Both the position numbers and the translations under genes were made by a program. A DNA stretch of 63,933 nt, counting the filler, from Rhabdomonas costata (lineage: Eukaryota): NCBI GenBank assembly GCA_019059605.1. It is 31 parts of 31 records of this genome, joined end to end, with 100 filler letters (N's around TTAATTAATTAA, not from the genome) between each part and the next. Parts side by side here need not be neighbours in the genome. Positions count along the whole stretch, not along the records: positions 22,754 to 24,718 come from JAHMHO010006911.1; positions 24,819 to 26,783 come from JAHMHO010006912.1; positions 26,884 to 28,848 come from JAHMHO010006913.1; positions 28,949 to 30,913 come from JAHMHO010006914.1; positions 31,014 to 32,977 come from JAHMHO010006915.1; positions 33,078 to 35,041 come from JAHMHO010006916.1; positions 35,142 to 37,105 come from JAHMHO010006917.1; positions 37,206 to 39,170 come from JAHMHO010006918.1; 23 more parts are not named here. One strand, written 5' to 3'. Of the stretch, positions 1 through 63,933 are shown piece after piece. Below the pieces are notes generated by a model. That model was not told where the DNA came from. It searched no databases and saw only the letters and a program-made list of their open reading frames with translations. Numbering within the stretch: position 1 is the stretch's first letter; each line of letters opens with the position of its first letter.

Positions 1-769
1 GGGTTTGGGTGCAACAAGAATGAGAGGGTCGAACGTCCCACTTCTTGAGCCACCCGTTCCCAAAGTTACTGAACCCTATGCCACGTCTTCGGCTCCCAAA
101 GATAACCATAATCTCAGCCGATCATCGAAGACCATGCGTCATCGGAATACCGCTCACAGAATTGCCGGAAGCTGGCGTCGCTAGCCCCGTGGCTGCCTCG
201 ATTAAGACTTGTGCATTGGCACCGCAGCTGGCTGGGGTCGGCACCACCACAGCTAGCATCCGCACAGTAAGCGGAGGAACTTTGGGGTTGTAGAAGCGAT
301 TGACCGCATTGGAAGGCACCCCCGGGAAGACCCAGGGGTCGAAGGTTCCGAACAGCGAGGTCCAGGTGTCACACAAGTGGGCTGGATAGGGCACCGGGTG
401 GGTGGTGCCCAGCGCTCGCATTCCCTCGGTGAGATTGGAGAGCGGAACGAGGAAGGTGCGCAGAAATCTCTCCCAGCTGAGAACTTGCCCTGCAAAGGCG
501 GGCGGGAGGATTTCTCCGTGTTCTCTTCAAAGAGCAGATATGGAAATATTGGGAAGCGGTCGGGACACACATACCTTGCTTCTCAAGTCAAATCGGAAAA
601 GCACGAATTATAATCGATGCTGTGGACAAATTTCAGAAATGGAACAACAACATCCAACTGCAAGATAATTCGAAGGAACAAGGTGGGTGAAAAGCTCCAA
701 ATCCTCCGCGGTCTTCCGGATTCGCAAAAGAGAAATTGCAGCCCAAATTCGACCGAACCCACATTCCAT

Positions 770-770
<1 letters not shown>

Positions 771-805
<35 letters not shown>
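771..805 (+). repeat. (CAT)n microsatellite
   Basis: Direct reading; it produces the spurious poly-H, poly-D and poly-M ORFs. Confidence 0.95.
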
Positions 806-807
<2 letters not shown>

Positions 808-1143
808 CTTGAATTCACAGAACAACAAGCTGTGAGTAAAGAGTGGCTGCCTAGCACTGGAACAAAAAGGACCTTTACGAAGTTGTCCCTCACCTTCCAG
901 CATTAAGACAAACATATCCGAAAAACGTTAAAATTTCCGAAGCTCTGCCCCACCCCAAACACAGTTTTGAGCGCATCCGCCCAGAAGCTCACATGGCACC
1001 GCAGTAAAACGATAAACCAGCCCTTGCACACAAAAGCTTCTGAGGGAGTCTCAAGAATGACGCCCTGAAGAGACTAGCACTGCAAGACGTCACGGGGATC
1101 CACCAAAACCTGAAGTGTGCGTGGGAGAATACACTGGCGGTAC

Positions 1144-1869
1144 CTTTCCCAAACTGGCTCCAAGCCGGCCGGAAGTTCTCGATAACGGCAGCTTTTTTGT
1201 TGTAGTCCCTCACAAAGCGCAGATAGGGCAGCAGTGGGACGTACTGTGGGAAATTCTTTTCTAGGACCTCGAGGTGGGCCAGCGAGGCCAATCCGTGGGT
1301 GCGGTTTCGGACGAGCAGGTCCATGCCCTCGTACAGCTCATGCGGCAGCATCAGCAGTCCTTTGTCAAAGGTGCGCGACAGCTCCTTGGGGCTGCGAAGC
1401 AGCCAGGCCTGAATGCCGAAGGCTCCCCGGTTGGCCTGATGGACACGGTAACCCAGCTGGTTGGGGAGCTGCTCCACCAGAAAAGCTGCGAAGGAAGGGC
1501 GAACCTGAGAGAAACTGCGTAAGCTCCTCGTTTTATTTGCCAACTTGGTGCCCATCCGTACATCCCTTTCCGCTTGCTCTGTCGTCCTTCCATTCACTCA
1601 GCCACCAATGCCTGCTAGAGCCCCCTTTCTCAACGCAGGGGCTGTGGTTGAGGTGGAGAGAGCAACGAGCAAGAGGGAGAAGCTATTTTTAGGAGGGTGT
1701 TTCTCTTGTAACCACGCTTGATACCGTGCACGTGGTTTCCCATCAGCATGAAGTGATACAGTACTCGGGTCCCACTGGCGCCCCGCCGTGCGGCGAAGGC
1801 TTTCACTATATCGTCTCCAAAGAGCTCCACGAAACCAGCACGAAAGTCGTATGGCGGGTGACGGAATTC
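1144..1869 (-). CDS. hypothetical protein, internal exons
   Basis: Exon 1504-1144 (ctctcag|GTT...AAA G|gtaccg) is a 361-nt open frame with coding-like codon use (VRPSFAAFLVEQLPNQLGYR...AWSQFGK). A probable upstream exon starts at 1869 (EFRHPPYDFRAGFVELFGDD...); its donor is unresolved. Confidence 0.5.
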
Positions 1870-2356
1870 CTGTGAGAACCGTGCACAGAGCCAGCATTTA
1901 GCTAGCTATTCTGAGACGCAGTACCCCATGAGTCCCTCTACTTCCTTCTTTTTCCCACCAACCCACCNNNNNNNNNNNNNNNNNNNNNNNNNNNNNNNNN
2001 NNNNNNNNNNNTTAATTAATTAANNNNNNNNNNNNNNNNNNNNNNNNNNNNNNNNNNNNNNNNNNNNAATCATTGTCTCAACTGCAAATCTCGTGACCAA
2101 GCAAACTACAAAAGACCCTTTAGCACATAAACCTAGCACCACCCGTCCCCACCAAGGCAGAGACAGGGTGCCGGAAACATTCGGTATTAACACAAAATCC
2201 CCATTCAACTCAAGGGCGCCTTTCCTCTTCGTTTCTTCCTCGTGCAAAATTAATCCCAATCAAGTCAAGCAGGAACAGGTTGGCTCCCGTCGTGTCCAGC
2301 GGCATTACCTGAAACTGGACAGCTTCCTCTTAACCTCCAACCCGTCCCCACAGTAC

Positions 2357-4017
2357 CTGGTGAGCGGGTCAGCCCGGGGAAATGCCGGGGCAGGAACCGA
2401 TCGCAGCAGCGCGCCCAGGGATGACGACGGAGAAAGCGCGGCGGCCACTAGGGGGCCATGCGCTGGCCCGCGGGCAAGCCCACCCAGAACGTCCAGCACA
2501 CCATGCACCAGCCACGAAAGCCGCGGGCGCGGGGAGCCACAGCGCTCTTGTGATGCGAAGAAAAAACAAGCAAACGCCAACAACGACTGAGGGTGGGGGT
2601 CGCACGTCTGTCACAACAGACTTGGACATTTACCGTACATATCACCATATTTTTCGATGCGCATTTGGGAAGTCCCCACCCATCCCAAGATGTACCGGTA
2701 GCAACACAGGCCGCACAGAGCTCCTTCACATCCAGGGTGAGGTCAATCGCGGGAGGTACATCGGGCGGGGGGGAGGCGCAGCACCAGCGTGGCCTGGCGA
2801 AGATTGTCGGGGCGGCACATCAAGGGAAGGAACAGGGTGTGGGAGACATTGTGCGTGTCCCATTGACACCCCGCATGAGTGCGAACGGCTTTCTCCTATC
2901 CTTCGCTCTGATTTATTCAGAGGGGGCGACCAGCAGTATGAATGTCTGGCCTAGCCCAGCAAAGCATTCGCTTCGCCGGGGCCAGCTACGACACAAGAGT
3001 CAATGTGCCCCCCCTCTCCCGCATCAAAAGTCAATCTTTCGATGTCCCATTTCCGAAAAAAAAAAAAGTGAAATGGGGAATTTTCAGCACAGACAATCCA
3101 GCGGAGCAACCTTCTTGGGAAGAGGCCAATGGAGCCTGCCTGTACAGACAGAAGCCTTCCGCAAGGAGGCGATTCAGAGGTGGAAGCACCACTCCCGCGA
3201 CTTCTCCGGGCCGAAGCTGCTCCCTCGTGCTGCTGCTGCTGCTGGTGTTCTCGTGCCATGCCAAGGCCAGGACCTGTGTAAAAGTACCGCGTGAAGCTGG
3301 TAAAGTATGGTGCCAACTGAAGCAAAATGCATGTTTCCGAATGCACCCTCGCCGCAAAAGCACCCTTCAGTTCATATGAGTTGTATTCACCGCAAACGTG
3401 ATACGGAAGAAGTAGATGGCACCCAATCGGCAAGAAGAGAACGGGTGGTGCGAGGGAGAGGGTATAACCGGCAGAAGGCCGCGGAGCCTTTCCGAGGGAG
3501 ATCCCGTTCCCTCGACAAGCAGCACCAGGGCCCACAGGCACCCTCGAGAGACCGTGAGCAGCCATGAGGCATCCGACGCCCTGCACACATATAGCGCATG
3601 GTAAAGCATAGCAAAGGGACAGGGGAGAAGAGCAGCACGTTACACATAAGCTCAACCTCTATTCGGATCAGGTGCGGATGAAGAGGCAAGTTCGGCGGCA
3701 GCTGAGTATTCGGAAACGGGGTTTGCACACAAACCGATGTCGCCGACGTGCCCCTGTCTTGTCACAGAACAAACACAGTTTCTGTGAAATGAAAGCAGCT
3801 TGCACAACAGGCACCCGCGGTGCTGTTCCGGCGCCAGCCTGGAGAGCTCACGCAAGCGCTCCCTCCAACGATGTACAAACGGCTGGGTCCACCCCTGTGG
3901 TGGACGCAGCTCATCCTCCTGCTCCCGAACCCGCTCCGCCCAACGCCGCGCAGTTTCTGCAGAGCAGTGGCATCCCAGGCCGTCCTCCACAAACCCCAAG
4001 GCGATCTCCAGCATTGG
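2357..4017 (-). CDS. hypothetical Leu/Ala-rich protein, 5 phase-compatible exons
   Basis: Exons 4017-3815, 3580-3469, 3273-3140, 2793-2696 and 2546-~2357 splice in one open frame (intron phases 2,0,2,1) with AG acceptors. No family recognised. Confidence 0.6.
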
Positions 4018-4471
4018 CTAGACCCACGCTGGCNNNNNNNNNNNNNNNNNNNNNNNNNNNNNNNNNNNNNNNNNNNNTTAATTAATTAANNNNNNNNNNN
4101 NNNNNNNNNNNNNNNNNNNNNNNNNNNNNNNNNTGACTCCTCTGCTGCTGGGCGGGGGTTCTTGGGAAACTTCAACCTCAATTCCCATGAGCTCCAGTCC
4201 TCAGCGTTGGCCCAGTCTGATTATATCGCTCAGTGGCCTCTCTTGAACCGTTTTTCTGCCTGGGATCCTCGGGTCATCTTCTTACCACATAGTGGCCGTG
4301 GAGCATTCTTCGTCAGTGACACAAGTCTTTTGTAAATGTATGATCGTTTCCAGGGAAGACTACTGGCTGGCATCACTCTAATACCGCATGTGTTCCCGAG
4401 ATTATAGTCGAATTGTAGTTCAACGATGTGCAACGCAGGATGCTGTATTTTTTAGCAGAATAATAAGCGAC

Positions 4472-6037
4472 CAAAATCTCGGGAACACCCGGTAAGCCCT
4501 GCCGCGCGATAGGTTCCAATCACCCACTCGCAACAAAAACGATGTGTAAACACCGTTGAGAGACTGTACATGTGAGGGTAAGTCACCGTTGAGCCCCAGT
4601 GGGCGGGGCATGGGTGGTGATTTCCAACGACGAGGAACAACACAGTGAACAGTGAGAAGGAGTAAATAGCGAATGGGGAGAATGCTCGAAGGAATGACAC
4701 CTGGAACTGAGGGCACGTAGGTGGGCTTCCCGTACCGCCGCCACAGCGCGGTGTTCACCAGGGAATTGCCCCCCACTCCGCCCGAGATCACCAATCCCTC
4801 CACATTCCGCAAAATGTCCATTCTGGCGAGGACGCACGCGCGAATTCTGTCTCTTCCTCTCCTCCTCTACCCTGGCCTTTTCCTGTTTACTCCCATCGAC
4901 CTTCCAGAAAATGGCTCGCTTGTCGTCCCCTCTTCTCCCGAAGAAGAGAGCACACAGCTGAGCTTCTATAAATATCATAAAGTGAAATTCGAGAGAGATT
5001 CGGAATCGAGTCAGCCGCAATGATAACTGCAGTTTGAACGCCCCCCCCCCACTCCCATCCGGTCTTCTGCAGAAACTCACCACACAATGCGGCCCAAACG
5101 TTTGAGGCAACGGTACCTGTCTAAATAGCGGGTGAACTTCTCCAGCAGAGTGAGCTGAGCGGACGCGGCCCAGGCAAGGGCAACTGTGCGGTTGCTCCAG
5201 AGCTTAAACTGCCGTGAGAGAGTCCTTAGCTGAGAAACCTGGCGGCCTGCATATGCCAACCGAAAAAAGTCTCAAACACAAAGGGAAGGTAAGAGGATGA
5301 CATTTGCAAATTGGAAGTTCTTTTGTGGATCGATTTCTTCGCTCAGTCAGAGGGCAAGCCGCGAAATTGAACCGAAAGAAAGCAACGGCCTTTCCCGTGG
5401 GGAGCCAGAGCCTCAAACGACATGCGAAACAACCCACACACATAGAACCACTCGCAAAGTCGGGAGGTGGATCTACGATCCACCAGTGGTTACAACTGCA
5501 AAACTCAAAGAACTTTCTTATCGGAGGATTGGTATACCTAAAAAAAACTCAGAGGAACGTATGTGACGCATTTCAATCTGAGGGCATCACACCCTTTATA
5601 ATAATACCGTCAAGAGCACTATGTTAAAAAATTGTCCACCGATGCCCCCCATCATTTTCATTCAGGCCCATATGAAAGAAAAATCTTGACCTGTAAAGCC
5701 ACGTGGAATGCTTCCGGTTGATACATGAAGCTTGTGCGACGTGTGGTGCCCACAAGGGCAGCTCTTTATTGTTCACATCATAACTACACAAAAAGACCAA
5801 TAATTCCCCGGTTCCGAATTTACGATATACCATGATTTACACACCCGCCGGAAGCACGTACACCCGCCGCAGAGCGGCCACCATGGCAGGATCGGGCACG
5901 CCCCAAGTGGAGTAGTCCATCGCAGCTCCCGCCGCGCAGAAGAGGCTGCGACGAGGCTCACACCACTGCCGCACTTCAGGCACGGAATCCCCCATCGAAG
6001 TGAAACCCCGACCCAGGTTATGGCTCCGCCGAACCAC
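4472..6037 (-). CDS. NodU/CmcH/TobZ-family carbamoyltransferase-like protein (Kae1-like domain), partial
   Basis: Exons 6037-5845, 5246-5117, 4822-4701 and 4526-~4472 splice in frame. Motifs appear in family order: HNLGRGF (cf. HSLGxxY), AGAAMDYSTWG (cf. GKxMGLAxYG), WAASAQ (cf. LAASAQ), LVISGGVGGNSLVN (cf. LxxxGGVALNxxxN), VP..GD.NLS.G.AY (cf. PAxGDxGxAxGAA). Confidence 0.7.
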
Positions 6038-6876
6038 CTGAGGAACAAAAACCCGCCACACCAGCGCAGTATCCGAGCAGAAAGGAATTGCAAAAAAAAN
6101 NNNNNNNNNNNNNNNNNNNNNNNNNNNNNNNNNNNNNNNNNNNTTAATTAATTAANNNNNNNNNNNNNNNNNNNNNNNNNNNNNNNNNNNNNNNNNNNNG
6201 TGTGGTGGTGGTGGTGGTGGTGGTGGTGGGGAGGGGTACGGTGTTAAAGCGGTAATTGCTCCCGCCTATCCCTGTATCAGTCAGTCCATATGATGAGGCC
6301 GTGGATGAGGTTATGTCCCGCCTTATCGCCTCGCTGGCCTCCTCCTGAACTGAATGTGTCCCCCTGGGCTGGGGACTCAGCAGAACGCAGCGATGTTGGT
6401 AGCTGGATGCGGGGTTCACTGTCACATTATGCTCCCTTGCTGATCCAGATGACCACACTCTCATCAAGAGTTCCTGTGAGCTCGGTTACCCTTGGTAAGC
6501 GTAAGCCACCCCGCTCCCCTCAAAGATCAATTGGCCCATAAGGCGGTCCATGGTTGAGCTGTTTCGTGCACCCGCTGTTCTCTAATTTCAACTGCAGGGA
6601 ATGTTTGAACAAGAGGTTGTGGATCTTTCAGTTGGAAGGGGAATCTCATCCCAACTGCAACCTGCATTATCCATTGCCTGTGTGCCATTACACTGTGTTT
6701 GCGTGTGTAGCGACGTCTTGCCCTCTTGACTGCCTTCTGCTGGAAGCATTGTTTTATTTCTTTAGGGAGGGGGGCAGTTTATTTGGCCGGATGATGTGCT
6801 TAGGGTGCTAAGAGCCGACCGCACTTTGCCGATCGCTGAGTGCTTCCCAATATACTGACTGCTCGTCGTTTTGCAG

Positions 6877-7974
6877 GACGACCGCTATGGACAAGTTCTC
6901 GGCGATCCTGAAGGATATCTTGGCCCCGTTTATGCAGGACACGTACTACCACGCGTTTGTGGTCCCTATTGAGTCCCAACTTGGAGGGGACAGGAAGAAG
7001 CTCAGCGAGTACAAGAAGCGCGTGGGAGACGAGCCTGTGGACCTCGAGGTGCGGCTTCTCCAGATGCTCCCACGTTCTGCAGCAGTTTTTGCCTCCCGAG
7101 ACCAATGCTGTGCATTTGCAAACGAAAAAGAAAAAGGGAAAAAAAATGAACGAAAGAGATAGGACTTATTTCATTTCTATTTACCTTTACATAATTACAC
7201 AGACAGTTTACGTATTGGTGCAACTGGCTTTAAAAGGAGTGGGAAAGGGATTCCATCCTCACTTCTCTTCTCTCTCTTTGGCAGATGATTGTGAAGAAGT
7301 TGGATGCCCTGCAGATCCACTCCGTCCAGGGCTTTCTGGAGCTCATGGAGCGGCTGGAGCGGAATTGCCACCGGTACTGCGATGAGAAATACGTCCACCT
7401 CCCTACGATCGCCACCCAGCTGGTGTCTGAGGTCCGGAAGGCCGTGGAGCAGCGCCGAGCCGAGCTCGAGCAGCTCCAGAGGGCTTCCATTGTGCAGCTC
7501 GCTCCCCGCCGTACGGTGTGTCTGGCTGTGCATGTGGTGGGTGTGGATGAAGTGGATGGGGATGAAGGAGTAGGCGTATACTGGAGTGGCCTTTCATTCT
7601 CCTAGGTTCTCCCGGAGGGCCTACTGGCGGCGAGTTCTGGAACCGGTCAGGCCAGGCCCCACCGCAAGCGGCGGCGAACCTCAGGCCCTGCAGACGCACA
7701 TTCCACACACGTCATCATCAAGGCCAGCCGGGGAGAGGCTCCGGGCAGCCCAGGCTCGTCCTCACCTCCCCCTGGCTCCCCAGTAAGCCCGGTTGACGTT
7801 CCCTTGCCCTTTATGCATTTCGACCCCGGCACGGGCAACGTGGACCCGGCTGCGGCAGCAGCCTCTCAGCCAAATGGAGGAGGGCTCTCTGCGCTTCACA
7901 GTGAAGTCGATAGGCAGGCTGCCGGGGTGGAGAATCCCTTGCATGATGCCACGCTTGCCGCTGATAGCCTGTAA
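6877..7974 (+). CDS. bromodomain protein (TAF1-like bromodomain), C-terminal exons
   Basis: Exons 6877-7048, 7285-~7515 and 7606-7974 (TAA). Spliced sequence reads AFVVPI...SEYKKRVGDEPVDLEMIVKKL...SVQGFLELMERLERNCHRYC, matching F..P...YY..I..PMDL..I..KL...F..D..L...N...YN. It is followed by a low-complexity tail with the NLS-like HRKRRR. Confidence 0.75.
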
Positions 7975-8582
7975 CCTGTCTGTGTGGGCTTCGCCTTCCT
8001 GACGTTCCGGTTGTTATGGAGCAGACCGTGGAAAACAAGCACACAAATATATTAACTGCCCTTTTCAGATTTATATGCGCCACATTCGTGCATCCATTGC
8101 AGGCGGGCACTATCCTGAATTGCTTGATGAGAGCCGTGATCTACTCTAGCCAAACCCACCCACCCNNNNNNNNNNNNNNNNNNNNNNNNNNNNNNNNNNN
8201 NNNNNNNNNTTAATTAATTAANNNNNNNNNNNNNNNNNNNNNNNNNNNNNNNNNNNNNNNNNNNNTGTGGGGGGTGTGCATGTATGTATTGATATCACGG
8301 TTTGGGTCCTGAAGCAGGTCATTGCATAGAGTGCCTATGTCACTCTGGGCCTCTATGTGGTGTATCGAGCCATGCCAACATAAGTGTAAGGTCAACCATG
8401 CCATGGCGTCATCACCTAACGGTGGTAATATATATGGGAGTCACAACAATGTAAATACATGCTATGTGTGTGGCGGTGGTGTTTTATGTGCCACGGAACA
8501 GTGCAATCACTTCTGTGGTGGTTGCATGGGTGTAGAAACCCTGAAAACCCACGCTATGGTGGTTGTAGTGCTGTGTCATTAC

Positions 8583-9203
8583 CCTCGGTATAGGTGGCCG
8601 TCGAAGGTGCTGACCAATACCTCAACAGGATTGGACATCTCTGCTTCCCACTGACCCCATTTCAGAGCCAGGAGGGGAACCCGAAATAAAAACCTTTCGG
8701 GTTCAACAGAAAGAGCACACAGAAAAGGTTTTTCCGTGCAGGATGAAGGCACGGCATCAATAAAGAAGCATGGAAAAGGGTAATGTTGTCTGCAGTTTTC
8801 CAGCATCGTCATGCAGAACCTGCTGCAGGGTCTGCAATCAGGGTGTTGGAAGCAGACAATAAAAACACTGAGAAAGGGGCCCCTGCAATTCGCTGTGCCT
8901 TCGAAAAAGGGAGCAGCAAAGAGAGCAATCTTGGGGGGGGGGGGCGCATCGCGGCTCTCCTGCTGCTTGGAGGCTGTCGGCGTGAATAGCGCGCCTCAGC
9001 AATCGCCGCTGACATGAAGCCAAGAAGTGGGAATCCTCACGGAAAGGAAGTGGAGAGACAGGACGAACGGAGCAGCAAAAAGCACACAAGAAAAAAGGGG
9101 CGAAAAAAAGAAAAGAAAATCAAGGAGCGACCAAATGCGGAAGCTGGTTCACAGGTGCGTAGCGCACCGATCCGCTGGAGCACAAAGATAAGCATGAAGG
9201 CAG
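8583..9203 (-). CDS. possible short exons of an unknown protein
   Basis: Two phase-1-compatible exons join as AFMLIFVLQRIGALRTCEPASAF-E-MSNPVEVLVSTFDGHLYRG with GT donors. Short, with no anchor. Confidence 0.3.
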
Positions 9204-9746
9204 CTGGATAAATGAGGTCAGCACGCCGAGACGAGCACGGAACGGGGAAGTCTAGGGGAAGCACAGGGGAAGCAGCACATGATGCAAACCGCAACAACGA
9301 AAAGACTATAAGTGTGGCACTAGGTTTCAGTGGCCAAAACAAGTCGAAGGAAGGTCGGCTGGAGACGCGGGAGAGTGGGAGAGTTAATCCCCAAAAGAAA
9401 ATGCACGACGGAGGAGGCTTTTGCACAGGAGTCCCTGAGCGGCTTCTTCCATGGCATTCTCCAAAGACAACATGAGAAGGAACGCATTTAAAGGACACCT
9501 AAGAGAAATCAGGTTCACGAGGGAAAAGGAAACGTTCCCTCGGATGTGAAAAAAGGACTTTTAGACGTCCCAAAAAGGTCGCGAGCATCAGCAGCAGCTG
9601 TGCAACGGCTCTGCAGAAAAGCAAACATGACGTTCCAATTTTGAAAAAGTCGACCGCGCAAAGCAAAGGGCCGAATCACGGCTGGGTTCTTGTTTGGAAG
9701 CGTTGCGTTGGCTGGTCCGAGTGTCGCTGGCGGATCCCTATTTTTT

Positions 9747-9748
<2 letters not shown>

Positions 9749-9780
<32 letters not shown>
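9749..9780 (+). repeat. (AC)n microsatellite
   Basis: Direct reading. Confidence 0.95.
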
Positions 9781-9783
<3 letters not shown>

Positions 9784-11317
9784 GCATAGGCTTGACCAGC
9801 CCACGCCGAACGGGCCAGACAAAAACCTCTTGGCCTGCGCCCAAACAAACGACTAGATTCGGAGGACACAGCGCAACATCCGCCACATCAGTTTTACAGG
9901 AATTAGTGTTGCAACACTGCTGATAAACTTAGGCCACGGCAGACGAGGAAATAAAGCTCAAGGAGGCTGAGCCGGGGGAAGGGGCTTCGACTCTGCTTCA
10001 ACCCTACCCAAGTTGGTAAATAATGCGCTGACAAATAGGCCAATGAACTCTGCTTCAGACTTGTCTCTCTGGATGCTTGCTTACCTTTTTCGGCATCGAA
10101 AGCAAGACCATATTGCGATAATTGCAACAAAGTGAACGTTAATCCCGATTTCGCAAGTGGTTTTCAACAAAGCTGTGAAGAAGGCAGCAATGGAAATGCC
10201 CGAATCAGAGACAGAAGTCCATGCGGCTAACCCAAAAANNNNNNNNNNNNNNNNNNNNNNNNNNNNNNNNNNNNNNNNNNNNTTAATTAATTAANNNNNN
10301 NNNNNNNNNNNNNNNNNNNNNNNNNNNNNNNNNNNNNNTTTTTGGGCTCTGGGTTGGTTTAATGGGTTAATTTTTTTCGGGTCGGACTAATTTGGATCAA
10401 AAAATCAAAATCCATTTTCCGAATTTTTTTCGAAATCGACTTTTTTTCGACATTTTTCGAAAATTTCTGAACCAATCTATATTTCTTGATATTCTTCCGG
10501 TTTCGGTATGAATCGATTTTGGCGAGGTGGGACAGCTCACCCTCCTGAGCTTTATTGTCCATTTCGAGGCCCATTTTGTCATTTATGTCATTTATTCAAC
10601 AAAATCAAGATGGCAACCAGACAATGGAATTCACAGACAAGCCTCACACTCTGAGCCTTCCACTGGTATAATAACATGATGCCAAAAAGGAAGACGTCAA
10701 TCAAAAAAGGTGCGACCCTTTGATGAGTTGATGTTGATAGGGCGGGGATACCAAAGCATTTTCCCCCATCGGACTGCAATACCACAATCCGGCCACGTTG
10801 AATGTGTGCGTCGCCCTCCGTTAGATCCTAAATTTGGGCGGCCCCGCTCAAAATCATCTTGCGTCTCATGTCTTAAAGTTCCACCAGCCCACGCGTCTGC
10901 CTCCACCTCTTTGACCTCTCACATGCGTCCATCAAACCCAAGCGACAGGCAGCCAGTATCAATTTTGAAGCGCTGGACTCTCTAAAGCAACAGAAACAGA
11001 AATCCATGTAACCCACTAATGCACCTAAGTGCGGTTGCAGAGAGTTCACTAACCCATTATCACAAAGGATCGAATCGGCAAGTTTATCATCAGAGTTAAT
11101 TCATCATCGCTTGGAGCTGGCTTTCGGTTTCCTTCTATTTAACTCCTGAGCAAGAAACACAGCAAGGCAAGACTTCTCAAAGGTGTCTGCGCACGGTCCG
11201 CTGGGCTCTCTAGATCTTTGGTTTACACTTCTAAAAGCACCTGATGCAGTCAATACAAAAGAACAATACAATTGTAATTTGGGTGGTGTACACACACCAG
11301 TCTTTCTTGTGGTTTAC

Positions 11318-11481
11318 TTTGACATTCGAAGGACGCCATCGCGAGGCATCTCCCCGGAATCGACGTGTCCGCAGCACTCCGCCAGCTTTCTCGATGGGTA
11401 GTCCAAGGAAAGAATTGACACCGCCTCCAGGAAGCAAGGCAGCGCTTGATGGGTGTCGCTTTCGATGAACAGCGCAATGCC
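11318..11481 (-). CDS. possible exon with a TPR-like helix pair
   Basis: ttgcag|GGC...AA|gtaaac, translating GIALFIESDTHQALPCFLEAVSIL... Confidence 0.3.
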
Positions 11482-13176
11482 CTGCAATGAAAACAGCAGA
11501 TTTCATGATACAAAGTAAAAGCACGAGCATTTTTTTCAAATAGGAGTTGATTGGAATCAAAATCCCGTATCAAATTGACGGAGCACCGAGCGAGAAGACC
11601 CTGCTTATAGAGAAACAATTCCTTCAAATGGCCTCACCTCACAACAACACAGCCAAAGTTCCAGCTCGGGCCGCCAATGAGCTCACAGCGAAACTACGCC
11701 GGACAGTGAGGCCCGCGGCTGAAGAAAGCGATTTGGAAAGGAAGTTCATATTACCCGAAAACAGGGGTCAGTACCCGGCCACGTTATCCCACAGCGGTCA
11801 CGAAAAGCACCAAAAGCAAATTAGCACAGCGCAGGCAGAAGCGGGTTGGGGAGGAGGGCGGGAATGGCCAAAAGGCAACCGAATCGAACGCAAAAAAGTA
11901 CCTTTTCGTAGCAATTCACCACTCGAAGCACAAGTTCTCGACGAATCCATTGCCAGTAGAACAGCACCAGAGGATCGCAGCCTGCAAAGAAAAAACGGGC
12001 AGATCCCAGCCATGGAAAATATAGCATCAAAAAGCCTCCCTTAAGCCCTTAAGCATCCTCCAGGACATTACAAACCGAAGCATCATTACCGACCACACCG
12101 GTGTCACCATGAACTACTCCTGGCCTCTACCCTCAGGTCTACTCAGTAGGCCCAGCCGAAAGTTTACGCTCAGTATGCAGCGGAGCAAAGCTCAAGCAGC
12201 GCTCCTCAGGCCCTTAATATGCGGGTGAGTAGAAAAAGGCCTGAAAAATGCCCAAACTGGAGCTGGGGTAGAGAACCAAACTGGGGTAGAGAACCAACCA
12301 CAGGNNNNNNNNNNNNNNNNNNNNNNNNNNNNNNNNNNNNNNNNNNNNTTAATTAATTAANNNNNNNNNNNNNNNNNNNNNNNNNNNNNNNNNNNNNNNN
12401 NNNNGTGTTGGGTGTGGTTGGGGTTGGGGGGGACCTTGCCCCACCTCCAGAGGAAGGGGGGGCCCCGGAAGAGTGAGACCCTTCAGAAAGAGAAAGCTTT
12501 TCCGCGCCCCCTGTATGTGTATGTATGTGTGGTTCTGTTTCATGTGTCGCGTTCTGTCTGTGCGTGGGGCTGAGCTGCTTTTGCTTTGCTTCTCCATATG
12601 GAATGTTTTTTGTCGTTGCATGCCTTTCTTCGAAAACTGTACTTGTGATTTGCAATGTGGGACAGCGGAAGATGTACGTCTTCAGCGTGCTTCTTGGATG
12701 TGTTCATGGGAGGTGGACGCGTTTTTTGTTCCTTAAAAATGTCTTTTTCGTTCTTATAACCGTTCTTATAACCCAATTCAATTGATTGATTGCCATTTTT
12801 ACCGTTGCTTTCGATCAACCGTGCGGTGCGAAATGGGCGGTTCGAACCTTGAGGTTCGCCATCGGCGGACGTCGGCTTTTTCATATGACCATCCCGCCGT
12901 GGCCAAGCCAAACCCCGATCTGGATGGGTTGAAACGATCCACCGGCAAGACCTTCCTTGCCGTGGCGCTTTGCCGGACCGCCGCCCCGTCAATTCAAGGG
13001 CCACATGTGCCCCATTTAAAACCACCGCCCACGTGCTTTCTTGCCTGTTTTTGGGAATAGGGTCGGTTGTTTCAATCAATTCTTGGGATTTTTGAATACC
13101 AATAATGGCCGCATTCGAGCTTTACAACCCAAAAAGAATGCTGCAAATTTTCTTTCGGGTTTCTTCTTTAACGCTC

Positions 13177-13181
<5 letters not shown>

Positions 13182-13237
<56 letters not shown>
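13182..13237 (+). repeat. (AC)n microsatellite
   Basis: Direct reading. Confidence 0.95.
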
Positions 13238-13239
<2 letters not shown>

Positions 13240-14899
13240 TTTCCCCTTTTTCTTCCCACAAGAACGGCACAAAACAGGGTCACACCTTCCTTTTCCCGTC
13301 CGTATCATATGGTCCGGCGGAAAGCTTCTTGTGGCGCCCTCAGATGTTCAAAAAAGATAAGAACAAAGAAATGCCAACTCCTCTTTCGTCGGTGGGGGTT
13401 TCATTCCTCGCTCTCTGTCTTTCTTGTTCTCCTTGATCTCCTTGCTCGTCGGGGGCCTTGATGTGATTCTTTGTCTCGCTGGCCTGCCGCCGTTCTCCTG
13501 CGGGATCTTTCCGGAAACAAACTGGTAAAGAAGTTCATATTCAAACCTCGCACCATGCAATGCTTTGATGCCTCCCACAACGCCTCATGATCCCATCCGC
13601 CTTCTTTGCATGCTTACTTACTTACTTTCGCTTACCTCTCTCACGACGTTGCCTCTCTTTTTCTCCTCTGACTCCCGGATCATGTCTTCCCCGTCTAAAT
13701 GATAAATGCCGTGACACCCACCTTCGCCTTGGAGCAATGCACCAACGGTTTTCCGACGACCAATCCCCCACTCACGGCCTCGATCTTGTGCGCCCCTCTT
13801 CTGACACACTCTGCGGCAATTGTCTCCAGGATTATACATAGCCTACCCCCCTCTCCGCTGAACCCTCCGTGACTCCTGTTTTTGGTTTCTTCCCTATTTT
13901 CGCTCTTCAACTTCCGTCATAAACCTCTATACTCTTTGTCGTTCACCGCATGCATCGCATAGTACATATTCACAGCGCTTTCACATATCTGATAGCTTTT
14001 TGATTGATAGCTTTATAGCCTCATGCAAATCCTTGCTCAACCGCACTCTTCCCACGCCACGCCCCGCCACTCTGATTCACCACACCGCACTCAAAGCTTC
14101 AATAAGCACACACATGCATACACACACCCTTGCGCACACTTATCAGCACTCACACTGACACAACCCCACTACGACACCACGATCTCGCCTTCACGCGTCC
14201 ACAATACCAAACATCTACCGCACAAAAGTCTCTTCTCAGATGTAGAATTCCTCTTAGTATCCTCTGCATGCACATTCTGAAAAAGAAACAACAAATAAAG
14301 GACTTCACTTCAGCACTAATTTCATCCAACAGATGAAACTAAGGTGCGTCCGTCAAATTAGGTGTAACTAGCAACACCCGGGCTTTATCTCNNNNNNNNN
14401 NNNNNNNNNNNNNNNNNNNNNNNNNNNNNNNNNNNTTAATTAATTAANNNNNNNNNNNNNNNNNNNNNNNNNNNNNNNNNNNNNNNNNNNNGGAGGGGAA
14501 ACGGAAAGGGGAAAATAAGCGTAGTTGCTTATGGAGGGAGCTCTCTTATTGGCGAGGCTCGGCTTATCATTGAGGCACAGGTCAGCTAAAAAAGAAGGTA
14601 ATATTGGTCATGCGTGCACTGTGGCACCGAGTGGATGTACTACTCAGGCCGCTGTGCTGTGCTTGGCTGTATGCATCATGTGTAAGTGTCCCCCACTGTA
14701 AGAACGGAGCTTGCTCTTCTGAATGAGCTTGAAAAGCTGCCAAGCTGCCTCTGCCTCAGTTTCGGTCATACGGCAGTAGAATGGTGAAATAGCAACCAAA
14801 CCACGGAAACTCGCGCTCCTTCAGCAGCTTTGGATTAGAAGGGAGGCCGGTGAGACGCAGATCAGAGCTGCGTGTACGTTTGACAAAGGGGAGAGGGAC

Positions 14900-16212
14900 C
14901 TGGTTGTGTGTGTCCGTAAGATGCTGGATGCGCCTCATGAACGCCTGCACAGGCTCGGCGGTGGAGTAGACGTCGGCGATCTCGGTGGAAATCAGAACTC
15001 CGTTCTCATGGTCAATGGTGGCATCGATAACCCCATCCCTGGCAAAGAACAGCACGGTGAAAGAAAGGAGGAACGGGCACCACCGGGCATGTTAGCTTGG
15101 GTCGGTCTTCCCGCACATGCTCCGAAATTTGGTCACACATCGAATATCTGGCAAGAGGACCAAATTTTTGGTGGGTAAAACGGTGTCGCTCACTTCCGAG
15201 AAGCAAAAGCAGGGGACAGAAAGCGACCGCGCAAGATGGAAGGGTATCCTCAACACTATCTCAGGCGAAGCTGCTCCAAGAATAGCCGGATACGTCATCA
15301 CTTTGCGCACGCGTTTATTTTGTATTCTCTCGCCCCTCTCTGCCCTCTCGTCCCCCGCAGACTCAACACCGGATAGCCTTTGCGACGATGTACTCAGCGT
15401 CCTCGGGGTAGTCTAGCTCGAGCTTCAGGCAGATGTCCGCCAGGGAGATCTTGGCATAGGCGTGCACAATGCGGCGAAGCCCTGGGCATGTGCATGCGTG
15501 CGCCTGAGCAGCAGAGCACGGGTGTGGTGTGGTGTAACTCCCTTCACGTCATTCGGATGTTCGGTCAACTCGGTCAACAACGACAGCAACGGAAACTTGG
15601 AAACGTGCTGGGGGCTTGAACTGAAGCCCATTTCCTGTCAAATTCCTGTTTTTCCAGAACAGAAAGCCGCCCAACCACTCACCTGCAAAGCAGGCTTTGG
15701 CTCAACGCCCCGGACACCTGACAAACGAGGTCAGGTCAGCTCTGAGATATCTGAGAAGTAACTTTCGCATTTTGAGCAGTTCGTATTTGCTTCCTTGGGG
15801 TAGGGGAAATGGAGGAAAACTGACCTGTCTTGATGACATTCTGGTGGATCCGCTGCACAATGGTGTAGGTTGAGTCCTGCTGAAAGACATCGCCGTAATC
15901 TTGCAGCACCTTGTTGAAGAGCGTCAGCTCGCCAAACCTGCCCACAAAAACCCAGCCGCTGCTTCCCCTCTCCTGCTCTAAATTGGAAAGAGGAAGCGGG
16001 TTTGGACAACAACAAACGTTCTGAAATTCCACACAAAATCATGAGTATGCCTTCCAGTGGGTGTGCAAACGAAGGGGGGGGGGTCACCGACCTCACTGCG
16101 GAGGCGAGCTGAAGGTAGGGGAGCAGCGCGTGCCTCCACTGGGGCTGCCGGAAGGTGCTCCGGGGAGGCACCTCGCCCAGCAGCAGCTGAACTAGCACAG
16201 ACATCTTTGTAA
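14900..16212 (-). CDS. PSMD3: 26S proteasome regulatory subunit RPN3 (PCI domain region), partial
   Basis: Exons 16212-16092, 15937-15825, 15481-15370 and 15038-14900, all GT-AG. Translation VQLLLGEVP...AVRFGEL...[14 protein letters not shown]...[38 protein letters not shown]...DVYSTAEP matches Rpn3. Confidence 0.97.
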
Positions 16213-16865
16213 CTGAGCGTGCAGAGTGTGATCGCGTGGTGTGTGTTTGAGCGCAAATCACAGATGAGTCTGAGTCTGAGTCACAGTCGCTGGCTGCAGA
16301 GAAGCAACCCTAACCCGACGCATGCCTACGCCCGAAGTATGATGGATGGTTCGTCTGCACACGGGGAGAGGGGAAAAAGAAGGAAAGGGGCCCAAACAAG
16401 GGTCAAACAAGGATTTCCACCCAGTAGCAATACCAGGTCTTAACAATACCAACCAACNNNNNNNNNNNNNNNNNNNNNNNNNNNNNNNNNNNNNNNNNNN
16501 NTTAATTAATTAANNNNNNNNNNNNNNNNNNNNNNNNNNNNNNNNNNNNNNNNNNNNTGGGTGGGGTGTGGTGTATGGCATCGACCTCTGGCTGGCTGCT
16601 TCCCGTAGCACTCATACTCTCTCACTCTGTCACTTATATATGTTCCAGTCAGGACGAGGACGGACAGAAACCGCGCCTGCATTCCTTGCAGGTTGTGCCC
16701 GACGAAGCATGTGCTTTATGTTGTGATTTCCCGTGGTCTTTTCCCAGCGGAAAGGACTAGAAGCTGAATCCAGAGGGCCTCCGGTTTTTTTAGGCAGAAG
16801 ACGTTGGCACCAGACGGGTCTGCACTTTCGTGCATATCGGGGCTCGGCGGCGCACAATATCACAC

Positions 16866-17825
16866 CCGAAGGATGTCTGAAACGTACACTGTGACGTCGT
16901 GGAGAAGGGCCAGCCTGAGGTTGGTGTCCCCGGCGCACTAGCAGAAAGAATAGCGGTGATAGAACGCCAGAGAGAGAGCGTGTGTGAGAGTGTGTGTGTG
17001 AGCGTGTGTGAGAGTACAATTGCACGTGATCGATGCATCTGAGCTGAGGGGGGAATTGGGAATGGGAACGACTGCACCGCAGCCAACAAGCAACGGAAAG
17101 GCAGAGGCAAAGGGCGTCGCACACAAATCTCTGCTTGAGAATCTTCCATTCCATGTTCTTCCTCAGCAACAGAAGCGTTGCCACGTTGCCACCAAACAAA
17201 CCCTGTCACACTTCGCTGAGACTGTGAGCGATACTTAAAGCCCTCCAGCCGGTCCTTAAAGCAGGCCCAAAGTCCCCATGATAACACTGACGATCAGAAA
17301 GCATGCGTGCATCCGAGCTCGACCAACCGGTCGGGTTACATTGCATTTGCTGTGGGACCACGAAAACAAAACGCCACATTCGGCACTTTGGGCTCAGAAT
17401 CCTCATCATACAAAATTTAGAGAAAACTCGAATCCATTCTCCCCCACTTCCCACAGCGCACCGCGGTCTTCCGGTCTTCGGCAGCGGCAGCGGGCAACTT
17501 TCCCCACAATCTCGAAGTATGCTCGGCTGCTTTTTTCTGGGCCCTCTAACCTCGATCCAGCTCGTTTCCCATTCGATTCGTTCGATGGGGAGGGGGGGCT
17601 ACAACACATTTTTATCCCGAGTCGCAGCAGGACGGGCAGTTATCTGAACAGCAAAACACCAAACCACCTGCGCGGGAGGAGAGGAGGGAAGAGGCCCGGA
17701 CCTGCTGCCTCTCGGCGATGTACTTGTTGGTGTCCGTGATCAGCTCCTTCAGCACCTGCAGAGCTCGTGGGGTGTCAAAGTTGTCGCACAGCGCGTCGTG
17801 CACCGCCGCTGTGGCGCCGGAGTAT
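16866..17825 (-). CDS. CARS1: cysteinyl-tRNA synthetase, DALR/anticodon-binding region, partial
   Basis: Exon 17825-17702 (AVHDALCDNFDTPRALQVLKELITDTNKYI) and exon 16937-16866 (NLRLALLHDVTVYVSDILR), GT-AG. ALCDNxDT is the eukaryotic CysRS signature. Confidence 0.9.
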
Positions 17826-18040
17826 CTGTGCACGGGGGACGGGGGGCACTGCAATTCGAGCTCGACGTCCACTTCCCTCCTGGGCTTCCAGCTTTGGGCC
17901 CACCGCCCCTCATACCCGTCCACCGTGCCTTGTCCCTCTCTCTTGCCACGCGGCTTCCTCAGGAAACCCCCAATCCACTGCGAACGCGCGGCAAACCCCG
18001 GCTATTGAAAAACTCTTTCTATTAACGCAAAGTTATTACT

Positions 18041-18212
18041 GATGGATCGGATTAATAATGGATCAGCTCGGGATATTTTCGAGAAGAAAAATAATGGATC
18101 ATCAAAAAATGGATCCGGGAAACCAAGGAAATAGAATTTCCCTTCATCTTTAAGAAATTGGAAACAATGGATAATCGAATGATGGATCAACTTCGACGCT
18201 GATCCAGATCCA
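18041..18212. repeat. AT-rich segment with dispersed (AA)TGGATC motifs
   Basis: Several ATGGATC/GATCC copies in both orientations; resembles transposon subterminal repeats. Confidence 0.4.
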
Positions 18213-19184
18213 CCCCAACCTTCCACCCCTTCTCACTGCCCCTTGTACCAAACTGTCCTTTGACACAAACACAAGCACACACTTCTGGAAGAGCTGCTTC
18301 TCGGCATCACCCCAGCTTTGGCTGCACTGAAAGAGTGACAGATAGAAATGGGGATACGGAAGCCTTCCGAATGATCCACCGCCATCAACGGTCATCAAGC
18401 CCCCTCACCCGTGACAGCACATGACCGTCCAAAGACAAAGATTCTTCACGGGGGATTGGTGGGGGAAGGGTGACCATTGATCCCAGGAGCGTTCACTGCG
18501 TCGCACATCTCGCACCCCAACCCNNNNNNNNNNNNNNNNNNNNNNNNNNNNNNNNNNNNNNNNNNNNTTAATTAATTAANNNNNNNNNNNNNNNNNNNNN
18601 NNNNNNNNNNNNNNNNNNNNNNNTGTTGTTGGTGGATGGGAATATTTGTGCAGTTGCAGAAGGGTAAAAGGACGGAGGGCTTTTGGATCCGCGAACTGTC
18701 GAAACCTACATTAGAGGCTGCTTCGACCCGGGATGTTTTTGAGTCGTTTGCTGTGGTGGGATCTACCTTAGGGCAACAGTGATCATCCCTGCCTTCGGGG
18801 GACTCCTTGGGTATATGGCCGCGGATGACGCATCCAGGCACGCCCGGCGGCCCACCCGAACGCGGCGATCAAGGCGAAACGTCAATGTCGGTGAGGAGGT
18901 TTGATTGCAGTGCGCCTTTCCTTTCCTTTCGATGAGGGAAAATAGACCAGGAAACTAAAGCTTTTGCGGGATCTTGGACCAATGCCGTAGTCATTTTACT
19001 TTTGCTATTGGCTTCACTGAATTCAAAGGGTCAAAAGAAGATGTTTTCGTATTGTCATCCCACCAATGAAAGATAGTGTGAACGTTTTCCTTTTTGGACA
19101 AGATCTTGGTGTTGTGCATGATAACGTCGGAAGTTGGAAAACCCCTCCACGGTGCTCTCGCTGGGGCTTGGTTTGTGCTCACAG

Positions 19185-19275
19185 TTCCCAGTTCAGGTGC
19201 TTCGGGTCGACCGCAAGGAGGGTCGGACCTACGTCGATGTCTCGAAGGCCATCGTAGACACCTGGCGCGCCAAGC
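19185..19275 (+). CDS. possible exon encoding the end of an S1 (OB-fold) RNA-binding domain
   Basis: ctcacag|TTC: FPVQVLRVDRKEGRTYVDVSK resembles the S1 C-terminal V.V..VD....YIDLS. Confidence 0.4.
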
Positions 19276-21155
19276 GTTGCCACATAAACCACCGTTGGTG
19301 TGGTCCGTTGCCACCCTGATCACCCCTTCTGTTGTCTTGCTACTTTTTGCATTTTAATGGATGTTTTTTGTTCTCGATGTTTTCCTCGATGAGTTCTACG
19401 CCATCTCTTCGTGCAGGTGTGGTTTTGTTGGTGCTTATGTACAATTAGATCTCTCTCCGTGGACCCGGTTTTCTGATGGCACATACTCTGTTTGAAACTT
19501 TTCATATCGGGCCGGTGCTTGACATAATCCTTGCGTTATTGTAGAAGCGGGCACGCTCTCACAGTCCAATCTGCTATCGATTATTTTGGCGCAGGGATCA
19601 GCCCGTGCGGGACATCGTGGAGGCCGCTGTGTGCATCATCTGCCCCACCGCTCATCCTCTTGTCAGCAGCTCTCAGTATGAGACAATGGAGGGTGGGGGG
19701 GCGAACTCGTTCTTTTTTGTGAAATGGGCAGCACAGGATCAGATAGGACGATTGTTTCCATTATGAGAAGGTGTTGGCAAATTTTTATGGGCGCGGCGAA
19801 ACTGAATCAGATTGATGTTTTGGTATGGGTGGAGCTTGCTTTTTGTTTCCGGCTCCCTCTCCTGTTAGCGTGTTTTCTTTTTGTGTGCGGCCCCCTCTCT
19901 CATTCTTGTTGCCCAGCTGCCCTCGTTGAGCTCGGCAGTTCGAACCGATTGCACCTTCGGCAGCCTTTTTTATTGGTCGTCGGTCACATAGCCCTCTCCA
20001 TATGTCATGTGGTCTTGCCTCACAAGAATACTCTGAGCTGTCTCCAACACACTTACACATAGGCCACGCTCACGCGGGATGTATGTCCATCCTTGTGGCA
20101 CCAGAGACCCCCCCCCCCCCCGGAAATGGACTTCCGCCCATAGAGCTTCCTAGAAAACCTTTTGTGGACAGCACAACCACGGCTTTTGCACTAGAATTGT
20201 CCCTGGGCGTCTTTCCAGGACGCGACAGGCTTTGGCCCTTTTTGGACTGCTTTTTCTTTTTCAATACATGGTGGAGGTGAGCATTGGATTGCAGCAACTG
20301 GTCGTAAAGCTCTGGACACACCTCACAGCAGAAAAAGAATTCCTCCATTTAAACTTTGATTCCTGTGTGTGGAGGTGAAGCTATGCCCTCCCTTGTCCAG
20401 TGAGTTCAGACTTCCGTGAACAGCATGACTTGGTGGTTTCTTTTTGTTTTGCCAACCCGTGCCAATCCAGCTTGGAGTTCCAACCCATGCTGAACAGGCG
20501 TTCAAGGTTTCGGTGGTTTTTGGCAGTAGTGCAGTGCTCAGTGATGGGTTGGAACTCCAAGCTGGATTGGCACGGGTTGACAAAACAAANNNNNNNNNNN
20601 NNNNNNNNNNNNNNNNNNNNNNNNNNNNNNNNNTTAATTAATTAANNNNNNNNNNNNNNNNNNNNNNNNNNNNNNNNNNNNNNNNNNNNGGGTTTGGTTA
20701 GAAGAGTTTCGGTTTCAAAATTGTAGATAAATCTTGGTGGGGATGATTTTTCTGACTTGAAAATTGAGAGGAACAGTAGGGCTGAGATCTCTGGCCGCAT
20801 TCGCTCCTGGTGGGTTGGCTACGATGATAGGTCTTTTACAGAAACTGATTCATTCACTGAGTACCTGAGTCTCCATAGAATATCAGATTGCTGCAGCAGA
20901 ATCTGAACTTTTGGGTTGCCGCAAATGGAAGCGAGGGAATTGCTGCAGAGGCAATTGTTGACTTGAACGGCTGGCATACTCATGTCCCGGAACCCTGCCA
21001 GTAGTAGCCTAACTCTCCCCTGTCTTCTTTTTTGTTTTCTTCCTGCGATAGCCCGCCGCATCGGCTCCCTTCCAAATTTGGTTCCAACACCCGTTGTGCT
21101 TTCTGCTTTTCTTTATTCAACGCTCCCTGTTGCGTGCCGCCTGATACCTGGAGCG

Positions 21156-22616
21156 ATGGCCGGGAGGTTGTTACTCCCCACCAGTGTTTTGCTGGTTCTG
21201 CTCGCACTTCTCACGCCCGCGGCTGCCCTCTTCGAGTACAGCGAAGATGCGGAGGACGGGCCCTCAAATTGGTACCAGGTTTGCACCCGCTTTGGGAAAC
21301 CTTCTTGTGTTCCCTAGGCTGACAGCCTTGCCGGACCTGCTGGGGCTCTGGGTGATTTTTGGAGCAAATCCATCACCTTGTGGGATCGGCCACCAAGTTA
21401 CCCAAGGCGGCATTCCACCCAGCGTGTGGTTGGGTGGTTCGCCAGTGCAAAGATTTTGCCCATTACCCCTCAACTGTGTCGCTTTCCTCACGCCTCCGCC
21501 GTGAAAAATGCTTTATTCCTCAATCTTGGGTCTGGTACACCGACAACAGTCAACTAGGGCTCTCCTCTATGCATTGAGCTGGTCCGTCTCAGTCCGTCTC
21601 ACGTAATGTCACGAACTTTTGACGCTGTGCTTTTTTTCTACTACATTTTTTTCTGAGTTGTCAGTCGCTTTTTGCTGCAACCCAGATTTGTGTAGGAGAC
21701 TGGCTGACAGAACCACCACTGCCTCCGTCGGCGAGCCTAATCTCAATAACGTCTCTTTCGCGTCCCTCTCTTTTCTGCTTTATTCTAGTGCGAACTCGCT
21801 CTCTCTCCATTGTGCATGCTTCTCTGCTGTTGTGCGCAGAATTTCCCAGAGTGTGCGGGGCGGTCGCAGTCCCCCATCGACATCAACGACGCCTCGGCGG
21901 AACGCCTCTCCGCGGAGTTCATGAAGATTTGGGCCCCGGTGCTTCCCTCCAGCTCGTTGACACTGCAGAACAACAACCACACCGTCATGCTCACGGTGAG
22001 CCCCCTGCAGATCCGGGTCGGAAGCTCGACCTTTCCGGTGTGGCGGCGTTTGTATCGTAATGCCCACGGCAGCAACCCGCTTTGTTTTGGGCAAATGCGT
22101 TTTTCTTTTTTGGGTGGCGGGGGAGGAGTACCAGTTACCACTGGCAACGGTTACCGTTCAAGGCCAAATATTTTATGAAGTTCCTAAATTAATGATATCA
22201 CACTCGTCGGCCCGAATCCCAGCAACAGGACGGTTTTAAAGCAGACGTTTGTTTTTTGCGGTGGTGAGCAAAAGTTCACCGTTACCTCCCCCCCCCGTAT
22301 CTCAACCTTTCTTGGGACCCTTATATCGGAAGTGGGGTTCGGTGTTCTCCTGCCTGAAGCAGGCAGTATTCGGGCAAAGTGACAGTTGACATTCTGTTTA
22401 CCGTTATCACTGCGTGCTTTCCTCCGACAGGGAAAACAAGCGTAAGGGGTGGGGTGCCGGTGGCCACAGGACCTCATGGATGCGATGCAATTCCACTTCC
22501 ACACCCCCTCCGAGCACACCATCAACGGCCGCAGCTATGACATGGAGCTGCATCTCGTCACCAACACTACCAACCGCAACCTGATTGGTGCCCGGGCCCC
22601 AATTGTGGTCATCGCG
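21156..22616 (+). CDS. secreted alpha-class carbonic anhydrase, 5' part
   Basis: Exon 21156-21278 (signal peptide + FEY..GPSNW), exon 21840-~21995/22016 (C.GRSQSPIDI, NNNHTV) and exon 22470-22616 (QFHFHTPSEHTINGRSYDMELHLV). All three Zn-ligand His are present. Confidence 0.96.
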
Positions 22617-22764
22617 GTGCTTCCAGTCAATACCGGCCCCCCCCCCAAACCAANNNNNNNNNNNNNNNNNNNNNNNNNNNNNNNNNNNNNNNNNNNNTTA
22701 ATTAATTAANNNNNNNNNNNNNNNNNNNNNNNNNNNNNNNNNNNNNNNNNNNNGTTGGGGTGTG

Positions 22765-24718
22765 GAGCGGAGGCTGATTGTCCAGGCTTACGGGGGCCAG
22801 GTTCCCGCACAGAGTGAGCAGAGTGAAAGAGAGAGAGAGAGTGTGTGTGTGTGTCTGGGTAAGTCAGAATGTGAGCGGGCCATTGAGGTGTCCTTGAACC
22901 CTTGGGGTGTCTTTGTCCTCAGACAGGCTTATCTCAGGCTCCTGTTGGCTCTTACGCAGGGAAAAGTTTGTGCTTGGGCGGGTGCAGCGTCCACAGCGAC
23001 CCAATCGGATCCAGATCACAAGTGCAAGTGTAGGGTAAATCAAAGGAAGGTAGGAGGGAGGCGGTTTTGACAGCATCGCCACCAGGACGCGCACCCAATG
23101 GTTGGGTGTTCCTTGTTAGGTGGTGCTCACTCCGACGGCTACGGGGATGCTGGGCTCCGTGGCGAAAGCTGAGAAACTTGCCGCGGAGATCCCCGACTCC
23201 TTCATGCCGCAGCAGTTCAAGAACCCCATCAACCCAGGCCCTCGCCCGCCCCCCCGGAAGTGTACCAACTACGAATTCTATGTCACGAAAACACTGCCAT
23301 CCTCACGGGCGGATATCATAACATGACAGCTCTGTGGCTTCATCAAAAATCATCACTGTTCTTGCTTCGGCGTCGACCAGATGACTAAGTCGGGAGACGG
23401 AAATTGCGCACATGCGCTTTTACATGTGAAAGATGCTGATGGTGATGACAAAGGAAGCTCGGAATTCATGCCATTGCGTGCTGGACAGTGCAACGCCGTG
23501 AAAACAGCACCTTTTCTATAATTAGGAGTGCTGAAAAAGCACGTGCACACAAAAACCAACGTTGATTTCGGGTTTGAATGGGTGGTAACCCAACGCGCTA
23601 ACCACTTTTTGCGGGGTCGCTCAGAGTGTCATTACCGCACCACGGGACCGGAGATCTGGGCGCAGACCGAGGGCCTGCTGAACTTCTTCGTGTGCGCCGT
23701 GGGCACCGGGGGCACGATGAGCGGGTGCGCGCGGTACTTCAAGGAGCGCAAGCCTACGGTGCACTGCGCCGCGGTGGAGCCCTCGGAGAGCCCCGTGCTT
23801 TCGGGAGGCCGGCCAGGCCCGCACAGCATCCAGGGCATCGGCGCAGGCATCCCCCTCGTCCCTGTCCCCACCTGTCACCGTGTGCTGTTCGGTTTGTGAG
23901 GCGAGGTTGCCACACCAGACACGCCATCGCCGCATGTTCCCCCAGTTAAACCTCCCTTGAATGTGTGGGTAGGTATCTGCCCTACGCTCTTGGGGGGTAT
24001 TGCTCAGGTTTCCCCTTTCACAGAACTTTCCGCAGCATCATGTGAAACAGTTGGAGGGAGGCGGACATCCCTGCCCCTTGTTGTGGACGAAGGGGGGGCA
24101 CTCGCGGAGGATTGGGACCCATTGCAGCGGCTGGTAGGGTACCCACAAAATAAAACGGAGAGTTAGATCTCATTGCCGGCAGTATCGAGTGGTGTGGTGG
24201 TGGCGGGGCATCTTGCCTGTCTTGGAACCTTTCGCCCCGGTTTTCCTTCCCTTTTTGCAGGCTACATCCCCGATGTTTGTGACACCACGCTGATTGACTC
24301 CGTCGTTCAAGTATGCTGGGCGCTGGGCGTTCTCAAAAGCATTGCTGTACTAGAGCAGTGTGAGTGGGTTCTTCAGAGGCTAGGATGCCCTTGCGCGCTC
24401 CTCCGTCGTTTACCAGTACCACTGGGAGAACAATGGAAGAAGGCATCCGCTGTGCACCTTCAGGGCCTGTGAGACGCTTCACTTGCTCTGGTGCCTTTTT
24501 TGCGCAACCTTTGGACGCGTCACACGTATGGAGACTTTCTCCGTGGGACAGGCGGGGATATAAGTCTCAACTTCTCCCTCCCATCCGCCATGTCCGCAGG
24601 TCTCCAGCTCGCAGGCCAACACAATGGCCCGGCGGCTTTGGCGAGAGGAGGGGCTGGCGGTGGGTGTCGCCGCGGGCGCCGCCGTGCACGCCGCGGTGGA
24701 GGTGGCGAAGGCCAACGA
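22765..24718 (+). CDS. cysK: cysteine synthase (O-acetylserine thiol-lyase), partial
   Basis: Exons ~22765-22800, 23120-23237, 23625-23846, 24261-24310 and 24600-24718. Motifs [62 protein letters not shown]. Introns 2 and 3 are GC-AG. Confidence 0.97.
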
Positions 24719-25017
24719 NNNNNNNNNNNNNNNNNNNNNNNNNNNNNNNNNNNNNNNNNNNNTTAATTAATTAANNNNNNNNNNNNNNNNNNNNNNNNNN
24801 NNNNNNNNNNNNNNNNNNGCAAAACACAGCCACAGCCACAGCCACAGCCACCCATCTCGACTTGCACTCTCTTCGCACTTCCAGTTCAGCATTCTTTAGT
24901 AACCACCCAGCAACTCGCCCACCGATGGGTGTAAAGTTGAAGGCATGCGGAAGACTAGCTGGTGGCTCAATCTCTCTTGCCCAAGCCCCTTTAAATCTCG
25001 GAGTAGAAACACACCAT

Positions 25018-25399
25018 CCCGCGCTTGTCCTGCGGCGCGGTGAAGGTGTGGTGGGTATAGAAGTAAGTCTCCGCCGGGACCCGCGCAACCTCCGCCGCGG
25101 CCTCCCCTCCCGCCGCAGCGGCGGGGGTCATGTCCAACCCTCGGGCCACTGTGGGGTGAAGGTCCGCTGGCGGAGTGCCCACAACCACCCCATCCTCATG
25201 AGCGGTAGGGCTGGGAGTGAGCTCTGGGATAGGGGTGACCTCCGATTCCCCCAGACCGGCGGCGCAGGTCTCGGGGGTGGAGGTTGCCAGGTCGGCCCGC
25301 GAAGACAGCGGGGAGTCCGAAAGCGTCATCACAGATTGGTCCGCACGATCGGTGAAGGAGAGGGTGGAGGTGTCCAGGGTGGCGGCGGTTGTCGTCATT
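25018..25399 (-). CDS. probable exon, Ser/Thr/Pro-rich hypothetical protein
   Basis: ttccag|A ATG...ATG|gtgtgt; about 127 open codons. Confidence 0.4.
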
Positions 25400-26090
25400 C
25401 TGGAAGGGCGGGCTTGGCAGGTGAGACTTTGAGTCGGAAAAGGAAGTGGAGAGGAGAGTGGGGTCTGCAGGGGAATTTGGGCAAAGGGGCTACCGCTCTT
25501 TTTTCTTCGGACGGACTGAGAGAGCTTGGTTTTGCAACGCGCGCGCGAAAGGAAAGAAAAGGAAAGAGGAGAAAAAAAGGAGGAGGAGGAAGAGATTGGG
25601 GTTGATGAAGAAGCAGAAGAAAAAAGTGATCAAAGCTGAGCAGAGAGGAGGACAGCCGTACCTTACCTTTTCTCTGGGTTTGGGGATATTCTCAGTCAGG
25701 GCTTCACGATAAACTTTTTGAGACATTAGGGCAGGGGTTCTTTCAAACGTTGGGCTTTGCTGTGCAGAGTTTTGTGCTGGTGGTGGTCGGTAGCCGTTCC
25801 GAACCCAACGTGGCATCACGGAATCCTTCGGGAGTTCAACAAGTTACCGCACAACCACCCTCTTGTCCCTCTCTTCGCGTTTCGCACACGCATGCACAGA
25901 TGCTGGTACTTCACTTGAGAATTTTTTTTGCACTGGTATGACAGGTTAAAAGTTACGCAGCTACCATATTCACCGCCCCCCTTTCTAGGTCGTCTCACCA
26001 GAATGCTGGGACATCAAAACTCTGACAACGAATGGTTGCCTCCCGTTCATGGGTAAAGCTCCGAACCAAAACGGCGCTCAGCAATTGGTC

Positions 26091-26402
26091 TCATTCCTTA
26101 CACACCCGTTCGTTGCCTTCACCACAGTGAGTTTGCGATCTCCTTGGGTGGTTCCGGCCTTTTCGGGGCTCCCTGAGCCTTCGAGGGCGCAGCCCAGCCC
26201 CCAGGCCAACCTCCCACCCAGGGAAGGGCCCCAGCCCTTGAAAGGGGTACGGACAGACCCACTGCAGCACCTTCTGAACCACTTCCATGGGCCACAGCCC
26301 ACGCACCCACAGCGCAGCCAGCACCGCGGCGACGATCTGCTGGTATCGCGGCGGGTACAGCACGGTCAATCCAGGACGCCATAGAGGGAGCATGGAGAAT
26401 AC
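26091..26402 (-). CDS. probable terminal exon with W.P...YP...VL...P.EVV..VL (SOCS/F-box-like helical) motif
   Basis: ccaccag|GTA: LWRPGLTVLYPPRYQQIVAAVLAALWVRGLWPMEVVQKVLQWV. Confidence 0.4.
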   Translation of the reverse strand, partial: VFSMLPLWRPGLTVLYPPRYQQIVAAVLAALWVRGLWPMEVVQKVLQWVCPYPFQGLGPFPGWEVGLGAGLRPRRLREPRKGRNHPRRSQTHCGEGNERVCKE

Positions 26403-27411
26403 CTGGTGGATATTTTGATGTCCAAACTCAAAATACAAAAAGTATTGGGTGAAAAACAACTGATAATAACTGAGATGAAGCATGGCACTTCGGTAATGTG
26501 TTTGACTAACCTTCCACCTTATTTTATGATTTGATTTGATTTTTCTCAACAGCGCCAAACTGAACACCAAAAACAAAACATCATATGAGGCCTCATATGC
26601 ATGTATGCATGTAGTTTGTTCAGTTCAAATTATGGCCCGCGTCACCTCAAAAAGAAGGAAAGAAGTGAGAAAACAAACGCGAAAAATAAGACATGCAAAT
26701 TCTCTCATGTGAGACTCTGAAAGAGCGCAAGTTGTGTGTTGGACCCTTGCACAGCCCACCCTATGACCCTTCAAATCACAACANNNNNNNNNNNNNNNNN
26801 NNNNNNNNNNNNNNNNNNNNNNNNNNNTTAATTAATTAANNNNNNNNNNNNNNNNNNNNNNNNNNNNNNNNNNNNNNNNNNNNAACATCTTCTATCTTGA
26901 CTCAGGAGATAGGTGCATTATCTTCTGTTATGTTCCAATACATGGACCAGACGTTCGCGCTGTACGGTATGTACGGTATGCACTGCAAATGGTGAGAGGG
27001 GGAGGGGGTCCCGAAAATGCACCAGCGCTAATATTTTCGTCCGCCTGCACCCCGGCGGCCACAGCAGTGCCAGTATTGACCTTCCCATATGGTGAAGGAG
27101 ACGAGAGAGTGGGAAGCCCTCCACACATCATACCAGGCAGGAGAGCAACATGTTCGTGACGCGGTCGGAGTGCCGCATGCTGTCCCGGCCTCGTACAGAA
27201 CCAATACTGAGGTTACCAACGCGTATACACGGCACGGAACAGTGCAAGGGACGCGTAAACAGATCATTGACCCCTTCCCCCCCTGAAAACATAAATTTAC
27301 ATGCCCAGAGCTCGCCTTATCTGCACTTCCACCAGCACAAGAGCCTCCTGACTCAAATATTCCAACCTTTACCCAGGGAACAAAGCAACCAAGTTATCCC
27401 CCCGCATATGC

Positions 27412-28782
27412 CTGTCGATCTCATCGAAGATGACGCAGTGCAGCTCCGAGCGATCCCCGCACACTGCGCAAAACAAAATCCCACGTTACCATAAGAGCTG
27501 GGGTGCCGCGCTTCGCACAAGCTCATCACTGGAGTTAGAAACCTTCAGAGCTGCATCCACCAAGAAGCAGAGCACTGTACAAGCCTGGTCCAGGACCTGG
27601 AAGGAATCATTTCTAACTCGCCCCCACAAACCGTTTTGAGACTACCCGCTTTGCCGCATCTCAATAGGGTCGGCATACTGCGACTCAGCGGGGGCGACGA
27701 GCATACTCGTGTTGGTACCCTTTCTCCAGCTGGCAAGTGCCAGCAGAATTCTTGTGTTAGTGACCAAGCTAACTTTAGAGAAGGTGGTGAAGATGCAAAA
27801 GAAGTTGGGTGCGCAGAGAACGAAAGCAGCACACATACATCTCCAGTCGGAAATGGCTGGGGCGAAAAGCTTCTTGATGTTCTTTTCGCTCTGAAAAACA
27901 CATATACACAGACAAGACCACATACATTAGGCTGCAGAAGGCTTCAATACCCACAACGTGACAACATACAAACTTCGAGGATGCCTAAGGGGGGTGGACA
28001 TGGGATTGTAATATGTGCACTCAATCGGTTGCCGTCCACCTGCAAACAGGACATGAGAGGTGTGCCAGCCATCTTTTTTACGTTGTGCGGTGCCCCATTT
28101 TCATGTTCAAGGATGACGATGAGATTGCTGCCTCTCTCACCTCCTTCGGACTGCCCTTAGTCTTCAGTCCATGCCATTTGGAGTGAGTTGGATTTCCAGA
28201 ACATGGGAGCATCACAAGAAGCTGCAGTGTGGATGGAGCAAAAAAAAACGTCGTCAAAAAACGGTGAAGCAAGCGGGGAAAGTCAGCACCTCGCCAGACC
28301 ACATGGACTCCACCTCGCTGCCGTTAACCACGACGACATTCCTTCGGGGAACCTGCAGCAACTCTGCCAGGCACCGCGCCAGCACGGTCTTCCCTACAAA
28401 CGGGAGGCGAAACCCCGAGAACGCGAACGAAGATACACCGACACCTGAAACTGACGTGCGGCGCTAACAGCCAATTGAAACAAATTCCTTCGCTGAGGTC
28501 TCAAAAGTCATCCATCAGGCAATGCATTGAACCTGGATTATCACCGCGCGTTTTTCACCTTCTTCGCATATGGAGATGCTTTGTTTCAACCCGTAAAAAT
28601 AACCGTCACCAGCGTTCATGTAGGTGCATAACAGCACTGAAGTGCATAAAGAAGGAACCAACAACCGGGCCTCCAAATCGCATTGCACACAGAAAAAAAA
28701 CGCACTGACTTACGCGCGCACGCACACCGTTGCCAGGCGGCCCATATAGCAACACGCCCCTGTGGTGCTTCACTCCAAACGC
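27412..28782 (-). CDS. NSF/Sec18-like AAA+ ATPase, D1 domain, partial
   Basis: Exons 28782-28728, 28393-28290, 27890-27839 and 27463-27412 give RGVLLYGPPGNGKTVLAR...VVNGSEVESMWSGESEKNIKKLF...SELHCVIFDEID. Walker A and B are present, with NSF-type VVNG.E and LHxxIFDEID. Confidence 0.9.
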
Positions 28783-31017
28783 CTTGCGGTCCACAGGAGA
28801 CAGCGCCCGAGAGCGAAGCACATCCCGCAGAAGCCTACCCCCCCCACCNNNNNNNNNNNNNNNNNNNNNNNNNNNNNNNNNNNNNNNNNNNNTTAATTAA
28901 TTAANNNNNNNNNNNNNNNNNNNNNNNNNNNNNNNNNNNNNNNNNNNNGTGTGCGGCTTCTGTTGTGCTATGGATAGTGCGTGGCTGGTGGTGTGTGCAG
29001 GGTTCCTGGTGACTTCGGGGTGTGTGTTGTCGGTGAGCTTGTTGGGTGCTGTGGATTCGAAGCGGTGGGTTGAAGTCGGTGGTGCATATGTCGGATTTGG
29101 CGTTGCTGTGTCTCGGTGGATTTTCCTTGGTGGTGTTGCTCGTAGGTATGTGGGGCCATAGTCTGATTGCTGGGTTGATGTTCCTTTGTGTAGGGTTGCT
29201 GTGTGAAGTGGCTTATCAACGTTTGCTGGTGGGGTTGCGTGGTATCTGTAGTGCTACTGGTGTGGGTTCTGTACTGTGGTGCTTGTGCTTGGCTAATGAT
29301 GCGTTTCCGTGTACGTTGCTGTTTTGGGTGGCAGTGTGTGCTGGGTATTCCTTGGTCTGTGTGATCCCGTGCTGTGGTGTGGCCTTCATTGTGCTTTCGG
29401 GGTTGTGTCTGGTTAGTGGTTTGTGGGTTTGGCATTCGCACTCTCGTCAGGTCCGTGTGGTTAGGTTAGTGTTGCGGTTGTGTGTGTGTGCTTAGTTGTT
29501 GTATCCATGATGTGTCTGCTGCGGGTTCGCTGTGTGGTCTCGAAGTTCTACGGCTTTGCACTCTCAAGTGTGTATTCATGGGTTGGTATCGGGTTGTTTT
29601 GGGGTTCTCGCGTGTACGTGTTCTTCTTCTTCTATGGGTTGTGGTTAGTGTTATGCTGTATCTGTAGGGATAGGTGTCGGAGTCTGTGTCTGTAGCTTAG
29701 GGTGTATGGTTATGATTGTAGCATTTGGTATGTGCTTGCTGTTGGTCTGTCTCACGTTGGTGGTGTTGGTGGTTGTGGTGCCGTGCGCTCGGTCTGTGGT
29801 TGCGGCTGTGTCTGTGCTTAGGTTGTGCTGTAGTGTCATGCGTAGTGGTTTTCATGGAGTCATTGAGTGGTTGTGTTTGGCTAATTGGGTTCTCTGTGGA
29901 GGTTCAGTGGCTGTGCTGTGCTTGTAGTGGAGTGGTGCTGTGCTTGTGTGTGCTTTTCCTCTTGTTGTGTGTTGAAGGGTCGATTCATGGTGTCGTGCTG
30001 TGTCTGTAGTGCCAGGTTGATGGTTTGATGGTGTTGGCATGGCCGGAGGGTTGGTGGTTGGAGGGTGTTGTTGGCTGTCAGTGAGTCGGAGTGTCTGCGT
30101 CTGAATTGAGGGTTTGCGTCGAAGCGTAATGGTCCATGTTGTGAGTGATGCTTATGACAATCTGAGTGACTCATATGCCAAGCTGCGATTTCTACCAGAT
30201 GCCTCTACCACTACAGTAACGCTAACCCTGCGACAGAGGTGAAGTTGGAGTGTAAGCGTAACCTGATGGCAAAGAAGCGATACATACCCCAAGCTGTTAC
30301 CGTTATTGCGCATATTCCTACACTGATGGTGATTTTTGTGATGCTGGTATTCCTGACGCAACGTGAGAGTTGAGAAGTGAGTAATAGTGACTCAGCATGA
30401 CTCTATACATTCCTACTCCCTACTAAGGATGGCTTCCTCGCTGCGCTCAGACCCATCATTTGTACCTACCATGTAGTTGAAGAACCCGTAACATTAAAAC
30501 TCCATCTAAGCGTAAGGGAGTGTTCTTCGCGTGGCTACGCCAAGGTCGGAGTGAACATTATGGGCCCTGATGTGAGGAAGGGACCATCACGAGAGAGGAG
30601 TGACAATAAATTCTTAACGGATGCCATCCTTCCTTCTATGTTTTCTGTCGATCACGTTCATACTCCGTGGATGTCTCTAACACACATTCCACTACGTACC
30701 CACTACTGTCACTTGTGGTGGTGGAGGGAACTATGAGTGAGCGAAAGCGAACCGTAGAATAGAAGAAGAGTCGTCACATTCGTCATCTTCATTGCCTCGT
30801 GTTACTCTCAAGTACAGTCGTCACACTCGCTCCTCTCACTGCGTTCGATGTCGCTTCTGTTACTCTGACGTCACAATCACACTCGTTACTGCGTTCATCC
30901 GATACCAAACACCNNNNNNNNNNNNNNNNNNNNNNNNNNNNNNNNNNNNNNNNNNNNTTAATTAATTAANNNNNNNNNNNNNNNNNNNNNNNNNNNNNNN
31001 NNNNNNNNNNNNNGGTT

Positions 31018-31164
31018 TTGGGTTGAAGGACAAGAATTGGAAGAAACCGAGGCTTCTGCGGCGCACGATAGGAGTTCCGCCTCGCTGGAACTGGCGTCAC
31101 ACGCAACTGAGGATTCCGAGACAGATGTCACAACGGGACAACAATGCCCGTCAGAGGAAGTCAT
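31018..31164 (-). CDS. N-terminus of the next tandem copy of the dual-specificity phosphatase
   Basis: ATG at 31164 (MTSSDGHCCPVVTSV...). 31018-31139 repeats 32856-32977 with one mismatch. Confidence 0.8.
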
Positions 31165-31825
31165 TTTTGGGTAACTATTTCATTAAAAAGAGGACAATAG
31201 CTAGATGCACAGGGAAGCTTTCCAATCAAAGGCCAAAAAGACAGCCAGGAACGGATCCACCGATCCGAAAAAGTCAAAATTAGTTAGCTCGCTTAAGTCC
31301 ATTCGAAGAGCAGTCCGACCTTTTTACACCGGGAAGGGCTCAAACAAAAATCACGAGGAAAGGAAAGGCACAGCACAACACTTACTTCAGGGGGACCATC
31401 CGACAGCCACAGCAGCAAAAGTAACGAAAGGTGGAAACAGAAACGCCAAGCAAGCAAGCAAGCCAAAAGTGATTAATTGAGCAGCAGACAGCTTCCGCGA
31501 TGTATCTGTGATTTTAATATGCTGGGATGACACCATCCGCAAGAAACGACTCCAAAAATGCGGGACGCCCATCTTCCGAAGGTTCCAGAACGTATCGTTT
31601 GCATTTGTATTTTGAGAAATCTCAGTAATCAACTTCACCATCAAAACCACGGGTATCGGGTAGGGGAGGATAACACCATGCTGACCACAGAAAGCGTAGT
31701 ATCACTGCGCAGGAAACGTGCGCGTGCAGCTTGCCCCCAACACAACGTTCTAGGCAAAGTGCAAATCAGCTGATCCAAACACAGCCGCTCAACAGACAGT
31801 GACAGAGGAAGAGGGTTGCAGAAAG

Positions 31826-32977
31826 TTACAGTGTATGCGACACTGAAGGCGTCAAGGCCGTGGTAGGCTCGGGTTGACCAACCAGAGAACGCTCCTCCTC
31901 ACTGGGCTCCTCCCCGCTTAGATCCACACCAGAGCTACGCAGCTCGCCCTGCAGCCGCACCAAGGCCGCCACAAAGCCCAAGTTGGGCCGCGCCAGCGGG
32001 CGCCTCTCCCGCACAAAAGCCATCGCCTTTGGGAAAGTCCACTGAAAGTGCCGCATCAGGTAGGCCACCGCCAGAGCCACTGAGCGGGAGCGCCCCGCGA
32101 AGCAGTGCAGCAAAACAGCGCCAGCCTCGGAAACTCGGAAGCCCTCGATGAAGTCAAAGACCTCTGGACGAGAAAAAAGTGGCAGCGGATCAGAAGGGCA
32201 ACGTATGAAGAAACAGGAAGCAGAGCTCAAAACACAGCACAGAAACAATGGCGAAGCAACGCACGCGGCCATAAAGACAAATTCCACGGAAGAGAGTCAT
32301 TTGCGACTCCTTCGCTGAGTGAACTTTTTAGTGAAGCGTCTTCTGAAACACGGGCTAACAGGGCAGGCACAGAACACCGATGAACACTTTAATTGCAAGT
32401 GCCGACCTCCTCAACAGGCAGTGCATAAACAGCTAGTTTACAGTTATCAGAAATTGTAGCACAGTGCTAGGACATTTACTTTACTCTCACTTCGATGGCT
32501 GACGGCTTGTGCCAAAGAAGTGACATTGATCCTGGCTGCACGTACACAACAAAACGTTCCAGCCTCCACCCAAGAGAAGCCTTATGATGCCTTCAAAATG
32601 TCGCGAGATGTCGTACGCGGGGTTGTCCGCAATCTCCAGCGCGAGCATCTTAACCCTACCACGCTTCCTTCCCGTCGATGAAGGCGTTACGCAGGCCGAG
32701 ATGACCCCTCTGACCTGAAGCTGCTCCAGCCGCTCTAAGTTTTCCGATGCTCCCAGGCTTCCCAAGTAGAGCAACCGGGGAATTAGACAGACAGGTTCCC
32801 GGTCCAGCCTTGCGCTGAAGTCTCTGGAGAGCAGCTTGGTCAGTTTTACTGATGCTTGGGTTGAAGGACAAGAATTGGAAGAAACCGAGGCTTCTGCGGC
32901 GCACGATAGGAGTTCCGCCTCGCTGGAACTGGCGTCACACACAACTGAGGATTCCGAGACAGATGTCACAACGGGAC
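31826..32977 (-). CDS. dual-specificity protein phosphatase (DSPc)
   Basis: Exons 32977-32591 and 32163-31826 (TAA), GC-AG intron. Motifs LYLGS, IADNP (general acid), VLLHCFAGRSRS, AYLM, RPNLGF. Confidence 0.96.
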
Positions 32978-33666
32978 NNNNNNNNNNNNNNNNNNNNNNN
33001 NNNNNNNNNNNNNNNNNNNNNTTAATTAATTAANNNNNNNNNNNNNNNNNNNNNNNNNNNNNNNNNNNNNNNNNNNNGTGGTGTGGGGAGCGGAGGGCTT
33101 GTCACCATCCTCGGCTTCCATAGCGACTTGCAACGACGGGGTTGCTTTCACAGTGCTCACGCAGGGATGCCTCAGAAGAGTAGACAGCTCACCAGTGACA
33201 AAATTCCCAGTGAAAAAGGGCTTTTGGAGAGAGACGAGCGCGCACAGCAGGATTGCCAGTGTGTGTACAAAAGCAGGCGAGTGGCGATTCCATTGAGGGA
33301 GTGATGTTCATCTGAATGTTAAATGAGCGGTCGTGTGAGTGGGGCTGATGTGTGGACCAAACCCGCAGCAGTTGAAGCAGCCCAAAGTCCAAACAGCACC
33401 AAGCATGTCTCCGTTGAAAAATAAGAAGGTGAGAGGCCAACGTGATACTTTCGGTCCGCTGATACCCGATGAGTATGAACTGCAAATGAACCCAAACTGA
33501 ACTTGAACCAGCCAGGTGTACCCACGCCGCCCCTTTGGTCTCAACAGCTCAAACATACTGTACAAAACAAAACCTGCAGTCAAAATGCTGAAACATGCGA
33601 CATCCCAGTTTTGAGTGATGGCCCTTATAAAACTTAGACTCCAAGTTTGGGTCCTACTACAGAGAC

Positions 33667-34893
33667 TCACCCCAGGAACCTCCAGCCCAATGCCCGCAGC
33701 CTCCGCTTCACCCTCAGCACCCCCTCTCTCGTGCGTTCTGCGCAGATCCCTCGCTCCAGCTCCTTCCACGGAGCCATCACGCCTTGTTTCAGTTCTGGGC
33801 AGGCCTCCATCATCGAGTTCAGCTGCGCCGTGAACCCCGCCTCATCGGCGGTGTGGAAGCAGTACCACCGGAGCGACGGCCGCTGTAGTGCCACCGGGGT
33901 AGCCACGGCCCGAGGAAGGCGGCAGCGCAGCTCGCCTTCCAGCTCGCGAAGCTTCCTCCGCAGCACAATGCGGTAGGCCATGCGGTGGTACGGGACGGAG
34001 GCCTGGGCTCGGGCGACCTTCTTGCGGTACAGGGCAGAGTTCGGACTGGACTCCCAGGCTTTGGCCTCGGCCCACCATCCGAAGAGCGGGCACGGATGTC
34101 GGGAAAGCTCATCACCTTCATTGGGCACGAAAAGAAACGCTACGCACCGATCACATCGCTTGTCGTGGGGAAACTTCCGTAAACAGCACGTGGTGGCATG
34201 AAAATTAAATGCGCACGACATTATAGAAAAAGTGGCGCGTTTTTCATTTTGTCCCTGCAAGTCCATAGGCGGGCCGCTGCCAAGATTCAAGATGCTGAAG
34301 CAAGGACACTGTTATATGCGTGAGGGTGGGACAAACTGATACTTTCATTCCGTCGCTTACAATCAAGGAACATGCGAATGCGGAGTTGGGGGTCATAAAC
34401 GCCCAACGTTGCAGTCCAAAACAAAAAAAAAGACGCAAACCAATTTGCAACAAAAAAACAAGGACAACTAAGTTACAGGGGCCCGAGCTATTGGCGGGAA
34501 TAACTGGCACACCTCAGCTTCGTCTCTCGACATCACATCTCGCAAGCATAGCAGTTCTGGGGAGAGATTCAGCCTCCGAGTCCAAGAAAAAGGGTCCAGC
34601 TTCAACAGTTGTAGCTTCTTCCGGTACCGCTCTGCAGCGGACATCCCCGCCTTGGAAGAAGCCTTGACCCCAAAGTGGAGCTGAAGGTGGGTGCACCAAA
34701 GCTGGTCCTTATGCGCAACCTCGCGAAGCCCACGGCAAGCCGCTCCGGCATTGGACAGGCTGTCTGGGAGGAGGTAAGAGAGGCACTCCTGGAGCATCTC
34801 GGGAGGCAACTGCATCAAGCAAGGGCATCCACGTTGATACAACGAGGTCAGCACATCCAGAGAGCCGCTGGTACAGCACTGCTTCGTTGCCAT
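33667..34893 (-). CDS. F-box protein
   Basis: Exon 34893-34513 contains LMQLPPEMLQECLSYLLPDSLSNAGAACRGLREVAHKDQLW. A long open terminal exon runs ~34066-33667; the acceptor is uncertain. Confidence 0.8.
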
Positions 34894-35173
34894 CCTCGAA
34901 ACCGAAACTGTCTTCTTTTGGGATTGGCAGCGAAGCAGAAAATGCGGTGGACGGTAGAAATCAAAGCCACACGATAAATGCAAGTTTGGGAGCAAATATG
35001 CATTTATCGTGTGGCTTTGATTTCTACCGTCCACCCCACACNNNNNNNNNNNNNNNNNNNNNNNNNNNNNNNNNNNNNNNNNNNNTTAATTAATTAANNN
35101 NNNNNNNNNNNNNNNNNNNNNNNNNNNNNNNNNNNNNNNNNGGGGTGTGTGGGAGTGCCCCGCACACACACAC

Positions 35174-36536
35174 TTCATGGCCTTCTGGTAGTGCTGCTCG
35201 GCCTTGCTAGGGTCCCGCGCAAATCCCTCCTCGGCGCGAAGGTACCAGTCCCCCATGATCACGTTGACGTGGGGGCACCCTGCCAAAAGAATAACCACAG
35301 AGCTTCCAGAACTTCGCGAAGGCTGTACCAGCAACCCGGTGGGTGCAAACCCACTGCTACCAGATCTCTGGAACTGCCAGTCATCATTGCGATCGCCCTT
35401 CAATTGGCACTGGGGACACTATTGCTGCACCACAAAGGCTATTCGACCCTAGGAAAGACGTTGAGACCTTACAAAAATAGCCCCGAAAAAGGCCGGGATG
35501 CAGCTCTAAACTGAAGCATTCTAACCCACTCCGGTGCCAGGGGATATATGTATGCAGGCACTCCTAGGCTTTGCCCCTGTGGTATGCTAAGCAGCAGGCC
35601 CGGCGGATAGCTTAGGCTCAGTTAGATGGCCTGAGAAGGGCCAAAAAGGACGTTAAGGCGTTACGAAGACCGAAAGAAGACGTTGAGACGTTATGGACAC
35701 CCGAAGAATGGTTGAGACGTTACGGAGACCCGAAGAAGACGTTAAAACGTAACAAAACCCCGAAGAAGAGGTTAAGACGTTACGAAGACCCAAAGAAGAC
35801 GTTAGGTGATTAAAGAGAAGAGTGGTTAATGAGGGGAGACCTCGCCTCAGCGCGGCCATGGCCAGCTGGGTGGCCCGCTCTGGGCGAGACATTGCCTTGT
35901 TTGTGGCCTGGTGGCGCCCCAGCTCCCCCCGCATCGCCAGCGCCGCCAGCTGGGAGATCGCCGTGCAGTGGCCCATCTCCGCGGCCTGAGCCAAAAGACA
36001 TCCACACCCATCTCCACTAGGACACGATACATAAGCCTAATGACTGGCGAGGCAGCTTCTGATGAGCACCCGCGGCTGTGTCTGAACACAGCAGTGGAAA
36101 TCTCCATTAAAGTAGGGATGAGATCGTTCCTGCCCAGACGCTGCACACGTTGCTGCACGAGCCCCTGTGCACTATACGCCACACTGTGGGTTCCGTGCTG
36201 GTGCAGGAAGACGCGGGCACGCTTGAGTGAGACGAGACCAAAGAGCAACCACTACAAAAAAATGGTGGAGGGAGACCGCACAAGGGAAGCGGGCCTTTTT
36301 TATCGGGGACTTCTTTTTTTGAATGCTTGGTCAAAGCCAACGACATACGGAAGGGAGTCTTGATCATGACAAACGACATGGCTTCAATCTTCTAGAAAAC
36401 ACAATCGACAACTGAAAGGATGGTGCTTGCAAAGGCTTCGCTTTCAACGTAACACAGGCACACAGCCACCTTTTGGTAGTACTTTGTGGTCAGGGCCAAG
36501 GACTGTGGGAGCCCCAAGTTCCCCAGCTCGTAGTAG
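35174..36536 (-). CDS. Sel1-like repeat protein, partial
   Basis: Exons 36536-36470, 35985-35841 and 35279-35174, GT-AG: YYELGNLGLPQSLALTTKYYQKAAEMGHCTAISQLA...MGDWYLRAEEGFARDPSKAEQHYQKA. Confidence 0.88.
35652..35805 (+). repeat. intronic 30-bp minisatellite, about 5 degenerate copies
   Basis: Consensus approximately GTTAAGACGTTACGAAGACCCGAAGAAGAC. Confidence 0.85.
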
Positions 36537-36681
36537 CTATAACCACATTCACAGCAACAAATGAAATGAAAACAAAGACGAATACATCTTTCTCTTGTTC
36601 CTCCCCCTCCTCCCCTCTCATCAGCCATCACTGTTAGCCTTGCCGTTTGATGCCTAAATAACGTTAGGTGGGGGGCAACCT

Positions 36682-37083
36682 TTACCACTGGTAACGGTTA
36701 CGAGTGGTATCGAATTTTTCTCTTATAAAAAATTGTGGTGCCGGCGGACGAGCAGGACAACATTAGCTTTGGGGCGAAGGCCAGCGACGCAACGCGGAGG
36801 CCAGTCCGCGTCGCGGCCGGAGCGGGCGGCTGGGGCGGGAACGTGACCTTCAGCGGTTTTTGTTATGTTGTCCGCTTCACTTCAAAAGTGATAATTGCCC
36901 ACTATATCATGGCACTTCGGACTTAATTGGTAAAAGAAAAATAAAGGCCGAAAAATAAAAAAAACGAGCTGAATTGACCCTCCCCGCTGCATTGCATTTT
37001 CGATTTCCATTACGCTGTATTGTGAAGGGGGTCATATGCGATCCAAAAGGAAAAATTGTCACAACTGACAACCGTTATCAGTA
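36682..37083. mobile_element. MITE-like dispersed repeat, copy A
   Basis: Starts TTACCACTGGTAACGGTTAC and ends with a degenerate inverse (ACAACCGTTATCAGT). The GC-rich core 36746-36849 is shared with 49780-49863. Confidence 0.6.
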
Positions 37084-39270
37084 CCCCCCCCAAACACACC
37101 CACACNNNNNNNNNNNNNNNNNNNNNNNNNNNNNNNNNNNNNNNNNNNNTTAATTAATTAANNNNNNNNNNNNNNNNNNNNNNNNNNNNNNNNNNNNNNN
37201 NNNNNGGAGGGTTGGTGCGAGGGTCACAGTGTCAGGATGGAGTGTCAGTGTCAGAGCTTGGTGTCATGGTTGTGCGTGAATGTGAAGGTCAATGTCAAGA
37301 GGAGTGTCAAGGTTGTGTGGGGAAGGTGACGGATGGTGGAGTATGTAAGATGCGCGAGGGTTTCGTGTTTGCTTGTGAATGGTGGAGTGGATGGTAGAGG
37401 GTTCGTGTTTCGTGTCTCAGGGTTGTGCGTGGATTTTGTGGAGAGTGGATTTCGTGGAATGGTGCGTGGTTGAAGGTTAGTGGTGCGAGGTGCGTGGCTG
37501 GATGGTAAAGGTGTTGGTAGCGTGGAAGGTCATGGTGTGGATGCGCGGATGGTGGAAGGTGGAGGGTTGCGTCGGTCTTTGCTTTCCATCTTCGGATGTT
37601 GGTCTTGGGTTATGCCTCTGTCTCGGATTCGCGGATGTCCCTCGCTATATCCAATGTTGGAAGGCAAACATCTCCACCGAACCAATGGCAAAAGCTACTC
37701 CAGGGACAACAGCATGTAATGTGCAACAACGACACGCATGGACGAATACCACGACTAGTGATTTGCATGACCAGTACCACACGTGAACATATCCGATGTG
37801 CGAAATTGTTTCATTGGCGTCATCTCCGATAGAGCAGTCTTCAATACAGGCACCAAAGTCTAACCGTACCACGAGTACACATGCGATACCTGGCGTGTTT
37901 TGGCGTCAGATGCAATACCTAATGATGTGTGCTAGGCTATATCGTACACCAGCCCCATGATGATGTTAGGCGTAAGGTGACCGGTGATGCAACGTCACTC
38001 AAACACTACCGCTGCACCCGATCATGGCGTTGGAGGTGAGATGGCTGTCTGCACTGATTTTCACTTGGCACTGGATGTCAGCCTCTCTGAGTCTGGCGCT
38101 CGCATAGTTCGTGGTGAATGATACGGCTATGTGAACAACGTGCAGTTGTGGTTACAGTAACGCTCCGGTCATGCGATGGTCTACCCTAGTGGTACAGTAC
38201 ACACACCAACCAGACCAACTAAATCAGTAGGTAAGACATCCGTATATAATGACCACCATGACCACGTGTAGGAGGATGTTGCTGCGTGTCAGTGGGATGT
38301 TGAGAACCTATGTCATCGATACCTCTCACCCACCGACTACTCCACCACAGAACCACCCCGCAATCCGCACAACGTCATCACCACCACAGACTGAGGGTAA
38401 TGATGACCGTGGAAGCAGAGCGTGTTTAGGATGTGGTGATGGTGTCAGCTGATGTCAGATAAAACATGCCCACCCTGTTACCTGACGCGATGCATTAAGA
38501 GATGAGAGAGATGGCAGCGGCCACAACGTAACCCCAACTCCTAATTCGGCATTACCCACGTTGTTACTCATGCCTACGTGTCAAGTAGTAGTGATGGTGA
38601 ACTGAGAGTGGGAAGGAGTCACTATTTATGGTGTGGAGAGATGGAATGGTTGAGCAAGACCGAGACAACACTACAGGAAAACAGCAGCACCGAGGAAGTT
38701 CAACGTACGTAAATTCACCACCACAATCGCCAAAGTACCAACGTAGCATCACCACCATTTCCTGAAGCGCTAAAACCGTAACCACTACGCATGAACCCGA
38801 GACACGAACCCGAAGCCGAAACCGAAACTGAAAGCGAAACACATTCTACTAAATACTGCTACCTCGTCACTGGAATAGGCGTTGCACCCCCTAAACCATG
38901 GGCATTGCCGTCATACAACATGAGCCTGTGATATACCGAGGGACGTATGCACAAAGGCCAAATCCAGAGACATCCGAAGAGTGAATATCGATAGCAGAGA
39001 CGAAGGCGAAACCTGAACCACGAACTCCGAACTCAAAATCCAAACCCCGAAATCAGAAAACCGAAAACATAAACCAAAACGGAAATTCAAACCCACCATT
39101 AAAACTCACCCACTCAGAATCACTCCACACCACCTGCAACCTCAACCAACCTACGCCATGAACACCCACANNNNNNNNNNNNNNNNNNNNNNNNNNNNNN
39201 NNNNNNNNNNNNNNTTAATTAATTAANNNNNNNNNNNNNNNNNNNNNNNNNNNNNNNNNNNNNNNNNNNN

Positions 39271-41236
39271 TTAGCGCGTTCCGTTGGAATGGGTCGTCAT
39301 GAATCCTGAGGATCTGCGCTGCTTCGAATGGAGTTGGCTGTTCGCGCGTCACCCTTTCAGCCATGCATGTTCCCAAATGCGCTGCGCTCCATCTTAGGTA
39401 CTCCCATGTTTTGCTGTGGATGGACGCATCCTGGACGAGATGCTTTTTCTCCCAGAGCCCAGTCTTTGGGTGGAAGAGGGTTCGGGTTTAGTCAAAAGAG
39501 GACCCTGCTTTAAAACGTGGATGAAATTCCAATTTCCACAGCGATACCGAGCTGGGGGCAGTGAGGTCCCGACTGCTTTCACTCCAGATTCGGATTATTG
39601 ACCCGAACCTTCTGCCTTTCTTCGATGGCCCCACCGCTGTCTTACGGCAGTGATTTGTAGAGTGTCACTGGCGCATTTGGACGAATGATGGTGCGGGGTG
39701 GGGGTGGGGCCCACGCACCCTCCCAAATACGTAGCGCGCAGCAGCGACACTATTCTCCCTCTACACGGAAGTGTCACTTCTCTTCCGACCGCCTTTCCGT
39801 GTCTGTCCGCTGAAGGCCCGTACCGGGATGTCCACCGGTTGCGCGATTTCTTTCTGTACTAATTTTTAGCCCTGAACTGTGGCTCTGTACTAATTTTTAG
39901 CCCTGAACTGTGGCCTCCCAAGCGTTCCTGCCAACGCCACCACGCCGTCCTGCCCTTCGGGCACCACCGCTGGGCAGAGCTGCAGCTTTGGCTGCACCAG
40001 CGGGTACGCCGGTGGGGGGACGCTGAGCTGCACCTCCAGCGGGGTGTGGGCTCAGAATGGCAGCTGCACAGGTTTGGCGCTTGGCTGCGTGGGGAGTGAG
40101 CTGCGCATTCCCATTTCTTTGGTAACGAGAACAACGGCTATCTCCAGAGGGAGGGGTTTCTGACTGTTTGTTTGCGTGCTTTCTCCCCCTCCCAGGAAAA
40201 AAGGGGTATTCCACCCCCGAACCACAGAACCGCTTCGGGGCGCTCTTGTTTATGCCCGATGGAGGATGGTCCAGGCCAGCGCCCATGTGCGAGCTAGCGG
40301 AGGCTGTGCTTTCAAGAACACTCAGCACTCACCGCACTTGTGAGTGTGGAAGGCCAGGGTGCAGTGTATCGATTGATTCCGATGGGGTTGTTGCCATGAC
40401 CTTTTTGGCAACTCCTTCCAGGCCATTTGGCGATGCTGTCCCTCTCATTTCTTCGTCTTTGCACCGTTCGAAGCCCTTAAACCAGAGACGGTTACCATTG
40501 GCCCGCTGGCATGTGGTGTATGTGGTGTGGTGTGTGGGGAGATCCTTTAGGCTCCCGGAGCGGAGCGTTGGAAGATTTTCTGTCCAGACTTCAGTGGTTC
40601 TGCGCTGTGGTCGGTAAGAGGCGAACTGTTTTGCGTTTTGGCAGTTGAGAGGTGCTGTGGAATGGGCCGCTGTGAAATGTTTGTGGACCTTGTTGTCTCC
40701 TCGGGGACTGCGCACGCACGATTAACACCGCTCACTGCAATACACTCCCCGCTCCACAATGTGTGTGTCCGTGCCGTCGAAAGCGATTATCTGTATCCAC
40801 TACCCGCGCCGCTTGGTCTCTCTCTGTGTGCTCCAGCGCGTTACCACTTCTGTGCCCGCGTGCCTTTGCTCAGCGGTGAGCTGCGGTACCCCCGGCCTTC
40901 CCTCCAACGCCAACACGCTGAGCTGCGCCTCGGGGACGGTGTACGGGCAGAGCTGCACGTTTGTGTGCGCCCCTGGGTCGACGGGCGGGGGCACGCTGAG
41001 CTGCACCTCCAGCGGGGCATGGGCTCAGAGCGGCAGCTGTGTGGCAGGTTTGCTCTGCTGTTCATGGTTACCAGGAAGTGCCGTGAGGTTCGCAAGACGA
41101 AGGATGAGATTAGCGCGTTCCGTTGGAATGGGTCGTCATGAATCCTGAGGATCTGCGCTGCTTCGAATGGAGTTGGCTGTTCGCGCGTCACCCTTTCAGC
41201 CATGCATGTTCCCAAATGCGCTGCGCTCCATCTTAG
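39271..41236. repeat. collapsed tandem unit (1839 bp) with exact 127-bp terminal direct repeat
   Basis: 39271-39397 is identical to 41110-41236. Confidence 0.9.
39901..41047 (+). CDS. two sushi/CCP-like (6-Cys, selectin-type) module exons of a repetitive extracellular protein
   Basis: Exon 39901-40071 (171 nt; LNCGLPSVPANATTPSCPSGTTAGQSCSFGCTSGYAGGGTLSCTSSGVWAQNGSCT) and exon 40874-41047 (174 nt; VSCGTPGLPSNANTLSCASGTVYGQSCTFVCAPGSTGGGTLSCTSSGAWAQSGSCV). Both are AG/GT-bounded and phase 1-1. Confidence 0.88.
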
Positions 41237-41424
41237 NNNNNNNNNNNNNNNNNNNNNNNNNNNNNNNNNNNNNNNNNNNNTTAATTAATTAANNNNNNNN
41301 NNNNNNNNNNNNNNNNNNNNNNNNNNNNNNNNNNNNGTGGGTGTTTTATGTGCTTAGGCTGCTTTATGTGCGTCTGTATGGACGGGTTCACAGAAACAGA
41401 AAGACCTCCCATGAACCCGTCCAT

Positions 41425-41567
41425 ACAGACGCACATAAAGCAGCCTAAGCACATAAAGCAGACGCACATAAAGCAGCCTAAGCACATAAAGCAGACGCAC
41501 ATAAAGCAGCCTACGCACATAAAGCAGACGCACATAAAGCAGCCTACGCACATAAAGCAGCCTAAGA
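41425..41567 (+). repeat. 33-bp minisatellite of alternating 15- and 18-bp subunits
   Basis: CAGACGCACATAAAG + CAGCCTA(A/C)GCACATAAAG, about 4 copies. Confidence 0.9.
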
Positions 41568-42857
41568 CGGAAACTAAGGATAGACCCAGCTTCGTCACAA
41601 TCCCAGGGTACCATTCTCATGCTGCCAGTGCCCCACGTCACGGGGCAATGTGTGTGTGTGGGTGGGGGGTACCTGAGCGGGACGCTGAGGTCCATCCACT
41701 TCCGAGCTTGCTCGCGGTGCCTGAAGATGTGCCGGTGCAGCTGCCTCAGGATGGCTCCGCCGTACAGCAGCCCCGCCAGCCCCCACCCGGAGAGGACCCG
41801 CTGCCTTGAGTGAAAAAAAGAGGGGGGGGGGATCAAAACTACCCTACAAGGGGTTACAACATTACCGTGGTCCCCCAGCAGGACCAGAACGCAGACCCCA
41901 CCACCTTCCCTTCCACCGAAATCACTCCTGCTGCCACCGTTACCTCCCATCACTCGCTCTCCTCCGCCACTACCCTCGCTCCTTTTCCGCAACCAACTCG
42001 GCAATCTGCATACTCAGTGGTCAGTGTGCCAATGTGCGGGGGAGGGGGGCAAAGTCAAGTGCTTAGAGCACTGCGTTCGGTGCTGTGGTCTGTTTTCGTA
42101 TCTGCGAGTCTTGTTTGTTGTTTCTTGTTTGCTTCTCCTCTCTGCTCTCAGAACATATAGGCTCCCGGGTACAGGAGGTTCCCAGTGTGGTCTCGGCCGG
42201 AGCAGCGCCTTTCTCTCTTCTCTCTTCTGGCAACCAGCTCAGACCTGGTGACAAAAAACAACAGCCCGGAGGGGAATCACCACCTCACTGATGGGCCCAA
42301 AAATGGTTGTTAAAATATGAAAAAAGAATCTGCGAGGTCGTGCGTTTCAAAATACTTCAGCTCATGCCCGCTCGATGGCCTTTTTGGCCAATCCTCCAGC
42401 TCCGTCCGCCCACCCCACCCGAGAACAGGCATTCACATATCTCAAGCAAAGGGTTCTGTCCGTAAGTTGCCGTGATCCTGTAAAGTCTCAGTGCATACAG
42501 CTGAGTACCTCAAGGAAGCCAATGGGCAGGGCAGAATCTTGCGCGGCGACGGCTTCGCACTTGACACTTATTCCGACACGACACTTATCCTCTGCTCTTC
42601 CGAAGATGAATCATACCTGGAGGTCATTTCCCTTTCCCGACCGCTATTTTGTGCACAGTCGGGATCGCCTGTGGGCAGGCTGTAGCATGCGTCAGAGAGG
42701 CGCCGAAAAAGGAAGAATGGGATTTTGCAGGCGCTGGCGAAGCATACATCCGGTTACTCGTGGGCACAAAAATACCCGAAGGAAACAGCACACTGCAGAA
42801 TAAATGGCCCCGGTGAGCGTAGGATTGCGATTTGTCCCTGCTTTATACCTTTGTAAG

Positions 42858-43011
42858 GTGCGGGACACAATGGAGGCCATGAAGAACCCCTTTCGGGCGA
42901 AGCTTGCGAAGGCAGGGGAGAAAATGGGGCAGGGCTTTTTGGTAGGCATGGCGGCCACGCTGTGGGCCAGCCTGCCCATGGCTGCCGTGGACACGGCGTA
43001 CGGCCTGCGAG
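42858..43011 (+). CDS. probable exon, unknown protein
   Basis: ttgtaag|GTG...CGA G|gtacgc; VRDTMEAMKNPFRAKLAKAGEKMGQGFLVGMAATLWASLPMAAVDTAYGLR. Confidence 0.4.
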
Positions 43012-45069
43012 GTACGCCAGTTGGTTCGGCTTCTAGATTTCTCTTCTGTGACCTGACGTGTTGCTGTAGCTTGGAGCAGTGATAAACGGGTGCAAAGGAG
43101 TGTTCGGTTTCTAGCAACCAGCGAACACAGGCGTTTGAAGAGAGATGTGAGACAAAAGCAATGGGAGAGCGGAATGTGTGTTTTATAAGGACCCAGTTCA
43201 GGTGGATGCTGGGAAGGCTGTGTGGTGCGGCCAGAGAAGAAACTGCACTGGGTCCTTATAAAACACACATTCCGCTCTCCCATTGCTTTTGTCCCACACC
43301 ACNNNNNNNNNNNNNNNNNNNNNNNNNNNNNNNNNNNNNNNNNNNNTTAATTAATTAANNNNNNNNNNNNNNNNNNNNNNNNNNNNNNNNNNNNNNNNNN
43401 NNTTTTTTTTGGAACCTTTGGTGCTCAGAAAGGGGTTGCGTTGAATGAAAAGAAGGGGAAAGTGATAAGAGGAGAGGGTCCATGATGGAACCGCATCGAC
43501 GGAAAAGTGTGTAAAAAAAAGGCTACCGATTTCACAGTCCCCGACCACTCAAACATTCTCCCTAAACCAATTCATATGACAGAAAGACACGGACGAGGGA
43601 AGCAAGGCAGTCTGCACGACCTCAGGGGACTCGACGTGGGTCAGAGGAGAGGCCGTGCTCTCCACAGGGGCATCCATCGGCAGCGGGCGGGCTGGGCTGA
43701 GCATCGCCATCAGGAGAAGCGACTCCTCCCCAAAGAGTGAATGTTGAGTCAAGCGAAGGGACAGAACCGCCGCGGAGATGGAAGGTCAGAGGGAGGTGCG
43801 GCGAGTGGTTCTCTGGTGAGCAGGAAAATCCAAAGCACTGGCTTAAGGTCCAGAAGCAAATCGTGAGCCACGGGACACCATCATCCAAGTGCTTCCACTA
43901 AACTGCACACCACCCTTTCTGCCCCAACATAGCGGACTGCCCTTGGCTGGCGAGCGAGTGGACATATTCGAGTTACACTCGGAAACAAAGTTCTTTTGAA
44001 TGTACGAAACCACTCTAAAATCGGCGGGAAACAGTGGTGTGAGGGTCTTCATGATGTCCTCTGTATGGAGTGTCCATTGCCAACTAGGAGCTGAAGAAGG
44101 TGGGAAGGGAACAGGTCAACGAAAGTGTGAGTGTGGATGAAAAGTACGAAGCGCAGGAGCGGCGGCGCAAAAACCTTCACTTGAGTGGTGCGAAAAGACA
44201 GCCCTGTCGCATTTGGGTGCTGCCTTGTTCTCGGTGGGTCTCACCTCGGGGCCGATGTGGCGGCAGTGGTGTGCAAAATACCCATTACAGGTTCCAACAA
44301 AAGAAAAGAAAAGCAGGTGGGGAGGAAAAACTGAAAGGGGCAGTCCGAAAAGTCCCCTGCACAACGAGAGGTGGGAAGACAGAAGCATTTTTTCATCGTT
44401 GAAATAATTGCAGCTGTAAACTCCACTTTTCACTCTACAGTCTCGCCCACAGTTGAGGTATAAATGCCCGTTTAGGGGGCACGACGCATTGCAGTGGAAC
44501 AAATTCTTCGAGTACTCGCGGTTGAGGGGGGCACTTCTGAACTTGGTGCGACACGAACTGAGTGACAGGGACTCCCAAAGCCCTCACCGTAAAAATATCT
44601 TCCATCCAGAGAATTCTTTTGTCGTATCGTAGGCTTCTCTTGCGCTGTAGCGTAGCGCTGTACAGCGCGGCCAAGGTTTTCTTTCGGGTGGGGATGGGAT
44701 ACAACTGGTTGCGTCCCCAAGTGACCAAGGCTTCGGTCAGTCCCTCTCCTCCACGATGTCACTCCACCGTTTCAAATCCAACTGAATCAATCATCACGAC
44801 GCAAAAAGAGCAAAGGTCAACCAGAGACCAAACTGGACAACCCGTTGGAAAGCGGGCCTGAACATTTAGGGGGGGGGCACTGAGTGGCACCAGGTCGAAG
44901 GATCTGAGCCATCCAAAGAGAACACGAACGGCACATCAAATGAAAAACTGCAAAACATATCTTGAAGCCCACCCCACCGCAATTCCATCGCTCACGCCAC
45001 ACAAGCACGGAAGCAGCTTACGTGACGGAAGCAATATCCCCCATCTCCAATTCCTTTCCATCTACTTAC

Positions 45070-45247
45070 ACAGGTGGTGGGCCATCTTCCAAACGTGGAG
45101 CAGGTTGTTCCCCAGAGAGGCCGAAGCGAGCAGCCAGTCCTCCAAGGGGCTCCACGAGAGGTCCGACACCCCCGCCCCGTGGCAGTGCATGAACAACAGG
45201 GCAGGAGGAGGGGCACCGGGGGACCCCCCTGCAGGACCTTCCGCAGC
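45070..45247 (-). CDS. RBBP4/MSI1-like WD40 histone-binding protein, last WD repeat
   Basis: PPALLFMHCHGAGVSDLSWSPLEDWLLASASLGNNLLHVWKMA resembles [22 protein letters not shown]...QVWQMA. Acceptor cacag, donor gtaagt. Confidence 0.8.
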
Positions 45248-45652
45248 CTGTGGTAAGGGGTGCAGAGGAGGGGGGGGGATCAATTTATCCTTTGCTCTCA
45301 GTGTAACATAGTAATTTTATTCATCAAGGGAGGGAGAGTAAAGGATAAATTGATCCCCCCACCACCNNNNNNNNNNNNNNNNNNNNNNNNNNNNNNNNNN
45401 NNNNNNNNNNTTAATTAATTAANNNNNNNNNNNNNNNNNNNNNNNNNNNNNNNNNNNNNNNNNNNNGTGTTGGGTGTGTGTGGGGGGTGTGGCCAGAGCT
45501 GCGAGCTGCCTTCAACCTAACGCCTAATCGAGACCAATATGGTAGGCCGTGATATGGTGATATAAATTCGAGCCGACTTCATTGTTTGACAGTATTCGGA
45601 CCGGTGTTCACCCTTCACACCTGTGTGTGTGTGTGTGTGTGTGTGGCGATAG

Positions 45653-47293
45653 GCGACGAGTTAGCTTGCTGGTATCCGAAGTGGTGGGGTTTGGCCGGGC
45701 CCTTTCCGAACTCGGGCTTTCCGAGCTGATCGCCCTGCACGAGCGCTACCTGGTGCTGGTGCAAGACATCACAAGGGCCACCAAGGGCGTGCTCAGCACC
45801 GTGGAAGGGGACCGGGTGGTGGTCAGCTGGAACGCCTCCGCGCCCGTTGGAAACCACGCCGAGCAGGTCGTTCTTTCGTGTGTGTGTGTGTGTGTGTGTA
45901 ACCGAGCCACCCAGATTACCCTTTCCCAGTCCCGTTCTTCGTTCTTACTGTGCTGTATCCAGTCCACTCACGTCTACGGTAGATCTGACAGGGAGTCAGT
46001 ACCGGGTTCTTTTTAAGCTTGTCCTGTCGGGTCTCAGCTCTGTGGGGAAATCACCTGAAAACCAACCTGCGGTGTTGTTGTGTGAGACATTGCCATGGGT
46101 TGTGTTCCCGCTTGCAGAGGTAACGCAGAACGGGAGGGGAAGAGACGTTGTATGAAACTTTAATCCCCAGAACTGATTTTTGCTCCTGCGTTCTCCTCTC
46201 TGAGTGGTGGCACGCAGGGAACGGGGTTCCTAGGGGGCCAAAATGGGGAGTTTCCCAGTTGCTCAAGGAGGAACTGCACTGTGAGTCATTTTTCCGCCCC
46301 CTAGTGTGTGGTGTTTTTGCCTCACGCTGTACCATGCATGGACTTTCGAAAAGCGTTCAGCCGTGTGTGCTTGTGCTTGCTTTTTCGCTGTTTCGCTGTT
46401 TGCCCTTTGGACTGGAGTGTGCGTTGTGCTTGACTTGGCAGGCCTGCAACGCCGCGCTGACCCTTCGTGACACGGTGACCCGCAACAAGGACTTTCTGGG
46501 GCGCAAGCTTCGCATTTCCGTGGCCACCGGAGAGGCCCACGTCGGTACGGGGAAAGTTGTTCTTTTTTTTTTTCGCAGACCTAGTGGGGTTGGCTTGTCG
46601 GACAGCTTAGTCTGCTAGGACTGGGCATAGGGGATGCTCTGACCTTACCGTCTGTCGTGCAATCGAGCTGTGCTTTTCGTTAGTTTCACGCACACATACA
46701 CCCGCACACCCACGCACCACGCACTTCGCAGTGGGACTCACTTTGACTCTGCGAGTCCATGTTGAGAGGATGGGAGAGTGGCTGTGGCAGCTTCAGCTGT
46801 AAATGCAGCATTTTGGCATTGGTCTGTGGGATGCCACGCGCGAGGGAACTGCGGTGGAGACTCCAGGTTCTCGAATAAGAAGACTAAAGACCTCGTACTC
46901 CGGTGACAGAGGCTCGTAAGGCGAACACTCCATCGCTTCAGATGAGATTGCATCACATGCCGGTCGGCAGACTTCGGGCTGTCAACTCGCGTTCCACCGG
47001 CTACATTTAACTTCGCCAACTTCAGTGTTCCAGCGCTCAGCAAAGCTACAACGTATACATAGACACGCTGAAACGTAAACGCACTCACACCGCCGGTGTT
47101 CTACGCTTGCTGCGTAACTTGCTGCTGTGCAAAAGGCAACATTGGCTCCAAGACCAAGCTGACGTTTGCCGTGCTGGGGCCGGTGGCCATTCTTGCCGAG
47201 GCCCAGTGCAGTTTGAACGCCCATCTGGACACGGAGGTGCTGATCTGCAAGTCCACCTGGCAAGACGTCAGGCAGATGTACATCGCCCAGATG
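45653..47293 (+). CDS. class III nucleotide cyclase-like domain, catalytically degenerate
   Basis: Exons 45653-45866, 46442-46544 and 47136-47293: VSLLVSEVVGF...KGVLSTVEGDRVVVSWNA...ACNAAL...LRISVATGEAHVGNIGS...FAVLGPV...VLI. Confidence 0.88.
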
Positions 47294-48279
47294 GTATGCT
47301 GAAAACCCGACACGCGTGAGGGGCTTTGTGGAGGGAGGGCAGTTGCTGCAAGCCCTTTCGAATCAGCTGAACCCACAGCTACAGGTACGAATCCAACGAT
47401 TACAGAAACTGCCCTCCCTCCACACAACCCCNNNNNNNNNNNNNNNNNNNNNNNNNNNNNNNNNNNNNNNNNNNNTTAATTAATTAANNNNNNNNNNNNN
47501 NNNNNNNNNNNNNNNNNNNNNNNNNNNNNNNGTGGTTGTGTACGTGGTGCGTTTGTCGTAAACCGGGCAAAAGAGATACAAAAGAGCCTCCAAGGGGACC
47601 CACAACTGAGGGGGAAAGGTCAGGAAAGCCACACAGCGTTTCGGGAGGCTTGCTGTACCCTGGGATGGCTCAGTGAGAACAGGAAAGCAGCGTATCCCGG
47701 TGCTTCAAAGCACTAATGAGCATATATTCACGTTGTGCTCATGTCACTTGAGTCACTTTTCAGGGCAATGTGAGCTTCGGTTCATCAAGGGAACCCCCGG
47801 TGCCACTGCCAAGCACAGAGCCCGTGCATGTTTACTAGCACCAAAAACTAGAATGACGCAAACTTTGTGGTAGTGGGGTGAAAAAAGCTCTACTTTTGAA
47901 ACCCAGCAGCCTCACGTTGTCATCAACCCAAAGAAGGTGGAGCTAACTGGCAACCAATGCTGCGTGCGTCCAGCACAGCCCAGGCGGGACTATCTTACAC
48001 GGCCGCAACACACCAGGCACGAAGAAAAAGGCCGCGAAACACAAGCAACGCAGAGAAACTTCTGTACAAAGCACAGGGGAATGAAAACCTGGACAGCCGA
48101 TCTGTAAACGCAGGACGATAACCTCCTCCCAACTCCCTTCAGCAGCGCTTCGTATGGAGTCACCACAAAGGCAATACGAAGAGAAAGAAAACAAATTGCC
48201 AAAAAGGAAGGAGACACAAGGGCAATGCGAACAGTGCTCAGGTTCTGGAGCAGGAACGGGCCATTTGGGAACACTCTCG

Positions 48280-48895
48280 TCACTGGCGGTACGCTGGCGA
48301 CCTTGAGCGAGCCGAGCCACCTATTTTGCGAGTGAAAGTTTCCAGTTCCGCCCTTTTTCAGCTCCAATTCTTTGAGCTTTGAGCAAGCTCTACGCAGTCT
48401 GAGAAACAGAAACCTAACAGATTCAACCATGAGTACTACAAAGCAGTCCAACCAAAGTCCAACCAAAGTTCAACCAAACAGAACACAATTGTCATCTTCA
48501 GTATTTCTCGATCATAACAAACCAGCGCAACCTGGCCTACGCCGCCAGAAAAATACAACAGAGCAATATCCACTGTGCCAGATAGGCTAGCTACAGTGAA
48601 CCTCTTGATCACCTCTTGACCCAGCAAAAAAAAACTATGCACGTCATTTGCATACTTGTGGGCGAATTAATCATGGTTTGGGACAAGGGATACTGGGGGG
48701 AGCGGAGGACCTGTGGCCGTGCGGAAGGTGGAGTTGGGCGAGGGGTACTGCGGGGACCCCTGCTCGCTGGGAGAGCCCAGCACCGAGCTCCCACTCCGCT
48801 GGGCCTTCAGGGCGGCGCGGCGCTGCGAGCTCAAGCGGGCAGGGAAGAGCACAGGTATCCTGGAGCGGCCCGCGGCCCTGCTGCCTGACACCGAG
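48280..48895 (-). CDS. C-terminal exons of a Ser/Arg/Pro-rich hypothetical protein
   Basis: Exons 48895-48711 and 48320-48280 (TGA) are phase-1 compatible and GT-AG. Confidence 0.45.
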
Positions 48896-49624
48896 CTAAC
48901 AACAAACATGGAGGAAGTTAAGAGTTCAAGATTTCGACAGCCCCCCATTAGCTCCCCACCAGAAGCAACGTGCGAGGGAAGAAAATTCCATACTTGGGCC
49001 GAAGGGCCCACCGCTCAGCAGAAAAGGATGCGCGATGAGTGGTTTTCTGAAATACGATTGCAGTGTTAAGCGAGGGCTTCTAAGGACATTCGTCCGGCAA
49101 AAGAAGTCGAGGGTGGAGCCCCAAAAGTGGTGACCGCAGAGCTTGGTTGATGGTCCCACACAAATGAAGGTTGGTGGGCAAAATAGATACAGCAGGCCTG
49201 CCGAAACGTACGTGGCCGGTCCTTGTGATTCATAAATGCAAATGTAGATATGTAGATGTGTTGACTTAACCAAAGAAAAGCTATAAAAAGGTAAGCCTCA
49301 CAGCGGCCGGCTGATGTCTCCGTAGATTTTACCTACCTTTCAGCGCTTGCTCTGTGCATGTAAAGCAGGATACGGGCTGCTGTTGCGCACACACTTGTTT
49401 GCCCTGGCTTGTTTTGACCAAAAACTATCCAGCGTTAATTTTCCACCATTTTTTTTTTACAAAAGCTACCTATTTTATTTTTACAAAACACCACANNNNN
49501 NNNNNNNNNNNNNNNNNNNNNNNNNNNNNNNNNNNNNNNTTAATTAATTAANNNNNNNNNNNNNNNNNNNNNNNNNNNNNNNNNNNNNNNNNNNNGTTTT
49601 GTGGGTGTTTCGAGGGAGTTTACG

Positions 49625-49919
49625 GTTACCACTGGTAACAGAAAACTCCCTCGAAACACCCACGAAATGAAAAATTTGTGTAAGGGGGTAAGCTTTTTCA
49701 GTGCCCCCCCATTGATTGTTTTACATTGCAGCTGAAAACTAATCCTGGCTAAGGGCTTGCCAATGGCTGGGATATGGCCGGACGAGTTGGACAGCATTAT
49801 TATAGGGGCGAAGGCCAGTCCGCGCCGCGGCCGGAGCGGGCGGCTGGGGCGGGAACGTAACCTGGGGGACTGATACGACTTTATTTACTCCCATAGTAAA
49901 AATTGTTACCACTGGTAAC
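49625..49919. mobile_element. MITE-like dispersed repeat, copy B
   Basis: Bounded by the palindromic GTTACCACTGGTAAC at 49625-49639 and 49905-49919; core shared with copy A. Confidence 0.65.
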
Positions 49920-50119
49920 AAGCCTGATCAGAAACGCTACTAAGAGCACACCCTGAGTCGACTGATTCTCGACGCAGCAGACATGCGCCACGCTCACGCG
50001 GAAGGGTTCTGATTTCGACATGCTTTTTGACAGCACTGTTCCTGGTCCCTGGTGTCCGTGACCAGTGTGTCCGCGATGTTCAACTTTCGGCCTATGTCTT
50101 TGCTATCTGCATTTCTCAG

Positions 50120-51300
50120 GCGGACTACTTCGGGCCCACGATCAACTTCGCCGCCAGGGTGGAGTCCAAGGCCCTCGGGGGGCAGGTCCTGGTCAGCCAG
50201 CACGTTTTGGACCGTATCGGGGACGACCTGCGCTCGGAGCTCGTGCTGGGCAACGCCGGGCGGTTCACGTTCAAAGGCATCGCCGAGCCCCAGGAGTTGT
50301 ACACGCTCTGCCCACCGGTGTGGCGCTGCGCGCCCTGCGGTCTAATGTGACGTGCCTGTGTTTGTCCCTTCGCAACCATCTCTCCAGAATCGCAGTGTTG
50401 CGTGCCTTGCTTGTTCTATGCTGCTGACGTTGGTTCTATCCTTCTCTTCTCTCTTCTCCACCACATTCTCCATCCGTCACCACCCAACGCTTGTGATCCA
50501 TTTTCACCTGTTTCTGGTGCCTCCCGCCCCCCCCCCTCCCCTTCAACGACGCCATTTAGCCTGCAAGAGCACCTTGCCCTCGCTTGTGCTTTCTGCGATT
50601 GAATGTAATGATGTAATGACTCAGGGCTCCGGAATCAGAGAGTGGGTGCGCACTTGAATTGAAAGGGAAGTGATTGATGTTCTACCCTCATGTATACTGG
50701 CCTCATTCAGGATTTCCTCTCAGCTTCAATCAATGCATACATTCACGTGCACACACTGAGACAACAGGCAGATGCATTGTGAAAATAAGCGAAAACAGCG
50801 CGTAAACAAGGCCTACAGCTTGGGTTTGCCTTTTGCAGGCCCTCCGGTACCGGTCATTCCCGAAGGAAATCCAGGAGTTGCTCTGCAACCGCTGCAAAGG
50901 CCCCGCGACATGCCCGCGGTGTGACGGAGGGGAAACCATCCTGGCCAGGATGCGCAGCTCTACCGCCCACAAGGCCTGGGTGCCCTCCGCAGAGTCCGAG
51001 TTCGACGCCACGGATTCACCCAAGGTTTGTACCAATGGTCGTGCTTGTTTGTGCCAAAGGTACAGATAGATTGAAGCTCCAATGCTCAAAAATTCACCGC
51101 ATCACTTGTTGTGGACCACGTTTCATCACTTTCCAAGGGCAGTTAATGGGCAGAAATGATTGTGCCTCTTGTCATTAGAACCTCCCAGTATTCTTTTTCC
51201 AGCTGTCTTCTTTTCGATCGCAGCACATGGTTCTTAACTTGCCGCTTGCTTCCATATGCAACACTCGCAGGTCACCAGGCCGTTATCTCCACTCTCGTGA
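50120..51300 (+). CDS. adenylate cyclase (kinetoplastid-type class III), C-terminal part
   Basis: Exon 50120-50317 (DYFGPTINFAARVESKALGGQVLVS...FKGIAEPQELY), exon 50839-51024 (ALRYRSFP...CNRC..CPRC) and a possible last exon ~51271-51300. Catalytic N and R and the adenine-specifying D are intact. Confidence 0.93.
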
Positions 51301-52740
51301 GGAGGTGAAGGTACTGGATTTGAGGCATTCTCCTCAGCCGCCTCGCAACAAGCAACAAGTCAAAACCCACCGACTCTGCTCCGCACGTACCCCTTACGTG
51401 TTCACTGGGACTACCTTTCTCAGTTCAGTGGCCATGCCATCCAGAGTCCCTCTTGTGAACTGGCCTGTTTTTCTGCAGGCATATCTATACACCAATCGCT
51501 CGTCCTGAGTGCAGTGCTCCCCCTCCCTTCGTTCGTCCGCGCTATGTTGGTCATCAGCGNNNNNNNNNNNNNNNNNNNNNNNNNNNNNNNNNNNNNNNNN
51601 NNNTTAATTAATTAANNNNNNNNNNNNNNNNNNNNNNNNNNNNNNNNNNNNNNNNNNNNTTTTTGTTTTTCAAAACGTTTCTCAAACGCTCAAAAAATTT
51701 ACGTTTTATTATTTCCTCTTTTGCGACTTCAGGAATGTGAATTTCACCTTCACGTACACACCTGAAAAGTCTTTGCTGCCATCAATGCTGGCGACCGAGA
51801 GATTAGGTACAGCCTGAAGCAGTGCGGATACCACGTCGGGGCTTCTGACACCCTGCATCAAAAGTGTCAAATATGGACCTCCAAAGAGTTCCTGCGAAAA
51901 ATATAAGGTCGCAAAAAAAGCGGAGCTCGCATTTTCCCTTCATTTTACAGCTGGCAGGGACTGGCTTTTTCTTTCAATGCGATGGGCCGTCCTCAGCCAA
52001 AATCCCCCCACAGAATTGTGTCATTGAGCAAAAGACGAACGCACCCACGCATCCACCCACACAAATGGAATAAACAGGAAATTGTTCGTAATATCGTCCA
52101 GGTCATTTTTTGTTGCATGAACCTTCGGTTTTAAAGAAGGTTGGCAGCATTAGAATTTGGCTGGTCTGTTTTCGTGGTTCTGCCAGCACTGTGTGTTTAC
52201 AATTTCCAATTTTGCTCATTCAAATTAATGTTGGTTCATAATACAAAAGAGTCCAATGCGACATTGAAGTATTCACACAAGCTTGCCATGAACTCGGACG
52301 CACAAGAATCGTAATCCGGTTCACACACCACATCGGCCCAATGACGAATGTCCCTCAGCTTCTCGGAAGGAAAGAAGTTTTTCACCACGTCAGGCAGCGA
52401 GAATGACAATCGCTATAAAAAACACACGGCACATGACCATACAGCTGGACGCACGAAGCTTTTGTGACGCCACCATATTCATTGTTTTTCACTCCCTCGT
52501 TGTGGCGCCCTGAAACGTTTTCACGTTTTCTCAGGCACCTGAAAAGCCTTTTTCGCGCGATGTTACGTCAGTTCGGTGTCTGCGCTTTTGCAATAGCAGC
52601 TTCTGTTCTTGCAAACCAGCGAATTCTGGATGTGCTCTTAGGACCGACTTCTTCAAGTGAAAAAACCCAGGAAAAAGACCGCGCTGCACGGATTGGAGGC
52701 GGAGGGATGAGCAGAACTAGCCTGCAGTGAAACATTCAAC

Positions 52741-52987
52741 GGGTGCTGGTCGTCAAAATGCGTGTCCCCAGAACGGGGGCCGGAAGAGCGGGGCCTGAAC
52801 AGCGCTCCACAGCTCGCGCATCGGGACCAGTGCTGGCGCTCTGGTGCCTTCGAAGTGGGGACAGTAGTAATGGGCAATGCCTCACGCAACGCTGAGCCAC
52901 ACAAGGGACAAAGCCCGGGCGCACAGCTGCCGTGAGCAGGTGATGAGCCCACAGAGATGGCCCCGCGACGCGACGCTGGATTCGGAG
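52741..52987 (-). CDS. probable exon with a C4 zinc ribbon
   Basis: ccgcag|CT...; CPLCG-x~20-RCASCGALF. Confidence 0.45.
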
Positions 52988-54114
52988 CTGCGGGAAAGAA
53001 GAGAACCACAGAAGAAGCAAAGAAATGTGTGTTCGCATGATGCCTCATTTCCAGCCAACCTTCGGTGGTTGTGTCAAACCCGAAATTAATTCGGGTTTTT
53101 GCCCTGGGATTTCTGGTCCTCACGGTAACTGAATATTTTTGTTAGTCCTGTGAACACTTAAAAATCCCAAAAACCAAGGAACCTGTTGCCGTTGTTAACT
53201 TCAGGAGAAAATTGTGGGCAAGTGTACAGAAACAACAGAGAAAGACTTGCATCAAACGAATTTTGGCAACATAAAGAAAAACTCAATTTCAAAATCAGCA
53301 ATGCTGTCCGACCATCAACCCCACACACCACAACCACTCCATGCTACCCAAACGCGCGCACATCTTCCAACTCTGCTCCCCCAAAACAAATGAAGGAGAA
53401 CCAAATTATCAAAAAAATTTGGATTAAGTCCTGTAACATCCCGAGTGCCTGACATTTCGAGCAGAACTTTTTAGCTTATTTATGCTGTTCCTGTGATGCA
53501 CTCAGTTCAAAGTGTTGCTGTACTAGGTACTTAGTATTTTACCTGAATTTCATCACGGCAATTTCGAAGAATTGGTTCTGGTGTGCGGTGTGCACTCACT
53601 CTGTCTATGTTTCTCACAAAAAANNNNNNNNNNNNNNNNNNNNNNNNNNNNNNNNNNNNNNNNNNNNTTAATTAATTAANNNNNNNNNNNNNNNNNNNNN
53701 NNNNNNNNNNNNNNNNNNNNNNNTTTGTTGGTTGCCATCCGCATCCGAGCATCCCTCTGACCCGAGTGCGGGTAGACCCTTCGGTGGCATGCGGTCGTGC
53801 AGTCACATTCCCATTGCTGAGAAAGACATCATAGTTATGGGCAGGATGGGAGGTGGTTTCCTCAGTGACAGCTGTGCCTACAAAAGAGGCCGAGGTCCTT
53901 GAGGGTTGTCTGTGACGTCTGCTGTCCGGGCAGCTGTTTCTGTGATTCCCCGACCCAGCATGCCTTGACCTGTTATCGGAGCCTCAAAAGGACCCCCGCA
54001 AACCCGCAAAGGAGGGAGAGGGGCTGCTCCAAGGGAAGCGGGAGCTGTTACTGGAATTTTTTTTCGCGCTTTAGCGCTAAGTTTATCTGAAAGGTGGCAT
54101 CGGTTCTGTTTCAG

Positions 54115-54309
54115 CTGCTCACCAACGCGGGCCGGGAGTGCCTCACCAGCGACCCCACGGGACAGGGCTTCCCGTGGCGAGGAGTGCGGAAGAGCCGCCT
54201 GACAGAGTTTGTGCAGACGTACAACGTGTACCTGTGGATTCTTCTGATTGTGGTGGGGAGATGGGTGGTGACCTGGATTTGGGAGTTCTTGTGCTGGCTG
54301 TGGCGGTGA
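54115..54309 (+). CDS. tryparedoxin/nucleoredoxin-like thioredoxin C-terminus with transmembrane tail
   Basis: LLTNAGRECLTSDPTGQGFPW matches the family end motif (T..GR.....DP.G..FPW) and is followed by hydrophobic VYLWILLIVVGRWVVTWIWEFLCWLW. Confidence 0.72.
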   Translation: MLTNAGRECLTSDPTGQGFPWRGVRKSRLTEFVQTYNVYLWILLIVVGRWVVTWIWEFLCWLWR

Positions 54310-56227
54310 GAGCTCAGCACAGAAGACCCTCTCCATACCTGCTCCATTCGCTCTGCTTTTGGCATCGCACGGTGCGGAGTTGGTCTGAGATGAACGAAGG
54401 GAGGTAGACGTGGGGAGGAGAGGTTGTGGTGAGTCTTTGATCCCTCACTACTGCCATTACTCAGCTGCACTATGGTGGTGATCCGCGTTCTGCAGCGCCC
54501 ATTGCTTGCACACTGAGTACCTCCTCTTCCGTGTCGCGTCGGCAACTGCAACTTCCAGTAACTTCTTGGCGTGTGCGACGGGCCCTCTCTTTGTACAAAG
54601 CAGGAAGGGAGGTTTTTATATTTCCTGCTCCCAGTCTTCTGCTGGCCATGCTTTTTGTGGGCGCACTGGTTAACCTTGGGGCCACATGGTCAGCAATACA
54701 CCACCATTCACCATGACACTTCGAGCTTGTGCTGGCTGACATTGTGTGTGAATGGACTTGTATACCTGCTAATTCCGTGCAGGAACCACCCAGAAAACAT
54801 CTTACAGTGCATGGCTGTGCTAACAGCCCCCAGCTGCCATTTTTTATTTCATGTCTGCACAACAGTGCCATGCGGAAGATCTCTCCTTCCTCCCTTCCCT
54901 CCTGCACGCTGCAAGTTAGGCGTCACTCTCCACCCACCGCCCTTGCAGTTCTATTCTGGAGTGTCCCGGTTCAGTCAAGTTTGTTTTTTTTGAAGCTAGG
55001 AATACAATGCCCACAAAGAAAAGGGCGAGTGTGCCCAATGTTTTCCTTTGTTGTTCGTCTCTTTCTTGTTCAGAGTTGTGTGGAGTGAACCCCGCTTTCG
55101 TTTTGGGATTCTGCTGCCTTCACCCCCCGCTCCATTTCCGTCGATTTTATTCGGGGAAAGTCAGGAGACCGGTGGCGAGAGCTGGTGCATAGGAGATGGC
55201 GGTTGGGCAGACTCCCGAGGGCGATGGCTTACCTGCGGAGTCCTTCCCCGAACCGGCACTGAAGCAGCTCCTGACGGAGCTTTCATCCCGGTAGACAGTG
55301 CCACCAGCGCTACGCTTTTTTTTTGTGTCTGCTCTGCATGTGCCAACTCTGGTAGTGCGCAGGCTCTTGCCCACGTCTCCTCGTATTTTTGGCGAGGTAA
55401 GGTGAGGATTTATGAAATTTTTTTTGAGTTTATGGTGCTCTGAGATTTTTGCCGGACTTGGACAGGTTTCTGATCCTCTCTACTATGACTTACCTATCTG
55501 TCACGTACCTATTACTCTTTCGATATCTACTGTGACTTCTCTTGCTTCTTGAGGTTGAGTTGCGCCCGGTTTTTTCTTGTGTGTGCTTAGGTGTCTTCTT
55601 GAATCGCCACCCGTCCATCCTTTTCCATACCTTCCTCTTGATGTGCACACTTTTGTGCGCCTCCCCACTCACCACCCCACCCCACCCNNNNNNNNNNNNN
55701 NNNNNNNNNNNNNNNNNNNNNNNNNNNNNNNTTAATTAATTAANNNNNNNNNNNNNNNNNNNNNNNNNNNNNNNNNNNNNNNNNNNNCAATGAAAAGCTC
55801 GTCTGTCAGAGAGCATCGAGAGAACCGATGGGAGGGGGAGGGACACACCACTCGCTTGGTGCAAGCAAAGGGCATGAAAGGGCATATGGAAAAGTGGACA
55901 GGTCGCGGAGAAAGTAGGGTGTTGTGATTCGTATCTCAGTGTGCTGAGTGGGCTGAGCGGACGGAATGGTCATCCATATTGACCAGTTAGAGCATCAGTA
56001 CAATCCACCGACAACCTCAACTTCAATGTCACTCAACTCTGGAGCTAGCTCAGCGCAGCAAAGAAACCCTGCAATTCTCAAGCATCCACTGATGGCATTC
56101 GAAACTCGGTCACTGAACGTTACCGAAAGAAAAAAAATGTCAAATAAAACTGACTATGTTCGAAAAATGGGCTTCTTCAGCTCCATTTGCCCCCACCCCC
56201 TCTCTTCTTCTTCCGCAGCACACCGAC

Positions 56228-57341
56228 TTTTCGCAGCCCATAACGCGTAGCTCGACCAGCAGCTCCCCGTTCTGCTTTCTGAGACTCTCGTTCTGAATCG
56301 CGAGCTCGCGCATTTCTGAGCTGAGCAAATATGTGCAAGTAAGGGGAGAAACAAACGCTTCTTAACCAAAATTGCAAGCCTCTCTCATTGCCCGTGCCCA
56401 TGCTTCCTCGCAGGAAGTTCACTGATTGCAGCGCGGATTCCAGATACACACAACACCAAGAAAACTTGGAGAGAGCCCGTGGGCCCTCCGAAATCAGGGT
56501 TTCTGTGGTTTAGTTTTTTTTTGGGGGGGGTGCTTTGCCACTCAGCATTAAAAGGTCCAAATCACAGTGAAGGCATCGCACGGCCCAGAGATAAAAACGT
56601 ACCGAGGCAAAAACACTGACAAAAAGAGTACTTTGAAGATAGGAGGTCGGCCTCCAAGGAGCTCAACCGCTCCATGGCCCCCTGCAGCTCGCTTCTGGAG
56701 GACTCCGCCTCTGCAAGAGCGGCAGCGAGCTGGGACTGAGCCCCCTCCAGCTCCTGCCTAGCCACAGAAAGCAGCTGCCCCTCTTCCTCCTGCTCCTCCA
56801 CGTCACGGGAGTACGGAACGACTGCCTGCGCAGTACACAGAAGCACTGATGATGCATTAGGGAATTAGTTGTTGGATGAAACAGATTATTAAACATCGAT
56901 CAAGCACAACACGACGGAAAATACGAAGTAAATTTAATTGAACAATAATTTAATAGAAGAAAGGTTATCATAAAATCAGAACGCGACTAGGTGAAGATCC
57001 ACCTTGCGGTCGTTACTGTAAATTAAAAATGTAATAAGACCACAGCTGCTTCTTTGAAAAGCCGACAAGCGGATCGGGGATGACTCGTTTACGGGGTTCA
57101 GGCATGGCGAAATCGGGGGAAACTCACTGGCGAAAGGACGAAATCATCAGCAACTCTTCCAATAAATTAAACTGGATTGAAGGTTGAAAGCAACTGAAGA
57201 ACAATTGAACCACATACTAACCGAGCGATCCTCTGTGGCAGCAAGCTGCAGAGACTGTTGCAGACCGGCCACCTGGTCTAGGAGCATCTCCTTCTCCTGT
57301 ACCAGGGCGGCAATGACGCGCTGTGAAGTTTCCGTGTCGCC
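56228..57341 (-). CDS. coiled-coil protein, internal exons
   Basis: Exons 57341-57222, 56825-56632 and 56320-56228 splice in frame (GT-AG); E/Q/L/A heptad composition. Confidence 0.75.
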
Positions 57342-57887
57342 CTGCAAGGGAGAAAAAATTTCGGAAAAGATCGTATGGTTAACAATGCCACGCACATCCA
57401 CCGCCAACCTTGTATCCATACAGATGATTTCTGCCCAATGTCTGCATGCAAATATCGAAACCCCGTTTAAGATTGAAAACAGGGGGCATGTTTCATATTC
57501 TTTTCTGAAGACACAAAGGCTACAAAATCTTCGTGCAGCCACAACCTCTTGAACCGATCCAGGAAAGGGGGAAGAGCTGTGGGTGGAAAAGGGGTAACAC
57601 AAGCTGGCCTACTAAACCCGAAAAACGATCAGAGGAGAGGGACATTTTGTTACATTGCTGCCATTGTTTCACTAATAATTCCTTTTGTTCTTTTTTCTCG
57701 CCTCACGTGACGTGAGACGAAAGAACAACCACAGAAAAAGACACACCACCNNNNNNNNNNNNNNNNNNNNNNNNNNNNNNNNNNNNNNNNNNNNTTAATT
57801 AATTAANNNNNNNNNNNNNNNNNNNNNNNNNNNNNNNNNNNNNNNNNNNNGTGTGGGTGTGTTTGGGGGGTGGGGGGGGGAGTGCAC

Positions 57888-58713
57888 ATGGTCATCCAGC
57901 TTGCAGATCTTCTTCACGGTGCGGGTGTCCTGAAGCTTGGAGGCGGCCTTACGCTCCACTGCCAGGACGACACAGTCCTTCCCCCGAATCGCCACCGCAG
58001 TGGCCCCTGCCCCACACAGGAGTAAACCAAAAATTCAAGCCTTGCTGTTCTTCATCTGGCATTTTTATTTGTTTTTGCACTTTCTTTTGCGCGCTGGTAA
58101 TATTGTGGGACTGGCATTTTTGCATCAAAATGTAAGTGAGCATGCACTATTTTAGTTGCTACAAAAACGACGGTTGTAGCCACAGGGAAATGCGAGACAG
58201 AGAGAGAGAGAGAGAGAGAGGGCGAGAGAGGCAACGCAAGTGGAACAGGGCTCCATCATTTCGTCTATCCTACCCGATTGCCCCTGCCCAAGCTCGCAAC
58301 AGGCATGCCAACTTTTCCTTCCTCGAAACATGGCCCATTGCTCAAGATAATTCTGCCCTTCTAAACGTATGTTTTGCAAACTCAATGGACTTCGCGGTCA
58401 ATCCCTGCCACAATTGGAGTAAATACACATTAACATCAAAGGTAGACATTGGGTGGAAATTGAAGATCTCTCACTTTCGCCTGGGGAAACAGGGATCTCC
58501 ATTTTTTGTGTTAAGTTTCAAATTTTTTTTTTGAGAATTCTGCTTTCGCATTCGTACGAAAATATGGGATCCCGATAGAGTTGAAAAACGCGGGTGGTGA
58601 GGGGGGAGGGAGGGAGGACACGAGCCTTTCTTCACCGCCTCCATGGCGTACTCGACCTGAAGCAGGTGGCCATCAGGCGAGAACACTGTCAGGGCGCGGT
58701 CGTAGCTCGGCAT
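57888..58713 (-). CDS. PSMA7: 20S proteasome subunit alpha-4 (alpha type-7), 5' part
   Basis: Exon 58713-58626 ([29 protein letters not shown]) and exon 58006-57888 ([40 protein letters not shown]). First intron is GC-AG. Confidence 0.97.
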
Positions 58714-60013
58714 CTGGGGTGGGAATCGGCTGGGGAAACAATGCCCACCGCTGCTGTGCGCCTTCCGGGGTTACTTTGCACTTTGTCTTTCTTTTAGAAA
58801 CAGAGAGAAAAGCAAAAACTGCGATGGGAGGAGGTGCGTATGACAGCAACTTCAACCAAAGATCGAGCCCATGATCACGGGATATTTTTTTCATCCCCCT
58901 CCCCCCATGCAAAACTCATCTGCCCAGGCCTTAGGGCTTGAAAGCGCTACAAGTACCTTCTCAACATTAAAGGCAACTTTGTTTCACCTGATCGTGTCAA
59001 ATGAGATGTTCCGAAAAGCAGCTCCAACGAGCATAACGAGACATTTCCTCCGTCGGCAAGTAAAGGGAAAAGTCTCAAGAGTGTTGACATTCCCAGGAGG
59101 ACAATTGAATCTCACCCCGCTATGGGCATCCAATCACACCTCCACACAATGCTGATGAAAAAGCTGATGAAAAAAATTCAAAAGTGTCCTGGTATCAATG
59201 CCTTCTTCAGGAAGTGCTGTTGTTTACCGTGCTGCATATCGACTCCCGAAGCAACGTGAGATGGCCATCACGCGAAGGTTGGCGAGTGTGCAACACCCCT
59301 GCACAAAGTCAAAGGGCTCTATCTCCAGAGAGGCACGCTGAAACCCGCAAACACAAAAGCCGAGGGAAAGGAGGTATGGTGCCCCTCATATTCAAGGAAA
59401 GGGCACCCCTGTTAACAGAATACATCCAAAAAGGGGACCCATGGAAGTCGGTCGGAGTCGCAGAGCTGTCCCTCTCGACACGCTGCCGTAATGGCACACT
59501 ACTTTTAATACATGGTGCTCCATTACTTCCGAAAACACCAACCCCCATCCCAATCATCCTACAGGTAAATCACTACTGGACTGTTTTCGAGTGAAACTTT
59601 TGTGCTGGAATATGGGGAGGGGCTTTCAACCTAAAGCTTGGGAACAGGAACACGGGATATACGTGAGAGCTCATTACACCACCCCATACCAGCTCGTTTC
59701 AATGCCTGCTGCTATCACCGGCAAACTTCCCCAATAAAGCAGTGCTAACAAGCGAGAGAGACAAGAAAGGGCCAAGTCCAGCTATACAGCACACCCCCCC
59801 CAAACACACCAACANNNNNNNNNNNNNNNNNNNNNNNNNNNNNNNNNNNNNNNNNNNNTTAATTAATTAANNNNNNNNNNNNNNNNNNNNNNNNNNNNNN
59901 NNNNNNNNNNNNNNCTGAGGTCCCGACCTACAGTGGTCTCAGCGGCCGCGGGGATAAATCTCATCTGGCGACGACTATACTCACGAGCTGCCTCAGAAGC
60001 CAGCTTCACTGCC

Positions 60014-60470
60014 TCACACTAGGTTGCAGCCGTGCCAGGGGTGGGGTGGCCATCTAAGAGGAGGGGGGCAGAGGTGCCGGTGCCGGTGAACAGCCTCGCT
60101 CGGGTCCAAGACGAGCACGTCGGAGCGAGAGTCGCTTCCCACCGGTTGATACGGCTGCAATGCCAGCCCGTTTGTATTCCACCGCCAACGCCTCCCGCAG
60201 CAGGTTGTGCCGAGCGTGCACGCCGCACGCAGAGCAGGAGAGCGCGTGGTGGGAAGACGTCCTCTGGAGAACCACAACCTCCGCAGACTCGGCCAGAAGA
60301 GAAGGGAAGTCCAAGGCGAAAACGCCTGAGCGCCGCACTGAAGGTCGGACAGCCGTCATACTCCAGTGGCAGATTCGTCACCCAAGCCCGAGAACAAAGG
60401 TTGCGGAGACGCTCAAGGCGGTCGCAAGCTTCGCGGTCGAATCGCTTGGCAAGGGCTTCATGCACTGTGG
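60014..60470 (-). mobile_element. decayed CRE/SLACS-like non-LTR retrotransposon fragment (CCHC knuckle + RLE start)
   Basis: AWV..LP...F.AALR.FRLGLP...CGGCG..D / HALSC...RHNLLREAL...AGI / P...RSDVLV is spread over three frames (two frameshifts). Confidence 0.8.
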
Positions 60471-61000
60471 TTCTTTTCTTCTGTTCCAAGGCGGAGCAAG
60501 GGCAACCCTTTTTTACTTTCTGTTTTTCTTGCTCTGACGTTTAATTATGTTCAGCCGGGCGCGCATCCTTGCCGTTGTCAAGGTTGTGGTGCGTCGGCGG
60601 TTCAAGCCCCACAGCCTTGGAGGGGAGGGTCACAAAGCCCTTCTCAACCTGAAGCAACATGTATGCTCCCTGCCCTGTTGTCCCATTCCTTGTGAAAGAA
60701 AATAGAAAAGAGGTTATTGTCTTGTCAAGTGTTCCCCCAAAGGCAATGTCTTGCGAGGGTCCTGCTACTTTTTACCTTTCATTTTTTAATGTCGCGACCG
60801 AGTATTTACTTGAGCGTATGCGTGGCGGGGGGAGGGGTTAAACAGTGCAACGGCCCAAAAGGAACCATAGTGCCAACAAAGCACACTAAGGAGTTCAGAG
60901 TTTTAGGAAAGTATTTCGTGAGAAAGACATATCAGAGCATGACGTCATGGTCCAGATTGCAGTGAAGTGAGCAACCCTTTTCCCACTCACTGCACTGTAG

Positions 61001-61183
61001 GCCCTGACGAAGCCCGGGTTCCTGTCGTCTGAGGTGCTGAACAACGTCAGTGACTACCACGACCAGCTCCTGATCACTCAGTGGGAGACCATCGCGTCGT
61101 GGGAGGGCTTCCGGGACGACCCTGTTCGGATCGCCCTGCACGCCAAAATTATGGAACATCTCGCGGAACCCGAAAGTATCAAG
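61001..61183 (+). CDS. ABM (antibiotic biosynthesis monooxygenase-like) domain exon
   Basis: ctgtag|GCC: PGFLSSEVL...LLITQWETIASWEGFRDDPVRIALHAKIMEHLAEPESIK; probable GC donor AAG|gcatgc. Confidence 0.75.
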
Positions 61184-61969
61184 GCATGCGAGACGGCGCA
61201 GTTGTGTGCCGATTTTGAACATGAAGAGGGGCTTGTATCCGAATGTGGAAAATGTGGGAAACGATGCGTTTATTTGTTCCATGGGATCCAGTAGAAAGTC
61301 TGATCAAGTCTTCCCAGCCTTGACAATTTACATATTTTTGAATGAAGCTTTTCAGTTGAAAGATAGAAAACAATAATTTTGTGAGCTGTATTCTCTCTCT
61401 TTTTTCTATTATATCTCGGACAGGGCTTAATCCACAAGGCTCAAAAAATCACAGAAACTGGGGGCAGGGTCGCGTAAATGCCCCCTTCAATGAACTCCAC
61501 AAGTTGCTGCGGTGATGATGGGTTTGTTCACACTTTGTTCTTCGCGGCGCCCTTGTGAGACTACTTCTCTTTAGGCTCTGTTCAATTGCTTTATGCTCCC
61601 GTCCAGGGTTTGATGGCACCTTCCATCATATTAACAGTTCAACCACCTTACTCACCACCACCCATCTCATGCCCCTGAAGTGGGGGTAGTCCGCCTGGAC
61701 TCCACGCACCATAAAAAAGCGTGCCATACAGGGTGATTTGGAGCCCTCTCCCGATATTTTTCATGTATGAACCATTTTTCATGAAATTTTGGAATCTAAT
61801 TGACATCTCTTGGAAGAGCGCCCACAGAAAGCGAGAAGCTGATTGGCGAATGCAAGACCAACCAAACCCNNNNNNNNNNNNNNNNNNNNNNNNNNNNNNN
61901 NNNNNNNNNNNNNTTAATTAATTAANNNNNNNNNNNNNNNNNNNNNNNNNNNNNNNNNNNNNNNNNNNN

Positions 61970-62161
61970 AGCCGAAACCCTCCTCCGGCAATCATTGGAA
62001 GTACATCGGGAGCCAGGCTTACCTCTGTGCTCTGCAGGCTTCATGGCGGCCCCACAGCTAGGACATTCATCCACTGCACCCATAATCTTGTACTTTGCCA
62101 TCCATTTTCTACGTTTTCCTTCGTCACTGGCAATTTCCAACACGTCGTAAAGCGACAACAT
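61970..62161 (-). mobile_element. Merlin (IS1595/ISXO2-like) transposase N-terminal zinc-ribbon region, truncated by contig end
   Basis: MLSLYDVLEIASDEGKRRKWMAKYKIM...CPSCGAAM...RCTSNDCRRRVS matches the DE....WL...L...C..CG..M...RC....CR...S pattern. The DDE domain is not in the window. Confidence 0.65.
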
Positions 62162-63933
62162 CCAAAAAGTAAAGGAAAACAAAAAGTAAAAAAAAAGTCT
62201 GGGTACACAGCCGAAGTAAAGCCATATATATGTGATATATCACATATATATATCACACTGCAGAGACGAGGTAATGCCTTTTTTTCAAAGAAGCATTCCT
62301 GGCACGCAAAAATGCTGTGAAGGACGCTCTTGGATGGTTTTTGAATCTTTCGTTAACATGCACGACTATGTATCACTGATTTAAATCAATCAATGAAATC
62401 TATTTTTGCATCAAAATTAAGTCTCCAACTTCATTCAAACGGCTCATTGACACTTACAAAATGAGGATTCTTGCAACAGTGTGGCACGGAGAGCTGTCTG
62501 AATAAGTTTCAGTACGTTGAATGGAATGAATGTGGCATGCAGAAATTGAGTTGCATACAATGCAAACTTGATACAAAAGCGACTGTCAATATTTCTCCTT
62601 TCTGCCCTCTTTCAGTCAGCCCCGTCTTTTTCAGACCACTTCTCTTTTCAAAGGAAACCCGTATTCCGTCTTTTCGAAACTACTTGCAGGATGTGAAAAC
62701 GCGTCTGCACCACACTGCCGTTGCAATCTGAGGCATCTCATTGCAGTATACACCCATGCTTCTCAAACCGTCTGTCTGGCTTCAACATATAGTTTGGTCG
62801 AAAAAAAACATGATCTAGAATCCAGATGTGCGCATTTTTCTCTTCGGTATTAAAATATGGCTTAATCTAATTATAGGTTTTCAAGCAGCAAACTTTCTGA
62901 CATTTTACATGCAAAGCACATTTTCATGGTGATTTATAGAGAAGGCAGGGTTCTTATGGAAAAAAGAATAATATAACTCACACTTCGAAACAATAAATTG
63001 CAAATAGTTCATCTACATACCAGCAAAAGATCTTAGGCAATAAACAGAATTTCCCCAGCATATTCTCAGCAACATCTACCCATCCATGGCTTATCTGGAC
63101 ATTCAACTGGACGTTCCATCATACTTCATTATAACAGCACAACAAACGAAGCCATATCAGCAGTGTCATAATGATGCGCCATACAATGCCGCACATCTCA
63201 CGTTCAAGCAGACAACTCGAACAACATGCGCATTCTGAACATCGAGGCTTCTGGTCACTTGCAATCATACTACTACTTAGTTGAGGTATGCGCCGGCAGG
63301 CGGAAATGACAATACTCATCGCAAACAGACAACAAAAGCCAGTTCACAGCACGCTTAGGTGGTTTTGGGTCACAATTATCACATTAGAACAGCGTGCCCT
63401 TCAAACAGCCAAACCTTCACGGCAAGCAATCATGAAAACCCATGACCACACGCAGAAGAACAGGCTAGTTTCAGTTTAGCACACCTGCAAAGATGACGCT
63501 ACAGAAAAATAGCTAGACGTCTGTCCTTTTCAAAAGGCTCCGTTTGCACCAATTGACATCAAAAGACGAACTGTCGCACGCTGCGATGTCTTGCCTCTTC
63601 CTTGCCTTTCGGTCACATGCCCTATTCAAAATGACGTTTGACGACCCCTAATAACTGTACCGTATGCAAACTCGAGCTATGCCGATGGACGTGTCACTTA
63701 TTTGATACCAGTTAAGCGGAGTCGATTTATCAAGTCCGGTTCTATGAAATAATTCTGTTAATCAAAAGCACCTTTCCCAATCCCATGCTGAATTGATGAC
63801 TCAAGTAGTTTTCATTGGGAGTGATGTGTAATTAAACAAAAACACATGCTCCTTTTGTTGGTACTCACTCAGAGGATGCAAATTTTTGTTTGATATTAAG
63901 AGAACGTGTGCCACCAGGTAGTGCACAAACACC

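Follow-up and report, generated by a model that had tools for sequence, protein, structure and literature searches.

GC-AG introns account for about 1% of introns in model eukaryotes and stay close to the donor AG/GCAAGT (the slash marks the exon end), and among protists the dinoflagellates make frequent use of donors other than GT (GC or GA). The closest described systems are found among the euglenids. Their conventional introns are described as GT/C-AG or GT(GC)/AG (PMC8219788, PMC11170887, PMC4770533) and Euglena gracilis, as reported in PMC11170887, has 659 GC-AG against 11,527 GT-AG introns (12,186 conventional introns in all) with a weak GC-donor logo, together with a GTGTG donor consensus reported to pair with its U1. 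E. gracilis possesses U1, U2, U5 and U6 snRNAs.

Here we analysed introns with GC donors in Rhabdomonas costata, a primarily osmotrophic euglenid. The window, the whole stretch of 63,933 nucleotides under analysis (GenBank assembly GCA_019059605.1), is not a single locus: it joins 31 unrelated contigs of 1955–1987 bp each (about 1.96 kb), and 17 linkers between unrelated contigs interrupt the span 23238–58625, within which most of the sites lie. The Pfam scan covered 588 stop-to-stop ORFs of at least 60 aa (out of 789 of at least 50 aa), a threshold that misses short exons, and an Rfam search across the window gave 0 matches. The donors that could be verified number 18 (12 GT and 6 GC), including 12 of the approximately 27 GT donors counted in the first-pass annotation; 10 of the 12 GT donors and five of the six GC donors belong to complete introns (Table 1).

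Table 1. Position and support of the GC-donor introns, the verified GT comparators and a representative linker.
Feature	Position	Strand	Phase, length and remarks	Support
GC-AG intron 1, cysteine synthase (CysK/PALP) fragment	23238..23624	+	phase 1, 387 nt	sequence, Pfam, P0002
GC-AG intron 2, cysteine synthase fragment	23847..24260	+	phase 1, 414 nt	sequence, P0002
GC-AG intron, dual-specificity phosphatase gene	32164..32590	-	phase 1, 427 nt, donor GAAG/gc at 32590	sequence, P0121
GC-AG intron, proteasome alpha-type subunit gene	58007..58625	-	phase 1, 619 nt, AAAG/gc at 58625	sequence, P0124
Probable GC-AG intron, AAA/NSF-like ATPase fragment	27207..27411	-	phase 2, 205 nt, ACAG/gc at 27411	sequence
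GC donor, second intron of ABM-domain gene	61184..61185	+	phase 0, CAAG/gc; acceptor beyond contig end 61869	P0122
GT-AG comparator, CysK i0	22801..23119	+		sequence, P0002 comparison
GT-AG comparator, second CysK	24311-24599	+		sequence
Three complete GT-AG introns, AAA gene	27464..28727	-	28727-28394, 28289-27891, 27838-27464	sequence
Further GT donor, AAA gene	27133-27132	-		sequence
Three GT-AG introns, PSMD3/Rpn3 gene	15039..16091	-	16091-15938, 15824-15482, 15369-15039	PDB + Pfam
GT-AG comparator, alpha carbonic anhydrase fragment	22038..22469	+	ends pair strongly	sequence, Pfam
GT-AG comparator, ABM gene intron 1	60661..61000	+		P0122
Further GT donor, proteasome gene	57887-57886	-		P0124
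Linker (N44-TTAATTAATTAA-N44), one of 30 identical copies between contigs	24719..24818	.	100 bases	sequence

All six GC dinucleotides proposed as donors by the first-pass annotation were recovered in place, both by direct reading and by scripted re-extraction. That annotation had ranked four sites as firm and two as probable; the ABM donor now joins the firm group, bringing it to five, while the AAA/NSF-like donor stays probable. In the cysteine synthase fragment, the exon ends at 23237 (CCAG) and 23846 (GCAG) precede introns 1 and 2, the exon downstream of intron 1 carries a Pfam PALP match, and P0002 and other CysK homologues run unbroken across the GIGAG / (F/Y)IP motif at intron 2. Pfam also recognises the phosphatase gene (DSPc) and the proteasome alpha gene (Proteasome_A_N and Proteasome). 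In the AAA gene, a Pfam AAA match falls on exon 28257–28463 and the remaining exons were read by eye. The exon upstream of 27411 aligns weakly to NSF residues 320–334 in the PDB (E = 0.5), the one downstream was assigned by eye and returned no match when searched alone, and neither exon, searched singly, matched Pfam. Among the comparators, PSMD3 exons 1–3 map contiguously on PDB chain 5vhf_V (residues 5–47, 46–85 and 78–121), the fourth exon being placed by a Pfam Rpn3_C match.

Since AG stands on both sides of every GC-intron junction, three boundary placements yield the same mRNA, and GC-AG is the sole canonical one among them; at the ABM donor, a shift by one base gives a CA start and GT is impossible. 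Use of the nearest in-phase downstream GT at the six GC sites would add 8, 9, 10, 7, 2 and 17 codons, respectively, consistent with the insertions of 2–10 residues previously estimated for the four firm cases. The five complete introns all have GC at +1 and +2, AG at the 3′ end and no GT usable for the same product. The four donors first ranked as firm are indeed in phase 1, but no significance attaches to this, since the share over all six is 4/6 (the others being in phases 2 and 0).

To follow the spliced frame we used P0002, P0121, P0122 and P0124, proteins predicted from an independent R. costata transcriptome (EukProt names RCo..., identifiers that denote R. costata transcripts or proteins in PMC8219788). 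P0121 (RCo040295) agrees with the phosphatase contig at 128/129 exon-1 residues (residues 10–137 plus the junction codon) and at 112/112 residues of exon 2, with no insertion at the junction. P0124 (RCo008337) is identical over all 69 residues from the two proteasome exons on the contig and is uninterrupted where they join. P0122 (RCo038259) matches the ABM exons at 38/38 and 61/61 residues, the latter up to 61183, and continues with 38 further residues absent from the window; an intron therefore has to begin at 61184, a site that offers no GT. P0002 (RCo009036), a paralogue or allele of the cysteine synthase, matches the middle exon at 75/75 residues and the neighbouring exons at 87% and 75%, and is gap-free at both GC junctions. 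Exon joining is thus followed at the protein level, exactly for three junctions and through the paralogue for two, and these same proteins exclude the insertions that splicing at downstream GT sites would leave.

The transcript proteins were sought with 14 exon peptides in two pools, against targets longer than 113 aa or 77 aa only, so that short fragments could be missed. Four new RCo proteins were retrieved (phosphatase, ABM, proteasome and WD40), and the cysteine synthase peptide retrieved the known paralogue only. P0125 is identical to window exon sequence over residues 371–432 except for one residue near the end. Within this length-limited search, no RCo protein was found for the carbonic anhydrase, cyclase, F-box, AAA, PSMD3 and CysRS peptides, for a bromodomain-like ORF or for two unannotated ORFs.

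Turning to the donor consensus, every GC donor follows exonic AG (6/6) and none carries AAGT at +3..+6 (0/6), both as first annotated. AAGT is equally absent from the verified GT donors (0/12), whose local consensus is GT-R-T-G (+3 is a purine in 9/12, +4 is T in 7/12 and +5 is G in 8/12), a pattern that matches the GTGTG consensus of E. gracilis; the lack of AAGT in the GC donors follows from a host consensus other than GTAAGT. Exonic AG precedes 6/6 GC but only 4/12 GT donors (Fisher p = 0.013), so the proposal that 5′ sites are set mainly by exonic AG/GY fails for the GT class. The same figures contradict the view that GC donors lack a compensating consensus: besides the exonic AG, four of the six start with GCAT, one letter off the local GTAT(G), and only the metazoan AAGT is wanting. 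The exonic AG at GC donors makes up, in an ordinary way, for the weakening of position +2.

Taken together, the six GC sites are probably the donors of GC-AG introns of the conventional, spliceosomal kind in R. costata nuclear genes. Mechanistically, euglenid conventional donors would obey a short GT-R-T-G consensus instead of GTAAGT and would tolerate C at +2. The lost contact at this position would be offset by an exon that ends in AG (6/6) and, secondly, by keeping A at +3 and T at +4 (4/6), giving AG/GCAT. Removal would be carried out by the U2-type spliceosome, and the compensation may operate by pairing of the exon side with U1 or U5.

The resemblance to the E. gracilis GC-AG class of PMC11170887 extends to the borders, the weak intronic donor logo, the pyrimidine-rich 3′ end, the GTGTG-like GT sister class and the intron length (522 nt on average there, 205–619 nt here). 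The two differ in frequency: E. gracilis has GC donors in 659 of its 12,186 conventional introns, our sample in 6 of 18–33. They also differ at G+5, the only prominent position of the E. gracilis GC donors (PMC11170887): it is present in 2/6 donors here, where A+3, T+4 and the exonic AG stand out, and this difference counts against the explanation above. With the GC-AG introns of animals, plants and fungi, the present ones share U2-type borders and a strengthened neighbouring consensus, in this case the exonic AG, but not AAGT at +3..+6, and their sample frequency is at least 10 times higher. Dinoflagellates are an unrelated lineage, and GA donors are 0/18 in the verified set.

Two other intron classes were considered and rejected. 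U12-type introns are marked by RTATCCTT at the donor and, close to the 3′ end, by TCCTTRAY at the branch site; by eye, only 23847 (gcatcccc) is partly donor-like, and its 3′ region lacks branch adenosines. A related diplonemid is without U11, U12, U4atac and U6atac. As for an introner or repeat family, the GC introns have no sequence in common, and the only match is a 23-nt microsatellite shared by a single GT intron and a single GC intron.

GC donors themselves are expected in euglenids, and their high frequency in the sample is the sole notable point. They make up 6/18 verified donors, or 6/33 if the first-pass count of 27 GT is used. At a GC rate of 1%, P(at least 6 of 33) is 9e-7, so the claim that GC-AG introns are common holds in this sample, which lies far above about 1% and whose donors are unlike AG/GCAAGT; its extension to a new relaxed code with modified U1/U5/U6 is not supported. 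Chance combined with ascertainment could nevertheless account for the excess, if R. costata had a GC rate near that of E. gracilis (about 5%) and the window had been noticed for holding several such donors. With only the four originally firm sites against the 27 GT, P(at least 4 of 31) is 0.08 at 5.4%; the four verified introns that carried no prior flag (PSMD3 and carbonic anhydrase) are all GT; in six R. costata genes surveyed by hand, 29/29 complete introns were reported as GT/AG (PMC8219788); and the author of the first annotation selected what to report. The full six donors, spread over five independent contigs, fit this account less well (at the 5.4% rate, P is 0.008 over 33 donors and 0.0003 over the 18 verified ones), and we regard it as possible but somewhat unlikely.

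It is improbable that the introns are nonconventional or intermediate euglenid introns merely readable as GC-AG, with structure-dependent and possibly spliceosome-independent removal. Such introns belong to the same lineage, GC is a frequent start among them, and PMC4770533 describes one with GC-AG ends, so that borders alone are no proof of mechanism; seven candidates are reported in R. costata (PMC8219788), and short direct repeats (AG...AG), of a kind that nonconventional introns may also have at their flanks, border each GC intron. However, the end-to-end pairing typical of this class is not apparent. Complementarity between +4..+6 and -8..-6 involves 0–2 of 3 positions in the GC introns and is no greater than in the GT introns. 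Folds of the terminal 10+10 nt range from 0 to -6.3 kcal/mol, resembling nine of the ten GT introns (0 to -5.2), the carbonic anhydrase GT intron reaching -13.4 kcal/mol, and for the 30+30 nt ends the fold z-scores are 0.2–0.6, again like those of the GT introns. The CAG/CTG motif and the CCAGG/CCTG motif of E. gracilis, as defined in PMC11170887 and PMC4770533, are absent from the GC introns. Finally, the five complete GC introns end in a canonical AG with 11–17 pyrimidines in the preceding 20 bases, against 8–15 in the 10 complete GT introns.

Equally hard to credit is the earlier reading, in which U1, U5 or U6 has changed in this lineage so that AG/GY becomes the main donor determinant. The high GC share in the sample would suit it, as would the presence in one diplonemid of an alternative U1 whose 5′ end is altered (PMC12621601), variant U1s occurring in Euglenozoa. 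But exonic AG is dispensable for GT donors, and these retain within the intron the consensus GT-R-T-G, which resembles the sequence pairing with U1 in E. gracilis. A new splice code is not called for either, since the rule given for conventional introns of euglenids is GT/C-AG; as the group already uses both donors, modified U1/U5/U6 are not needed for the GC introns. Sequence error, with C read for T at +2 in an amplified assembly of low coverage, can be set aside (the R. costata draft that has been published derives from amplified DNA at 10–20x coverage), because six independent errors, each exactly at donor +2 after exonic AG, are not credible.

A bolder proposal, which we put forward only as a speculation with rather low odds, is that GC donors form at least 15% of R. 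costata conventional introns, 3–6 times the E. gracilis level, with an AG/GCAT signature of their own and a near exclusion from housekeeping genes of high expression; a change peculiar to the lineage in how donors are recognised, for example a second U1 variant resembling that of the diplonemid, could lie behind this. The housekeeping exclusion is based on GC in 0/29 published R. costata introns vs 6/18 here.

With respect to R. costata, these results clear up a false lead: the apparently odd splice code is the known euglenid conventional GT/C-AG rule. A GC share that in this sample clearly exceeds the E. gracilis figure of 5.4%, together with a tidy AG/GCAT pattern, remains as a modest point of interest which, if true genome-wide, would offer a natural series for how the spliceosome tolerates C at +2. 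In any case, gene predictors for euglenids should allow GC donors freely.

All six GC donors proposed by the first-pass annotation were found at exactly the positions it had assigned when the sequence was re-read, and the observation of GC donors is confirmed. The R. costata proteome was predicted from the transcriptome and not from the genome, RCo identifiers denoting its transcripts and proteins (PMC8219788), and four such proteins (P0121, P0122, P0124 and P0125) match window exons in addition to a cysteine synthase, P0002. These matches place the window in R. costata or a near-identical organism. In the phosphatase protein P0121, a single junction codon joins the last residues of exon 1 to exon 2 and nothing is inserted; the nearest in-phase GT would insert 7 codons. 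Likewise, P0124 is uninterrupted across the proteasome alpha junction, where the alternative GT would insert 2 codons. The ABM site, previously rated as probable, is also a confirmed non-GT donor: P0122 matches the genome exactly as far as 61183, and its next 38 residues are absent from the whole window and differ from the genomic read-through. The intron must therefore start at 61184, where the bases read GCATGC and a one-base shift gives CA, leaving no GT.

Window features, verified donors and matching R. costata proteins
Feature	Strand	Coordinates	Verified donors	GC donors (position)	Matching protein (identity)
Cysteine synthase copy	+	22754-24718	4	2 (23238, 23847)	
AAA/NSF-like	-		5	1 (27411, probable)	
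Phosphatase, full copy	-	31829-32975	1	1 (32590)	P0121 (112/112 + 128/129)
Phosphatase, start of second copy	-	31018-31164			
Proteasome alpha subunit	-		2	1 (58625)	P0124 (all 69 residues encoded in contig)
ABM protein	+		2	1 (61184)	P0122 (38/38 + 61/61)
PSMD3			3	0	
Carbonic anhydrase			1	0	
Carbonic anhydrase GT-AG intron	+	22038-22469			
WD40 protein					P0125 (last exon)
Candidate further GT donor		~50318-50328			
Low-complexity contig		28949-30913			
Tandem repeat		41357-42013			
Spacer (example)		24719-24818			

For cysteine synthase, a search of the R. costata proteins found no exact transcript protein. P0002 (RCo009036 in EukProt, 333 aa) is identical to the middle exon (73/73 residues) but diverges in the neighbouring exons (only 87% and 75% identical), and so represents a paralogue or allele. 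P0002 and other CysK homologues are continuous at both junctions, at which the alternative GT donors would insert 8 and 9 codons. Compared with P0002 the window copy is a mosaic (75/75 in one exon; 87%, 75% and ~64% in the others), a pattern pointing to gene conversion or to a family with several copies. The AAA/NSF-like donor is probable: the exon before it aligned weakly to NSF residues 320-334 (E = 0.5), and the next exon was placed by visual inspection of the distance between Walker B and sensor-1. Independent searches with that exon gave no match, and the search of RCo proteins found none for this gene.

Two of these genes have further relatives. The phosphatase is arranged in tandem: ~660 bp downstream of the full copy begins a second one, which matches P0121 at 100% over its initial 49 codons. 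The full copy differs from P0121 by one residue. P0123, a 137-aa ABM protein from outside the window, is encoded on a 929-bp assembled contig. It shares 80-87% identity with the window ABM gene and therefore comes from a close relative of R. costata in another public data set.

To count donors, 588 ORFs of at least 60 aa were scanned against Pfam, which gave recognisable families on ~12 contigs, and a donor was taken as verified when supported by a transcript protein or by contiguous homology. PSMD3 exons 1-3, for example, are contiguous on chain 5vhf_V (residues 5-47, 46-85 and 78-121), and its fourth exon is based on a Pfam Rpn3_C match. The 18 verified donors, a sample weighted to the flagged genes, comprise 12 GT and 6 GC. 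Using the 27 GT donors counted in the first-pass annotation (12 of them verified here), the GC share becomes 6/33, subject to ascertainment because the donors to report had been selected. The binomial probability of at least 6 GC among 33 is 9e-7 at the human rate of 1% (PMC3167603); at the E. gracilis rate of 5.4% it is 0.008, or 0.0003 for n = 18, and the four donors originally called firm against 27 GT (31 donors) give a tail of 0.08. Counting against a high genome-wide rate, 29/29 complete introns were reported as GT/AG in six manually surveyed genes of R. costata (PMC8219788).

The 63,933-base window is no single locus but consists of 31 unrelated, roughly length-sorted contigs of 1955-1987 bp, and each gene fragment therefore stands by itself. 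Between them lie 30 identical 100-base spacers (44 N, TTAATTAATTAA, 44 N), 17 of which fall within the span 23238-58625 over which a relaxed splice code had been proposed. Any feature bridging a spacer is an artefact; each of the six introns or donors lies inside one contig. The GC content of the window (~50%) and its short contigs agree with the published draft, for which 51.6% GC and a contig N50 of only 1.2 kb were given (PMC8219788). The low-complexity contig has a strong strand skew (GC skew 0.19, AT skew -0.28), its ORFs being C/V/L-rich on one strand and T/H/P/Q-rich on the other, and the ORFs of the tandem repeat translate into reiterated sequence, of LLYVR type on one strand and of HIKQ type on the opposite one.

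Euglenids carry conventional spliceosomal introns together with nonconventional ones, which have variable borders and pairing ends. In E. gracilis the nonconventional signature is CCAGG at +3..+7 and CCTG at -9..-6 (PMC11170887). Another published signature of nonconventional introns is that +4..+6 are complementary to -8..-6 (PMC4770533). Neither motif occurs in the five complete GC introns, which form 0-2 of the 3 pairs, the same as ten complete GT introns. When the terminal 10 nt of each end are folded together, energies range from 0 to -6.3 kcal/mol in GC introns and from 0 to -5.2 in nine of the ten GT introns, the tenth being the carbonic anhydrase intron. Folds of 30+30 nt give z-scores of 0.2-0.6 against shuffles. 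The 3' ends of GC introns contain 11-17 pyrimidines per 20 bases, and the GC introns have no sequence in common, either among themselves or with other parts of the window. The GC introns behave as conventional introns. A caveat is that, as AG ends both exon and intron, three boundary placements yield the same mRNA.

The carbonic anhydrase intron, whose ends pair strongly (10+10 nt fold of -13.4 kcal/mol), is a candidate for the conventional/intermediate type of euglenids. The string at its donor, exonic CCG followed by GTGTGGCG, recurs after a cyclase-domain exon and may mark a further GT donor.

AAGT at +3..+6 is missing from all six GC donors, as had been noted, and likewise from the GT donors (0/12). 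The latter follow a GT-R-T-G consensus (R at +3 in 9/12, T at +4 in 7/12, G at +5 in 8/12), the same as the GTGTG consensus of 11,527 E. gracilis GT-AG introns, shown pairing with U1 (PMC11170887). Compared with this local consensus, the GC donors do carry supporting bases: four of the six GC donors read GCAT, and exonic AG precedes 6/6 GC donors versus 4/12 GT donors (Fisher p = 0.013). This follows the usual GC-donor logic, with compensation on the exon side. The wider proposal of exonic AG before GY as the general donor determinant is contradicted, because the AG is missing from two thirds of the GT donors. Phase 1 is common to the four firm cases, which makes 4/6 over all six.

PMC8219788 does not break its introns down by GT and GC in the main text, where the term 'gc-ag' appears 0 times, and we found no GC share for R. 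costata in the literature available to us on its introns. E. gracilis has 659 GC-AG, 11,527 GT-AG and ~16,150 nonconventional introns, with only G+5 prominent in its GC donors (PMC11170887), and its U1, U2, U5 and U6 snRNAs are ordinary (PMC10679874); a diplonemid without minor spliceosome RNAs has 'a few' GC-AG introns (PMC10161547). Conventional euglenid introns are already defined as GT/C-AG or GT(GC)/AG (PMC8219788, PMC11170887, PMC4770533). Overall, the first-pass interpretation is partly supported: the frequent use of GC donors in this sample stands, but not the new splice code, and the GC-AG introns of the window belong to an already known kind.
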